Below, piece after piece: positions 1 through 64,000 of a DNA stretch of 64,000 nucleotides. The stretch is taken from contig NC_092677.1 of NCBI RefSeq assembly GCF_964355755.1, positions 13,414,101-13,478,100 on the forward strand, in the 5' to 3' direction. Numbering within the stretch: the stretch's first letter is position 1; each line of letters starts with the position of its first letter. Below the pieces are notes generated by a model that saw only the letters and a program-made list of their open reading frames with translations, did no database searches and was not told the DNA's origin. The translations under genes were made by a program, and so were the position numbers. The stretch is from Antedon mediterranea. Lineage: Eukaryota; Animalia; Echinodermata.

Positions 1-111
1 CTTTTGGGGAGTCAAGACACATGGCTTTAAACGCCACCACAACAATATACATTTATTTTATGTAAGAGCCTTTTTTTAAATAAATTTGATATTATTCTCT
101 ACTCATCATAC

Positions 112-112
112 A

Positions 113-156
<44 letters not shown>
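112..156. repeat. (AAT)n microsatellite
   Basis: Direct read. Confidence 0.95.
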
Positions 157-159
<3 letters not shown>

Positions 160-171
160 TATATCATTCAG

Positions 172-225
172 ATGGTGCACATGGTAGCGGAAGTCGAAGT
201 GGTACAACGGCATCAAGCGAATCAG
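172..225 (+). CDS. Putative 54-nt phase-1 linker micro-exon of DED gene 0 (DGAHGSGSRSGTTASSES)
   Basis: ttcag| acceptor, G|gtgaat donor, length a multiple of 3, open in the phase-1 frame; paralogous to the exon at 1084-1272. Confidence 0.55.
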
Positions 226-1083
226 GTGAATATCATCATCTATATACAAATTAATTACATCTTTTGCGTAAACCTCAAAACCAAACACGTGCTTTTTACT
301 TTCTGGTCTTCGAAAACAATTCGATGCCTGACTCTGGTTGATCCAATATGGCCGATTAACCAGTAAAAAGAACATCGAGATAAATTTCCATTTGCTATAA
401 CGTAAACTGTCTCGTGTACAATTTTTTAAAAATGATTGATTACATCCTTCATACGGTACTTCGTTATTTACACGGGTAAGTCGATTTCTACTCCCCACCA
501 AAGTTTGCGGTAATTGTGCTAAAATTGATTTAATTCAATGCTTTTATTCTATAGGTTTCACAACTCAAAGCGAAGAAACAACACATATACCAGATTTGTT
601 TTTCTATTCAATTCGATTTTTACATTGTTTACATTAGGCCTATGTAGTTCTACAAATTACTATTAATTAATTAACAGTACAGTAATCAAATGCAATAACA
701 TCCAACATCCACTACGATTATCGAGGGCAATGCTTATTGGCTTTTTGTTTCTTTGCCTGAAATTGATTTAATTTAATGTTTACTTACCTGTAAAAATAAT
801 ACTTTTTATACCTGTTTTTTACTCTATTATACTAAGTTGGACTCACTTTTGGAAGCGGTACAGGTAAAGGTGCGCAAATAGCAACGTTTCCAACACAACA
901 ATGTAAGTTAACATGCTCTGAAAATTTAATTTTTAAACATTTATCAAAACCTGATTGAAGGGGATTCTTTTGGGAAGGAAATGTACATGGCCTTAAACGC
1001 CACCCCAAAAATGTACACTTAATTTATAGGAGCCTCTTTTAAAATAAACTTAATATTTTCTACTCATACACTAAAAAAAATAG

Positions 1084-1272
1084 GGCCTAACGAATATTAT
1101 TCTGATGACGACGACTCAGATCATGGTGATGGTGCATATGGTGGCGGAAGTCGAGGTGGCGGTGGTGGAAGTCGAGGTGGCGGAAGTCGAGGTGGTGGAA
1201 GTCGAGGTGGCGGAAGTCGAGGTGGCGGTGGTGGAAGTCGAGGTGGCGGACGCGGTGGTGGTCCAAAATCAG
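1084..1272 (+). CDS. Putative phase-1 linker exon encoding SRGG/RGG repeats (..DDDDSDHGDGAYGGGSRGGGGGSRGGGSRGGG..RGGGPKS)
   Basis: GGTGGCGGAAGTCGA-type repeats; donor TCAG|gtgaat at 1272. Acceptor is either tag| at 1083 (189 nt) or cag| at 1119 (153 nt); both preserve frame. Confidence 0.6.
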
Positions 1273-1857
1273 GTGAATATCATCTATTATAACTTTTGCG
1301 TAAATCTCAAAACCAAACACGTACTTTTCACATTCTGGTCTTCGAAAACAAGTTGATGCCTGACCCTGGTTGATCAAATATGGCCGATAAGTACAGTAAA
1401 AAAGTACACCGAGATAAATTTCTCTGTACAATTTAAAAAGATTGATTGATTATGACTATATTATTTCAATATTATTAATTAACTTAATGTCTGAATGTTA
1501 AGTGATCGTTAAACAATAAAGTTGAGCATTTCCCCACCGGATTCTATTATTCTACTATAATATTCAATTACTTAAGAATATTGGTAATTCTGATGATGAG
1601 AAATGGTTGTAAGCTCAAATTAAAGACTGTTTGGATTCTAATGTCCTGTATATTTAGAATTATATTCGACGATCACATCAAAACCCCTCACCACCCCACC
1701 CCTAATCTCCACTATTATCACACTCCTAATAACAAACAATTATAATCGGTTGAACAATTTCTACTTCATAGAACATATTTGATTTTGCAGGAATGAGCAA
1801 GGCCGTTGATTTCAATCTTCTAAAAACGATTGAACATCTTTTCTAATTTTTTTTCAG

Positions 1858-2345
1858 AAGTGAACGAGGATGATTTCAATCTCCTGAAAATGATTGTGTC
1901 AGAGTATTACGATGACAGGAATTGTCTCATTATGCTGAAGGTGTTGTTTAGAGACCATGTGCCTCAATTCAAATTACAAGAAATGAGATCTACAATAGAT
2001 ATGTTAAACGCGTTAGAGGACTCCGGTGATTTAAGTTCAAAAGACATCTCGATAATATACGACACAATCAACTTGACAAAACAATATGCCTTGAAAGATA
2101 AGATACAGAAAGAATTACCATTTCCCAATGTAAGTGGAATACCAATTACCAACTTCACAGAGTACAGACAGAAGATAATGAAACTTGGAATGGAGATAAA
2201 TAGAAGGGATATACATAGAAGTGATATGTATTCTAACAATCCATACAAGGGATACCAAAGTAGTTGGAGAATGATAGACGATTTAGACGACGGCAACATT
2301 CAAACATTGTTGAGTAAACTGAATATGCTGCATTATTGGAATTAA
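1858..2345 (+). CDS. Terminal exon type B (tandem DED-like pair) of DED gene 0; 5' exons lie partly outside the window
   Basis: tttttcag|AA GTG AAC GAG GAT GAT TTC; protein is a clear paralog of 24571-25106 and 48631-49160 (DDF.LLK.IVS.YYD, LNALE.S.DLSS.DISIIYDTINLT, YRQKIMK.G, SSW.MI.DL); short deletion near the C-terminus relative to the paralogs. Confidence 0.75.
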
Positions 2346-2930
2346 TAATTCAAGATTGGTGAGAATCATTTCCAACCAGTCATCTGTTAATGTCGATTCG
2401 TAACAAACATTACAGTCCTGTCTTACAACCAGAAACTATATAGTTGGTAGTATTACTGAATTACTGAATACTGTTGTATAGATTATGCTCATACATTTCT
2501 AGGTCCATGATTGATAAGTCGGCCTATTTTTAACATCTTTGTTCAGGAAGAAAATATCATGTTTGGTCTTATTTATAAATCATATAAAACCCGTTTTATT
2601 CTTCATGAAGTTTTAGTGATAGCTAGTAGTATTATTTTCGTATACAGTAGGCCTATACGTTGGCATTTCAAACAGTATTTTTAACTAAATGGTCGACATA
2701 TATGTTATGATTTTAATATTCATGTCAAGTGAATAAAAATGTTTCCACTTAAAAAATGTGTGTACACTGTATGCTTGGGAAGTTTGACTTAAGGCAGACG
2801 GTTGGAAGAAAATGGGTATCTTACCTCACCAAAATTTAAGTAAGATAGACAGTATACCATCATCATCCGTTACATGATTCGTCTTGGGTAGACATTGCGT
2901 ACGCTAATCGTTTCCATGACTCTCTTGAGA

Positions 2931-3063
2931 TTCAACTACCATCATTCCCAAAAGTAAAAAAGATCCCGATTTCTACATTTACACCATACAGACAAAACAT
3001 AATGAAATATGGAAGGGGCATAGGCGAACAAGATATAGCCTAACGAAGATTGATGGGTACTAT
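2931..3063 (+). pseudogene. Degenerate fragment of a type-B DED exon
   Basis: tcattcccaaaagta..tacagacaaaacataatgaaatatggaaggggcata..gaagattgatgggtactat aligns with about 24835-24955. Confidence 0.65.
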
Positions 3064-3433
3064 TTATTTTTTTATTATTATATTTATTTTATGGACGGCG
3101 TCCATTATAAAAGCTAAATATCACTGGGCTACTTTATGTTAAATAAAACAAAGTATGAACATTTAAATGAAGCAATGGTTCATTCAAATAAACATAGTAT
3201 TTTGATTCTTTTTTACATGGAAGTAAGTCTCAGTTTCGTCCTTATATAATCCTAAGTGATACTTAAGGAAAGTGAGTCTGGTAAATTGGTGTTTTTTCTG
3301 CTATAGTGAAACATATCGTACCATGTTTCCGCTTACAGATACGTCTATGTTCGTCTACTTTTCAATACAATAACAATACTAAATAGATCCATTCGCTGAT
3401 CCACAGCATTATCATTTTCAGTAGAATTTGCCA

Positions 3434-4741
3434 TCTATATATAAATTTACGTAAGGGCAAAATTCGGTAAATCGCGCCTTACTTCTAGAATGTTTACTCG
3501 ATGGTATATACAGTTGGTTCGTACTTTCGGTACTGATTTTAACCACCTGATGTAACCCTGTTTACTAATTAAATTGAGTTAGATAATTATTTATTGACGA
3601 TTAAAACGAATTTAGGTTCAACGATTTGCCCCAAATAGGGGTGTTTTCCGATCGTGGTATACACTGTCTAATGGATGTCTAACTTGAAAAATACCCGCAC
3701 ACGATAATACGAGGACGCTTCGCATTTTCCTATCTCCTCCTACGATAATTGTTTTTAATAGCTGTAAACCGGTTGAACTGCTCGAGTACAGCATCATAAT
3801 GTTGAAGACAGGCCGATTTTCTTTTAAAAATACTATTTTGATAGATTTAATTTACGTTTTTACAAATGTATTGATTTGCGATGAATGGAACATTCCAATC
3901 TCTCAGTCTGCCAGTTTGGTTTAACACAAGTAGGTAAATTTATGAGCCCTTGGAGAATAAACTTGCAATACTTTGACAATACAGTACTGCAAATACCTAT
4001 TAACCATTTTTGGTCGTCATTTGAATCGAACATTTCTTACTGTGAATACTGTTAGATGTTATATACAAACATTTCTTACTGTGAATACTGTTAGATGTAA
4101 AAAAATATATACAAATAAACTTTATTACTGTGACTGTGGGTAGGCTCTACTGTTGATATATAAACACGTAATATACAAATAAACTTTATTACTGACAGTT
4201 GCTTCTCAACGTTTGCATTAATTAATAATTACAAAAAATATAAACGTCGTAGTGGTGTATCGTTACATGTACTTTACTATTTCAATCGACTATGACAGTG
4301 ACAGTTTTAACAAAGTATTAAATCGCAAATGTCTTACTATATTTAGTCACCGTTAGTGGTATATTATTTATAGGCCTATAAAAAATGAAAACAATATTTC
4401 GTTACTGACGTGGATAAGAATATATTTAAAAATTGTTCCTCTTTGTACCTATCCTCTTTCCCATCCCTCAACCCTAATTGGGTTTCTTTAAATGAATAAA
4501 CAATTTGGACTCATTTTGTGGTAAGTTTTTCTTTCGGAAGTAATTCCCCGGGTGCTAATTTTGGTTGACTACATAAATCATTGTGTCTATTTATTCGTTT
4601 CTGTAAACGACAATGTATTATAGTCCTGCGGTACGTGCATTTGAAATCGCCAGATATTTTACCCTGAAATTACTGTGTATTCGAGAACCATCTGTGAGCA
4701 CGACCTAGATGGTACGCGAGCGAAGCGAGCGTACCATCTAG
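3434..4741 (+). mobile_element. Non-autonomous Helitron-like element, copy 1
   Basis: A|TC start at 3434 and CTAG|T end at 4741 (AT target, no TSD); 13-bp perfect stem ctagatggtacgc/gcgtaccatctag at 4705-4741; near-identical inverted copy at 31309-32662 confirms the boundaries. Confidence 0.85.
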
Positions 4742-5182
4742 TTTGTATAATTATAATAAATTATATATAATGTTTTTATTGAAATTAACAATACGCAGTT
4801 TTTCCTCTAATAAGGATTTTCTTCTCTGAATTATGTTTCAACTAGGCCTATAATCCTTTACATATATTATTGTTAATGTTATAGTATTGGTTTTGGGGTT
4901 GCTTAATCTATTTGTATCTTCATTGCGATCCAGCCGCTGATACCCACAACATTGTCGATTTTCAGTAATTGGCTTCGGATATACAGTATATCATAAATTA
5001 TTTAAATAATGTTTTTATTGAACAATACGCAGTTTTTTATGTAATAAAGATGTGCTTCTCAATTATGTTTCATTTCTTTAATCATTTGCATGTTAATGTT
5101 ATAGTATTGGTTTTGGAATTAATATTAAATTATATTGAAACTGTTTTTTTCTTCCGTTATGAGAATAAATTACAGTTTCATT

Positions 5183-5363
5183 TTGACCTAAAATACAATT
5201 CCTAAAAATAGATCCATCAATCGTAATTATGCATAACAAAGAAAAGACGTGATCACTCGTCGTTTCAGTGACCTGATCTCCGTACTGTGGCAGTTGTAGA
5301 GGGGGAAAGAAAGATTAAAACTAACCCTAGTTTTAATTTTCCTAACTAAAGGAAAGGTAAAAG
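5183..5363 (+). promoter_or_regulatory. Conserved promoter / non-coding first-exon module (putative exon 1 of DED gene 1)
   Basis: ttgacct..aattcctaaaaatagatccat..tatgcataacaaag..gtgacctgatc..tagagggg..aaaag|gtaag; homologous blocks at about 26700, 34612, 40777 and 58543. Confidence 0.65.
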
Positions 5364-6049
5364 GTAAGGATAGTTATTGCATAACATGTTTCAGATGGGT
5401 CCATACCAAAGGAATAATGGCGGATTATTTGATGTTTCAATTCAAAATAGGCTACAGAACATCGCTCATTCCGAACGCGACAAACATGCGAAATAACAAT
5501 ACTATAGGCCTCCTACAATAAAACTTTTATTATCCAAAATTCCAGGGAAATTAATTTCATAACCGTAGTCTTTATATGCATAGTTATCGTTCATCAATTA
5601 TTTACAGTATCGTATTAAATCGTAAGAAATTAGTACTCTACTAGCTAGTCTGTCTTTAATAAATTACACATATTACTATTAGAAAATACAACCTTCGATA
5701 GGCCTCTTATAGAATATGTGCATTCGGTTTGAGCGCCGTGAAGTTGGTTACTTATTCCTTATTCGACATTCGTCAATGGAAGTTGGTTCCTTATTCGACG
5801 TTCGACATTCGCTAGGCTAGGCCAAAATTTCGAAAATGATAATTTCCCAGCGGTAAATATGCCGTGCGCCACCAACCAATCTCCTGCTGGTACTTATTCC
5901 CTATTCGACATTCATTCGTGAAGTTGGTTCCTTATTCGACGTTCGCTAGGCCGCGGCCGACCGGCTGGCCCAAATTCGTACCAAAGTAGACCTAGTGTAG
6001 ATGTACCTATTTTATCACAGATTTACATTTTTTAGTTCCGATATTACGA

Positions 6050-9000
6050 CCATACCAACGCCTCGGGCCGGGTTCACAATAGTATAGATTGACGTAGTAT
6101 GGTCCTGGAATTCCAGAAATGTGCCACTTGCCCCGACCCAGATCGGGCAAGTACGTGTTTTAACGCAATTTCAAATGCGTATTTTTAGCAATAATTTACT
6201 AAGAATTAATAGCACCACTTTTAAAGTGGCCATATGACCACACCCCGACGCCTCGGGCCGGGTACACAATAATATAGATTGACGTAGTATGGTCCTGGCA
6301 TTCCAGAAATGTGCCACTCGCCCCGGCCCAGTGCGGGCAAGTACGGGTTTTAAAGCAATTTAAAATGCGTATTTTTAGTGTTATTTTACTAAGTATTAAT
6401 AGCACCACTTTTAAAGTGGCAATATGACCACACCCCGACGTCTCGGGCCGGCCGCCGGGTACACAATAGTATAGATTGACGTAGTATGGTCCTGGCTTTC
6501 CAGAAATGTGCCACTTGCCCCGGCCCAGTGCGGGCAAGTACGGATTTTAAAGCAATTTAAAATGCGTATTTTTGGCATTAATTTATTAAACACCACTTTT
6601 AAAGTGGCCATATGACCACACCCCGACGCATCGGGCCGGGTACACAATAGTATAGATTGACGTAGTATGGTCCTGGCATTCCAGAAATGTGCCACCTGCC
6701 CCGGCCCAGTGCGTGCAAGTACGTGTTTTAAAGCAATTTCAAATGCGTATTTTTAGCAAAAATTTACTAAGAATTAATAGCACCACTTTTAAAGTGGCCA
6801 TATGACCACACCCCGACGCCTCGGGTCGAGTTCACAATAGTATAGATTGATGTACAATGGTCCTGGCATTCCATAAATGTGCCACTTGCCCCGGCCCAGT
6901 GCGGGCAAGTACGTGTTTAAAAGCAATTTCAAATTCGTATTTTTAGCATTAATTTACTAAGAATTAATAGCACCACTTTTAAAGTGGCCATATGACCACA
7001 CCCCAACGCCTCGGGCCGGGAACACAATAGTATAGATTGACGTAGAATGGTCCTGGCATTCCAGAAATGTGCCACTTGCCCCGGCCCAGTGCGGGCAAGT
7101 ACGGATTTTAAAGCAATTTAAAATGCGTATTTTTAGCATTAATTTAGTAAACACCACTTTGAAAGTGGCCATATGACCACACCCCGACGCCTCGGGCCGG
7201 GTACACAATAGTATAGATTGACTTAGTATGGTCCTGGATTTCCAGAAATGTGCCACTTGCCCCGGCTCAGTGCGGGCAAGTACGTGTTTAAAAGCAATTT
7301 CAAATGCGTATTTTTAGCATTAATTTACTAAGAATTAATAGCACCACATTTAAAGTGGCCATATGACCACACCCCGACGCCTCGGGCCGGGAACACAATA
7401 GTATAGATTAACGTAGTATGGTCCTGGCATTCCAGAAATATGCCACTTGCCCCGGCCCAGTGCGGGCAAGTACGGATTTTAAAGCAATTTAAAATGCGTA
7501 TTTTTAGCATTAATTTAGTAAACACCACTTTTAAAGTGGCCATATGACCACACCCCGACGCCTCGGGCCGGGTACACAATAGTATAGATTGACGTAGTAT
7601 GGTCCTGGCTTTCCAGAAATGTGCCACTTGCCCCGGCCCAGTGCGGGAAAGTACGGATTTTAAAGCAATTTAAAATGCGTGTTTTTAGTGTTATTTTACT
7701 AAGTATTAATAGCACCACTTTTAAAGTGGCAATATGACCACACCCCGACGCCTCGGGCCGGATTCACAATAGTATGGATTGACGTAGAATGGTCCGGACA
7801 TTCCAGAAATGTGCCACTTGCCCCGGCCCAGTGCGGGCAAGTACGGGTTTTAAAGCAATTTAAAATGCGTATTTTTAGTGTTATTTTACTAAGTATTAAT
7901 AGCACCACTTTTAAAGTGGCAATATGACCGCACCCCGACGCCTCGGGCCGGGTACACAATAGTATAGATTGACGTAGTATGGTCCTGGCTTTCCAGAAAT
8001 GTGCCACTTGCCCCGGCCCAGGGCGAGTACGGATTTTAAAGCAATTTAAAATGCGTATTTTTGGCATTAATTTAGTAAACACCACTTTTAAAGTGGCCAT
8101 ATGACCACACCCCGACGCATCGGGCCGGGTACACAATAGTATAGATTGACGTAGTATGGTCCTGACATTCTAGAAATGTGCCACCTGCCCCGGCGGCCCA
8201 GTGCGTGCAAGTACGTGTTTTAAAGCAATTTCAAATGCGTATTTTTAGCAAAAATTTACTAAGAATTAATAGCACCACTTTTAAAGTGGCCATATGACCA
8301 CACCCCGACGCCTCGGGTCGGGTTCACAATAGTATAGATTGATGTAGAATGGTCCTGGCATTCCATAAATGTGCCACTTGCCCCGGCCCAGTGCGGGCAA
8401 GTAAGTGTTTAAAAGCAATTTCAAATGCGTATTTTTAGCATTAATTTACTAAGAATTAATAGCACCACATTTAAAGTGGCCATATGACCACACCCCGACA
8501 CCTCGGGCCGGGAACACAATAGTATAGATTGACGTAGTATGGTCCTGGCATTCCAGAAATATGCCACTTGCCCCGGCCCAGTGCGAGCAAGTACTGATTT
8601 TAAAGCAATTTAAAATGCGTATTTTTAGCATTAGTAAACACCACTTTTAAAGTGGCCATATGACCACACCCCGACGCCTCGGGCCGGGTACACAATAGTA
8701 TAGATTGACGTATTATGGTCCTGGCTTTCCAGAAATGTGCCACTTGCCCCGGCCCAGTGCGGGCAAGTACGTGTTTAAAAGCAATTTCAAATGCGTATTT
8801 TTAGCATTAATTTACTAAGAATTAATAGCACCACATTTAAAGTGGCCATATGACCACACCCCGACGCCTCGGGCCGGGAACACAATAGTATAGATTGACG
8901 TAGTATGGTCCTGGCATTCCAGAAATATGCCACTTGCCCCGGCCTAGTGCGGGCAAGTACGGATTTTAAAGCAATTTAAAATGCGTATTTTTAGCATTAA

Positions 9001-9312
9001 TTTAGTAAACACCACTTTTAAAGTGGCCATATGACCACACCCCGATGCCTCGGGCCGGGTACACAATAGTATAGATTGACGTAGTATGGTCCTGGCTTTC
9101 CAGAAATGTGCCACTTGCCCCGGCCCAGTGCGGGCAAGTACGGATTTTAAAGCAATTTAAAATGCGTATTTTTAGCATTAATTTAGTAAACACCACTTTT
9201 AAAGTGGCCATATGACCACACCCCGATGCCTCGGGCCGGGTACACAATAGTATAGATTGACGTAGTATGGTCCTGGCTTTCCAGAAATGTGCCACTTGCC
9301 CCGGCCCAGTGC
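6050..9312 (-). repeat. Minisatellite array, left arm (about 17-18 units of 181/190 bp)
   Basis: Recurring tttaaagtggccatatgaccacaccccgacgcctcgggccggg..ccagaaatgtgccacttgccccggcccagtgcgggcaagtac. Confidence 0.95.
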
Positions 9313-12300
9313 AAGTGGCATATTTCTGGAATGTCAGGACCATTCTACGTCAATCCATACTATTGTGAACCCGGCCCGAGGCGTCGGGGTGTGGTCATAT
9401 TGCCACTTTAAAAGTAGTGCTGTTAATACTTAGTAAAAAAACACTAAATATACGCATTTTAAATTGCTTTAAAACACGTACTTGTCCGCACTGGGCCGGG
9501 GCAAGTGGCACATTTCTGGAATGCCAGGACAATACTACGTCAATATATACTATTGTGTACCCGGCCCGAGGCGTCGGGGTGCGGTCATATGGCCACTTTA
9601 AAAGTGGTGTTTACTAAATTAATGCTAAAAATACGCATTTTAAATTGCTTTAAAACACGTACTTGCCCGCACTGGGCCGGGGCAAGTGGCATATTTCTGG
9701 AATGCCAGGACCATTCTACGTCAATCTATACTATCGTGAACCCGGCCCGAGGCGTCGGGGTGTGGTCATATGGCCACTTTAAAAGTGGTGCTATTAATTC
9801 TTAGTAATTATTGGTAAAAATACTCATTTGAAATTGCTTTAAAACACGTACTTGCCCGCACTGGGCCGTGGCAGGTGGCACATTTATGGCATGTCAGGAC
9901 CATTCTACATCAATCTATACTATTGTGAACCCGGCCCGAGGCGTCGGGGTGTGGTCATATTGCCATTTTAAAAGTGGTGCTATTAATACTTAGTAAAATA
10001 ACACTAAAAACACGCATTTTAAATTGCTTTAAAATCCGTACTTGCCCGCACTGGGCCGGGGCAAGTGGCACATTTCTGGAATGCCAGGACCATACTACGT
10101 CAATCTATACTATCGTGAACCCGACTCGAGGCGTCGGGGTGTGGTCATATGGCCACTTTAAAAGTGGTGTTTACTAAATTAATGCTAAAAATACGCATTT
10201 TACCCGCACTGGGCCGGGGCAAGTGGCACATTTCTGGAATGCCAGGACCATACTACGTCAACCTATACTATTGTGTACCCGGCCCGAGGCGTCGGAGTGT
10301 GGTCATATGGCCACTTTAAATGTGGTGCTTTTAATTATTCTTAGTAAATTAATGCTAAAAATACGCATTTGAAATTGCTTTTAAACACGTACTTTCCCGC
10401 AATGGGCTGGGGCAAGTGGCACATTTATGGAATGCCAGGACCATTCTACATCAATCTATACTATTGTGAACCCGACCCGAGGCGTCGGGGTGTGGTCATG
10501 GCCACTTTAAAACTGGTGTTTACTATATTAATGCTAAAAATACGCATTTTAAATTGCTTTAAAATCCGTACTTGCCCGCACTGGGCCGTTGCAAGTGGCA
10601 CATTTCTGGAAAGCCAGGACCATACTACGTCAATCTATAATATTGTGTATCCGGCCTGAGGCGTCGGGGTGTGGTCATATGGCCACTTTAAAAGTGGTGC
10701 TATTATAATACTTAGTTAAAATAACACTAAAAATACACATTTTAAATTGCTTTAAAACACGTACTTGCCCGCACTGGGCCGGGACAAGTGGCACATTTCT
10801 GGAATGCCAGGACCATACTACGTCAATCTATATTATCGTGAACCCGACCCGAAGCGTCGGTGTGTGGTCATATTATGGCCACTTTAAAAGTGGTGTTTAC
10901 TAAATTAATGCTAAAAATACGCATTTGAAATTGCTTTTAAACACGTACTTGCCCGCACTGGGCCGGGGCAAGTGGCACATTTCTGGAAAGCCAGGACCAT
11001 ACTGCGTCAATCTATACTATTGTGTACCCGGCCCGAGGCGTCGGGGTGTGGTCATATGGCCACTTTAAAAGTGGTGCTATTAATACTTAGTAAAATAACA
11101 CTAAAAATACGCATTTTAAATTGCTTTAAAACACGTACTTGCCCCCACTGGGCCGGGGCAAGTGGCACATTTCTAGAAAGTCTGGACCTTTCTACGTCAA
11201 TCCATACTATTGTGAACCCGGCCCGAGGCGTCGGGGTGTGGTCATATTGCCACTTTAAAAGTGGTGCTATTAATACTTAGTAAAATAACACTAAAAATAC
11301 GCATTTTAAATTGCTTTAAAATCCGTACTTGCCCGCACTGGGCCGGGGCAAGTGGCATATTTCGGGAATGCCAGGACCATACTACGTTAATCCATACTTG
11401 TGTTCCCGGCCCGAGGCGTCGGGGTGTGGTCATATGGCCACTTTAAATGTGGTGCTATTAATTCTTAGTAAATTAATGCTAAAAATACGCATTTGAAATT
11501 GATTTTAAACACGTACTTGCCCGCACTGGGCCGGGGCAAGTGGCACATTTCTGGAAAGCCAGGACCATACTAAGTCAATCTATACTATTGTGTACCCGGC
11601 CCGAGGCGTCGGGGTGTGGTCATATGGCCACTTTAAAAGTGGTGTTTACTAAATTAATGCTAAAAATACGCATTTTAAATTGCTTTAAAATCCGTACTTG
11701 CCCGCACTGGGCCGGGGCAAGTGGCACATTTCTGGAATGCCAGGACCATTCTACGTCAATCTATACTATTGTGTTCCCGGCCCGAGGCGTTGGGGTGTGG
11801 TCATATGGCCACTTTATAAGTGGTGCTATTAATTCTTAGTAAATAATGCTAAAAATACGCATTTGAAATTGCTTTTAAACACGTACTTGCCCGCACTGGG
11901 CCGGGGCAAGTGGCACATTTCTGGAAAGTCAGGACCATACTACGTCAATCTATACTATTGTGTACCCGGCCCGAGGCGTCGGGGTGTGGTCATATGGCCA
12001 CTTTAAAAGTGGTGTTTACTAAATTATTGCCAAAAATACGCATTTTAAATTGCTTTAAAATCCGTACTCGCCCGCACTGGGCCGGGGCAAGTGGCACATT
12101 TCTAGAAAGTCTGGACCTTTCTACGTCAATCTATATTATTGTGTACCCGGCCCGAGGCGTCGGGGTGTGGTCATATTGCCACTTTAAAAGTGGTGCTATT
12201 AATACTTAGTAAAATAACACTAAAAATACGCATTTTAAATTGCTTTAAAATCCGTACTTGCCCGCACTGGGCCGGGGCAAGTGGCATATTTCTGGAATGC

Positions 12301-15300
12301 CAGGACCATACTACGTTAATCTATACTATTGTGTTCCCGGCCCGAGGCGTCGGGGTGTGGTCATATGGCCACTTTAAATGTGGTGCTATTAATTCTTAGT
12401 AAATTAATGCTAAAAATACGCATTTGAAATTGATTTTAAACACGTACTTGCCCGCACTGGGCCGGGGCAAGTGGCACATTTCTGGAAAGCCAGGACCATA
12501 CTAAGTCAATCTATACTATTGTGTACCCGGCCCGAGGCGTCGGGGTGTGGTCATATGGCCACTTTAAAAGTGGTGTTTACTAAATTAATGCTAAAAATAC
12601 GCATTTTAAATTGCTTTAAAATCCGTACTTGCCCGCACTGGGCCGGGGCAAGTGGCACATTTCTGGAATGCCAGGACCATTCTACGTCAATCTATACTAT
12701 TGTGTTCCCGGCCCGAGGCGTTGGGGTGTGGTCATATGGCCACTTTAAAAGTGGTGCTATTAATTCTTAGTAAATTAATGCTAAAAATACGCATTTGAAA
12801 TTGCTTTTAAACACGTACTCTCCCGCACTGGGCCGGGGCAAGTGGCACATTTCTGGAAAGTCAGGACCACACTACGTCAATCTATACTATTGTGTACCCG
12901 GCCCGAGGCGTCGGGGTGTGGTCATATGGCCACTTTAAAAGTGGTGTTTACTAAATTAATGCCAAAAATACGCATTTTAAATTGCTTTAAAATCCGTACT
13001 CGCCCGCACTGGGCCGGGGCAAGTGGCACATTTCTAGAAAGTCTGGACCTTTCTACGTCAATCTATATTATTGTGTACCCGGCCCGAGGCGTCGGGGTGT
13101 GGTCATATTGCCACTTTAAAAGTGGTGCTATTAATACTTAGTAAAATAACACTAAAAATACGCATTTTAAATTGCTTTAAAATCCGTACTTGCCCGCACT
13201 GGGCCGGGGCAAGTGGCATATTTCTGGAATGCCAGGACCATACTACGTTAATCTATACTATTGTGTTCCCGGCCCGAGGCGTCGGGGTGTGGTCATATGG
13301 CCACTTTAAATGTGGTGCTATTAATTCTTAGTAAATTAATGCTAAAAATACGCATTTGAAATTGATTTTAAACACGTACTTGCCCGCACTGGGCCGGGGC
13401 AAGTGGCACATTTCTGGAAAGCCAGGACCATACTAAGTCAATCTATACTATTGTGTACCCGGCCCGAGGCGTCGGGGTGTGGTCATATGGCCACTTTAAA
13501 AGTGGTGTTTACTAAATTAATGCTAAAAATACGCATTTTAAATTGCTTTAAAATCCGTACTTGCCCGCACTGGGCCGGGGCAAGTGGCACATTTCTGGAA
13601 TGCCAGGACAATTCTACGTCAATCTATACTATTGTGTTCCCGGCCCGAGGCGTTGGGGTGTGGTCATATGGCCACTTTAAAAGTGGTGCTATTAATTCTT
13701 AGTAAATTAATGCTAAAAATACGCATTTGAAATTGCTTTTAAACACGTACTTGCCCGCACTGGGCCGGGGCAAGTGGCACATTTCTGGAAAGTCAGGACC
13801 ACACTACGTCAATCTATACTATTGTGTACCCGGCCCGAGGCGTCGGGGTGTGGTCATATGGCCACTTTAAAAGTGGTGTTTACTAAATTAATGCCAAAAA
13901 TACGCATTTTAAATTGCTTTAAAATCCGTACTCGCCCGCACTGGGCCGGGGCAAGTAGCACATTTCTGGAAAGTCAGGACCATACTACGTCAATCTATAC
14001 TATTGTGTACCCGGCCCGAGGCGTCGGGGTGTGGTCATATTGCCACTTTAAAAGTGGTGCTATTAATACTTAGTAAAATAACACTAAAAATACGCATTTT
14101 AAATTGCTTTAAAATCCGTACTTGCCCGCACTGGTGGGCCGAGGCAAGTGGCATATTTCTGGAATGCCAGGACCATACTACGTTAATCTATACTATTGTG
14201 TACCCGGCCCGAGGCGTCGGGGTGTGGTCATATGGCCACTTTAAATGTGGTGCTATTAATTCTTAGTAAATTAATGCTAAAAATACGCATTTGAAATTGA
14301 TTTTAAACACGTACTTGCCCGCACTGGGCCGGGGCAAGTGGCACATTTCTGGAAAGCCAGGACCATACTAAGTCAATCTATACTATTGTGTACCCGGCCC
14401 GAGGCGTCGGGGTGTGGTCATATGGCCACTTTAAAAGTGGTGTTTACTAAATTAATGCTAAAAATACGCATTTTAAATTGCTTTAAAATCCGTACTTGCC
14501 CGCACTGGGCCGGGGCAAGTGGCACATTTCTAGAAAGTCTGGACCTTTCTACGTCAATCTATATTATTGTGTTCCCGGCCCAAGGCGTTGGGGTGTGGTC
14601 ATATGGCCACTTTAAAAGTGGTGCTATTAATTCTTAGTAAATTAATGCTAAAAATACGCATTTGAATTTGCTTTTAAACACGTACTTGCCCGCACTGGGC
14701 CGGGGCAAGTGGCACAATTCTGGAAAGTCAGGACCATACTACGTCAATCTATACTATTGTGTACCCGGCCCGAGGCGTCGCGGTGTGGTCATATGGCCAC
14801 TTTAAAAGTGGTGTTTACTAAATTAATGCCAAAAATACGCATTTTAAATTGCTTTAAAATCCGTACTCGCCCGCACTGGGCCGGGGCAAGTGGCACATTT
14901 CTGGAAAGCCAGGACCATACTACGTCAATCTATACTATTGTGTACCCGGCCCGAGGCGTCGGGGTGCGGTCATATGGCCACTTTAAAAGTGATGCTATTA
15001 ATACTTAGTAAAATAACACTAAAAATACGCATTTTAAAATGCTTTAAAACTCGTACTTGCCCGCACTGGGCCGGGGAAAGTGGCACATTTCTGGAATGCC
15101 AGGACCATACTACGTCAATCTATATTATTGTGTACCCGGCCCGAGGCGTCGGGGTGTGGTCATATGGCCACTTTAAAAGTGGTGCTATTAATACTTAGTA
15201 AAATAACACTAAAAATACGCATTTTAAATTGCTTTAAAACACGTACTTGCCCGCACTGGGCCGGGGCAAGTGGCACATTTCTAGAAAGTCTGGACCTTTC

Positions 15301-18300
15301 TACGTCAATCCATACTATTGTGAACCCGGCCCGAGGCGTCGGGGTGTGGTAATATTGCCACTTTAAAAGTGGTGCTATTAATACTTAGTAAAATAACACT
15401 AAAAATACGCATTTAAAATTGCTTTAAAATCCGTACTTGCCCGCACTGGGCCGGGGCAAGTGGCATATTTCTGGAATGCCAGGACCATACTACGTTAATC
15501 TATACTATTGTGTTCCCGGCCCGAGGCGTCGGGGTGTGGTCATATGGCCACTTTAAATGTGGTGCTATTAATTCTTAGTAAATTAATGCTAAAAATACGC
15601 ATTTGAAATTGCTTTAAAACACGTACTTGCCCGCACTGGGCCGGGACAAGTGGCACATTTCTGGAATGCCAGGACCATACTACGTCAATCTATATTATCG
15701 TGAACCCGACCCGAAGCGTCGGTGTGTGGTCATATTATGGCCACTTTAAAAGTGGTGTTTACTAAATTAATGCTAAAAATACGCATTTGAAATTGCTTTT
15801 AAACACGTACTTGCCCGCACTGGGCCGGGGCAAGTGGTACGTTTATGGAATGCCCGGACCATTCTACATCAATCTATACTATTGTGAACCCGACCCGAGG
15901 CGTCGGGGTGTGGTCATATGGCCACTTTAAAAGTGGTGTTTACTAAATTAATGCTAAAAATACGCATTTTAAATTGCTTTAAAATCCGTTCTTGCCCGCA
16001 CTGGGCCGGGGCAAGTGGCACATTTCTGAAAAGCCAGGACCATACTGCGTCAATCTATACTATTGTGTACCCGGCCCGAGGCGTCGGGGTGTGGTCATAT
16101 GGCCACTTTAAAAGTGGTGCTATTAATACTTAGTAAAATAACACTAAAAATACGCATTTTAAATTGCTTTAAAACACGTACTTGCCTGCACTGGGCCGGG
16201 GCAAGTGGCACATTTCTAGAAAGTCTGGACCTTTCTACGTCAATCCATACTATTGTGAACCCGGCCCGAGGCGTCGGGGTGTGGTCATATTGCCACTTTA
16301 AAAGTGGTGCTATTAATACTTAGTAAAATAACACTAAAAATACGCATTTGAAATTGCTTTTAAACACGTACTTGCCCGCACTGGGCCGGGGCAAGTGGCA
16401 CATTTCTGAAAAGTCAGGAACATACTACGTCAATCTATACTATTGTGTACCCGGCCCGAGGCGTCGGGGTGTGGTCATATGGCCACTTTAAAAGTGGTGT
16501 TTACTAAATTAATGCCAAAAATACGCCTTTTAAATTGCTTTAAAACACGTACTTGCCCGCACTGGGCCGGGGCAAGTGGCACATTTCTGGAATGCCAGGA
16601 CCATACTACGTCAATCTATATTATCGTGAACCCGACCCGAAGCGTCGGTGTGTGGTCATATTATGGCCACTTTAAAAGTGGTGTTTACTAAATTAATGCT
16701 AAAAATACGCATTTGAAATTGCTTTTAAACACGTACTTGCCCGCACTGGGCCGGGGCAAGTGGCACGTTTATGGAATGCCAAGACCATTCTACATCAATC
16801 TATACTATTGTGAACCCGACCCGAGGCGTCGGGGTGTGGTCATATGGCCACTTTAAAAGTGGTGTTTACTAAATTAATGCTAAAAATACGCATTTTAAAT
16901 TGCTTTAAAATCCGTACTTGCCCGCACTGGGCCGGGGCAAGTGGCACATTTCTGGAAAGCCAGGACCATACTGCGTCAATCTATACTATTGTGTACCCGG
17001 CCCAAGGCGTCGGGGTGTGGTCATATGGACACTTTAAAAGTGGTGCTATTAATACTTAGTAAAATAACACTAAAAATACGCATTTTAAATTGCTTTAAAA
17101 CACGTACTTGCCCGCGCTGGGCCGGGGCAAGTGGCACATTTCTAGAAAGTCTGGACCTTTCTACGTCAATCCATACTATTGTGAACCCGGCCCGAGGCGT
17201 CGGGGTGTGGTCATATTGCCACTTTAAAAGTGGTGCTATTAATACTTAGTAAAATAACACTAAAAATACGCATTTTAAATTGCTTTAAAATCCGTACTTG
17301 CCCGCACTGGGCCGGGGCAAGTGGCATATTTCTGGAATGCCAGGACCATACTACGTTAATCTATACTATTGTGTTCCCGGCCCGAGGCGTCGGGGTGTGG
17401 TCATATGGCCACTTTAAATGTGGTGCTATTAATTCTTAGTAAAAAATTAATTAATGCTAAAAATACGCATTTGAAATTGCTTTTAAACACGTACTTGCCC
17501 GCACTGGGCCGGGGCAAGTGGCACATTTCTGGAAAGCCAGGACCATACTAAGTCAATCTATACTATTGTGTACTCGGCCCGAGGCGTCAGGGTGTGGTCA
17601 TTATGGCCACTTTAAAAGTGGTGTTTACTAAATTAATGCTAAAAATACGCATTTTAAATTGCTTTAAAATCCGTACTTGCCCGCACTGGGCCGGGGCAAG
17701 TGGCACATTTCTGGAATGCCAGGACCATTCTACGTCAATCTATACTATTGTGTTCCCGGCCCGAGGCGTTGGGGTGTGGTCATATGGCCACTTTAAAAGT
17801 GGTGCTATTAATTCTTAGTAAATTAATGCTAAAAATACGCATTTGAAATTGCTTTTAAACACGTACTTGCCCGCACTGGGCCGGGGCAAGTGGCACATTT
17901 CTGAAAAGTCAGGAACATACTACGTCAATCTATACTATTGTGTACCCGGCCCGAGGCGTCGGGATGTGGTCATATGGCCAGTTTAAAAGTGGTGTTTACT
18001 AAATTAATGCCAAAAATACACATTTTAAATTGCTTTAAAATCCGTACTCGCCCGCACTGGGCCGGGGCAAGTGGCAAATTTCTGGAAAGCCAGGACCATA
18101 CTACGTCAATCTATACTATTGTGTACCCGGCCCGAGGCGTCGGGGTGCGGTCATATTGCCACTTTAAAAGTGGTGCTATTAATACTTAGTAAAATAACAC
18201 TAAAAATACGCATTTTAAATTGCTTTAAAACCCGTACTTGCCCGCACTGGGCCGGGGAAAGTGGCACATTTCTGGAATGCCAGGACCATACTACGTCAAT

Positions 18301-21300
18301 CTATATTTTTGTGTACCCGGCCCGAGGCGTCGGGGTGTGGTCATATGGCCACTTTAAAAGTGGTGCTATTAATACTTAGTAAAATAACACTAAAAATACG
18401 CATTTTAAATTGCTTTAAAACACGTACTTGCCCGCACTGGGCCGGGGCAAGTGGCACATTTCTGGAATGTCCGGACCATTCTACGTCAATCCATACTATT
18501 GTGAATCCGGCCCGAGGCGTCGGGGTGTGGTCATATTGCCACTTTAAAAGTGGTGCTATTAATACTTAGTAAAATAACACTAAAAATACGCATTTAAAAT
18601 TGCTTTAAAATCCGTACTTGCCCGCACTGGGCCGGGGCAAGTGGCATATTTCTGGAATGCCAGGACCATACTACGGTAATCTATACTATTGTGTTCCCGG
18701 CCCGAGGCGTCGGGGTGTGGTCATATGGCCACTTTAAATGTGGTGCTATTAATTCTTAGTAAATTAATGCTAAAAATACGCATTTGAAATTGCTTTAAAA
18801 CACGTACTTGCTCGCACTGGGCCGGGACAAGTGGCACATTTCTGGAATGCCAGGACCATACTACGTCAATCTATATTATCGTGAACCCGACCCGAAGCGT
18901 CGGTGTGTGGTCATATTATGGCCACTTTAAAAGTGGTGTTTACTAAATTAATGCTAAAAATACGCATTTGAAATTGCTTTTAAACACGTACTTGCCCGCA
19001 CTGGGCCGGGGCAAGTGGCACGTTTATGGAATGCCCGGACCATTCTACATCAATCTATACTATTGTGAACCCGACCCGAGGCGTCGGGGTGTGGTCATAT
19101 GGCCACTTTAAAAGTGGTGTTTACTAAATTAATGCTAAAAATACGCATTTTAAATTGCTTTAAAATCCGTTCTTGCCCGCACTGGGCCGGGGCAAGTGGC
19201 ACATTTCTGAAAAGCCAGGACCATACTGCGTCAATCTATACTATTGTGTACCCGGCCCGAGGCGTCGGGGTGTGGTCATATGGCCACTTTAAAAGTGGTG
19301 CTATTAATACTTAGTAAAATAACACTAAAAATACGCATTTTAAATTGCTTTAAAACACGTACTTGCCTGCACTGGGCCTGGGCAAGTGGCACATTTCTAG
19401 AAAGTCTGGACCTTTCTACGTCAATCCATACTATTGTGAACCCGGCCCGAGGCGTCGGGGTGTGGTCATATTGCCACTTTAAAAGTGGTGCTATTAATAC
19501 TTAGTAAAATAACACTAAAAATACGCATTTGAAATTGCTTTTAAACACGTACTTGCCCGCACTGGGCCGGGGCAAGTGGCACATTTCTGAAAAGTCAGGA
19601 ACATACTACGTCAATCTATACTATTGTGTACCCGGCCCGAGGCGTCGGGGTGTGGTCATATGGCCACTTTAAAAGTGGTGTTTACTAAATTAATGCCAAA
19701 AATACGCCTTTTAAATTGCTTTAAAACACGTACTTGCCCGCACTGGGCCGGGGCAAGTGGCACATTTCTGGAATGCCAGGACCATACTACGGCAATCTAT
19801 ATTATCGTGAACCCGACCCGAAGCGTCGGTGTGTGGTCATATTATGGCCACTTTAAAAGTGGTGTTTACTAAATTAATGCTAAAAATACGCATTTGAAAT
19901 TGCTTTTAAACACGTACTTGCCCGCACTGGGCCGGGGCAAGTGGCACGTTTATGGAATGCCAAGACCATTCTACATCAATCTATACTATTGTGAACCCGA
20001 CCCGAGGCGTCGGGGTGTGGTCATATGGCCACTTTAAAAGTGGTGTTTACTAAATTAATGCTAAAAATACGCATTTTAAATTGCTTTAAAATCCGTACTT
20101 GCCCGCACTGGGCCGGGGCAAGTGGCACATTTCTGGAAAGCCAGGACCATACTGCGTCAATCTATACTATTGTGTACCCGGCCCAAGGCGTCGGGGTGTG
20201 GTCATATGGCCACTTTAAAAGTGGTGCTATTAATACTTAGTAAAATAACACTAAAAATACGCATTTTAAATTGCTTTAAAACACGTACTTGCCCGCGCTG
20301 GGCCGGGGCAAGTGGCACATTTCTGGAAAGCCAGGACCATACTACGTCAATCCATACTATTGTGAACCCGGCCCGAGGCGTCGGGGTGTGGTCATATTGC
20401 CACTTTAAAAGTGGTGCTATTAATACTTAGTAAAATAACACTAAAAATACGCATTTTAAATTGCTTTAAAATCCGTACTTGCCCGCACTGGGCCGGGGCA
20501 AGTGGCACATTTCTGGAATGCCAGGACCATTCTACGTCAATCTATACTATTGTGTTCCCGGCCCGAGGCGTTGGGGTGTGGTCATATGGCCACTTTAAAA
20601 GTGGTGCTATTAATTCTTAGTAAATTAATGCTAAAAATACGCATTTGAAATTGCTTTTAAACACGTACTTGCCCGCACTGGGCCGGGGCAAGTGGCACAT
20701 TTCTGAAAAGTCAGGAACATACTACGTCAATCTATACTATTGTGTACCCGGCCCGAGGCGTCGGGGTGTGGTCATATGGCCACTTTAAAAGTGGTGTTTA
20801 CTAAATTAATGCCAAAAATACACATTTTAAATTGCTTTAAAATCCGTACTCGCCCGCACTGGGCCGGGGCAAGTGGCACATTTCTGGAAAGCCAGGACCA
20901 TACTACGTCAATCTATACTATTGTGTACCCGGCCCGAGGCGTCGGGGTGCGGTCATATTGCCACTTTAAAAGTGGTGCTATTAATACTTAGTAAAATAAC
21001 ACTAAAAATACGCATTTTAAATTGCTTTAAAACCCGTACTTGCCCGCACTGGGCCGGGGAAAGTGGCACATTTCTGGAATGCCAGGACCATACTACGTCA
21101 ATCTATATTTTTGTGTACCCGGCCCGAGGCGTCGGGGTGTGGTCATATGGCCACTTTAAAAGTGGTGCTATTAATACTTAGTAAAATAACACTAAAAATA
21201 CGCATTTTAAATTGCTTTAAAACACGTACTTGCCCGCACTGGGCCGGGGCAAGTGGCACATTTCTGGAATGTCCGGACCATTCTACGTCAATCCATACTA

Positions 21301-22635
21301 TTGTGAATCCGGCCCGAGGCGTCGGGGTGTGGTCATATTGCCACTTTAAAAGTGGTGCTATTAATTCTTAGTAAATTAATGCTAAAAATACGCATTTTAA
21401 ATTGCTTTTAAACACGTACTTGCCCGCACTGGGCCGGGGCAAGTGGCACATTTCTGGAAAGTCAGGACCATACTACGTCAATCTATACTATTGTGTACCC
21501 GGCCCGAGGCGTCGGGGTGTGGTCATATGGCCACTTTAAAAGTGGTGTTTACTAAATTAATGCCAAAAATACGCATTTTAAATTGCTTTAAAATCCGTAC
21601 TTGCCCGCACTGGGCCGGGGCAAGTGGCACATTTCTGGAATGCCAGGACCATACTACGGCAATCTATATTATCGTGAACCCGACCCGAAGCGTCGGTGTG
21701 TGGTCATATTATGGCCACTTTAAAAGTGGTGTTTACTAAATTAATGCTAAAAATACGCATTTGAAATTGCTTTTAAACACGTACTTGCCCGCACTGGGCC
21801 GGGGCAAGTGGCACATTTCTGGAAAGTCAGGACCATACTACGTCAATCTATACTATTGTGTACCCGGCCCGAGGCGTCGGGGTGTGGTCATATGGCCACT
21901 TTAAAAGTGGTGTTTACTAAATTAATGCCAAAAATACGCATTTTAAATTGCTTTAAAATCCGTACTCGCCCGCACTGGGCCGGGGCAAGTGGCACATTTC
22001 TGGAAAGCCAGGACCATACTACGTCAATCTATACTATTGTGTACCCGGCGGCCGGCCCGAGACGTCGGGGTGTGGTCATATTGCCACTTTAAAAGTGGTG
22101 CTATTAATACTTAGTAAAATAACACTAAAAATACGCATTTTAAATTGCTTTAAAACCCGTACTTGCCCGCACTGGGCCGGGGCAATTGGCACATTTCTGG
22201 AATGCCAGGACCATACTACGTCAATCTATATTATTGTGTACCCGGCCCGAGGCGTCGGGGTGTGGTCATATGGCCACTTTAAAAGTGGTGCTATTAATTC
22301 TTAGTAAATTATTGCTAAAAATATGCATTTGAAATTGCTTTAAAACACGTACTTGCCCGCACTGGGCCGGGGCAGGTGGCACATTTCTGGAATGCCAGGA
22401 CCATACTACGTCAATCTATACTATTGTGTACCCGACGCGAGGCGTCGGTGTGTGGTCATATGGCCACTTTAAAAGTGGTGTTTACTAAATTAATTCTAAA
22501 AATACGCATTTTAAATTGCTTTAAAATCCGTACTTGCCCGATCTGGGTCGGGGCAAGTGGCACATTTCTGGAATTCCAGGACCATACTACGTCAATCTAT
22601 ACTATTGTGAACCCGGCCCGAGGCGTTGGTATGGT
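9313..22635 (+). repeat. Minisatellite array, right arm (about 70 units of 181/190 bp, with higher-order repeats)
   Basis: Reverse complement of the left-arm unit; 181-bp (gtggtgtttactaaatt) and 190-bp (gtggtgctattaat.cttagtaaa) variants; ORF-track echoes recur at about 932-bp and 3181-bp spacing. Confidence 0.95.
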
Positions 22636-23364
22636 CGTAATATCGGAACTAAAAAACGTAAATCTGTGATAAAATAGGTACATCTACACTAGGTCTACTT
22701 TGGTACGAATTTGGGCCAGCCGGTCGGCCGCGGCCTAGCGAACGTCGAATAAGGAACCAACTTCACGAATGAATGTCGAATAGGGAATAAGTAACAGCAG
22801 GAGATTGGTTGGTGGCGCACGGCATATTTACCGCTGGGAAATTATCATTTTCGAAATTTTGGCCTAGCCTAGCGAATGTCGAACGTCGAATAAGGAACCA
22901 ACTTCCATTGACGAATGTCGAATAAGGAATAAGTAACCAACTTCACGGCGCTTTCGGTTTGTCAGGTTGATTCATTATTTACAATCATAGAGATATTATA
23001 GTGAACTCTGTTCACAGTGCATGGGACTGAATAAATATTAAACTGATAAGGCGAGTATGGTCCTCTCGAAATGTGTTTATCATAATAATAGGGCTTATAG
23101 ACATAATAACATATTTGTATTACTCATGTCTAAAGGATACTGTTTAAAGATGCTGTAAATACACAATAATAAAACAGGATGCTGAAGTTTCTTATATCTG
23201 TGGCTGCGACACGATCAGTTCCATGCCTTACAGATAAGTGTACAATACTGTTGGTATTTGTCGCAGTCATACATAAGATCAAAGGACGAGTTTCCATCTT
23301 GGCAACATGTTTCTGTAGATTGTCTTGGTAGGTAATTATAAACTAAATTCTTTTCAGTAACAAA

Positions 23365-23890
23365 ATGGATGATAGCTTTACAGACTTTCGACAAGAATTC
23401 AGTAATGCTTATCCCGGGGATAGAAGACGGGAGTTGAGATTTCTTCTGCATTATCATCTACCGATTGGTTTATTGTCTAAGGAACACAACTCAGGAATAG
23501 ATTTGTTTAATGAACTTAAAACTAAAGGCATCATCACATACAATAATGTTAAAATTATGTCAGAAATTGCAGACGTGACAGAAAACGCCGACGCAAAAGC
23601 AAGTGTAACTAAATACAAAAAGGAAGTTGGTAAAGACTATGATGGCAAGGGTGGGAAAAGTTTGTCTTCACATCGTAAAACTTTCTATAAAGCTATGGAT
23701 GAAATCACGGAAGAATTAGACGGGGGTGATGTACATAAGTTGGTTGGCTACTACGGATTGGGCTCACAAGGCAAGACAAATAAATGGAATTTAGTGTTTT
23801 ATTTAGAGAAAGAGTTAAAATTAAACACACGGAAGAAACTGGAGAGATTTGCCAATCAGTTGAATGCGAGTGCAAAAGTCAAATTGCTTG
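23365..23890 (+). CDS. DED gene 1, first coding exon type A (tandem DED-like pair)
   Basis: ttttcag|taacaaaATG; donor CTT G|gtatgt. ELRFLL..SGIDLFNEL..GII...NV.IMSEI resembles the FADD DED (ELKFLC..SGLDLF); LSSHRK.FY resembles the start of caspase-8 DED2. Confidence 0.85.
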
Positions 23891-24281
23891 GTATGTATGT
23901 AAAACAGTGCTATTAATGTATATTTAAATTAATATCAAATAACAGCATAAAATTGTTTACTTATAATTTTAGTAGATAACTACAATATTGTTTTGTATGG
24001 CCAGCATATATAGCTGACCACATATCGGACTAAATTTGCAATTACAGTATATATATTTTTGTTCAAGAAGGGGGGCGGGGGGAGCGGGAGAACGATTGAT
24101 GATAAGTTCTAAACTTTTGGTCTCTGTCTGGATAAAAAAATGTATATCTTACAGTATGTTAATTTGTTGTTGGAAATAAAACATTAATGTATTGTAACTA
24201 AAAAGATAATTCGAACCTGTTTATATAAATTTGTTCTTCTGTATCGGTTATTCAACTATTGTTCTTATTTACATGATGCAG

Positions 24282-24335
24282 GTGAACAACCAGTTGCTGG
24301 TGGGGGTGCCGTGGAAGCAACATCAACAGCAGCAG
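24282..24335 (+). CDS. DED gene 1 linker micro-exon (GEQPVAGGGAVEATSTAA)
   Basis: gcag|GT..GCA G|gtaagt; 54 nt, phase 1-1. Confidence 0.75.
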
Positions 24336-24570
24336 GTAAGTATCTCTTTGAACCGACTAAGTTTGTATTATACAATGCATTGAGAAAAATGTCTGAATGA
24401 ATACTCAAATTTTCCTAAGCGTTTCAGCCTAAATTTACGATTCATAAAACCGATAACATATATAGGCCTACAATGAGAACGAGGAAAAATGCCATATACC
24501 ATTTTTCAATATTTTTGTTCACAAATGAACGGATTGAGTCCAATTAACAAACCTTTTTCCTGATTTGCAG

Positions 24571-25106
24571 AATTGACCGACGATGATTACAAGCTTTTCA
24601 AAACGACCGTGTCAGCGTATTACGATAACAGACCGGATTGCCGTATTATGTTGATGGTGCTGTTTGGAGACCATGTTCCTACACAAAATCATAAAACACG
24701 TAATAGTACAATAGATTGGTTAAATGCGTTAGAGGAATCTGATGATCTAAGTTCTGATGACATCTCTATCGTATATGATACAATAAACCTGACAGCACAT
24801 TATGCTTTACAAAAGAAGATCAAAAAAGAAAAACTATCATTTCCAGAAGTTAGGCCAATAGAAATTACCAACTTCAGCAATTACAGACAGAAGATAATGA
24901 AATTTGGAAAGGGAATAACTTCAAAAGATGTAGCAAAGATTGATGGGTACTATAACAATCCAGTTAAGAAATACGAAAGTAGTTGGGGAATGATATATGA
25001 TTTAGAATTTGAGCAATCAATCTTCAAAGAAAGCAACATCGACGAATTTGTTGCAAAGTTGAAGCAATTGAAACTTCCGTCAAGCCCGGCAGAATTGTTG
25101 GAATAA
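24571..25106 (+). CDS. DED gene 1 terminal exon type B (tandem DED-like pair); spliced CDS 526+54+536=1116 nt, 371 aa
   Basis: tttgcag|AA TTG ACC GAC GAT; in frame with the upstream exons to TAA at 25106. Confidence 0.85.
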
Positions 25107-26199
25107 TTCAGATTTTATGCAAATTATCTGAAATAATTCTCTTCCTATGAATTGTACTTCATGACTCTTTACTCAGAGCCTTGCACCTGATGATAAAATC
25201 AATATTGTTTATCTCCTTCATGAAATAGTCTGTAGTTTGCAATGTTTTATTCAAAGCAACTAAGATCATTACGAAAATAAAATTTAATCAAAATGCTGAG
25301 TGTTAACATACTTAAAATGCTATAATTAAAGTTAAAATAAATAATTTTGTTCTAATAAATGTATCTAATAAACTTTCTTATGATAGATAGGCCTACATTT
25401 ACATTTTTTGTTTATAAATTGATGGCCTATAAACATTTTATATAACTTTTTATTTTAGTATAATGTATACTTTTTTAGTTATGGAAGACATTGTTATTTC
25501 TACGTATGACTACCAATTATTTGAATAGTCAAGCAGCTTTATTAATATTTAGATTTAAATATTTTAGATCAAGTAAAAATTAGTGTGATCAAGTATATAA
25601 TAAATTTTATTTTGTATGTACAGTACAAGACCAACTTGTGTTGATCTGGTCTCTCTGTTTAAATAAAGTTGAACTTGAACTATATTCTTTTTTGTTAATT
25701 TCTTTTGAGAAGACGAGTTCTCGGTAAACCTTGAGTTAATACATTATTTATTAATTGATTATTTGGAGTGTGGGAGCAGATTATGACCATGATAATAACA
25801 GATAAGTGATGACAGTAAATTCACAGTTTCATAAACACACAGGTCAGATCTACACAATATGTTAACATCTTTACTGTTATCATTGTATGGTTGATTGAAA
25901 GGAAAAGGTACTATTACCCACCGATTTTGCGGTGTTGTATGGGGACATGTTGGCAAAAATTAGTTCAGGTTAATCACGTTTTGTAAAGTGTAATTTACCT
26001 TGGGGAGGCGTATTTTTCTGAATCATTAAAACATCATTCATTTTCCACACACAGTGAACTGTCTGTCGTGAGAAACTTAAGCCTAAAAATATCATTTCCT
26101 CCTCGAGTGAACTTCAGCACAAACATACACACAATCATTCACCCCTGTGCTGTCTGTAAACCTGTTAACGTTACAAATAGACCGTAAACATTGGAGCTA

Positions 26200-26282
26200 C
26201 CGTTGACCTTGATAATAATAATAGTTATACCTGGAATTTCCCTTTTGATCGTTTCGACAGTACAGTACCCAAAATAGGTTTT
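26200..26282 (+). promoter_or_regulatory. Conserved upstream module with a canonical kappaB-like site (GGAATTTCCC at 26233-26242)
   Basis: ccgttgaccttgata..ggaatttcc..gatcg..aaaataggtt is repeated at about 45658-45750 and more weakly at about 33830-33895; the reverse complement GGGAAATTCC fits GGGRNWYYCC. Confidence 0.45.
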
Positions 26283-26699
26283 AAATAGGCCTACAGTATT
26301 TATGCAAATGCAAACGTTTATGTTGATTTTAGAGAATACGTTGAATTGCTCTTTTGTTGAGAACAGTCAGTGGACAATTTTAATTTTAATCTATATGTAA
26401 AGCGATCAAGAGTTAACAAGCCGTTTTTGACCGATATTTTTTTTACATTGTTAGGTCTACCCTACTGTTTTTTGGCCAAACGAATAAAATAAGATAACTG
26501 GCTAAATTTAAAATCTATAATTCATTTTCATTTAAGTTGTCATTCTGTCAACAAAAGGACAACTGCAGATTTGACTAGTGTTTAGACTGTTTAGTTAATT
26601 ATAACCATAACTTTATTTTGGCGCGTAAAAATATATGATACTACAGAATTGTACCACTTTTCAATTAACTCGACTTTATCGTTATAGTATCAATGTAAT

Positions 26700-26907
26700 T
26701 TTTACCTTTTCCTGAAAATACAATTTTGTAATTTCCATTCTCTTCTACAATTCCTAAAAATAGATCCATATAGCAAAAATATGCATAACAAAGACAAGAC
26801 GCCATAATAGTCAAACGACTGTTGTGACCTGATCGATCCATACAGTGGTTGTTATAGAGGGGCAAGACGCATCTATTTTTTAGTTTCTTCAGTATAAAAG
26901 GTAAAAG
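26700..26907 (+). promoter_or_regulatory. Orphan promoter / first-exon module (no type-A exon follows)
   Basis: Homologous to 5183-5363, ending aaaag|gtaag at 26907. Confidence 0.6.
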
Positions 26908-29311
26908 GTAAGAATTATTATAATTACGTAAATATCAGTTAGGGGGGAAATGGCAAAATCAGCACTGTGGTTATGTTACAAGAGTTGTCAATAGATTATC
27001 TGATAAAACTCATAGAAAGTAGGACGCCTTTTGCCATTTTCCCCTAAACTGACATAGTACGGTACAAAGGATAGCAATTACCATTCGCCTTAATTATTAT
27101 ATTATAAAAATATAAAGAGTGAAAAACACGACAGCCTTCAGTACAGTTACTTATGCATATCAATATTTTCAACATAATCATAATAATCTGTGGTTTCTGA
27201 GTAAATGCATCGTTTCTGGTAATTGGTACGACATTGAACAATTGAATTATAGGCGTGACAGGCCTACGGTTAGACGGATTAAACCACTGACAATATTGTT
27301 TGTGGATAAAACGTAAGGGGACAAAAAGCCACCCTCGGTGTAGGCCCAATTACATTTTTTCAATTTATTCATGATCACAATTGATTTCACACGCGTATTT
27401 GTTGGTATGTAAGTAGGTTTGCGAATACCGAGAGTATTATTATCATTTAGCGAAACATGGCTGACGCCTAAAATGGAGCGATTAGAATTAAAGAATCAGT
27501 AACAGTTAAAAAATACCACAAATAATAAATTATTTATTGTATGTTTGCGGCTCTTTTACCATAATTTTTAAAAGTCAAAAAGATCAGAACATAATGAAAT
27601 TTGGAATTGGCATATAGACGCAGTGGCGGATCTAGCGGGGGGCGTATGGGGCGTACGCCCCCCCTATTTTTTAAAGATTTTTTTTTTGTGAAAAAAATTA
27701 AATAGATGTTAAAAACACGTATCGTTTCGACGGTCATCAATCACCGATGGTTTGCACATTTTCATAGAGAAAATAGTACTTCGGAGCACATCGTCAGCTT
27801 GATCGCATTCCACCAAGCATGTACGTCGACATCCTTTGTGTAGCCTACTATCAATCTCTAGCGTTACCAACGATCATTCACAGTTAAGTGTAAAAGGAGC
27901 AAGATGATAAAAGCCACGTGGTGAGCTTGGTCGCGTTCCACTAAGCAGGTCGGCATCCTTTGTGATCGTCACTCCCGTATTGTAGAGTAGCGGTACCTCC
28001 ATCGATCAGTAGAGTTGATGAAGCCACATGGTCAGTGCTACTATACTACGCGCCCATTTATTAAGTACAATAAAAACAAAGGCTAGGACTCAGGGGCGGT
28101 CGCAGGACTATTTTAAGATAGTTGCCCAAAGAGTCTATAAGGCGGTGTAGACACTGAATATTTGAGCCACAGGCGAAGCAAATTGTTAAAAGACACCCCC
28201 TAGATGGCCGCAAATTGTACTCTCGCACGTAAAATTCATGATAAATTGCACCTCTAGTTCGCCGGAAATGTCACTCATAGCGCTAGCAAACAGAGGATTG
28301 TAGCCAATAACATACGCGACTAACAATATAGGATAACGTCACGGGGAAGTCCCCGTAAATTAGTAAATTACCAATGGTTTATTCAAATTCAACACTGTAA
28401 CTAATCCCTCGCTATTCAATTAAAATTGTATTATTACTACTATATTGTTGAAAATGGATTGCGTGATATGAAAATGAATTGATAGTAAAACGTAACAAAG
28501 ATACGTTCATGTCTGGTTATTAGGTATTCATGCTCTGATGAAGCGGAGGATTAATTTTGTAGAGTTCCATTTAAAATAAATTTTGTTACAAAGAAATATT
28601 TTGGTTGTGGAGGTCGTTAAATTCGCTGGCGCCAGCATTACTTCTTTTACCAATTTTAACAATTAAGCTAACAACAAAACTCTGTAACTACTTTAAGCCT
28701 ATCAAGATCCGGTTCTTGCAAAGAACTATACATTCATTTCAATATTCCAATATTCATTTCGTAGCAACAACTGCGCACCTCTCTTTGACGTCAACTTTAA
28801 TATCACGATCACATGCCGCTATTGACTTTGGCCGTGACGTTACAAAAGCTGTTCCACAGTTAGTGCAGGTCTTTCTGTACTGTAGACAATAGGATATTAC
28901 TGAAGTCTATATTTATTCACTCAAAATTACACAGATACTATTTTAGAAAAACACACAGGATTCTCGATATAAATGTATATATTACCAATACCTTACTTGT
29001 TATAGACCTTTTGAAGAAATTGTATTATTTGCTGCCAATCATTGAGTTCATTAAAACACACACACTTACAAACACTATCAAAATCCAGGCACAATACCAA
29101 AACAAGAGACACTTTTTTTTGACACAAGAATCATAAAGATGAACGCACTATAACAACAGCATGTTATAGACAGGCTACTATAAAATACTATCAAACAATC
29201 ATATGACAAACACATTAACACATCCAAGAGAGAGGGCAGTCAATACGAGTACTAACTCACTTGCCTCCTGATTTACGTAAAGGTAAGAAATTACAAAACA
29301 CGGTACTACCT

Positions 29312-30240
29312 ATAAAACTTTTTGCAGACGACACCAAGTTGTATAGAGTGGTCAATAACATTGATGATGCGGATTTATTTCAAAGAGACATTGACAGTGC
29401 TTCCCATTGGTCTAATGTTTGGCAATTGCCTTTTAATGACATTAAGTGTAAGGTATTTCATTATGGTCGTGATAATCCCAATTTCTTGTATTCAATGGCT
29501 GGTAATTTACTACATGAGGTAAAGCAGGAGAAAGATCTAGGTGTTACCTTTGATCCTAGTTTAATCTTTAATTTGCATGTAGCGGATATTTGTAAAAGAG
29601 CTAATAAGAAACTAGGAATGATTTATAGGTCTTTTAAATTCTTGAATAAAGATGGATTTTTGAAGCTGTATAAGTCTATTGTCAGGCCAACGCTTGAATA
29701 TTGTAACACTCTTTATAATCCTATTAGAAAACGAGATCAGGATGAAATAGAGAAGGTCCAGCAAAGAGCAACAAGATTGATTCCTAGGTACCGTAATATT
29801 CCTTATGAACAACGTTTGAGAATTCTTGGTCTTCCTACCATGAGATATCGAAGGCAGAGAGCAGATATTATCCAAGTTTTTAGGATTGTTAAAGGTTTCG
29901 ATCGTATTTCGATCAACACATTTTTTGAATTTGATCTAGAATCTCGGGCCCGTGGACACCCATATAAACTCAAGTTTAAAAGCTCTCGTCTTAATATTAG
30001 GAGGGACACGTTCTCCAGGAGAGTTATTCTCTTATGGAATGCTCTGCCTACGGATGTAGTTTCATGTGCTACGGTGAACTTGTTCAAAGCAAAACTTAAC
30101 GTCGCATGGTCTAACCACCCGCTGAAGTTTTCACCCTATATAGAATATGATTTTATTGCTAAGAGGGGCTTTTAAGCACTGAGTGCTTCGCCTCGATCCC
30201 GTAGACGAAAGTGTACGGGAAACAAGTAAACAAGTAAACA
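29312..30240 (+). mobile_element. 5'-truncated CR1-type LINE (RT C-terminal half, open to stop at 30175)
   Basis: LFADDTKLY, EKDLGV, LYKSIVRPTLEY, IEKVQQRATRLIP, RGHPYKL, WNALP motifs; 3' stem-loop cccgta..tacggg followed by an (AAACAAGT)n tail. Confidence 0.9.
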
Positions 30241-30293
30241 TTTTTCATATATACAGCAACACAATAGCGATAAGACGGAAGTTGCCTTAATTA

Positions 30294-30509
30294 AGCCTGT
30301 TTCCTGTCGACGTTATTATTCGACGCTATCGTCCGTCGTCGTCGTTGATCGTTAACAGTTCAACGACGATCGTTTGAAAACGATCAAGTTGAAATGATAA
30401 CGATACCGAGTACCTTTTTCTGTAAATCGTTAACATTTCAATGTTTACGTAGAAGATCGCCGATTATTGTTAACGATAGCGTCGAAAAGCGTCGACAGGA
30501 AAACAGGCT
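30294..30509. mobile_element. MITE, PIF/Harbinger (Tourist)-like
   Basis: TIR agcctgtttcctgtcgacg / cgtcgacaggaaaacaggct with TTA on both flanks; internally quasi-palindromic. Confidence 0.75.
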
Positions 30510-31308
30510 TTAAGATACCGGAATTACTTGTATGCAATTGACACGCAGTAATTTGAAGGCAATTCCGTTTGAATCGTGTTTGTAGTTTGTTGACGCTCGC
30601 GTGTTGTGTTTAAAATGTTACTTGTAATACTAATTGCAGATTCATTTGGACCTTCCCATAATGCATTGGTGCGTGGAGTTTCATTCATCATTATATCATA
30701 CTGTATTGCTATACAGTAGTCTTTTTTTTGTTATCACGTGACATACAATTTCCAGAATTCATTTTCATTTATCCACTATATAAACTGTACAACCACGGAC
30801 ACTCCAGAAAAGAAAATATGATCGAAATTTGCAGAAAGAAGCAATTATTATTATAAAACACTATTTCAAAGTTCGGAACGTTCGTAATTTTTACGGAAAT
30901 TCGCCCAACTATTACGGACGTAGAGAAATGAAGACACATAGGGGCTAGGGTACTACGAATGATGGGAATCCCCGGCAAAATGTAATGATTATGGCTAAAT
31001 CAACGACCCGTGTGACGGGGGTTTACCACGATCACAGTGTGTAGTGGCACTTCTCACGCACACAAGCAATCCAAACAGACGGTCAACAAACACAACAAAA
31101 ACGCTAGTTTTCCAACCCTGAACTTCTATAACGTTAATGATTAACATAAATATATGATGAAATGGGATATAAATTTTAATTTAGTGGCAGAAAAAATATT
31201 TAATATGAAATTAAAGGTGTCGCCCCTACTGTATAGTCAAGTGCCTATGAAAATTATCCCGTTAGGCCTACATTTTATTAAAACGTATTACTATTAAAAT
31301 ATTAACAA

Positions 31309-32662
31309 CTAGATGGTCGTGCCCACAGATGGTTCTCGAATACACACGGTAATTTCAGGGTAAAAAAACTGGCGATTTCAAATGCACGTACCGCAGGACT
31401 ATAATACATTGTCGTTTACAGAAACGAATAAGTAGACACAATTATTTATGTAGTCAACCAAAATTAGCACCCTGAGAATTACTTCTGAAAGAGAAACTTA
31501 CCACAAAATGAGTCCAAATTGTTTATTCATTTAAAGAAACCCAATTAGGGTTGAGGGATGGGAAAGAGGATAGGGGGAAAGAGGTTAGGTACAAAGAGGA
31601 ACAATTTTTAAATGTATTCTTTATCCACATCAGTAACGAAATATTGTTTTCATTTTTTATAGGCCTATAAATAATATACCACTAACGGTGACTAAATAAA
31701 AATAGTAAAACATTTGCGATTTAATACTTTGTTAAAACTGTCACTGTCATAGTCGATTGAAATAGTAAAGTACATGAAACGATACAACACTACGACGTTT
31801 ATATTTTTTGTAATTATTAATTAATGCAAACGTTGAGAAGCAACTGTCAGTAATAAAGTTTATTTGTATATTACGTGTTTATATATCTAACAGTAGAGCC
31901 TATCCACAATCACAATAATAAAGTTTATTTGTATATATTTTTTTTACATCTAACAGTATTCACAGTAAGAAATGTTTGTATATATTTTTTTACATCTAAC
32001 AGTATTCACAGTAAGAAATGTTTGTGTATATTTTTTTACATCTAACAGTATTCACAGTAAGAAATGTTCGATTGAAATGACGACCAAAAATGGTTAATAG
32101 GTATTTGCAATACTGTATTGTCAAAGTATTGCAAGTTTATTCTCCAAGGGCTCATAAATTTACCAACTTGTGTTAAACCAAACTGGCAGACTGAGAGATT
32201 GGAATGTTCCATTCATCGCAAATCAATACATTTGTAAAAACGTATATATTAAATCTATCAAAATAGTATTTTTTAAGAAAATCGGCCTGTCTTCAACATT
32301 ATGATGCTGTACTCGAGCTGTTCAACCGGTTTTCAGCTATTAAAAACAATTATCGTAGGAAGAGATAGGAAAATGCGAAGCGTCCTCGTATTATTTTGTG
32401 CGGGTATTTTTCAAGTTGGACATCCATTAGACAGTGTATACCACGATCGGAAAACACCCCTATTTGGGGCAAATCGTTGAACCTAAATTCGTTTTAATCG
32501 TCAATAACTAATTATCTAACTCAAATTAATTAGTAAACAGGATTATATTTGGTGGTTAAAATCAGTGCCGAACATATACCAACTTTATATACCATCGAGT
32601 AAAAATTTTAGAAGTAAGGCGCGATTTACCGAATTGTGCCCTTACGTAAATTTATATATAGA
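31309..32662 (-). mobile_element. Non-autonomous Helitron-like element, copy 2
   Basis: Reverse complement of 3434 to about 4705; A|TC start and CTAG|T end on the minus strand. Confidence 0.85.
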
Positions 32663-34611
32663 TGCTGCAGCATTTCATGACCCTTGTTGTTTTATTTGTT
32701 TTCCCGTCGATGATTCTCATAAACAAATCGCGATGACAAAAGAGGTGTTTTGTTTTTTTCAAATCACTAAATATAATGTAATGATGATCGAGCCGGACCG
32801 CTAATTTTTAAACGATCGTTTAAAAATCGTTGAATCGTTGAATATGCCGTGATTTTAATTGTCAAAAACATGATGTCAGTCGATGGCTCGGAGTTTCGAT
32901 AAATCTCGCGTCGCATGTGTTGCGTGGTGGTGGAAAACACTCTCAGCAAGTTTGCTTCATTAATATGAGACTCTGTGACGACCCACTTTAACGTGACGTC
33001 ATTTTACTTTAGCTGCATGCGATCGAAGAAGTAGTCGTCACCGCGATCGACCCGGCGCGCGTGTAAGAAAATAATACCGGCGGCCTAGGCTAGGACAAGT
33101 TTATAAAAGCTGAAAAACATCGTCGCGTTGTAAAAATGTAGATGTAAAGTACAGGCAAGTTGTTAGCTTGCTTTTGGTACTCTAGGTAAGTATCAGCTGC
33201 ATGTTCCACATGTCGTAATTTGCGAGCTTTAGAGTGTTTGGTAAATGACATTATGAGATGTTTGTAAATCGTTTTAAACGACTTACAATGCGCTAGAACG
33301 CCAAAATTTCCAGGGGCCCTCGGCCCCTGGACCCCCACCGGGGTCCCTTAGCGGCCCCCTGGCCCCCAGCCAATGTTTGCTCACTTCGATCGCAAAGCTA
33401 CGCCACCCCTATTTCAATATCCTGGATCCGCCCCTGTAGACGAAACAGATGTAACGAAGATTGATACATGATTTAGAATTTAAAAACATCATAAAAAAAA
33501 ATATCAAAGAATTCATTGCAATGTTGAAGAAATTGAAACTTCCATCCGCTGCAGGATCGTTTGAATAATTAATTAATTATGCAAATTGTCTGATAGTCTA
33601 CTAATCCTGGGATTGAATAATACAACGAAAGGCCTTTATTATGACCCAGGACTAAAGACGACTGCTTATTGGATGCTCCATAAAAAAGTACCAATCTATG
33701 TAGTAATTCAATTCAATTCAACTTTTAATCGTAATAATCATAAAACCTGAGATTAAGATTTATTTTGAACTTCATGAAATACAAATCTTTTGTAAGTAAC
33801 ATCCGAACAAAATAATAATGTGTTTGTGATCTTTATGATAATAGTTTATTTGGAATTCCTTATCGCTTTTACAATACTGCACCTAAAAATAGTTTGTACA
33901 AATACAATATGTAAATACAAAATGTAGATTGTTATTCTAAGCGAAATAAATTGACACTTTTAGTATAGATAATAGTTATGATTTCAGAGAAAATCTTAGA
34001 CATGATAACAAAGAACCAATATTTATAACCATGTTTTATTTGAATATGAAATGAAAAATAAATTTAATGCTCATCAACTTTACGAAATGTATTCAAAACC
34101 TGGAAAGGTGAGTCACTGATATTCCCTAGTCAAACAAACTATTAACCTGCTATATATATATTGTATCTACTTGTATTGTTTTTCTAATAACGAAACGATA
34201 ACAATAATAACGAAGATAAAATAGACGATATAGATTATGTTGTTGGGCTTAATAAAAACCTGATGTTGGTATAATAATTGTATGAATTGATTGATGAAAA
34301 CGATTACTATAGTTTGCTGTTGATGAGAACAGTGTGGGGCGAATCATTGGGCGTTCTCGGCAATTTACCCGTATCTTTCAATATACAGGAAATCATCGAA
34401 CAATTGACTAATCAATTTAAATCATTGGATTTAGGCTAGTATTCTCCCAAATAATTTCCAAACAGGGCAAAAAATCATCTACAAATCCGTAGACAAAAGT
34501 GATTTTTCCATAATAACGTTGGAAAAATTATAGTAAATCAATTACATTAATTTACTTCCTCAATAACATAGCATTATGAGATGGTTTTAATTGGAAACAT
34601 ATTCAAGTTTA

Positions 34612-34821
34612 ATTGACTTTGAATTTCCCGAAGAATATTAATAAAATTTTGGAATTTCCATTTCATTCATTTCTAAATAGAGATTCAATAATAATAATAA
34701 TGATTAGGCCGAACGCGATCACCAGATCTTTCCATCAGACGCTATTCAATCTACTCTTACGAGTGTGAAAGACGCATTTTTAAAACTATTTTTTTTTGTA
34801 ATTAAGGAGGAAAAGTTAAAG
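34612..34821 (+). promoter_or_regulatory. Promoter / non-coding first-exon module of DED gene 2
   Basis: tgaatttccc, ggaatttcca, then gtggaaagacgc-like block and aaag|gtaag at 34821; diverged homolog of the other modules. Confidence 0.55.
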
Positions 34822-35125
34822 GTAAGAATATTTGTATAACATGTCATATATTAGGTAGGTCTGTTATTAAACAAATCAATAATTACCAAATATTTATTTG
34901 TTCATTTTTGAATTCAAAAGCCGAAATGACGTCACTGTATTTCTAGTTGCTATCCCAGGTAGGCCAGTATTCATAATATAATATAATAATAATATTCCAT
35001 GTATCCATAATCAATGATAAGTAATTAAGTTTGACTGAATATACCTGCCTATAATCATTCATGAACAATGTATTGCTAGAGTGAAATGAAGAAGTAAACT
35101 TAATTCTAAAATAACGCTTACTTAA

Positions 35126-35669
35126 AGATGTATTGTCCCTTTGACTAATTCCCAAACATTTTTTTTTTTTTAATTTCGAAAAAAAGTGGGTCATTTTGAA
35201 GTATCATAATAGTTATTAACTTTCACCAAAAATTATTAAAAAAAAAAATAATTTAACCGAAATACAGATGTTTTTTTGTTCAAAAAATAACTTTGACTTC
35301 CAGTCAAAGTTTTCAATCAAAACATATCCCATAATGCAATGCGCTTGTTTGGCTACTCTGTATGCATAATCATAAAACTTCCTTGCGATCTGTGTGAAAA
35401 CACCTTCTCAACCGTGATGAGTTGTAAACAATCCTAATTAGCATCATGCATAATGCATACTCATGGTTTGAAATCTTTGTTTACTTTCGCTTGCAACGAT
35501 TTCTCAGACGAAATGTAATCTAATTAATTTACCTGTTAATTACGTAAACTGTTGTTTTTGGCTCGAATTTTCGACTTAAAGTGAATAACTTTAATATTAC
35601 TTTGATATGGCCAATTTAAATTTAGAATAATTTTTTTTCATTTTTTGTGTTTCAAGGGACAATACATCT
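35126..35669. mobile_element. MITE with TTAA TSD (Kolobok-like AG..CT ends) in the putative intron 1 of gene 2
   Basis: ttaa|agatgtattgtccctt ... aagggacaatacatct|ttaa. Confidence 0.8.
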
Positions 35670-36219
35670 TTAATGGGACGCTCTAGCGTTTGAGCTTGGT
35701 GTGCACAGACTCCCACAATTCAAATGAAAACACCAGACCTGACTCTCTCGAACATAAAGTTAAATTTATAAAACACATGTAATGACTTTTTGAATTAATG
35801 TAGGCCTACTGTAACACCAAACGTTTCACAATTGTTGAGGACATTGATGGGCGTCTTAATTTAGGCTACCAAACTTTAGAACAGAAATGAAAACAAGAAC
35901 GCATTGTACAAAAATGCTTGTTAATAAGTTTTATACAAACTTGCAAAGGCAGACGCCATTGTAAATACATATATAATTAGGCCTACACATTAAATTTGAT
36001 TTAATTTTATCGTGATAAATAATACCATATAATAGTATTATTATTATTAATACTATATCCTTTAATAAAGCTTGATGATATTACGTTGAAAAGGGTAACA
36101 TAACGTATGATTTTACCAACTAATAAAAAAATGTATTGGACCAGTGGTTATTATATTCATTTTGTAAATTGAAACGACAGTCTTAATTAAGAAAATAGAA
36201 TTTCTTTTTCAGTAACATA

Positions 36220-36745
36220 ATGGATGGATTGAGAAACTTTTGTCAAGAATTCAGTAATGCTTATCCTGGTGATACTGTAAAGAAGTTGAGATTTCTTCTG
36301 CATGAGCACCTACCAGTTGGTGAATTATCACAGAAAGGCTATACAGGAATGAGTTTATTTAATGACCTTAAAAGTAAAGGCCTTATCGCATACAATGATA
36401 TTAACCTTATGACAGAAATTGCAGACGTAACAAAAAATGGTGATGCAAAAGCCAGTGTGAAGAAGTACAAAGAAAGCGTTGGTGAACAATATGATGATAG
36501 CTGCCCATGCGAAGCAGGTTTGTCTTTACAGCGTAAAACACTTTATGAAGCTATGACTGCAATCACAGAAAATGACAGGGGTGATTTGCACAATTTGATT
36601 GAGTTCTACGGATTAAAAGCACTCGGGTTTACAAATAAATGGGATTTGGTATTTCATTTGGAAAAAGAACTCGAATTGAACACCCAGGCGAAATTGGCGG
36701 TATTTGCCGGAAAGTTGCACAAAGGACCAAAAACCATATTACTGG
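36220..36745 (+). CDS. DED gene 2, exon type A (tandem DED-like pair)
   Basis: ttttcag|taacataATG; donor CTG G|gtatgt; paralog of 23365-23890, same 526-nt length. Confidence 0.85.
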
Positions 36746-36893
36746 GTATGTATTAAAAAATGATCCCTCTTTTAAATGTTACACGTTTAATATTACACCA
36801 TTTCCATCATCTTCAGCAGACTAATCTTAAATAACCAATTCTGTGCTTCGCTTTGGCCTTCCCAGATTAGAAGTTTTTATTTTTATTGTACAG

Positions 36894-36944
36894 GTGAAGA
36901 AGACCAGGGAACAAGTGGAGGATTACCTGCAGCTAATGTTGGTG
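36894..36944 (+). CDS. DED gene 2 linker micro-exon 1 (GEEDQGTSGGLPAANVG)
   Basis: tacag|GT..GGT G|gtatgt; 51 nt, phase 1-1. Confidence 0.7.
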
Positions 36945-37273
36945 GTATGTTAGGTCTTCTATTAGATTAGTCCAACATTGTCTCATTTTTATTAATTGAA
37001 ACATGCATACATACACAAGCATTTTAAATTGACACTTTAGTTTATGGAAATAATTGGCTTATACATCATTAAGTTTGACTTAAGAATAACAGGGCCTTTA
37101 GGCATTATATTTTCTTACTGGTAGGCTACAAGTACTGCACTACGGTAGCATTTAAAAAAAAAAAACTTAGAAAGGTATTGAATGTCATCTATGTGTTTGA
37201 TTAAATAACCTAAGCATAATATTTTTACTTTACTCTCTATAATTACATTAAATAATACATTGTAATTTTACAG

Positions 37274-37327
37274 TTAGTCAAGCTGCAGCACTACCTGAAA
37301 GACCACCACTGACGCATTTAAATATTG
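37274..37327 (+). CDS. DED gene 2 linker micro-exon 2 (VSQAAALPERPPLTHLNI)
   Basis: tacag|TT..ATT G|gtaagt; 54 nt; conserved copy at 42866-42919. Confidence 0.8.
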
Positions 37328-37677
37328 GTAAGTACTACTGTATATACTTTGGATGCCATGAAAGTATGAACAATTAAAACATGTATTTAAGCATGGAGAA
37401 ACCAGATTTGAGTGATGATGTGTACCGTATTTAAAGACCCAAAGTAGGTTTAAAGTAAAGTTAACCGGTCGGGCCCACGCAAGATTTGATAAGGCAGGTA
37501 ATGGTGGAATGTACAAGCATCGGGAAACCGCCGATTCTAGCACGGTGAGAGAAAATATCATCATTTTTGGTGAGCAAAATTCCATTCAGCCGACTTAACC
37601 GCAAACGTTCACATTCACCATATTATTCAATGCCATAAGTTATCCTTATTAAAGAGAATAAAATGCTTTTTTTAAAG

Positions 37678-38228
37678 ATCTTAATGAAGAAACTTTCCTG
37701 GAGCTTCTTGAAGACTTGTCCGAATGGTTAAAAGTTGATGGAAATGTCTACCTGTTAAAATTACTACTTGCCGATTTTAGCGAAATTGCTGTAGGAGACA
37801 TAGAGGAAACAAAGGAACCATACGATCTATTTAGATTGCTCAATACTGCTGGACGTATCAGCGGAAAAAACGTTGATGTAATCATTGAAGCCTTCAGTTT
37901 GTGTGGATGGTATGGTGCTGCGGATGTGATAAAGCAAAAGATACCAAAATTCGATGGATTCGTTAGGGACATGAAAATAACTAAATTCTCTCAACTTAGA
38001 CAAAATTTAATCCCATTTGGTCGCATGCTAGGCCTTAGTAAGATGAAAAAAATATGCCATTGGTATAAAATTGCTGTTAATCAAGTTGAAGATCGATGGG
38101 ACCTCTTGTCCGAACTTGAAAACAGGGATCTACTTACAAATGTAAAATTCATTAATAAACTTGAAAATAATAAGATGACGAAAGAAGCGAGTGTGCTGAA
38201 GAAAGGCCTCAACCTAAAGGTTAAGTAA
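37678..38228 (+). CDS. DED gene 2 terminal exon type C (tandem DED-like pair); spliced CDS 526+51+54+551=1182 nt, 393 aa
   Basis: ttttaaag|AT CTT AAT GAA; F.ELLEDLS..L, LKLLL, P.DLF..L...G.IS..NV, FSQLRQ, WDLL.ELE are DED-like patterns; paralog of 43565-44220. Confidence 0.8.
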
Positions 38229-39196
38229 ATAAATGTATGTACATACAATGTTTACCCATCAATAAACATTCGATTGCTGTACATAGTTATGCCCATAGTT
38301 CATAGTAGGTTAAAGTGGTAATATTGCTTGCTTGCAGCGATGTTTGGTAAATGTTACCGTATAAAGTCCATTTTATAGAACAGTAGTATTATGTCATTAG
38401 GAAGAAAGATTGGGTGGCTTAAGTATATTAGAAAATAAGTAATTGCTTTGTTACAGATTTCATAAATGATGATTAATTTTGATTTATGTATAGGGATACA
38501 TTAACACAATATATATATTGATAAGTTAGATAAATAATTAAATGTGTGTATTATAAGGTTTATATAACGTTTGTTTTATTGTAGTATAATATTTCACTAG
38601 TATATATTAATTATAGTTACAGTTTGAAGGCATAAACATATACCATTTGTATAGTAAAGAGACTATATAACCTAATTCCTTAGTTCAACACAGACGAGAT
38701 AGCATGATTGTATAGGTACATGTACACTATTAAGATATGCCGATAATTTAGCGAAGCTATTCATCATTACAGCTGTTCTGTAGAACAGTCAAACGTAAAA
38801 TAATGATTTCTTGTTATAAACAAAATTGCATCACTGTTCCAAACCAAATTAAGTACGTTCACGCATTTTTTTGTTTAAAAATACCTTTTTAATGTTTTTA
38901 TTCTGGGTACCCGAGTCTAGGACTCTCTCATCTTCTCCTCCTCTTCCATCTGGACACCATTGAGCCACCTTTCAAGTCCGTAACTAGTCAGCGGTTGCGC
39001 CAGTATCTTCCCGACGCGGGGGCTACATTACCCGACGAGGGGGCTATGCGAGCATCACTAGGCTGGGGGCCAGGGCCGCCAAGGGGGCAGGGGACGCCAA
39101 GAGCCCCTGGTGGGGGACCAGGGGGCGAAGAATTAATAGAATTTCCTTTCTATTATATATTATGAAAGCAATTCCAGTACCGTACGGTATGCGCTT

Positions 39197-39292
39197 AACT
39201 TTACAAAATATTATGCTTTACAAAGGAAGATTATAAAAAAATTAAAAACACTATCATTTCCAGAAGTAAGGACAACTTCAGCAGTTACAGAC
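39197..39292 (+). pseudogene. Degenerate type-B DED exon fragment (possible 3' end resumes at about 40400-40446)
   Basis: ttatgctttacaaaggaagat..actatcatttccagaagtaagg..aacttcagcagttacagac matches about 24800-24888; ggaattgttggaataa at about 40431-40446 matches the exon end. Confidence 0.65.
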
Positions 39293-39480
39293 TACTGTAT
39301 AACGCAATTTTTTGCGGACGGAGTAGAAGATGTAGATGATGATAAATTATCTCCAAGTTTTTAATTCGAGAAAATAAATTTAAACGTGAATACGTCGATA
39401 CTCATTGCAATGAAACCGACTATCGTCCTTTTGGACCGTCTTTATTTTGTACATTATAGGCCTACTATTAATCAGAAAGG

Positions 39481-40317
39481 AAAACAAGGCCAACAGCCAT
39501 TAAGTCGCGTGCTACAATGCATAGTGATACCGGACCGACAGACAAACAGACCGGACAGACAGACAGACCGACAGACAGACGGACCGACCGACATAGTGAA
39601 CTATACTGACCGAAATTACTGAACATGTTTAAAAATGTTGAAATGTTTAAAAACATTTATATTTTTTTAATTTACACGTGCGTGGCCTGTCACCTTTGAC
39701 GTGCTCGTATAACGTAATTTCGAGTTGAAAAGTAAGTTAAGAAAACAGAAATCGGGCAAGAAGAGTGCGCAATAACATTTAACGCGCAGTGCGCGCGCAA
39801 AAATCTGCGCACTCATGGCAATTTTGTAAACGCTTAAAATTGCCTGAAACGTACTCTTATTTCATCGAAAATAAATTTTGAAAATTTTAAGCGCGCTTAC
39901 GCATGCGTTACATGCGCTACGCACGTAATTGTATTGCCATATGATGATTTATGCCCTGAAATTTATGAGTACCAAATTTTATTTAATTGTGATTCATGGT
40001 TGTTAAGATATGATTACAAACGTGATTTCGTTAAATCGTGCGTAGACCGCGTAATTTTTTATTGCGCACCGTGAAAACATAACCACATCGATTCCTGGCC
40101 ATAAGGAATATTCTGTGAAAAATTGACTTAGCTAGATTAAACTGATATCAAGATAAGGTCATAAAGCGATAAAACGCATAGTGATACCGGACCGACAGAC
40201 AGACAGACAGACAGACCGACAGACAGACCGACAGACAGACCGACAGACAGACAGACAGACAGACAGACCGACCGACCGACATAGTGAACTATAGAGTCGC
40301 TTCCAAGCGACTAAAAA
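39481..40317 (-). mobile_element. Helentron/DINE-1(HINE)-like non-autonomous element
   Basis: Duplicated core gcatagtgataccggacc(gaca)n..gacatagtgaactata with (GACA/GACC)n microsatellite; terminal hairpin agtcgctt-cc-aagcgact next to an A run. Confidence 0.55.
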
Positions 40318-40446
40318 TACTCAGAATGCGTGGTATACACACGTTAATAATTTGTCAGTTTGTGATTTCAATGGGTGTCCCTTTTCAATTCTTTTACTAT
40401 TTGTTCAACCTTCCAAACGTTAAGCGGCGCGGAATTGTTGGAATAA

Positions 40447-40506
40447 CCATGGAGTAAAGAATTCTTTACTCCATGGAAATGGAGTAAAGAATTCTTTACT
40501 CCATGG
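40447..40506. repeat. Perfect 30-bp palindrome, tandemly duplicated, flanked by AATAA
   Basis: ccatggagtaaagaattctttactccatgg (40447-40476) followed by a near-complete second copy. Confidence 0.85.
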
Positions 40507-40776
40507 AATAACTTTTCCTTTCGGTGGTGGTGGGTCTAGAAACCAGAGCTTAAAACGTAAATCCATTGTTTGTTCCACCGAATTTTAGGCCTACTAAAAT
40601 CCATGTTAGATTCATAGGGCCCAAGAAACCGTAACAAGAGTAAACCATAATAAGTTAAAAATAACTTTAGACTAGCGAAAAGGAATCTTGCCGAATGCTA
40701 CCAGACATGATCACTCTTTCGGCTGTAGGCCTTTTCTCGTTTTATAGTATACGCAGTATACGCAGCTAGGTTTAAT

Positions 40777-40981
40777 TTGACCTTTCCTAAAATACAATTT
40801 TTAAATTTCCATTCTCTTCTAAAATTCCTAAAAATAGATCTATAGAATCATGTTTATGCATAACAAAGGTAAGACGCGATTGAACAGGTCACTTCACCCG
40901 ATTCACAGCTCAGTGTAGCTATTTATTGCGTGGAAAGACGCTTTTTTAATATAGTTTCTCTAAGTAAAGGAAAGGCAAAAG
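40777..40981 (+). promoter_or_regulatory. Promoter / non-coding first-exon module of DED gene 3
   Basis: tttgacct..aaatttccattctcttcta.aattcctaaaaatagatc..tatgcataacaaag..aaaag|gtaag. Confidence 0.65.
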
Positions 40982-41118
40982 GTAAGTAGAATTATTGTAC
41001 TGTATAACATTAAGTAGTCCTATTACACAAAGCAATAATCACCAATCAATTTGTTTAATGTTTTAATTAAAACTACAGTTTGTGACTCTGCAAAACGTTT
41101 TCTTTACAGCATAACATA

Positions 41119-41660
41119 ATGGATAGACATACACGATTCAGTAGCTTTCGTCAGAAATTCTGTGACGCTTACAATGGAGTAAACAAACAGGAATTGAGAT
41201 TTCTTCTGTATGATCACCTACCGGTTGGTGTATTAGGAGATGAAAACTATTCAGGAATGAATTTATTTACTGAACTCAACCGTAGAGGCCATATCGAATA
41301 CAATAATGTTAACATAATGTCAGATATTGCAGCAGACGTGACAAAAAATCAATGTGCAAAACAAAGTGTAATAAAGTACAAAGAAGAAGTTGGTAAAGAA
41401 TACGATGATGATAGCTGCGAGGCAAGATTGTCTCTATGGCGTAAAACACTTTATAGAATCATTTGAAATCACAGAAAACAAGGGCGGTGATTTATACAAC
41501 TAATACAAGTTGATTGACTTGTACCAATTGCGCCCAGAAGGCTTTACAAATAAATGGGATTTAGTATTTTATTTGGAGAAAGAACTCGAACTAAACACAC
41601 AAAAGAAATTGACCAAATTTGCCAGTGTTTTGAACAAACATGCACAAATCGTATTACTGG
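41119..41660 (+). pseudogene. DED gene 3 exon type A, disrupted (frameshift and stops at about 41455-41505)
   Basis: Paralog of the other A exons split across ORFs 41119-41466 and 41510-; donor CTG G|gtacgt retained at 41660. Confidence 0.8.
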
Positions 41661-41763
41661 GTACGTATTCAGTTTTAACAAAGTCTGACCTCATAACATA
41701 TTTTTACTGATTATAACTGTTTGTTCCCGTTCTTACTTTTTCAATTCTAATTTAATTTTACAG

Positions 41764-42919
41764 GTGATGATGGTGATGATGATGATGATCAGTTACCTGC
41801 AGGTAATGTCTGTTGTATGTCAGGACCGATGGTGTATTTGCTAATGAAGCTATAAATATTCATTAGGGCCTATTTATTATTGGAAATGTTTACCAATACC
41901 ACCTTTTATGTTTGAATTTGAACTAGGCCTATATAATAAATGGTAAACTGAGAACTGATTCTCAGTAAGAGCAAGTATAGAATCTATGATTGTAGGCTTC
42001 CTTACCATTAAAAGAAGAACATAAAATCAAGTATTGAAAAGGGTATTTTTGTTGGTTAAATAATCAAAAACCTCATTACAATTTTGCATTCACTAAATGT
42101 TATTTGTTATTTATAACTTACAGGTGATCAACCTGAAGCACTGGAAAGCACTGAAAGACAACCATTGACTCCATTAAATATAGGTACAAAAACTATACTT
42201 TATAATACTTAGAACCATAAAGTAAGCCAACTCACGTGAGAGCATCCTGGTGATGGCTGACCAACTACCAGATCAGCACACCGGGAGACGATCCCCTACT
42301 CTTTTCGAATAGTGTGCCAATTTCTTTAACGTGCACTGTTAAGTACATGGGAACAACGGTATCTTGTCTAAAGATGCAATTAGTGTGGTGCAGATAAGTT
42401 CGAAGCCATGCCTATTACATGCTAGTCCGATATTATCATTACACCATCACTCTCTGGTATAACAGCACCCGCCGCTATTTCTAGACGGTCTCCCATCATC
42501 ATCATCATCAATTGAAAATTGAAACATACTAACTTACATACACATACATTTTAAATTGACACTAGAGTTAATGGGAATAATTGGCTTATATAGCATTAAG
42601 AATACGTTTGACTAAAGGATAAGTGCCGTTGAACTGATCCTGACTACCGACAAGGAATCACTGGCGTATACTCAAAAGGGTTGTTAGGCATTATACTTTC
42701 TTATTACTACTGTATTAAATTGTAACGTACGATACTATACGGTGTAGCATTTAAAATTAACTTAGAAAGGTATTGAATTTCATCTATGTGTTTATTCATT
42801 GTTCATTAAATAACCTTTCACTTTACTCTCTATAATTATAATAAACAATTATTGTAATTTTACAGTTGGTCAAGCTGCAGCACTACATGAAAGACCACCA
42901 CTGACGCATTTAAATATAG
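41764..42919 (+). pseudogene. DED gene 3 linker micro-exons: 41764-41802 (GDDGDDDDDQLPA), 42124-42183 (GDQPEALESTERQPLTPLNI), 42866-42919 (VGQAAALHERPPLTHLNI)
   Basis: Each is bounded by cag| and G|gt; 39, 60 and 54 nt; all phase 1-1. Confidence 0.7.
42240..42497 (-). mobile_element. 5'-truncated copy of the 5S-derived SINE
   Basis: Reverse complement matches about 45272-45485 (gatgggagaccgtc.agaaat..gcgggtgctgt, atatcggactagcatgt, gtacttaacagtgcacgttaaaga). Confidence 0.75.
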
Positions 42920-43564
42920 GTAAATTCAATAATGCATTTATGTGATCGATGATTTGTATTTAAAGAACTAAAGTATGTTTAAAGTTAAACCGGTCGGGCC
43001 ATACACTATTTTAGAAAGCAGATAATTGAATACAGCTCTGTATCATCGGCCAGTGTGCCATTTTTTTGGTACATAAGTTGGGGTCCCCTTATGTAAAAGC
43101 CGAACTACTTCCTAAATATAACTAAACATAACATTCTAAATAATCTCTTTCACTATAAAGTAGAAGTTGCTCAGATTCGAACCCCATACATCGACATGTA
43201 AAGTCCATAGTCTAATCCATTAGAATAAACAGACGGCTAGACAGAAAGCATTTGCATTAGTGATTTTTTATTAGATAAATTCTTACGTCACATCTTATGG
43301 ATATGAATAATAAATATTCATGTATATTTTGTGACGTTTCATGAGGGGTCCCCAACATATGTAAAAAAAGAAATGTTGCGTGCCACCGACTAGCACGGTG
43401 AAAGAAACTATCTATCGTGTTAATTTTTTTAATTGTTTTTTTGGTGAGCAAAATTCCATTCGGCCGAATCAACAACTTTAAAACCTCACAATCACAGTAT
43501 TCACAATATTATTCAATGCCGTAAGTTATCCCTACTAAAGAGAATACAATGTTTTTTTTTAAAG

Positions 43565-44220
43565 ATCTTTCGACAGACGATTTGTTGGAGCTTCTTGTCG
43601 ATTTGTCAGGGTGGGTAAAAGTTAAGGGAAATATCTACATGCTAAAATTACTACTTGGCCATTTTAAGGTAATTTCTGTTGGAGAAATAGGAAAAGCAAA
43701 AGACCCATTCGATCTGTTTAATTTACTCATTGCTTCTGGACATATCAGCGGAAAAAATATCGATTTAATCATTGAAGTCTTCAGTTTGTGTGGATGGTAT
43801 GATGCTGCGGATGTGATAAGAAAGAAGATAAAAGACTTCAAAGAAATCGTTAAAGGCATGAAAATAACTAAATTCCCCCAATTTCGACAAAATGTGATCG
43901 TATTTGGTCGCATGCTAGGTTTAAATAAAATTAAGAAAATATGTCAATTGTACCGAATCTCTGTTAACCAAATAGTAGATCAGTGGGACCTGTTAGTGGA
44001 ACTTGATGGTAGAGATATACTTGAAAGTGAAATTTTTATTGGGAAGCTTAAAAGAAATGGGATGGAGAAAGAAGCAAATGTGCTGAAAAAAGAAACAGAT
44101 AATGTAATTCCACAAAGTTTCATATACATAAAAGATTCTACAAGTAATATTAGCAGGCTATATACCTGTAGCTTAGTCAAAGATGTTCAGGTAGGCATAT
44201 CTGTGGTGGAAAAAAAATAA
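43565..44220 (+). CDS. DED gene 3 terminal exon type C (open frame, extended C-terminus); upstream exon A is disrupted
   Basis: tttttaaag|AT CTT TCG ACA; paralog of 37678-38228. Confidence 0.7.
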
Positions 44221-45187
44221 TTGCATTTTCAGTTCTAGAACATAAGGAAGTGGTTTTCTAAGGTTAAAGAGGTTTGACCTTAACATCGATACATTTCCTC
44301 AATTGTTATAATACAGTAAGAACATTTTCTATAGCCATTTAGCCTGCTTTATAATAGCTTGTAGTTTGTAACAGTGTAACTATAATGTTGTATTAACTTT
44401 ATAGATTATTACAATTTTGTAGAATAGTATGTTTTTAAAAACTGGTAATAATATTAAGAATATTAAGTAGCTTTTATACATTTATAGTCATGCGTATATT
44501 TTATATGAATAATGAATAATTTATGCTTTATAGTTACAATTATGAGGAACAGTTTAGTAATGAGGCATAAACACGGATATTCAATTGAGAGCTCAAGTTC
44601 TACAATTTCTCGGTTAATTTTAGTGTAGTAGAGCTGTATAAAAATGTGTTTTTATTGAAAAAATAAAATACTAGTAGAAAGTTAGATTCATTCTTTTAAT
44701 TATGGACATATGGATATTCTATTAAGAAATAGGTCTATAGGTAGTTCTTTAATATAGTTAAGTTTTGAGATTTAAAAAATAAATAATTGTTTGATCTAAA
44801 AAAAGATAGTACGCCTAATTGTATTGATTATTCGCATGTTATAGGGTTATTGGGGGAGGGGGTTGGGGGGGGGGGGGCTCCGGGTGGATGCAGAGGTATG
44901 GTGTTCCATCATTTCTGATTATACTGATGGTGGTAATTAAAGATATTATGATGATGTCTTAATATTATGATGTCATGTGACTGAACGATCTCTCTTACTA
45001 TATTATAAGAGATATATACAAGATGAGGAGGGAGAGAGGGAGAGAGTGTGAGCTTGTGGCCACGTCGTTAAGCCAATTTGTCCCACCTAGGATGTTCGTT
45101 ATATACAAATTTTGTTGTGTTTTGTTTTTTTGATGTTAATAAATATTGTGAAAATAATTAAATTCAAAAGTTCTATTGAAATCCATT

Positions 45188-45551
45188 GAATACGGCCATA
45201 CTGCGTTGAAACACCACCGGTTCTCGTCAGATCACCGAAGTTAAGCAACGTTGGGCCCGGTTGCGTTCTGGATGGGAGACCGTCCAGAAATCGCGGCGGG
45301 TGCTGTATATATACTGGAGAGTGATGATGTAATGGTAATATCGGACTAGCATGTGATAGGCATGGGTTCGAGGTTATCTGTACCATACTAATTGCATCCT
45401 TAGGCAAGATGCTTTACTCTCATTGCCTCATCCTTCGGATGGGATGTAAAGCCGTTGTACTTAACAGTGCACGTTAAAGAACTGCTGGCTGCCGTGGGTC
45501 CGTGGAGGGCCTAATCCGAATATATATATAAAAAAATAAATAAAATAAAAA
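45188..45551 (+). mobile_element. 5S rRNA-derived SINE (SINE3-like): 5S-like head 45188-45308, tRNA-like segment, body, A-rich tail
   Basis: tacggccatac..ctcgtcagatcaccgaagttaagca..tggatgggagaccg..gggtgctgta is 5S-like but diverged and lacks an oligo-T terminator; it continues into a body shared with 42240-42497. Confidence 0.8.
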
Positions 45552-46915
45552 TATGTAGCCTTAAAATATCACAGCATTCAATTTCTCTGCACACTGAATC
45601 GACTGATGTTAGTTTCCATGTTGAATTGTTCATGTCGGAAATCGTTGGGTAAACAAACCGTTGACCTTGATATAATAATAGTTGATTTGGAATTTCCTTT
45701 GATCGCTTCTACAATACATGTAAACAATAATCGGTACCTAAAATAGGTTGTATAAATAAAAAGTATTATAATATGAAAATGGAGAGGTTTGGTATGCCAG
45801 CCACTTATCGAGGGAAAAGTAAATACATGCCTATTTGCATTTTATCACTAACTCAATTTATAGGAAAATTTACTACTGTAGCCTATAGTGAACGGCGACA
45901 CAACTCTATAAAAGCAGAGATACTGTTGTTTTCCTCTTCTTTTTTTTATCTACATGGTGAACCTCACGTCGGGAATCCCTATGGCCGCGGGGTCGGGTAA
46001 ATCCTGGAGCCACCACTTAAGTAATTGATGTTATGTATTGCACTTTCAGTATCAAACTGTTGTAATAAATGGGTATTTAGAGGATAATATTATAAATGTG
46101 AAAACATTTAAAAAGTGCAATTTTAGCTAAGAAACTGAGCACATAGTTTCAACCAAGATTAATAATCTAACTCGCTGTTTAACATTTTCGTTTTGATTTA
46201 ACTTGTTGCTTATTTGTATTTATTTGTATCTCCATTGAGATCCAGCTACTGAAAGGCTACCCACAGCATTATCATTTTTTGTTAGTAATTTGCATTTTAA
46301 TAATTTTATTATAAAACGATTTATTAAAATATATCAAGGAGCTATGTCAAGGCTTATTGTCACGGTCCCTTTAATGGAATTCGAACCGGAACTAGAACTA
46401 TCGCCACGCCGCCTACTATATACAGATTGACAACGACAGCCAATAAATTAGTGTGCGAATGAGGTAAGTAAAGGCTAGGTAAAAACAACTTATGTGTATA
46501 TATACGGATTAGGCCAAGTTGAGCCGCCGACAAGTTGAGCCGCCGCCAGAAAAACGTTATTTTCTATGGAACGCCAAATGCTAACTTTCGCCGGTGCTCG
46601 TTGTTTTATAATAATTATGATAATTTACGACGTAACAAGTTTAATTAATAGTGATGTTGGACACATTTATAAGTGAAAGTACTGTATGTAAAGTAGGTCT
46701 GTCTAATTGCTAAAATTAAATATTATTATTAAACTTGTGTCATCGAATACTAATGTTTGTCACATAAATTTTAAAAAATCCCTGTACTATAGTACAGAGA
46801 TTTTTTTTAAAGTAATACTGTGTAACCAAAATTAAAATAACGGGATTAAAAATCGTGATTGTTTCATTATATTTACATTAAAGTTAATTTATTCTGTAAA
46901 TAAGATAATAGATAA

Positions 46916-46950
<35 letters not shown>

Positions 46951-47303
46951 TTTCAATTATATATTTTATAAATTGTATTGTTCTCGGAAAGCAATAAATA
47001 TTACGTAATAAAATTTCATACGGTGAAAAAATATATTTATGTTCAGTTAAGGTTTCCTTGGCTAATTGGCAAAGAAAGAGTATCGTAATATCGTTGAAAG
47101 CACCTAATAAGTAATAATATGTTACGTATATATATATACATCTAAATTTAGCAAGAACTATTTACTTTCAAGATATGATGAACGTTAAATATATATATTT
47201 TATAAGACCAGTTTAGATCAAATAATATGGTTTAAATAGAAATTATCGCTTTGTTTTCTTTTATTTATTACTAGTTAATTTTTTTGTATTTTTCGTATTT
47301 AAT

Positions 47304-47760
47304 GTAAAGGAGTTGAAATTTCTTCTACATGATGACTTGCCGATCAGTGTATTGACCCAGACCGCCAGCTCAGGAATGCATTTTTTTACTGGACTTAAAA
47401 CTAAAGGCGTTATCGCATACAATAATATCAAAATTATGTCAGAAATTGCAGAACTGACAGAAAACACCTACGCAAAAGGAAGGGTACTTAAATACATAAA
47501 AGACGTCGGTCAACACTATGATGATAGAGGTGGGAAAAGTTTGTCTTCACATCGTAAAAAGCTATATAAAGCTATGGTTTCAATCGAGAGAGATGATTTA
47601 TACAAATTGATTGGATTCTACGAATTGGTTCCTCTTGGCTTAAAAAACAAATGGGATGTCGTTTTTCATTTGGAGAAAGAGATGAAGTTAAACGATACAC
47701 CAAAGTTGTTAACCGTCTTCGCCGATAGGTTGAATTCAACAGCAAAATCAATATTACTGG
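47304..47760 (+). CDS. DED gene 4 exon type A, lacking about the first 20 codons seen in paralogs (truncated, or uses another upstream exon)
   Basis: Homology starts at gtaaaggagttgaaatttctt; open frame to donor CTG G|gtgcgt; no cag-taaca-ATG start found. Confidence 0.65.
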
Positions 47761-47972
47761 GTGCGTATTTCCCGTTTGAAACGTTATTATAAATATAAAA
47801 TGACTTATGTACATTGATACTGTATCATTTTCTGATTAGGCATATTAATTCATATATTACTATAATTATTGCTTATAGTGTTATTCAATTAAAGAAAAAA
47901 ATGTTATTTTTTAAAATGTAAAACATTATGTAGCAAAAGAAATGAGATATTTGAAAGTTAAATATGTTACAG

Positions 47973-48489
47973 ATCCAGAGGCTGGTAATGCAAGTGGGGA
48001 AACATTTCAATTTACAGGTAGGCAAATCATTTATTTTCTGGATCAATTGCCTCCTAATGCAAATAGGATAATAATAACCTGATAAAAGTGGCAGTACGTT
48101 TTTAGTCCATCCTAACAGTACAATATTTATTTATCTAGCCTGATTAATTTAACTCCGCTCATGAAGGAAGAAATTAGAATAATATTCTCTATACAAGTAA
48201 TTTTCTTTACCGTACTATAATATTTATCTATATAAATACTATAATACAGGTGAAAATGTTGTTGACGATACATTTCCAAGAAGAATACTTAGCTCAAGAG
48301 CATTGCGAAGTAAGTACACGTATTTTTGAAAATCTGAAACAATGGACATACAGAGTGAATTTATTTGTATATTATTTAGGCCTATAAAAATTAAAAAATT
48401 ACTAATTTTTATCTATATAGGCCCTACTGTTGCTGATGTTGCTAATGAGGGTACCGAAAAAAGAGTAGCGCTCCCAACAACACCGTCGG
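47973..48489 (+). CDS. DED gene 4 linker micro-exons: 47973-48017 (DPEAGNASGETFQFT), 48250-48309 (GENVVDDTFPRRILSSRALR), 48421-48489 (SPTVADVANEGTEKRVALPTTPS)
   Basis: AG/GT boundaries; 45, 60 and 69 nt; all phase 1-1 and stop-free. Confidence 0.7.
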
Positions 48490-48630
48490 GTAAGTAAAAT
48501 CTGACACAATGTACATATAGAGTGAATTAGAGTAATAAAAACAAATAATGCATGGAAGTTTGAATGAGTCAATACAGCAAAAGTAATTTTGAAAATGTAC
48601 ACTCACAGAACATCTTTCCTAATTTTACAG

Positions 48631-49160
48631 AAATGGACGAGGATGATTTCCAGCTTCTAAAAATGATTGTATCAGGCTATTACGATGCGATAAAAGATTG
48701 TTTCACTATGTTGATGGTGTTGTTTGGAGATTATGTACCTAAATCCAAACATAAATCAATTAAAAATACAATCAGTTTGTTAAACACGTTAGGTACTTCA
48801 AATGCTTTAAGTTCCGATGATATCTCTATAATATTTGATACAATCAACTTGACGGGGCACTATGCCTTAGAAAGGAAGATTCAGGAATCAATACCATTAT
48901 TTCCAAATGTAAGTGGAATAGAAATTAAACACATCTCAAGTAACAGACAGAAAATCATGTCATTTGGAATGGGTATGGGTGAATCAGATGTTTCAAAGAT
49001 AGATGGATTAAAAAACAATCCGCTCAAGAATTATGAAAGTAGTTGGAGCATGATATATGATTTAGAATGTAGAGAAATCATCAAGGTTAACGACAACCAA
49101 AAATTCATTGCAGATTTGACAAGACTGGGACTTTCTCGCCTTGCAGAAGTATTGAAATAA
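48631..49160 (+). CDS. DED gene 4 terminal exon type B (tandem DED-like pair)
   Basis: ttttacag|AA ATG GAC GAG GAT GAT TTC; paralog of 24571-25106. Confidence 0.8.
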
Positions 49161-50719
49161 TTTAAGATTATAACACATGATCTGAATTCTAATGGTACTG
49201 ATCTGAATTTTAATGGTAATGGTGAGACGTATTTGTCTCTATGCACTCGGTGGTGCCTCCAAACTGTAAAATGTAAATATCTGATTTATGTATAGGGCCT
49301 AGGCCTACTTCCTTTATTATTTAACCGCGTATAAAGCATATACTTTACATATGTCTAACTTTAGCTGAAATCTCTCCACTTAATATACATAATTAGATAT
49401 TCTATCAAATTTGATTATAAATCCATCTAGAATAATTAAACACTAAAGAAAACTACCATAATAATCTGTATACAACATCTGTATAATTTTAAATACAGCG
49501 TTTATTTCCGTTGAATTCAAAGCATTTTAAAAATCATCACTAAAATAAGAATTAAACAAAAACAGCTGAATGTTACACAGAGATACACGATAGGCCTATT
49601 TTAGGTCTATACAGTACTTTAAAAAATAATTTCGTTTGATATCTAAATATGCCTACTCCTCTTCTTCTGCTAGACTAAAAATGTGGTAAATGTCTAGTAT
49701 ATTCTACATTAATTTAATTTGAAATTGGTGTTTTGAATAATAATCCTTGCTTGTTTTAGTATAGTATTGTACAATTGTAGATTAATTTATTTATTTATTA
49801 ATTCATTTGCGTGAGATTGCCAGCAACAGAAATAAGTGGCTTTTGTTATTTTGAATAATTATTTTTACGTTATTTTATATTTGTTGTTGTTGTAAGAGGC
49901 ATGCATGTAAGAACTTATCAGATTTTGTAAATCCACAGTGCGTGGTTTTGTTACATTTTTTAGAAATAAAGTTACCTATATATAGACATGTATTCTAATT
50001 TATACTTATATAACCGGTGTATATACTTATTAGTAATTAAGATAATATAAGTTCGCATCATAATGTAATTTAACACATTAAACACATTTATTAATTAAGT
50101 AATATTTGGAATTTTTAATATTAGGCGTAATATAAAAGAGTTATAGTAAATGATGTACCGAGGCTTCGTTAACAAAACAAACAGTAGTTTTCCTGAGACT
50201 TACAGTAGTCTTTTTTTATTTGCTTTACATTATTGCTTGTTGGATAAATAAATGAAATAAAAGTATAACTACGATAACTTTCATTTAATGTATCATGTCG
50301 TCAACAAATGACACATAATTTACAATACTGGAACAATTTTATTACATAGGCCTACATTAAATGAATTTCTTAAAATTGGAAATGTAGTAGGAAGAGAATT
50401 TTCCGAAGCATATAGGAAAATAGTTTTGTGTCACATAGCAGACAGGTATAATTGTAATTCCTGATAGAGGGTGTTTCATTTGCCAAGTCATGCATAACAT
50501 ATTGCTGGAGGGGCTTTATAAGCGGCGGCGCATGTGGTTTAATCCTCTCCTTTGTTTTAATTAAGACTAAACCTACGTCCTGCGTCAAAACTCAATTTTC
50601 AAATTCCATTTCATCGTGGTCATTATATATTTGGAGAGTAATTTTTCGTATCACATCCTAACTATTCGTGATTTCTTCAGAATTCAACTGTATTTTACGC
50701 ATTCTCCCTCGTTTCTGTA

Positions 50720-52384
50720 AGTAAAAGCAAAAGTTGTAAAGGAAGTAAAATACAATATTTTAAAGCCGCTGACATATATTTTTAATTTATCACTTCAAAC
50801 TGGACTGATACCAGGGAAGTTGAAAATTTCGAAAGTAGTTCCTATACATAAAAAAGAGGACCGCCATTTGGCCTCAAACTATCGTCCCATATCGCTGTTG
50901 CCCATTTTTTCGAAAGTTTTTGAAAAGATTATCCATAATCAAGTATACAATTATCTTACAAAATTTAAAGTGTTAAGCAACAATCAATATGGATTTAGAA
51001 ACAAACACTCAACTTCTCATGCTATGATCGACTTGGTCCATAGAATATTAAATGCATTTGAAAAAAAGGAATATGCACTTACTACCTTTATGGATTTGTC
51101 AAAAGCGTTTGACATTATCGATCACAGTATTCTGTTGAGCAAATTGGCGCATTATGGTATAAGAGGCATCGTTTTAATGTGGTTTAGAAACTATTTAAGT
51201 GGCCGCAAACAATATGTTTATGCCAATAGTAGATCATCATGTTTAAAAGACACCAATATAGGGGTGCCACAGGGTTCTGTTTTAGGACCACTTTTGTTTT
51301 TAATTTACATCAATGATATTTAAGTCGAGCAAGTAGTAAAATAGATATAATTAGTTTTGCTGACGACACAACTTGTATAACAAGAAGAGATGACCCTACA
51401 ATGTTAAACCATACTATGAATATTGAACTAGAAAAAATAAACGTATGGCTTAAAGCAAATAAGCTGTTACTGAATGTCAGCAAAACTAATTACGTTGTTT
51501 TAAGAACTAACCAAAAGTACTTTGACAAAAACCAGTTTAAAATAAAAATGAATAATGTGTTATTACATAGAAAAGAAAATGTGACATTTCTAGGTGTAAT
51601 TTTAAACGAAAATCTTAACTGGAAACATCACATACAGCTTATTAGGAAAAAAATGTCTAGCCTAGGGCAATTGGTATACTTTTAAAAGTAAGAGAATTCT
51701 TTCCTCATAAAGTCCGTATTAGTCTTTATAACACCTTAGTATTACCTCACCTTCAGTATGGTAACTTAATATGGGGAAATACATACAAGAGCACGTTAGA
51801 AGTAATACTAAAACTCCAAAAGAGAGCTGTAAAATGCATTACCTTCTCTAAATCCAGACAAGCCGCAGAGCCACTGTTTAAGAAACTAAAAATATTAAAC
51901 GTTTATGATATTTACAAAGTAAACGTCATAGGATTTATGTACGTAAAATTCAATGAATTACCACATCACATTTTAAATATTTTTAATTACTGTGACAGTA
52001 TTAGGCCTACTCATAAGCTCAGAACAGAAACTGAATTCGAAATTCCCTTCACAAGACTAACTTGCAGTCAACAGTTTATACACAAATATGGACCAAAATT
52101 GTGGAAAGAATTCACTTGTAATGGTGGTAATAAACCGGTTATCTTAAAGAAACAAAATAAATGTATAAAAAAAACAGGTCAAAAAATACTTATTATCACT
52201 ATATGCTGATTAACAACACCTTTGTTTATTTAAGTTCTATATACTTGTTCTTATGTAAAAGGGTCCTACAAAAAAAACGAAGCTACAGCTTTTTTATGCA
52301 GGATCCCTGTTTTCAGTTGTACTGTAATTATGATGTACTGTAATTGATGACTAAATAAATGTGGAATAAATGAAATGAAATGAA
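50720..52384 (+). mobile_element. Degenerate 5'-truncated LINE (CR1/L2 group) reverse transcriptase
   Basis: NYRPISLLP.FSKVFEK, QYGFR, DLSKAFD, GVPQGSVLGPLLFLIYINDI, FADDT; stops and frameshifts; (AAATG)n tail. Confidence 0.9.
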
Positions 52385-52470
52385 ACTGTTTTAATTTATA
52401 AAGGTATCATGCCAATTACGGTATGCCTTTTCGGGCACTACTTTATTCGGAGGCTACGTGACTATGCCAA

Positions 52471-52970
52471 CAGGGTGTCTCGAAAACAGAGACCTCGAAA
52501 ACAGAGACCAGAGACCCGAGACCCAGGGTCTCTGTTTTCGAGAAAATCTCGAAAACAGAGACCCACACTAAAACGTCTCAATATTACGTAATATAGGGGG
52601 TCTCTGTTTCGAGTTCTCGAAAACAGAGACCCCCACTAAAACGTCTCAATATTACATTATATAGGGGGTCTCTGTTTTCGAGTTTTTCCCAAAAACAGAG
52701 ATCCCCCACTAAAACGTCTCAATATTACGTAATATAGGGGGTCTCTGTTTTCGAGTTTTTCTCGAAAACAGAGACCCCACTAAAACTTCTCAATATTAAG
52801 TCAATATTACGTTATATAAGGGGTCTCTGTTTTCGAGAAAAACTCGAAAACAGAGACCCCCACTAAAACGTCTCAATATTACGTAATATAGGGGGTCTCT
52901 GTTTTCGAGTTCTCGAAAACAGAGACCCCACTAAAACGTCTCAATGTTACGTCAATATTACGTTATATAG
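52471..52970. repeat. Tandem array of about 65-85-bp self-complementary units
   Basis: cgaaaacagagacccc-actaaaacgtctcaatattacgtaatata-ggggtctctgttttcg repeated about 6 times. Confidence 0.9.
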
Positions 52971-55780
52971 GTGGTAAATTCCGGACACCCGAATAGAAAC
53001 GGACGCGTCCGAAGCGGGTTGGGGCGGTTGCTCCAACCAGAGTCACGTCTCCGGCGTTTGGAATGCCGAGGAGGCGTTAGCCCACATCAATCTCTTAGTA
53101 CTTTGGACAGTAGACCGAACGTTGAAAGCGCTACTTCCAAACATAACAAATTCACACGTCCATGTCTGCTCGGACAACACAACCGTGGTCGCGTACATCA
53201 ACCGACAAGAAGGCACAAAGTCTCCGACTCTTTGCTATCACACATGGACGCTCATACACTGGTGCATCGCGCACAGAATAACGCTGACTGCATCGCATAT
53301 TCCGGGCAGCCAGAATGTAGTCGCGGACACGCTGTCCCGACTCGCTTTACGCCCGACCGAATGGCGTCTGTTGCCGAGCATAGCCACTCAAATATTCGAC
53401 CACTTCGGACGGCCGCACATAGACCTGTTTGCAACGTCAGAGAACACGCAGCTCCCGACGTTCTGCAGTCGATTCCGGGATGCACGTGCGTGGGCGGTGG
53501 ATGCCCTGTCCATGTCATGGGACGGTTTATGGGCTTACGCGTTCCCGCCAATATCGATCATACCAATAGTTCTGACTCACATTCAGCGCTTCCGATGCCG
53601 AGTTCTGTTGATCGCACCCCGTTCTGGCCTCGTCAAGCGTGGTATCCGCTTCTTGCCAGTCTTCTTTACGATCACCCGCTGCGTCTTCCGGTCCGCGCGG
53701 ATCTACTGACGCAAAATCGTGCGAGGTTCTCGACGATCAATCTACAATCCCTGAACCTGACTGTTTGGCCATTGTCAGGGATCAGCTCAGAGACTCGGGA
53801 ATTTCGGACGGCCCAGCCGCCCTGGCGGCCAAATCTAGAAGAGATTCGACTCTCACCGTCTACAACAGCCGCCTACGACACTTCTTCCGCTGGTGCAGAC
53901 AAAAGAACATAGACCCTAAGGCGATATCCTTGGGTCAGATCTGCGCTTTTTTGCATTACCTGTACGAATCAGGCTTGCAAGTACGCACGGTGTCAGGCTA
54001 CCGGTCCGCGATTGCGGCCATTACTCCGCCATTCAAGGATGGCTCGACGGTGTCAACTTCCGCAGTAATCACGCATTTCTTACGCGGTATGTCCAGAGAG
54101 CGACCTCCGTCTAAGGTCTTAGTTCCACGTTGGGACGTCAACGTCGTTCTATCCGCACTCACGCGCCCGCCGTTCTATCCGCACTCACGCGCCCGCCGTT
54201 CGAGCCAATGAGCAAGGCTTCGTTATACAATCTTTCGCTTAAGACAGCGTTTCTGGTGGCGTTGTCCTCATGTAAACGCCGAGGCGAGCTGCACGCGCTC
54301 ACGCTAGAGCCAGGCCATATACGATTTGAGCGGGGCGGAGTCCGGTTGACATTCAGGAAGGACTTTCTGGCCAAGTCCCAGACGTTAAATTTCTCGCCGC
54401 CTGCTGTGTTCGTTCCATCAATGTCCGCATTTTTGGGGGTAGTAGAGGACAAATTCTGGTGCCCGGTAAGAGCACTCAAATTCTACATCCACCGTACAGA
54501 GACGTTGCGAGAGGGTATATCTCACTTATTCGTCACGTCGGTGCCCCCGTATCGGCCGGCCGCAAAATCCACGATTGCTAACTGGGTCGTGGCAGCGATT
54601 CGGGCCGCTTATGAGTCGTCCAGCACTTCGCCGCCGGTACATATGCATGAGGTGCGGGATGTTGCTACATCCTGGGCGTTGTACGCTGGTGTTTCTGTAT
54701 CAGACATTATGACAGCGGCATGGTGGCGGACACAGTCTACGTTTACTGCGCATTATTTAAAGGACATTTCTGCAACCATGGCGCCAGTAGCAGCAGCAGT
54801 GCTAAAGCCTAGGTTATAGGTACGTACCCCGGGGGGGGGGGGGTCACTTGTATATAAACCAAACGTGGGGGGGGGTTTTGCAGCAGCCACTTCAAGACAT
54901 GAGGCACTTGTGCTACCTGTTTTACTGAAAAATACTACGGACTTGAACTACCATTTACCAAATAAAAATCCAGTGTTCTCTAAAAAGACGGCAGAAACAA
55001 GGCCACGCCAGAGAGGGCGCAATATTTGTACTGGTTCCCGGCATGATCTGCGCATGGCCAAAGAGACCGTTCATGGCAAAATCATGAACGTGTTTTCGCT
55101 CGTCCGCGGTGCATGACGACGATGATCAAGAGTCAAGAGTGGTCACAGTTGAATGATTTTGTCGTAGGCTATGTTTCGTGTTCTTCTGCTGATGCGAAAA
55201 CTCTAGGCCTATTCAAAGGTGTTTAGCGATGGGCTTATAGCCGGGCTTATAGCATCCATTAGGCTAAAATACCTGCAAAATTTGGCGATAAATCGTGACA
55301 TTTTGACACGGGTGGGCGGGCCAGGCACTTAAACTACTAATTTCACCCTGTCATTTCCCACACTTGTGCTACCAACTCTCCATAATTTCCCACACTTGTG
55401 CTACCAGGCCCTCGAAAATATACCCGTAAATGCGGCACCTCCCCGTATGGAAATATTTAAGAGTGACCCCCCCGGGGTACGTACACTTCACTTGCTCTGC
55501 TCTTTGTTAAATTACTCCCACCGCCGACTAGTTCTAGTGCTAATCTGGCTATTGTCGGTTTATACAGGTAAGCTAGGCACGATATAGACTACACAAACCA
55601 GTAGTGGTGTTAGTAGTCTATGAGTGCTAGCTTACCTGTATAAACTCCCTCCCGCCGTCCCCGCAGTCAAGTGGGCGGAAAATGATGACGGTGGTATGTT
55701 GGTACGTTCCCACATGAGGGCGTGGTTGCGGACTGGTCCATTATAATACAGGGGTGTTCTAGGCATGAGCTATTCCTTTG
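52971..55780 (+). mobile_element. Degenerate DIRS1-like tyrosine-recombinase retrotransposon, 3' half (RNase H, methyltransferase-like domain, YR, 3' non-coding region)
   Basis: TDAS..GWG, SDNTTVVAYINRQ, HIPG..NVVAD.LSR (RNase H); IDLFAT, DAL..SW, YAFPP (MT-like); KTAFLVAL....R..EL, CPVRAL..Y, H.VR..ATSW, TF..HY (YR); 26-bp duplication at 54145-54196 frameshifts YR; 19-bp inverted repeat 55558-55576/55627-55645. The 3' boundary is approximate. Confidence 0.85.
54827..55477. mobile_element. Non-autonomous DNA element with CCCC(G)nTCACT TIRs inserted just after the DIRS YR frame
   Basis: ccccggg..gggtcact / agtgaccccccc-gggg with tacgta on both flanks (palindromic, so TSD length is ambiguous). 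Confidence 0.75.
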
Positions 55781-57713
55781 TCGCAGAATTGGAGTACCCA
55801 TAAAAGATTCTAAGACAGTCGCTCCTACGACGAATATCATCATTTACGGCAATGAAGTTGATTCAATCAACATGATATGTCGCTTGCCGGAGGCAAAAGT
55901 AACGAAAATAAAATCAATTCTAGATACATTTGTAACAAGGAAAAAAGTTACTTTAAGGGAACTACAATCGTTAATAGGGCTCTTGAGTTATGCTTGTTCA
56001 GTTGTCCTACCGGGTCGAACCTTTCTGCGAAGACTCATCAACCTCCTCTCCCTTGCAAAACACCCAAACCATTTCATTAGGATTAATTTAGAAGCGAAAC
56101 AGGATCTGTACATGTGGCTTACCTTTATTAAACATTTCAATGGCAAAGCCCTCATTCTTCCGGAAAAATGGATCACCTCGGATACGATCCGATTATTTAC
56201 CGACGCGGCGGGTTCAATCGGATGCGGGGCTATCTTAGGAAGTGGTTGGTTTGCGTTTCCTTGGCCGTGTTCATTTTTAGGCAGGTCCATAGCTGTACTT
56301 GAATTGTTTCAAATTGTGATTGCGTTGGAAACTTGGGCACCCAGGCTCGCGAATAAGAGGATCCTATTTCGGTCCGACAACCAAGCAGTTTGCGAAATAC
56401 TTAAAAAAAAAACCGCGAAAGACGCTACTCTCCTGCGGCTTTTGCGACGCTTGGTGCTTTGTTGCCTAAATCACAACATTCTGTTCGAAGCAAAACACAT
56501 TCCAGGCAAGGAAAATGTGTTGGCTGACCTACTGTCAAGGCTCCAAATCAACAAAGCATTGTCATTGGATAAGTCTCTTAGCGCTCATCCTACAGAAGTA
56601 CAGCATGAGCTGCTTCACATTTAAATGGTCTGGGATCATTATGCAGTACGAAAAGTTCAGCTTGGGCTGCTTCTAAGTACTCAGTCACGAACGATGAAGT
56701 CCAGCTTGGAGCTGCTTCAATAACTTACTTACGTTAAACAAGATTAATTTGGATAGTTTATTTTTCAGGCTTCTCCATAGACCCACAGCAAGGAGCAGCC
56801 AATCCCGCTCTGACACCGACAGCGGTCTCCTTAATCGAATCCTCCCTTGCACGTCCAGTCACCAAAAAGGCTTACAGACGTAGTCTGCAACTGTTGGCAT
56901 CCTGGTCAGGAAAACGAGTACCCTTACCACTTGATGTAGGTACAATTTGTAATTTCCTGTCTCATTTATTTGACAAAGGTTTGGCACCAGGAACAATTTC
57001 CTCACATTATTATGTCTGCAATCTCGTTCGTACACAAGTTAGTAGGCCTACCGGATCCTAGCGGGTTTTTCCTCGTTCAAAAAATTATCCGCGGAATTCA
57101 TTCTAGGGCGGCAAAAGTGAACTCTCGGCTTCCCATAACAAAAAGGATCTTGATTAGGCTACTCGATGCATTGCAGTTTATAGAACCATTACTACCCCAT
57201 CGTTTGTTACTTGAAGCATTATTTCTTACAGCGTTTCAGGATTTTTTTTCGGCTCGGAGAATTGGCATCAAAAGCCAAAGATTCGAACGTAGTAGAGCGC
57301 AACGATTTAACTCTGAACGAAACAGGGGCCTTAATCATAATACGACACCACAAAACTGGAGTTGGAAAAACCCCCGTTTCGGTATCATTTGCACCATGGG
57401 TTAGAGAAAAGTACTGCCCAGTGGCCGCACTAACAAACTACCTCGCACATTGCCAACAGTCCACAGGTCCCTTGTTTCAGCACCTTGATGGCAAGGCGGT
57501 TACACAACAATTTGTGGCGTGCCGGCTGAGAGTGGCAGTGTCGTTTATTGGGTTGAATCCGAGCCATTACAAGGGCCACAGTTTTCGTATTGGGGCAGCA
57601 ACACATGCTGCGTCATTAGGCAAGGCATGTCAGATAGCCTCATTCAACAATTTGGGAGATGGAAATCTTCTGTTTTCAAGAAATACATTCGTATTTCATC
57701 GTTCAGTTCGTAA
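55780..57713 (+). mobile_element. Second, distinct degenerate tyrosine-recombinase retroelement (Ngaro/PAT-like: RT C-terminus, RNase H, YR, no MT seen)
   Basis: LQSLIGLL.YAC.V..GR.FLRR, FTDAAG..GCG, SDNQAV, HIPGKENVLADLLSR; YR motifs CPVAAL..Y, HSFRIGAAT, GRWKS..F..YIR across frameshifts. Confidence 0.8.
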
Positions 57714-58542
57714 GGGTCAGGTCCGTGGTTTTTGTTTGGTCTGGGTGGGAACCCATCCAAGGCTGGGTTTTTGGCGCCGACACCCAGACTCATGTCTTAT
57801 CTTTCAGCCAATTTCATATTTTATTGTATTTTAATCAGACTCAAGTAGATTTATAGATGTATATATTTGATGCTTAAGTCAAATTTGTTAACCTAATATT
57901 AAGTACTGTTTAGTAAGTAAGAGTTTAATACTTTGATTTATACTTTGTTTAAATATTCTGATTACTGATATCCGTTATGCAGTATTTTATTTATGGTTTC
58001 AGATGACATAACGTATAAGGCGTAACCCCTTTTTATATTATGTAATATAATTAGGCCTAAGTGATATGTCATCTATGTTTTACCAATATACACGTTTTAA
58101 TATTCGTCATTTTAATAAATGACATTTCCATCCAATGATGGTTTATCTGTGTTTGTTTGTTGTCCTGTCCGGTCGCTAGCGTAACACAAATTAATTTCTT
58201 CATAAGAGAGATTTTTGTTGATCCAATAGTACGAAATACAAATATAAACTGTTTTACAATCTGGTAAATAAGTCACCTCGGTAACCAAGAACAAAAGTCT
58301 ACATGAAATAGCAAACTGAATGTTTGCAAAACGTCAACAGTACTTTGTATTTCGTACTTTCGATTTACTGGATAGACAACAATTGAGTTGGTGTCAGTTT
58401 ATTTTGAAACAGTAGCATACATTATTGTCGTGTTAAAGTGCTATATAAAAATATAAATACTCTTTCTCCCCTGAAATTTATTCGAATGTTGACGCCTAAC
58501 ACAAGTATATTTGTTTGGCCTTATTAGAAATTGTAGTATGAT

Positions 58543-58744
58543 TTTGACCTAATAATATAATGTTGGAATTCCCAATATTGTTTACAATGCCTTATAATAG
58601 TCGGATTCATCCAATCATAATTGGGCGTAACAAAAGTAAATCGCAGTGACCCGACCCGACCGTTCCCAGTGGCTGTTGTAGAGCGGCAAACACACATACT
58701 GGTATTTGTTAGATTCTTTCGAAGTAAAGGAGGAAAGACGAATG
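58543..58744 (+). promoter_or_regulatory. Promoter / non-coding first-exon module of DED gene 5
   Basis: tttgacct..ggaattccc..taacaaaag..gtgacc..gtggctgttgtagag..aaaggaggaaa..g|gtaagaattattg. Confidence 0.6.
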
Positions 58745-59084
58745 GTAAGAATTATTGTATATAACATTATTAAATAGGTCTCCATAAACAGTGGAATATA
58801 TTAAAGCTTCTTATTTGATGTTTGCTCATTACCCAACGCGAAAAATATATCAGATAAATGCACCTACGGGTTTTGTTTACACTTATCTATGGTATCTGGG
58901 TAATTGGTAGGAGCCTATAGCCAACATGTTACTGATAATGGATAATGTGATATTGAATTGGTATCTCCTGTCTAGGCCTATAGACACTTGTTATTAGAAT
59001 GAAATCCGAAAATGAAAATATAAACAGTTATCTTATGCCGCCTATATATATATAGGCCTATAATAGATATATGAAGGGCTTATA

Positions 59085-59255
59085 GTGTTGCACTGATGAA
59101 GGGCTAGTGTTGCCCAAAAGCTCTAATTTTTCTGGCTGTTTTACTTTATAGTTTTGATTTAGCTTTTTGCTTATTTTATTTTGTATCAACATTGAGATCC
59201 AGCCACTGATACCCACAGCATTGTAATTATTTTCAGTAATTTGCCTTTGGATTTA
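59085..59255 (+). repeat. Short interspersed repeat (copies at about 3390-3432, 4912-4980, 46223-46295); possible Penelope-like pLTR remnant
   Basis: Shared gatccagc..ctgatacccacagcatt..ttttcagtaatttgc; this copy is preceded by ctgatgaa-gggc..gccc-aaaagctc. Confidence 0.5.
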
Positions 59256-59473
59256 TAATAGATATATCTATATTTATATTTTAAAGGTTTTGTTTGTTGC
59301 CAGGTGCTAGGCCTAAACACATCACAGTGACAGTTCATAGCTTTTATTTTTCCTCTATCCCTCTATTAATGTTTAGTATGTAGAAAGATTGAAAATTTAA
59401 AAAAATCAATGAATACATCCCGCAAGTATACTTCCTACAAGAGCATAACAATTCTTTTATTTTTTACAGTAAC

Positions 59474-60008
59474 ATGATGGTTGATACTGATGATAAGTTT
59501 AGAGACTTTTGCCAAAAAATCAGTAATGCCTATCCTGGGAATAAAACAAAGGAGTTAAGATTTCTTTTACATGATCCGTACCTACCAAATGGTGTATTGG
59601 CAGGGGAAGGTTATTCGGGAATGTACTTATTTAATGAGCTCAAAAGTAGAGGCAAAATCGCATACAATGATGTTAACCTTGTATCAGAAATTGCAGATGT
59701 AACAGAAAATGAATGTGCCAAAACTATTGTAATGAAATACAAACAAGAAATCCAGTGTAATGCTAGGTCTATTTCGAGTTTGTCTTTATATCGTAAAACA
59801 CTTTATAAAGCTATGGGTGTAATCACAGAAAATAAGGGGGGTGATTTACACAAATTAATTGACTATTACGGATTGAATCATCAAGAATTTACAAATAAGT
59901 GGGATTTAGTATTTTATTTAGAGACAGAACTCAAATTAGAAAACACAACAGAGAAATTGAACAGGTTTGCTGAACAGTTGAATGGAGGTGCAAAAGTCAT
60001 ATTGCTAG
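59474..60008 (+). CDS. DED gene 5 exon type A (tandem DED-like pair)
   Basis: ttacag|taacATG; donor CTA G|gtacgt; intact paralog of the other A exons. Confidence 0.85.
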
Positions 60009-60362
60009 GTACGTAACAGTATTTTGAAATATTTTTATTTCCATGATTTTAAACGTTGTAGGCCTACATTAAAAAATGGTGGTATGATTTAGACATTACA
60101 TATCTCTTTATTTTATTTACTTATATTTAATTTATATAAAGAATCAAGAAGTAGAACATTTATTTGATGAAAAGAGCCACCCTATATCATTAATATTATC
60201 TCTAGCTCTGAGACTTTTTTTAATAGCTAAGTGGTAGGTCTCATAGTTACTGTGTATGTATGCGACATGAAAATAAAGAATCCTCTTCCGATTACCTATT
60301 TGGCCTTCCTGCCTATATTTCTGAAAAGAGAAATGCCGAAAGTTTCCCCTTTTATATTACAG

Positions 60363-60404
60363 GACAAAGCGCTGTTGATAATAGTGGAGCAAGACCTGCT
60401 ATAG
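60363..60404 (+). CDS. DED gene 5 linker micro-exon 1 (GQSAVDNSGARPAI)
   Basis: tacag|GA..ATA G|gttggt; 42 nt, phase 1-1. Confidence 0.65.
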   Translation, partial: DKALLIIVEQDLL

Positions 60405-60821
60405 GTTGGTTGTATGAAATATTTATTTTAGTTTTAGAATGTTCAATATTGTCTTGAAGAAAGCTACTATACTGTGAACAATTTACCATTAAATTTGCCA
60501 TGTGTTTTTCGACGAAATAGGCCTATATTTACTATATTATTTTTAATCGACGCTTGAATCATGCTAATGATCACAGTAATAAGTAGTACGCATACGTACG
60601 GTACATTTTGTTGACTGAGTAATTGCTACCGAAAAAAGGGTAGTGCTAATACTTATAACTCAATTAGTTCGTTTTCTTGAATATTCTTCTTGATTTATCA
60701 AACTAGTGTATATGGTGTGTATATAGTACTGTAAATAATGGGTAGTGCTAATACTTATCACTCAATAGGTTCGTTTTCTTGAATATTATTCGTCAAACTA
60801 GTGTATATGGTGTGTATATAA

Positions 60822-63483
60822 ATTGGTTTGATAATGAAATTAAACAAGCAATTACAGAACGAAGAGAAGCTGCTAGGACGCATAGAAAATACGTCAAATT
60901 AAACCCTAATAATGACCACACAGATATTCTATGGCAATCCTACAAAGAAAAACGTGTTAATGTAAAATAACTGATTTCAAGAAAAATTACTGAATCTAAA
61001 GTAAACAAATCTATTAAAATTGCTAAAAAAAGGAGGACCCTCCTCTAGAGATTTTTGGGAAATTCTTAAAGGGTCTAATGACAGTAAATGTAAATCTGGT
61101 ATTAATTGTGTTAAACTTTCACAAGACCGTAATGAAACTACATGTGATAAAAAAAATTCTAACTATTGTTAAACATTATTGGACAAGTTCATGATTGTTT
61201 CTCATACTTGACAAAATGGGCAGTTAGTGAAATGCACTCTATAAATGACATTAGCAATGATGAGAATATACTCTCTAATATTACAGATAAATAATTACAG
61301 AAGCACTATCAAATGCCAAAAATAATAAAGCCCCAGGTATAGATGGTATAACGAATGAACTCCTTAAAAACGGAGGTATAGCGCTAGAAACATCCCTCCT
61401 TGTCTTATTCAACAAAATTGTTGAATTAGAAAAGATACCGAGTGGAATGTAAGCATTATTGTTCCCATCTTTAAAAGGGGGGATCGTAAAGATTTAAATA
61501 ATTATAAATGAATTTCACTGACTTCTTGTGTGTCAAAAATTTTTAACAGAGTAATCACTATGTACGTATCTAATTTTATAGAAAAAGATAACTTTCTTTC
61601 GGAAGTTCAGGGAGGCTTCAGATCTGACCACAGATGTGAAGATCACATCTTCACTCTTAAAAAATATATTGTGTTGCCGATCAAATGTAGGCAAAACTAC
61701 ACATCTAGCCTTCCTGGACTTCCGTAAAGCTTTTGATAGTGTTTGGCGAGATGGCCTTTTAAAATCTGCATGGGACGCAGGTATAAGAGGGAAAGTTTGG
61801 AGACTTATTAGCTCTCTTTATAATGATGTTAAAGGCAAAGTTAGAATAGGAGAAAGTATGACAGATGAATTTAATATTTATAAAGGTGTAAAACAATGGT
61901 GTGTGCTCTCACCAATTTTATTCTCAATTTTTATAAATGAATTTGTAAAACTTCTTCGTGATAGTAATTTATGGAATGGTATCTGGATGGGTGGCATTTT
62001 CTGGGCTGATGATGTTATTCTATTAGCTAATGATGAAAAGGAAATGACAAAAATGTTAGAAATCGCAGATAGATTTGCTAATGAATGGAAATTGGGATTT
62101 AATCATGACAAGTCCAATGTTATGGTTGTTAGTAAACGCATAAATAAAAATAAAAATTGGAAATTGGGGGAAAAGACAATTAAAGAGGTAAATAGCTACA
62201 AATACTTGGGTGTTTATATCACATCAAATTTAAGAGATCACACACATTATGAACATGTCAAACAGAAAGGAAACTGATTAATAGCTTACATTAAGGGTAT
62301 TATATCTAATCTTGATAATTTTAACAGAGTGTATTATGGTAATATACTTTAGAAGTCAATTGCACTTCCATCAATAAATTATGCAAGTAGTGTTTGGTAT
62401 AATAGATCAATCTAAGATAATGAAGACTTAGAAAAGCTTCAACTACAAATGGCACGTTATTTATTAAAGGCTCCACGATATACACCCCGTGAAGCCCTTT
62501 ATGGTGATCTTGGTTGGGTCCCTTTGTCCCAACTACATGAAATGTCGAGAACAAAGCTGTTTAACCGATTTATAAATGGACAATAGTAGGTGGCCAAAGA
62601 TTGCCTTAGATTGTATGGTACAAACTGATTGTAACTTTAATAACCTAAAATATAAATTCTTAAGTAATTGTGTTGATACAATTAACAAATGTACAAATGA
62701 TGTGAACTCATATGATATATTTAATGTTAATAATCTGTCTTTTTCACACCTTTTTCAGGTAAGAATACTGAACAGGCCTTATCAGAATCATATAAATCAG
62801 AGTGGTCAAACAATTTATTACAAAAAACTTCCTTAAACATTTATTCTAAATTAAAACCTGAACCAAAATGAGAAAAATATCTTCTTGACAAAATAAATTT
62901 TTATGGTGCTAGCTTAAAGTTTAAGGCTAGATCAAACACTTTACAACTTGATTGTAAAACATGTAAGTGGTCAAATGAAACCACAGGTGTTTGCACACTA
63001 TGTGAAATCGGTGAATTTGAAGATATTAAACATTTTATTTTGAACTGTAAGGCTTTTGACAACATTAGAAAAGAAGAATTAAGAAACCTAGAACATGATT
63101 TGACCCTCTGTAATGATTATGATTTATGGACATTATTTGTAAATGCAAATGATGAAAACAAATTAAGTTTTATATTAGGGGGAGAGTCTGTTCCTTTTTT
63201 CTAATAAATCATATAACTCATTTGATAAATTTTGTAAAAAATATTTAAGTTCTGCATGGGAGAAACGATCCTCTTTAAAGTACTCCCAATGATTAATTTA
63301 TTGTATTGTTACTTGTAAATACTGTAGTTTCTAGTTAATTTTGTTTTTTTTGCTTAGTTATAGTTTGGTTATTCATCTTTTTATTTTTCTATAATGTTCT
63401 GCTTTGTTTGCTGGACCGAACCGCATATTGTGAGTGCCACTGATACAAAGGTGTTATGGTCAACAAATAAATAAATAAATAAT
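60822..63483 (+). mobile_element. Degenerate 5'-truncated LINE (CR1/L2-group RT) inside an intron of gene 5
   Basis: KAPGIDGITNELLKNGG, QGGFR...RC.DHIFTL, FLDFRKAFDSVWR, GVKQ.CVLSP.LF, WADD, YKYLG, C-terminal C..C......HF...C; (AAAT)n tail. Confidence 0.88.
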
Positions 63484-63571
63484 ACTGAAAATAAAATTAC
63501 ATAATAAAAATAGTAGTATTTATATGTTTACTCGAATTTAATATGCTTGCTATTTTACGAATTTAATATAG

Positions 63572-63673
63572 CTGAACAGCAAGGTACTGGTGGTGCCACT
63601 GGTGGAGGAGAAGGCTCTTCATCAACAACAACTAGGCCTATAACAAAGACAACGACGAAAACAACAACATCAC
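63572..63673 (+). CDS. DED gene 5 linker exon 2, Gly/Thr-rich (AEQQGTGGATGGGEGSSSTTTRPITKTTTKTTTS)
   Basis: tatag|CT..TCA C|gtaagt; 102 nt, phase 1-1. Confidence 0.7.
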
Positions 63674-63795
63674 GTAAGTAGTAGGCTTATTTATTGAAAA
63701 TATTTATTAGTACTTGTACTTGTTTGTATACCAACACACTATAATGTATGTGCTATTAAACTAAATATTAGAATAACATGTGATTATGTTTATAG

Positions 63796-63840
63796 GTGAT
63801 CATCCGAGAGAAAGTACACCATTGGCTCCATTAAATAAAG
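63796..63840 (+). CDS. DED gene 5 linker micro-exon 3 (RDHPRESTPLAPLNK)
   Basis: tatag|GT..AAA G|gtataa; 45 nt; PL.PLN motif shared with gene 3 exon 42124-42183. Confidence 0.7.
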
Positions 63841-64000
63841 GTATAAATATTAGTTGCTATCTAACCACAAAAGCGAACGTCATATAAAACAATATCATAT
63901 ACTGTATCGTATTTTGTTGGATAAGAGCTATTTCATCCAGTAGACTCAACCATGGAGGTATAAAAATAACCATGCGCACATAGCTTTAATTAACAAATTA

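Follow-up and report, generated by a model that had tools for sequence, protein, structure and literature searches.

According to the accessible part of PMC4558505, the DED proteins of vertebrates make up a seven-member family and carry one or two DEDs each. A DED1-DED2 pair forms the prodomain of caspase-8, caspase-10, and cFLIP, which also have a caspase or pseudo-caspase domain, and cFLIP-S and the viral FLIPs (MC159 and KSHV vFLIP) consist of one tandem DED with no enzyme. The bipartite adaptors ASC and FADD join two unlike single domains of different death-fold classes through a flexible linker. Invertebrates (amphioxus, sea urchin, Nematostella, and Patiria) have DED-NACHT and DED-RLR receptors and lineage-specific death-fold expansions, and the shuffling of death folds onto sensors is described in the available portions of PMC2575513, PMC8662601, and PMC3879445. 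The locus analyzed here, a 64-kb stretch of the Antedon mediterranea genome (the window), has intact genes of another architecture: two dissimilar tandem DEDs and a flexible linker, with no catalytic domain. A literature search found no description of this four-DED layout, and for a Hydra adaptor it returned unrelated papers only.

As in the original prediction, the window contains six paralogous units (U1 to U6), all co-oriented on the plus strand. A limit that it did not state is that only U1, U2, and U3 are intact four-DED genes, the other three being disrupted (U4), lacking a start codon (U5), or represented by a one-module model (U6). U2 consists of an A-type tandem-DED exon (DED1 and DED2; positions 23365 to 23890), a flexible 18-aa linker exon (24282 to 24335), and a terminal B-type tandem-DED exon (DED3 and DED4; 24571 to 25106), which together encode 371 aa with no internal stops, identical in 371/371 residues to RefSeq XP_071958425/6. 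U3 combines an A-type exon (36220 to 36745), two linker exons (36894 to 36944 and 37274 to 37327), and a terminal C-type tandem-DED exon (37678 to 38228) into 393 aa, again with no internal stops; this protein is absent from the matches of three protein searches and is known from the spliced model and the contig run X1 described below. All introns of U2 and U3 are GT-AG and phase 1. The first module of U1 lies upstream of the window, and its remaining exons, three for the linker (172 to 225, 837 to 902, and the Gly/Arg-rich 1084 to 1272; also matching XP_071958000) and a terminal B-type exon recognized by Pfam (1858 to 2345), correspond to residues 171 to 434 of XP_071957997. The last DED of U1 has a short deletion.

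In U4, the A-type exon (41119 to 41660) has a frameshift near position 41462 followed by an in-frame stop, and the RefSeq model XP_071959448 leaves out positions 41422 to 41506. Three linker exons follow (41764 to 41814, with a RefSeq end possibly at 41802; 42124 to 42183; and 42866 to 42919), and then a terminal C-type exon with a tail (43565 to 44220), whose Atlas model aligns to the caspase-10 tandem DED over 164 residues (TM 0.79). The A-type exon of U5 (47310 to 47760) is 5'-truncated, and its missing start codon and first helix were not found upstream; the predicted linker exons (47973 to 48017, 48250 to 48309, and 48421 to 48489) lead to a B-type terminal exon with an open frame (48631 to 49160). 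U6 comprises an A-type exon (59474 to 60008, identical to the 230-aa database protein P0031) and linker exons at 60363 to 60404 (absent from the database model), 63572 to 63673, and 63796 to 63840; it corresponds to residues 2 to 227 of P0031, which has a single module, and the downstream exon falls beyond the window. All named genes of the cluster are labeled "uncharacterized" in RefSeq.

The spaces between the units hold three exon remnants, all of B type, at positions 2918 to 3063 (seen by tblastn and blastn), 33431 to 33593, and 39194 to 39275. The second is the 3' part of a lost unit, which also left an orphan copy of the promoter and first exon (26700 to 26907). A putative promoter and noncoding first exon of U2 (5194 to 5363), with a candidate donor motif, is homologous to positions 26746 to 26921 and 40944 to 40997, and a similar noncoding first exon is predicted for U3 at 34767 to 34821, which the loose end of an X1 contig at position 36197 resembles. 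The picture is that of a young birth-and-death cluster, turning over by duplication and decay.

All three splice joints of U3 are present in X1, a run presumed to be RNA (no run listed for the locus is recorded as such), which bears on joints and not on expression level or tissue; none is present in the DNA run X2. An X1 contig crosses the U3 stop codon and continues to position 38871 with no onward splicing, giving a 3' untranslated region that reaches at least that position, and an X1 contig likewise crosses the U2 stop and continues to 25237. For U3, the read-through past the stop rules out onward splicing to an enzyme, and the joints rule out the A and C exons being separate genes; with the death-fold match described below, none of the three refuting outcomes named in the prediction occurred for U3. 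For U2, wide read mapping was dominated by repeats and revealed no usable joints. Among 13 effector-domain queries against the window, the best E value was 0.12. A chance-ORF artefact was also considered and rejected.

The Pfam DED profile (PF01335) matches all 10 exon ORFs, with E values of 1.3e-7 to 0.026, each below the curated cut-off of 35.9 bits, which is passed by whole U2 (43.5) and U1 (46.4). Pfam and PDB sequence profiles cover only DED1 and the beginning of DED2, and the evidence for the fold comes from a VIA structure search. The predicted A module of U2 (AF2 pLDDT 94.7) aligns to the caspase-8 tandem DED over 157 residues (Z 14.8, rmsd 2.8 Å) and the B module over 165 residues (Z 16.7, rmsd 2.5 Å). 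Against the same predicted models, the FADD DED scores Z 12.3 to 12.7 (rmsd 1.7 over 87 residues), above the best pyrin domain (Z 9.8 to 10.3). Foldseek, proposed as a check at the outset, returned nothing at E≤0.001 for the two module models (best values 0.013 and 0.0024), with DED proteins in all top rows. The second half of the module resembles DED2 of caspase-8 (HH probability 89%) and not DED1 (7.5%), and DED1 and DED2 of the family show no mutual profile match (3.6%). Types A, B, and C are each a DED1-DED2 pair, in that order, packed as a single unit; linker residues 182 to 191 have pLDDT under 50, and the chain has no enzyme domain. Judged from these models, the modules belong to the DED subfamily of death folds and are of the DED1-DED2 tandem type, as originally predicted.

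A protein library search, with a profile built from these module types, retrieved 393 proteins at E≤0.001, in line with the predicted expansion of an invertebrate family. A Pfam scan of the 118 top matches found a partner domain in 68 of them (24 NACHT, 15 Roc/COR, and 2 caspase). In crinoids, the module is fused to NACHT, Roc-COR, caspase, kinase, TIR, RIG-I, and Rel domains, the caspase, Rel, and kinase carriers having no species label. Phylogenetic analysis unites the A modules of the window with NACHT proteins P0003 and P0038 (support 100/100) and the C modules with the COR (Roc-COR) protein P0008 (100/100), and places the B modules within a 14-row clade that includes the caspase P0134 (99/94); as to the direction of module transfer, the window A modules alone have a support of 54/19, and C3 plus C4 alone a p-AU of 0.29. 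Identity to the modules of NACHT and Roc-COR proteins is about 60%, whereas A and B/C modules within one chain are 21 to 30% identical and fall into separate clades. Intragenic duplication of one module is rejected (AU p 7e-87). The chromosome-length contig that contains the cluster also encodes NACHT-borne relatives of its modules. A single phase-1 exon encodes each module, a likely explanation for its shuffling. The four-DED layout occurs in two crinoid families and on three Antedon chromosomes. Modules no more than 30% identical, a threshold set after the data were seen, are paired in 15 of 18 module-only two-module proteins (paralogs that are not independent, some possibly truncated gene models) and in 1 of the 9 NACHT proteins with two modules; several such pairings of unlike modules have come about independently.

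The cluster modules share with the caspase-8/-10 and cFLIP prodomains a full DED1-DED2 unit of the same order and packing but occur two per chain, with stops following the second module in place of a caspase or pseudo-caspase domain, and differ at the residues of the chain surface. In an alignment whose register was set by fish and human caspase-8, the F122 position (FL motif of DED2) holds Phe in 3/200 family modules, Gly being the commonest residue (66), and in 0/11 of the window-gene modules examined. The L123 position is mostly hydrophobic (153/209), and L140 is replaced by Trp in 194/200. An FL-type motif is kept in DED1 (F/V/L at F24 with L at L25 in 163/200), and most A modules have F-L there. 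E/D-RxDL is a DED motif according to the part of PMC4558505 available; the RxDL pattern is found in helix-6 windows of 3/209 modules, and the charge triad is essentially absent. No weight is given to the Y8 position of caspase-8, since fish caspase-8 likewise has no Tyr there. With F122 mostly absent, canonical caspase-8 filament binding by these modules appears doubtful.

Like cFLIP-S and the viral FLIPs (Z 11.4 to 14.0), the proteins are DED-only, but they contain two tandem DEDs from different clades and are encoded by a multigene cluster. Like ASC and FADD, they join two dissimilar interaction modules through a flexible linker, and one of the two is related to modules of sensors. The difference is that both halves are tandem DEDs and the genes are multicopy and unstable; bridging is putative. 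The shuffling onto sensors resembles other invertebrate death-fold expansions, except that here the whole tandem DED is shuffled, in arrays of up to five, and is found also on Roc-COR, Rel, kinase, TIR, and ubiquitin proteins and in module-only form.

An adaptor or decoy role, as originally proposed, is plausible, and the four-DED proteins likely connect immune sensors with enzymes bearing the same module or restrain signaling between the two. We tentatively favor, at slightly less than an even chance, a role as heterotypic adaptors in a network of crinoid proteins that dock through tandem DEDs. In this model, the A module at the N terminus would bind like to like, adding itself to A-type modules that cluster when NACHT proteins are activated. 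B/C-type modules on Roc-COR, caspase, kinase, TIR, or Rel proteins would then be brought in by the B/C module at the C terminus, and the contacts would lie outside the F122 patch of caspase-8. The crinoid NACHT and Roc-COR proteins, which carry the closest relatives of the modules, are the likelier partners. This reading draws on the pairing of unlike modules, the presence of the layout in two crinoid families, and purifying selection, and ASC-like death-fold adaptors have been proposed for invertebrate NLRs in the accessible part of PMC3879445. Against it, kinship of modules does not demonstrate binding specificity, the modules lack the chain surface known best because F122 is missing, and both caspase-bearing proteins have no species label. 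A decaying cluster in which three of the six units are damaged or incomplete, with dN/dS around 0.5, would better fit dispensable regulators than core adaptors; ASC and FADD are each encoded by one conserved gene.

The main rival holds, with a smaller though real chance, that the proteins are inhibitory decoys that copy part of the docking modules of sensors and effectors. They would enter the tandem-DED complexes of crinoids and block them, much as cFLIP-S or viral FLIPs do, and each chain would have two targets. The absence of a catalytic domain, the youth of the cluster, and the close similarity to NACHT and Roc-COR protein modules would all suit such a role, as would the missing F122, given that FL-mutant caspase-8 restricts chain growth in the available part of PMC3477315. 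However, F122 is also missing in 3/3 caspase-borne modules, so its loss is not a decoy mark, and a single module would do, yet unlike pairs recur.

It is improbable that the genes are near-neutral by-products of exon shuffling, most of them of little function, formed as phase-1 module exons often land together. Several damaged units, the three exon remnants, and similar dN/dS in pairs including the U4 pseudogene are consistent with this, but the upper 95% limit of dN/dS is below 1 in 12/14 pairs, U3 has spliced RNA in X1, and the layout spans two families and three Antedon chromosomes. With dN/dS of 0.39 to 0.77 among cluster pairs, the "fast-evolving" of the original prediction is reduced to moderate divergence; the cluster is under purifying selection, and positive selection at the whole-exon level is rejected, no pair having dN/dS above 1.

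Still less probable is the proposal that these proteins cross-link or cap canonical caspase-8/FADD DED filaments. It could appeal to the shared fold, the hydrophobic L123 position, and the short filaments that caspase-8 F122G/L123G still forms with FADD via type II/III surfaces (PMC11074299, accessible part), but identity to the caspase-8/cFLIP tandem DEDs compared is 12 to 19%, and the loss of F122 and RxDL and the much closer relatives on crinoid sensors speak against it. We give least credence to baits, free modules mimicking those of NACHT proteins that pathogen inhibitors would strike and sensors would guard, which the diversifying cluster and its close NACHT-borne kin on the same contig might suit but for the lack of any pair with dN/dS above 1; we know of no pathogen factor.

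Beyond the heterotypic adaptors, a broader and more doubtful proposition is that crinoids rebuilt much of their innate-immune and death signaling on one exon-sized, remodeled tandem-DED module, carried in several specificity classes by NLR-like, Roc-COR, RIG-I, Rel, kinase, TIR, and caspase proteins, with the four-DED genes as combinatorial class-to-class connectors assembling without the caspase-8 F122 chain surface. Two-module proteins and hundreds of diverged modules lacking F122, even on caspases, would make it possible to test which surfaces tandem DEDs need for assembly and what determines the binding specificity of paralogous death folds. If the proposition is true, an echinoderm class wires its sensors to effectors via a unit that in vertebrates is confined to the caspase-8 pathway.

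The six co-oriented paralogous units in the window (U1 to U6) were found, as predicted; they share an A-type exon encoding the N-terminal module and a terminal module exon of type B (U1, U2, and U5) or C (U3 and U4). The A exons of U2, U3, and U6 are 57-60% identical to one another, the linker between the module exons consists of 1-3 small exons, and the introns are all GT-AG and all in phase 1. The closest database relatives of the window proteins are RefSeq proteins of Antedon mediterranea (Crinoidea, Antedonidae). The two open reading frames originally claimed to be intact, U2 (371 aa) and U3 (393 aa), are indeed so after splicing, and the U2 model is identical to XP_071958425/6 at 371 of 371 residues. 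The U1 exons inside the window encode residues 171-434 of XP_071957997. U6 is identical to a database protein of 230 aa from residue 2 to residue 227, three residues short of the end of that protein. The third linker exon of U1 (1084-1272) differs from the other linkers in its low-complexity sequence, in which Gly-Gly-Ser-Arg repeats come after an acidic stretch.

The other two units, U4 and U5, are damaged. The A exon of U4 is disrupted by a frameshift and an in-frame stop, which the RefSeq model spans by a gap, and that of U5 lacks a start codon and begins past helix 1; five local searches upstream did not find the missing 5' piece. The cluster turns over, as is seen from three more remnants of exons and from a first exon left orphaned. 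The dN/dS values among the window paralogs are 0.39-0.77, with an upper limit below 1 in 12 of 14 pairs. On the same contig lies P0001 (XP_071958531), a paralog almost identical to U2 (350 of 371 residues).

Mobile elements are interspersed with these genes. The inferred first intron of U2 holds a 17.2-kb element (5732-22952), which we take to be of the foldback type, with terminal inverted repeats of ~310 bp, a 9-bp target-site duplication, and two arrays of a 190-bp unit that face in opposite directions and count 17.5 and 71 copies. At 52971-57834 the ORFs are fragmented and match RNase H-like and integrase SAM domains; they are presumably two remnants of DIRS-type tyrosine-recombinase retrotransposons and are preceded by a palindromic tandem repeat of 68-82 bp (52526-52975). 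LINE-type reverse-transcriptase ORFs are found at 50721-52209 and 61582-62277 (both Pfam RVT_1, the second inside a U6 intron) and at 29219-30175 (no Pfam match), and a 1.3-kb high-copy repeat is present in two oppositely oriented copies, 91% identical (3432-4705 and 31315-32664).

The Pfam DED model matches 10 of 10 exon ORFs, usually in their first half, with scores that stay under the cut-off each time; whole U1 and whole U2 exceed it. AlphaFold2 models reach a mean pLDDT of 89.8 for U2, with a disordered linker, and 94.7 for the A module. Compared with 48,161 solved chains, the alignment with the caspase-8 tandem DED spans 165 residues for the predicted B module (rmsd 2.5, Z 16.7) and 157 for the predicted A module (rmsd 2.8, Z 14.8), at least the top 9 rows being DED proteins in both searches; an Atlas model of the U4 C module matches the caspase-10 tandem DED with a TM of 0.79 across 164 residues. 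A profile of the second half of the family's modules matches DED2 of fish caspase-8 (probability 89%) and does not match DED1 (7.5%). Every module is therefore truly a DED1 joined to a DED2, so that an intact gene encodes four DEDs; predicted folds and the DED2-specific match thus bear out the proposed layout of tandem DED, linker, and tandem DED.

Transcript evidence comes from the contigs of one study. Five runs, none recorded as RNA, cover the U3 region; in X1, which we took to be RNA by guess, GT-AG skips mark 3 of 3 predicted U3 joints, versus none in the DNA run X2, the bins without depth number 7 of 30 and lie upstream or in introns, and one contig runs from the last U3 acceptor past the stop to 38871. 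With X1 so read, U3 is an expressed gene. For U2, an X1 contig begins at the B acceptor and extends beyond the stop to 25237; the 51 unaligned nt ahead of that acceptor approximate the linker exon length, the joint itself being absent from the listed joints. Another X1 contig, over the first exon of U2, carries 14 differences and may derive from P0001. A low-depth X1 contig over the disrupted U4 exon (41265-41662) has 198 unaligned nt, about the length of the linker exons, so that U4 may still be spliced.

When 1.84 billion proteins were searched with a profile built from nine window modules, 393 matched at E<=0.001, of which the best 150 were examined. Species were assigned for 18 of these, all Antedon or Anneissia japonica, representing two families. 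The Pfam scan covered 118 of the 150 (the other 32 being short) and found a partner domain in 68: NACHT (24), Roc/COR (15), TIR (5), kinase (4), NHL (3), LRR (just 3), caspase, ubiquitin, and MAM (two each), and RIG-I helicase, Rel, USP, very large GTPase, fibrinogen, ENTH, NB-ARC/TPR, and ankyrin (one each). At least two modules occur in 42 of the best 150, and 20 of the 42, including six- and eight-DED proteins, lack a Pfam partner. Six weak matches of one protein search are caspase-domain proteins, the five named ones from fish. The NACHT proteins P0003 (XP_071959549) and P0038 start with a tandem DED, followed in order by a hydrophobic, membrane-anchor-like stretch, an FN3-like domain, and NACHT; this NLR-like layout, with no clear LRRs, is unusual. 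Among P0083/P0163 (Anneissia DDX58-like), P0087, P0015, and P0041, a tandem DED heads both a RIG-I-like helicase and a Rel-domain protein, a NACHT-LRR protein has five modules (ten DEDs), and a caspase has two unlike modules.

In an IQ-TREE analysis of 67 rows picked from 212, the window A modules share a 100/100 clade with N-terminal modules from two NACHT proteins of Antedon, both encoded on the same 28.6-Mb contig. For the C modules of U3 and U4, the partner in a 100/100 clade is a COR protein's C-terminal module; the cluster mate of that protein is an ankyrin-Roc-COR protein. The B modules group at 100/98 with an ENTH fusion and one more four-DED protein, and this group falls within a clade (99/94) to which one caspase, one COR, and one NACHT protein belong. 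A single clade of all window modules was rejected by the tree-topology test. The two modules are at most 30% identical in 15 of 18 module-only two-module proteins versus 1 of 9 two-module NACHT proteins (Fisher p 0.0006, with the threshold set post hoc and the counted paralogs not independent).

Death folds bind their own kind. By this rule, the A half would bind to A-type modules clustered on NACHT proteins. Modules carried by effectors would be drawn in by the B or C half, and the two halves together would make an ASC- or FADD-like bridge solely of tandem DEDs; ASC and FADD are themselves single-copy. We tentatively favor, at somewhat less than an even chance, the reading that the intact genes encode such adaptors between sensor- and effector-borne modules. 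A role as decoys inhibiting tandem-DED complexes, which suits the unstable cluster equally well, is less probable but the main rival. Weaker than both the adaptor and the decoy is the improbable reading of the four-DED genes as a by-product.

Slightly less probable still, and likewise weaker than those two, is the canonical cross-linking of caspase-8 envisaged in the original prediction. Growth of caspase-8 chains is driven by F122 and L123 of DED2 (PMC3477315), although caspase-8 mutated at both positions continues to assemble into short filaments together with FADD (PMC11074299). With the human numbering carried over via fish caspase-8 as a bridge, Phe occupies the F122 position in 3 of 200 modules from the database and in 0 of 11 from the window genes, Gly being commonest; the L123 position is hydrophobic in most modules, the L140 position is Trp in 194 of 200, and the RxDL motif is almost missing. 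The loss of F122 is family-wide, because 3 of 3 caspase-borne modules lack it as well. That the proteins serve as bait is the least likely reading, behind adaptor and decoy alike.

The seven mammalian members of the DED family carry one or two DEDs each (PMC4558505). The intact window genes encode four, which makes them a variant of the DED-only proteins and of the bipartite death-fold proteins. Full-text searches, several of them noisy and with most subscription journals outside their range, found no paper on four-DED or crinoid DED proteins, though such proteins could still stand in a supplementary table of some genome paper. In the part of PMC11508797 covered, no DED passage was found. The four-DED cluster appears undescribed so far. 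DED-NACHT proteins are known in amphioxus, sea urchin, and Nematostella (PMC2575513), DED-bearing RIG-I-like receptors in invertebrates (PMC8662601), and death-fold expansions with possible ASC-like adaptors have been described (PMC3879445). Also consulted were PMC8913654 and PMC2246300. Lineage-specific shuffling of death folds is an already known theme, and the cluster opens a view onto a crinoid-wide tandem-DED module.

What the first reader, a model, noticed from the sequence alone, without database searches (positions are those of the whole stretch)
5732..22952. 17.2-kb satellite-filled foldback element with an intact 9-bp TSD
Seen: TTCGGTTTG directly flanks both ends; the outer ~320 bp are near-perfect inverted copies containing short subterminal repeats (gaagttggtt.cttatt..cgac); everything inside is one 181/190-bp minisatellite in opposite orientations; rare unit variants are mirrored (extra GGCC-GCC insertion at about 6450 and about 22050). 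No transposase is present. Known: Drosophila FB and sea-urchin TU foldback elements have modular inverted arms with internal tandem repeats, and 9-bp TSDs are typical of FB/Mutator-type transposases. Inference: a young, unusually large non-autonomous element acting as a mobile satellite seed.
Basis: partly seen in the sequence, partly recalled or inferred. Interest (0 to 1): 0.8.

Follow-up and report, generated by a model that had tools for sequence, protein, structure and literature searches.

The report
Satellite-filled foldback transposon in intron
A 17-kb gene-less stretch made of two opposed satellite-repeat arrays, with matching transposon-style ends and a duplicated 9-base target, likely jumped recently, using an enzyme made elsewhere, into what is likely the first intron of an immune-type gene of a likely feather star; it is a large, clean example of a design already described in flies and beetles.

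Summary
Real, and a known kind. 5732-22952 lies between two copies of a 9-mer found nowhere else in the window. Its ends are inverted copies (422 of 424 bases alike). All the rest is one 181/190-bp unit: about 17.5 copies forward and 71.4 reverse, meeting head-to-head at 9311-9312 with no middle domain and no transposase. Both junctions stand in public contigs. In a related organism one contig appears to join the two flanks across a single 9-mer (deduced from coordinates and depth), so the target duplication is likely genuine. The arm contig is about 17-30 times deeper than the junctions, so roughly ten elements are likely. Corrections: the arms are very unequal (3.6 vs 13.6 kb), and mirroring stops after about three units; inside, each arm grew by its own 5-, 8-, 15- and 17-unit duplications. 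It sits in a likely 5'-UTR intron of a death-effector-domain gene. Best reading: a non-autonomous Mutator/Rehavkus-type foldback, like Tetris and Tribolium TfSat06 elements. Superfamily, interior length, central junction and other copies' TSDs are untested. This scan noted similar elements before on other DNA, one in this genome.

The parts
5723..5731 (+). left copy of the 9-bp target site duplication
   Evidence: junction contigs 5624/5626-5758 in runs X1, X3
5732..6057 (+). left non-satellite terminal inverted repeat (326 bp) with 3 copies of a 21-bp subterminal motif (5740, 5779, 5920) and a partial fourth (about 5891-5913); first 40 bp likely shared with further elements
   Evidence: depth step and loose ends at 5771 in 4 of 4 runs
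6058..9312 (+). left satellite array, 17.5 copies of the 181/190-bp unit, with an older 8-unit duplication
9311..9312 (.). head-to-head junction of the two arrays, no spacer, 2-base (GC) overlap, inside the unit's own 8-bp inverted repeat
   Evidence: not verified in reads
9311..22626 (-). right satellite array, 71.4 copies, with near-identical 5-unit (932 bp), 15-unit (2802 bp) and 17-unit (3181 bp) duplications; the 8 innermost units are divergent
22627..22952 (-). right non-satellite terminal inverted repeat
   Evidence: junction contig 22925-23009 in X3
22953..22961 (+). right copy of the 9-bp target site duplication
   Evidence: organism B contigs are laid from 22953 on with 75 further letters before it
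5364..23357 (+). likely host intron (GTAAG donor, TTTTCAG acceptor): 17,994 bp with the element, 764 bp without
   Evidence: splice signals, similar donor region upstream of a paralogue; two X5 contigs leave the stretch at 5363 and go on with the first 13 letters of the exon at 23358
23358..23916 (+). first coding exon (ATG at 23365) of a death-effector-domain gene, one of a cluster of paralogues
   Evidence: (PF01335, E 2e-05, below the curated cut-off)

Best explanation
This is a gene-less element with inverted ends, two opposed satellite arrays and a 9-bp duplicated target, likely a non-autonomous cut-and-paste foldback transposon that a Mutator/Rehavkus-type transposase encoded elsewhere likely inserted recently into a likely 5'-UTR intron of a death-effector-domain gene. 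Shown: boundaries, inverted ends, 9-mer on both sides, no coding capacity, both junctions in public contigs. Inferred: (1) the enzyme binds the terminal ~40 bp and the short subterminal motifs, as shown for Muta1; the 190-bp unit lacks that motif and is likely cargo; (2) an ancestor had two satellite-bearing arms around a middle domain, which was lost, with part of the left arm, by a deletion joined at a 2-base overlap; (3) each arm grew by its own multi-unit duplications (unequal exchange or slippage); (4) most of the array (about 12 kb or more) existed before the jump, and the newest duplications of the right arm may post-date it.
For: TSD and ends. Left junction: a contig spans 5624-5758 (X1, depth 127.9) and 5626-5758 (X3, 27.4) with 0 differences. 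Right junction: 22925-23009 (X3, depth 31, 0 differences). Family: in X3 one contig runs 5732-6087, starts exactly at the terminus and has depth 535; ratios of arm to junction depth are 17-30 over 4 comparisons. Two further joints link shortened arms to the unit (5882 to 6112 in X1 and X3; 5951 to 6058 in X1). Empty site: in 2 of 2 organism B runs laid on the right side, one 362-letter contig covers 22953-23244 and has 75 more letters before 22953. In X7 its depth (197) equals that of the only cover of 5688-5730, and the neighbouring contig ends at 5677, which with a 30-letter overlap puts its start at 5648, exactly 75 letters before 5723. Second allele in X3: cover of 22965-22978 is 64.6 against 31 for the junction contig, which suggests the insertion is on one chromosome only. 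Deletion rather than fresh fold-back: the partial units facing each other at the centre differ at 5 of 54 bases, and inner mirror pairs at 7-22 per unit (17 pairs); the 8 innermost right units are far from any neighbour (mean 7.9 differences vs 1.3 for 56 middle units, p=6e-6), like an old array edge, while the innermost left units are ordinary (3). Older cargo: 64 clusters remain of 88 units at 1 difference or less; the left 8-unit duplication differs by 3-6 per unit over 6 pairs, 12 at the seventh. Mechanism analogy: PMC5499845, PMC4079207, PMC12581902.
Against: No transposase was found: no whole genome is held, and none of the 33 window ORFs scanned, of 67 listed, hit a DDE family. Only one TSD pair was seen. 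The letters of the empty-site contig were not printed, so that step is a deduction. The junction contigs reach 27-28 letters into the arm, below the tool's 31-letter bar for 'bridging'. Runs X1 and X3 are one sample and may be the source of the assembly. The tool warns that contig depth is no copy number. No strand-switch joint matching 9311 was listed. The dates of the arm differences (0.28% per arm, 95% 0.03-1.0) and of the 17-unit duplication (0.14%, 0.04-0.35) overlap, so the size at the jump is not fixed.
Confidence: 0.8

Rival explanations
1. A short element inserted and the satellite arrays grew in place afterwards, by local duplication and by exchange with arrays elsewhere; the 17 kb never moved as one piece.
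For: The right arm holds near-identical blocks (4 differences in 1481 bp at offset 17 units; 650 bp exact at offset 932), and mirroring ends after ~3 units. Duplication and end dates overlap.
Against: 64 distinct unit clusters at 1 difference or less, mean 14.8 differences between units, and a 2-3% diverged duplication in the left arm are much older than ends that differ by 0.5%. They would all have to be imported.
Confidence: 0.15
2. Same anatomy, but moved by another superfamily (P/Galileo, hAT, Merlin), since foldback structure arose more than once.
For: PMC4079207 and PMC5499845 state that foldbacks also occur outside Mutator (P superfamily). No transposase is at hand here.
Against: 9 bp fits MULE (8-11 bp) and Rehavkus (9 bp) (PMC6446971); hAT is mostly 8 bp. 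Galileo's shorter TSD is recalled, from no call.
Confidence: 0.2
3. The satellite is older than this element and was captured by its ends (satellite as passenger), rather than born from the ends as proposed for Tetris.
For: No similarity between the 326-bp arm and the unit beyond 8-base chance words. In organism B run X7 the unit is abundant and tandem while 5903-6031 of the arm has no cover at 85% likeness.
Against: A part without cover in contigs proves nothing. Organism B has a diverged arm end (5732-5882, 15 changes and 5 gap letters) whose contig stops at 5882, the place where a shortened arm joins the unit in organism A, so B's arrays may sit in older relatives. This rival concerns origin only and is compatible with the best explanation.
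Confidence: 0.4
4. The ends are real but the interior is misassembled (wrong copy number, or a collapsed middle domain).
For: No record spans the element; the centre was not seen in reads; near-identical 3-kb blocks are what assemblers get wrong.
Against: Duplicated blocks carry their own differences (4 in 1481 bp; 78 distinct units of 88). Both ends share one TSD and face inwards, so a strand switch must lie somewhere inside.
Confidence: 0.07

Closest known systems
TfSat06 elements and Rehavkus-1_TC / -3_TC of Tribolium (PMC12581902: passages; supplement legends S14, S16 and table rows. PMC10218199: passages)
   Same: Satellite arrays of 140-170-bp units form long inverted termini of a DNA transposon, sometimes over 11 kb; transposition is proposed as the way the satellite spreads.
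   Different: Those elements keep a central part; here there is none and the arrays meet directly. Different host group and unit. Here an empty site is likely seen. No sequence comparison with Rehavkus was made.
Tetris of Drosophila virilis (PMC4079207: parts 1-2 of 6 of the text; passages)
   Same: Non-autonomous; outer flanking domain followed by ~220-bp tandem units in each arm; 8-10-bp TSDs; no transposase found; assigned to Mutator by TSD length.
   Different: Tetris arms reach 1.7 kb and flank a middle domain; long arrays are mostly in rearranged copies; its unit shares 37 bp with the outer domain. Here both ends and the TSD are intact around 89 units, and unit and arm share nothing detectable.
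Muta1 of Aedes aegypti (PMC5499845: passages) and Tm1 of Meloidogyne (PMC3169594: passages)
   Same: Foldback-type MULEs with short subterminal repeats in the ends and 8-9-bp TSDs; in Muta1 these repeats aid transposase binding and excision.
   Different: Their repeats are 12-15 bp and the elements 1-3 kb; both families have a known transposase. They model the 326-bp ends here, not the 190-bp arrays.
Drosophila FB and sea-urchin TU elements (named in PMC4079207; original papers not read, details recalled)
   Same: Modular inverted arms with internal repeats, often without coding middle.
   Different: Their repeats are recalled as short; not compared here.

Membership tests
Foldback elements (structural class) | long inverted arms ending exactly at the element's termini | tested here: met
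   422 of 424 alike; whole left arm 91% alike to the right over 3.6 kb
Foldback elements (structural class) | modular arms with internal tandem repeats of unequal number | tested here: met
   17.5 vs 71.4 units; short subterminal motifs
Foldback elements (structural class) | target site duplication made by insertion | tested here: met
   9-mer on both sides; single copy at the likely empty site, deduced
Foldback elements (structural class) | dispersed copies with the same ends | tested here: inconclusive
   arm contig starts at 5732 and is 17-30 times deeper than the junctions; no second copy was read
Mutator/MULE superfamily | 8-11-bp TSD (PMC6446971) | tested here: met
   9 bp, one insertion only
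Mutator/MULE superfamily | long TIRs (over 100 bp) | tested here: met
   326 bp of non-satellite arm
Mutator/MULE superfamily | autonomous partner with MULE DDE transposase and the same ends | not testable with these tools
   no whole genome held; none in 33 of 67 window ORFs scanned
Rehavkus | 9-bp TSD, 26-400-bp TIR, subterminal tandem repeats (PMC6446971 Table 1; PMC12581902) | tested here: met
Rehavkus | transposase with PHD finger; sequence likeness to Repbase Rehavkus; known hosts arthropods and annelids | not testable with these tools
   no coding part, no Repbase here; the host is likely an echinoderm (one hit)
hAT | predominant 8-bp TSD (PMC5499845) | tested here: not met
   9 bp; extending or shifting the match fails
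Tetris-type origin of the satellite | unit derived from the arm's outer domain | tested here: not met
   only 7-8-base words shared, E 1.4 or worse

The most novel reading that the evidence does not exclude
The ends captured an older satellite and now carry it, without any middle domain, in jumps of 12-17 kb; about ten such elements disperse this satellite through the genome, this copy is still on one chromosome only, and by placing a 3.6-kb inverted repeat in the pre-mRNA of an immune-type gene it silences or mis-splices that allele: a satellite delivered by transposition with an immediate effect on a gene.
Probability: 0.15. Interest if true: 0.6.

Novelty: new member of a known kind. Interest (0 to 1): 0.33.

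Why it matters
How satellite arrays reach new, gene-rich places is an open question. Transposition of foldback elements has been proposed (Tetris, Tribolium), mostly from rearranged or fixed copies. This copy has intact ends, a TSD, a likely empty site and a readable duplication history, so it can test whether many kb of satellite move in one jump and how fast an arm then grows. Its place in a likely intron of an immune-type gene, probably on one chromosome only, allows an allele-against-allele test of what a multi-kb hairpin does to a transcript. The design itself is not new.

Tried and rejected
No whole genome is held, so other copies, their TSDs and an autonomous partner could not be sought. 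Rfam: 0 matches at E up to 1 on 5600-6900, so no sign that the unit or arm comes from a known RNA. Pfam: 0 of 7 array ORFs; they are chance frames of the repeat. A protein search with the exon next to the element gave 0 of 72 candidates; a paralogous exon gave 1 of 654. The protein Atlas gave no answer. Two papers were not held, so FARE and TU originals were not read. No RNA holder was listed as such; X5 is only guessed to be RNA, and its cover of arm and unit is no evidence of transcription. X5 has no cover at either junction flank: no verdict on presence in that sample. The central junction is absent from the 13 joints, but the reference unit laid there differs from both sides of the junction and 83 loose ends were not shown: inconclusive. 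Summed unit depth (thousands of times the flank) was not used as a copy number. A fresh fold-back (template switch) at the centre was rejected because the facing units are not mirror copies. A perfect mirror over the whole left arm was rejected. Look-ups of earlier findings by sequence returned nothing. A likeness of the first bases to the Drosophila FB end is recalled only and was not tested.
Full report
Observation. The element runs from 5732 to 22952 (17,221 bp). The 9-mer TTCGGTTTG stands directly outside both ends and nowhere else in the window; its chance from flank composition is 3.2e-6. The ends are reverse complements with 2 differences in 424 bases. The first 326 bp are non-satellite and hold 3 copies of a 21-bp motif that is absent from the array and from the rest of the window. 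Tandem Repeats Finder gives 17.5 copies forward (6058-9312) and 71.4 reverse (9311-22626) of a 190-bp consensus; the unit covers every base between the two arms. There is no coding capacity: the longest stop-free frame is 156 aa, 0 of 7 array ORFs hit Pfam, and Rfam finds nothing on arm and first units.

Inside the arrays. The 88 full units differ by 14.8 positions on average. Each arm has its own higher-order pattern: offsets of 932, 2802 and 3181 bp in the right arm, with exact matches of up to 650 bp and 4 differences in 1481 bp for the 17-unit duplication; an older 8-unit duplication in the left arm (3-6 differences per unit over six pairs, 12 at the seventh). The arms still share unit types (exact matches of up to 225 bp), so they come from one pool. 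At the centre the arrays meet with no spacer and a 2-base overlap, inside an 8-bp inverted repeat of the unit. The facing partial units differ at 5 of 54 bases (the script printed 6 of 55; the last letter lies across the junction), so this is not a fresh template switch. The 8 innermost right units are much more divergent than the 56 middle ones (7.9 vs 1.3 differences to the nearest unit, p=6e-6), while the innermost left units are ordinary. I infer a deletion that removed a middle domain and part of the left arm and left the right arm's old inner edge.

Is it a real insertion? No whole genome is held. Eight public runs hold part of the left end, four of one sample of organism A, one of a second sample, three of organism B; all are contigs. 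In organism A, contigs join left flank to arm (5624-5758 in X1, 5626-5758 in X3) and arm to right flank (22925-23009 in X3) with no difference, reaching 27-28 letters into the arm, which is under the tool's 31-letter bar. X1 and X3 are one sample and may be the assembly's source. In X3 a single contig covers 5732-6087, begins exactly at the terminus and is 17-20 times deeper than the junction contigs; X1 gives 21-30. Taken loosely, since the tool warns against copy numbers, this is about 20 arms, or ten elements. The first 40 bp are deeper still, with loose ends at 5771 in 4 of 4 runs, so further elements share the very end. In 2 of 2 organism B runs laid on the right side, a 362-letter contig is laid from 22953, the first base of the 9-mer, to 23244, with 75 letters left before it. 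In X7 its depth, 197, is that of the cover of 5688-5730, and the neighbouring contig ends at 5677; a 30-letter overlap puts the start at 5648, 75 letters before 5723. I deduce an empty site with one 9-mer; the letters themselves were not printed. In X3 the right flank has a second allele beside the junction contig (64.6 against 31 at 22965-22978), which suggests that the insertion is on one chromosome, but no empty allele was seen directly there. The central junction and the length of the interior were not verified.

Surroundings. The window is an animal gene cluster of death-effector-domain exons with LINE and tyrosine-recombinase retroelement fragments. One paralogous exon has a single database hit, a DED-NACHT-LRR protein of the feather star Antedon mediterranea (35% identity), so the host is likely a crinoid and the genes likely immune receptors; only the DED part of that protein matched the window. 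A splice donor at 5364 and an acceptor at 23357 enclose the element; the region around the donor resembles regions upstream of paralogues. Two contigs of X5 leave the stretch at 5363 and go on with letters whose first 13 match the exon at 23358; the rest of that consensus mixes two contigs, so a paralogue's transcript is possible. The intron would be 764 bp without the element and 17,994 bp with it. A transcript through it could pair over 3.6 kb at 91% identity; no effect was tested.

Mechanism. Shown: ends, TSD, absence of genes, junctions. Inferred: a transposase made elsewhere pairs the two ends, cuts and inserts with a 9-base stagger. Short subterminal repeats strengthen binding and excision in Muta1 (PMC5499845, passages); the 21-bp motif is the candidate here, and the 190-bp unit, which lacks it, is likely cargo. 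A 9-bp TSD fits MULEs (8-11 bp) and Rehavkus (9 bp) (PMC6446971, passages), but foldback anatomy also occurs in the P superfamily, so membership is not settled. How much moved? 64 unit clusters remain at 1 difference or less, about 12 kb, and much of the array's divergence exceeds that of the ends, so most of the array likely predates the jump. The newest duplications cannot be dated against the insertion (intervals overlap). Whether the satellite was born from the ends or captured is open: arm and unit share no sequence, and X7 holds the unit in tandem without cover on the inner arm, but absence in contigs proves nothing.

Comparison and novelty. Tetris (PMC4079207; parts 1-2 of 6 and passages) has the same layout with a ~220-bp unit and 8-10-bp TSDs. 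In Tribolium, TfSat06 arrays form inverted termini of sometimes more than 11 kb in Rehavkus-like elements, and transposition is proposed for their spread (PMC12581902; passages and supplement legends; the figures themselves were not seen). The present element differs in having no middle part and in its host group. I found no paper on such an element in crinoids, but the searches were narrow: 2 papers, listing only; 1 paper; 15 of 17 listed, 3 of them read as passages; 7 and 8 listed. Earlier unchecked notes of this scan describe the same design in other genomes and a 19.4-kb element with 181/186-bp units in this genome; I could not test whether it shares these ends. They are not counted as support.

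Verdict. Observation confirmed with two corrections; interpretation supported; a new member of a known kind; interest 0.33.

Noticed in passing
window 1824-2345, 23347-25106, 36199-38228, 41086-44220, 47226-49160, 59393-60016: A tandem cluster of paralogous genes with pairs of death-effector-domain exons (about 74-82% alike in DNA); the one database hit is a DED-NACHT-LRR protein, but no NACHT or LRR match was found in the window.
   Followed up: partly
window 3432-4705 and 31315-32664 (opposite strands): Two copies of a ~1.3-kb non-coding element, 93-94% alike, starting near TC and ending near CTAG, with a 46-bp tandem repeat in one copy: looks like a non-autonomous Helitron-type element (label recalled).
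   Followed up: partly
window 52526-57834: A 68-82-bp palindromic tandem repeat followed by two broken tyrosine-recombinase retroelement fragments (RNase H-like and integrase ORFs; DIRS/Ngaro type, label recalled), GC-rich against the surroundings.
   Followed up: partly
window 29219-30175, 50721-52209, 61582-63204: LINE-type reverse transcriptase fragments (PF00078 in two of the three regions).
   Followed up: no
window 5732-5771: The first 40 bp of the arm are shared with further elements in all four runs laid, which part from this one at 5771; the autonomous partner may be among them.
   Followed up: partly
window 5757-5857, 5882-6112, 5951-6058: Joints in organism A contigs point to shortened derivatives in which a cut arm runs straight into the satellite unit.
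   Followed up: no
window 22895-22952 (run X5): One contig holds a head-to-tail repeat of the element's last 58 bases with 8 other letters between.
   Followed up: no
window 23195-23290: Two short pieces of a very high-copy repeat lie in the right flank, with depth thousands of times the flank in 4 of 4 runs.
   Followed up: no
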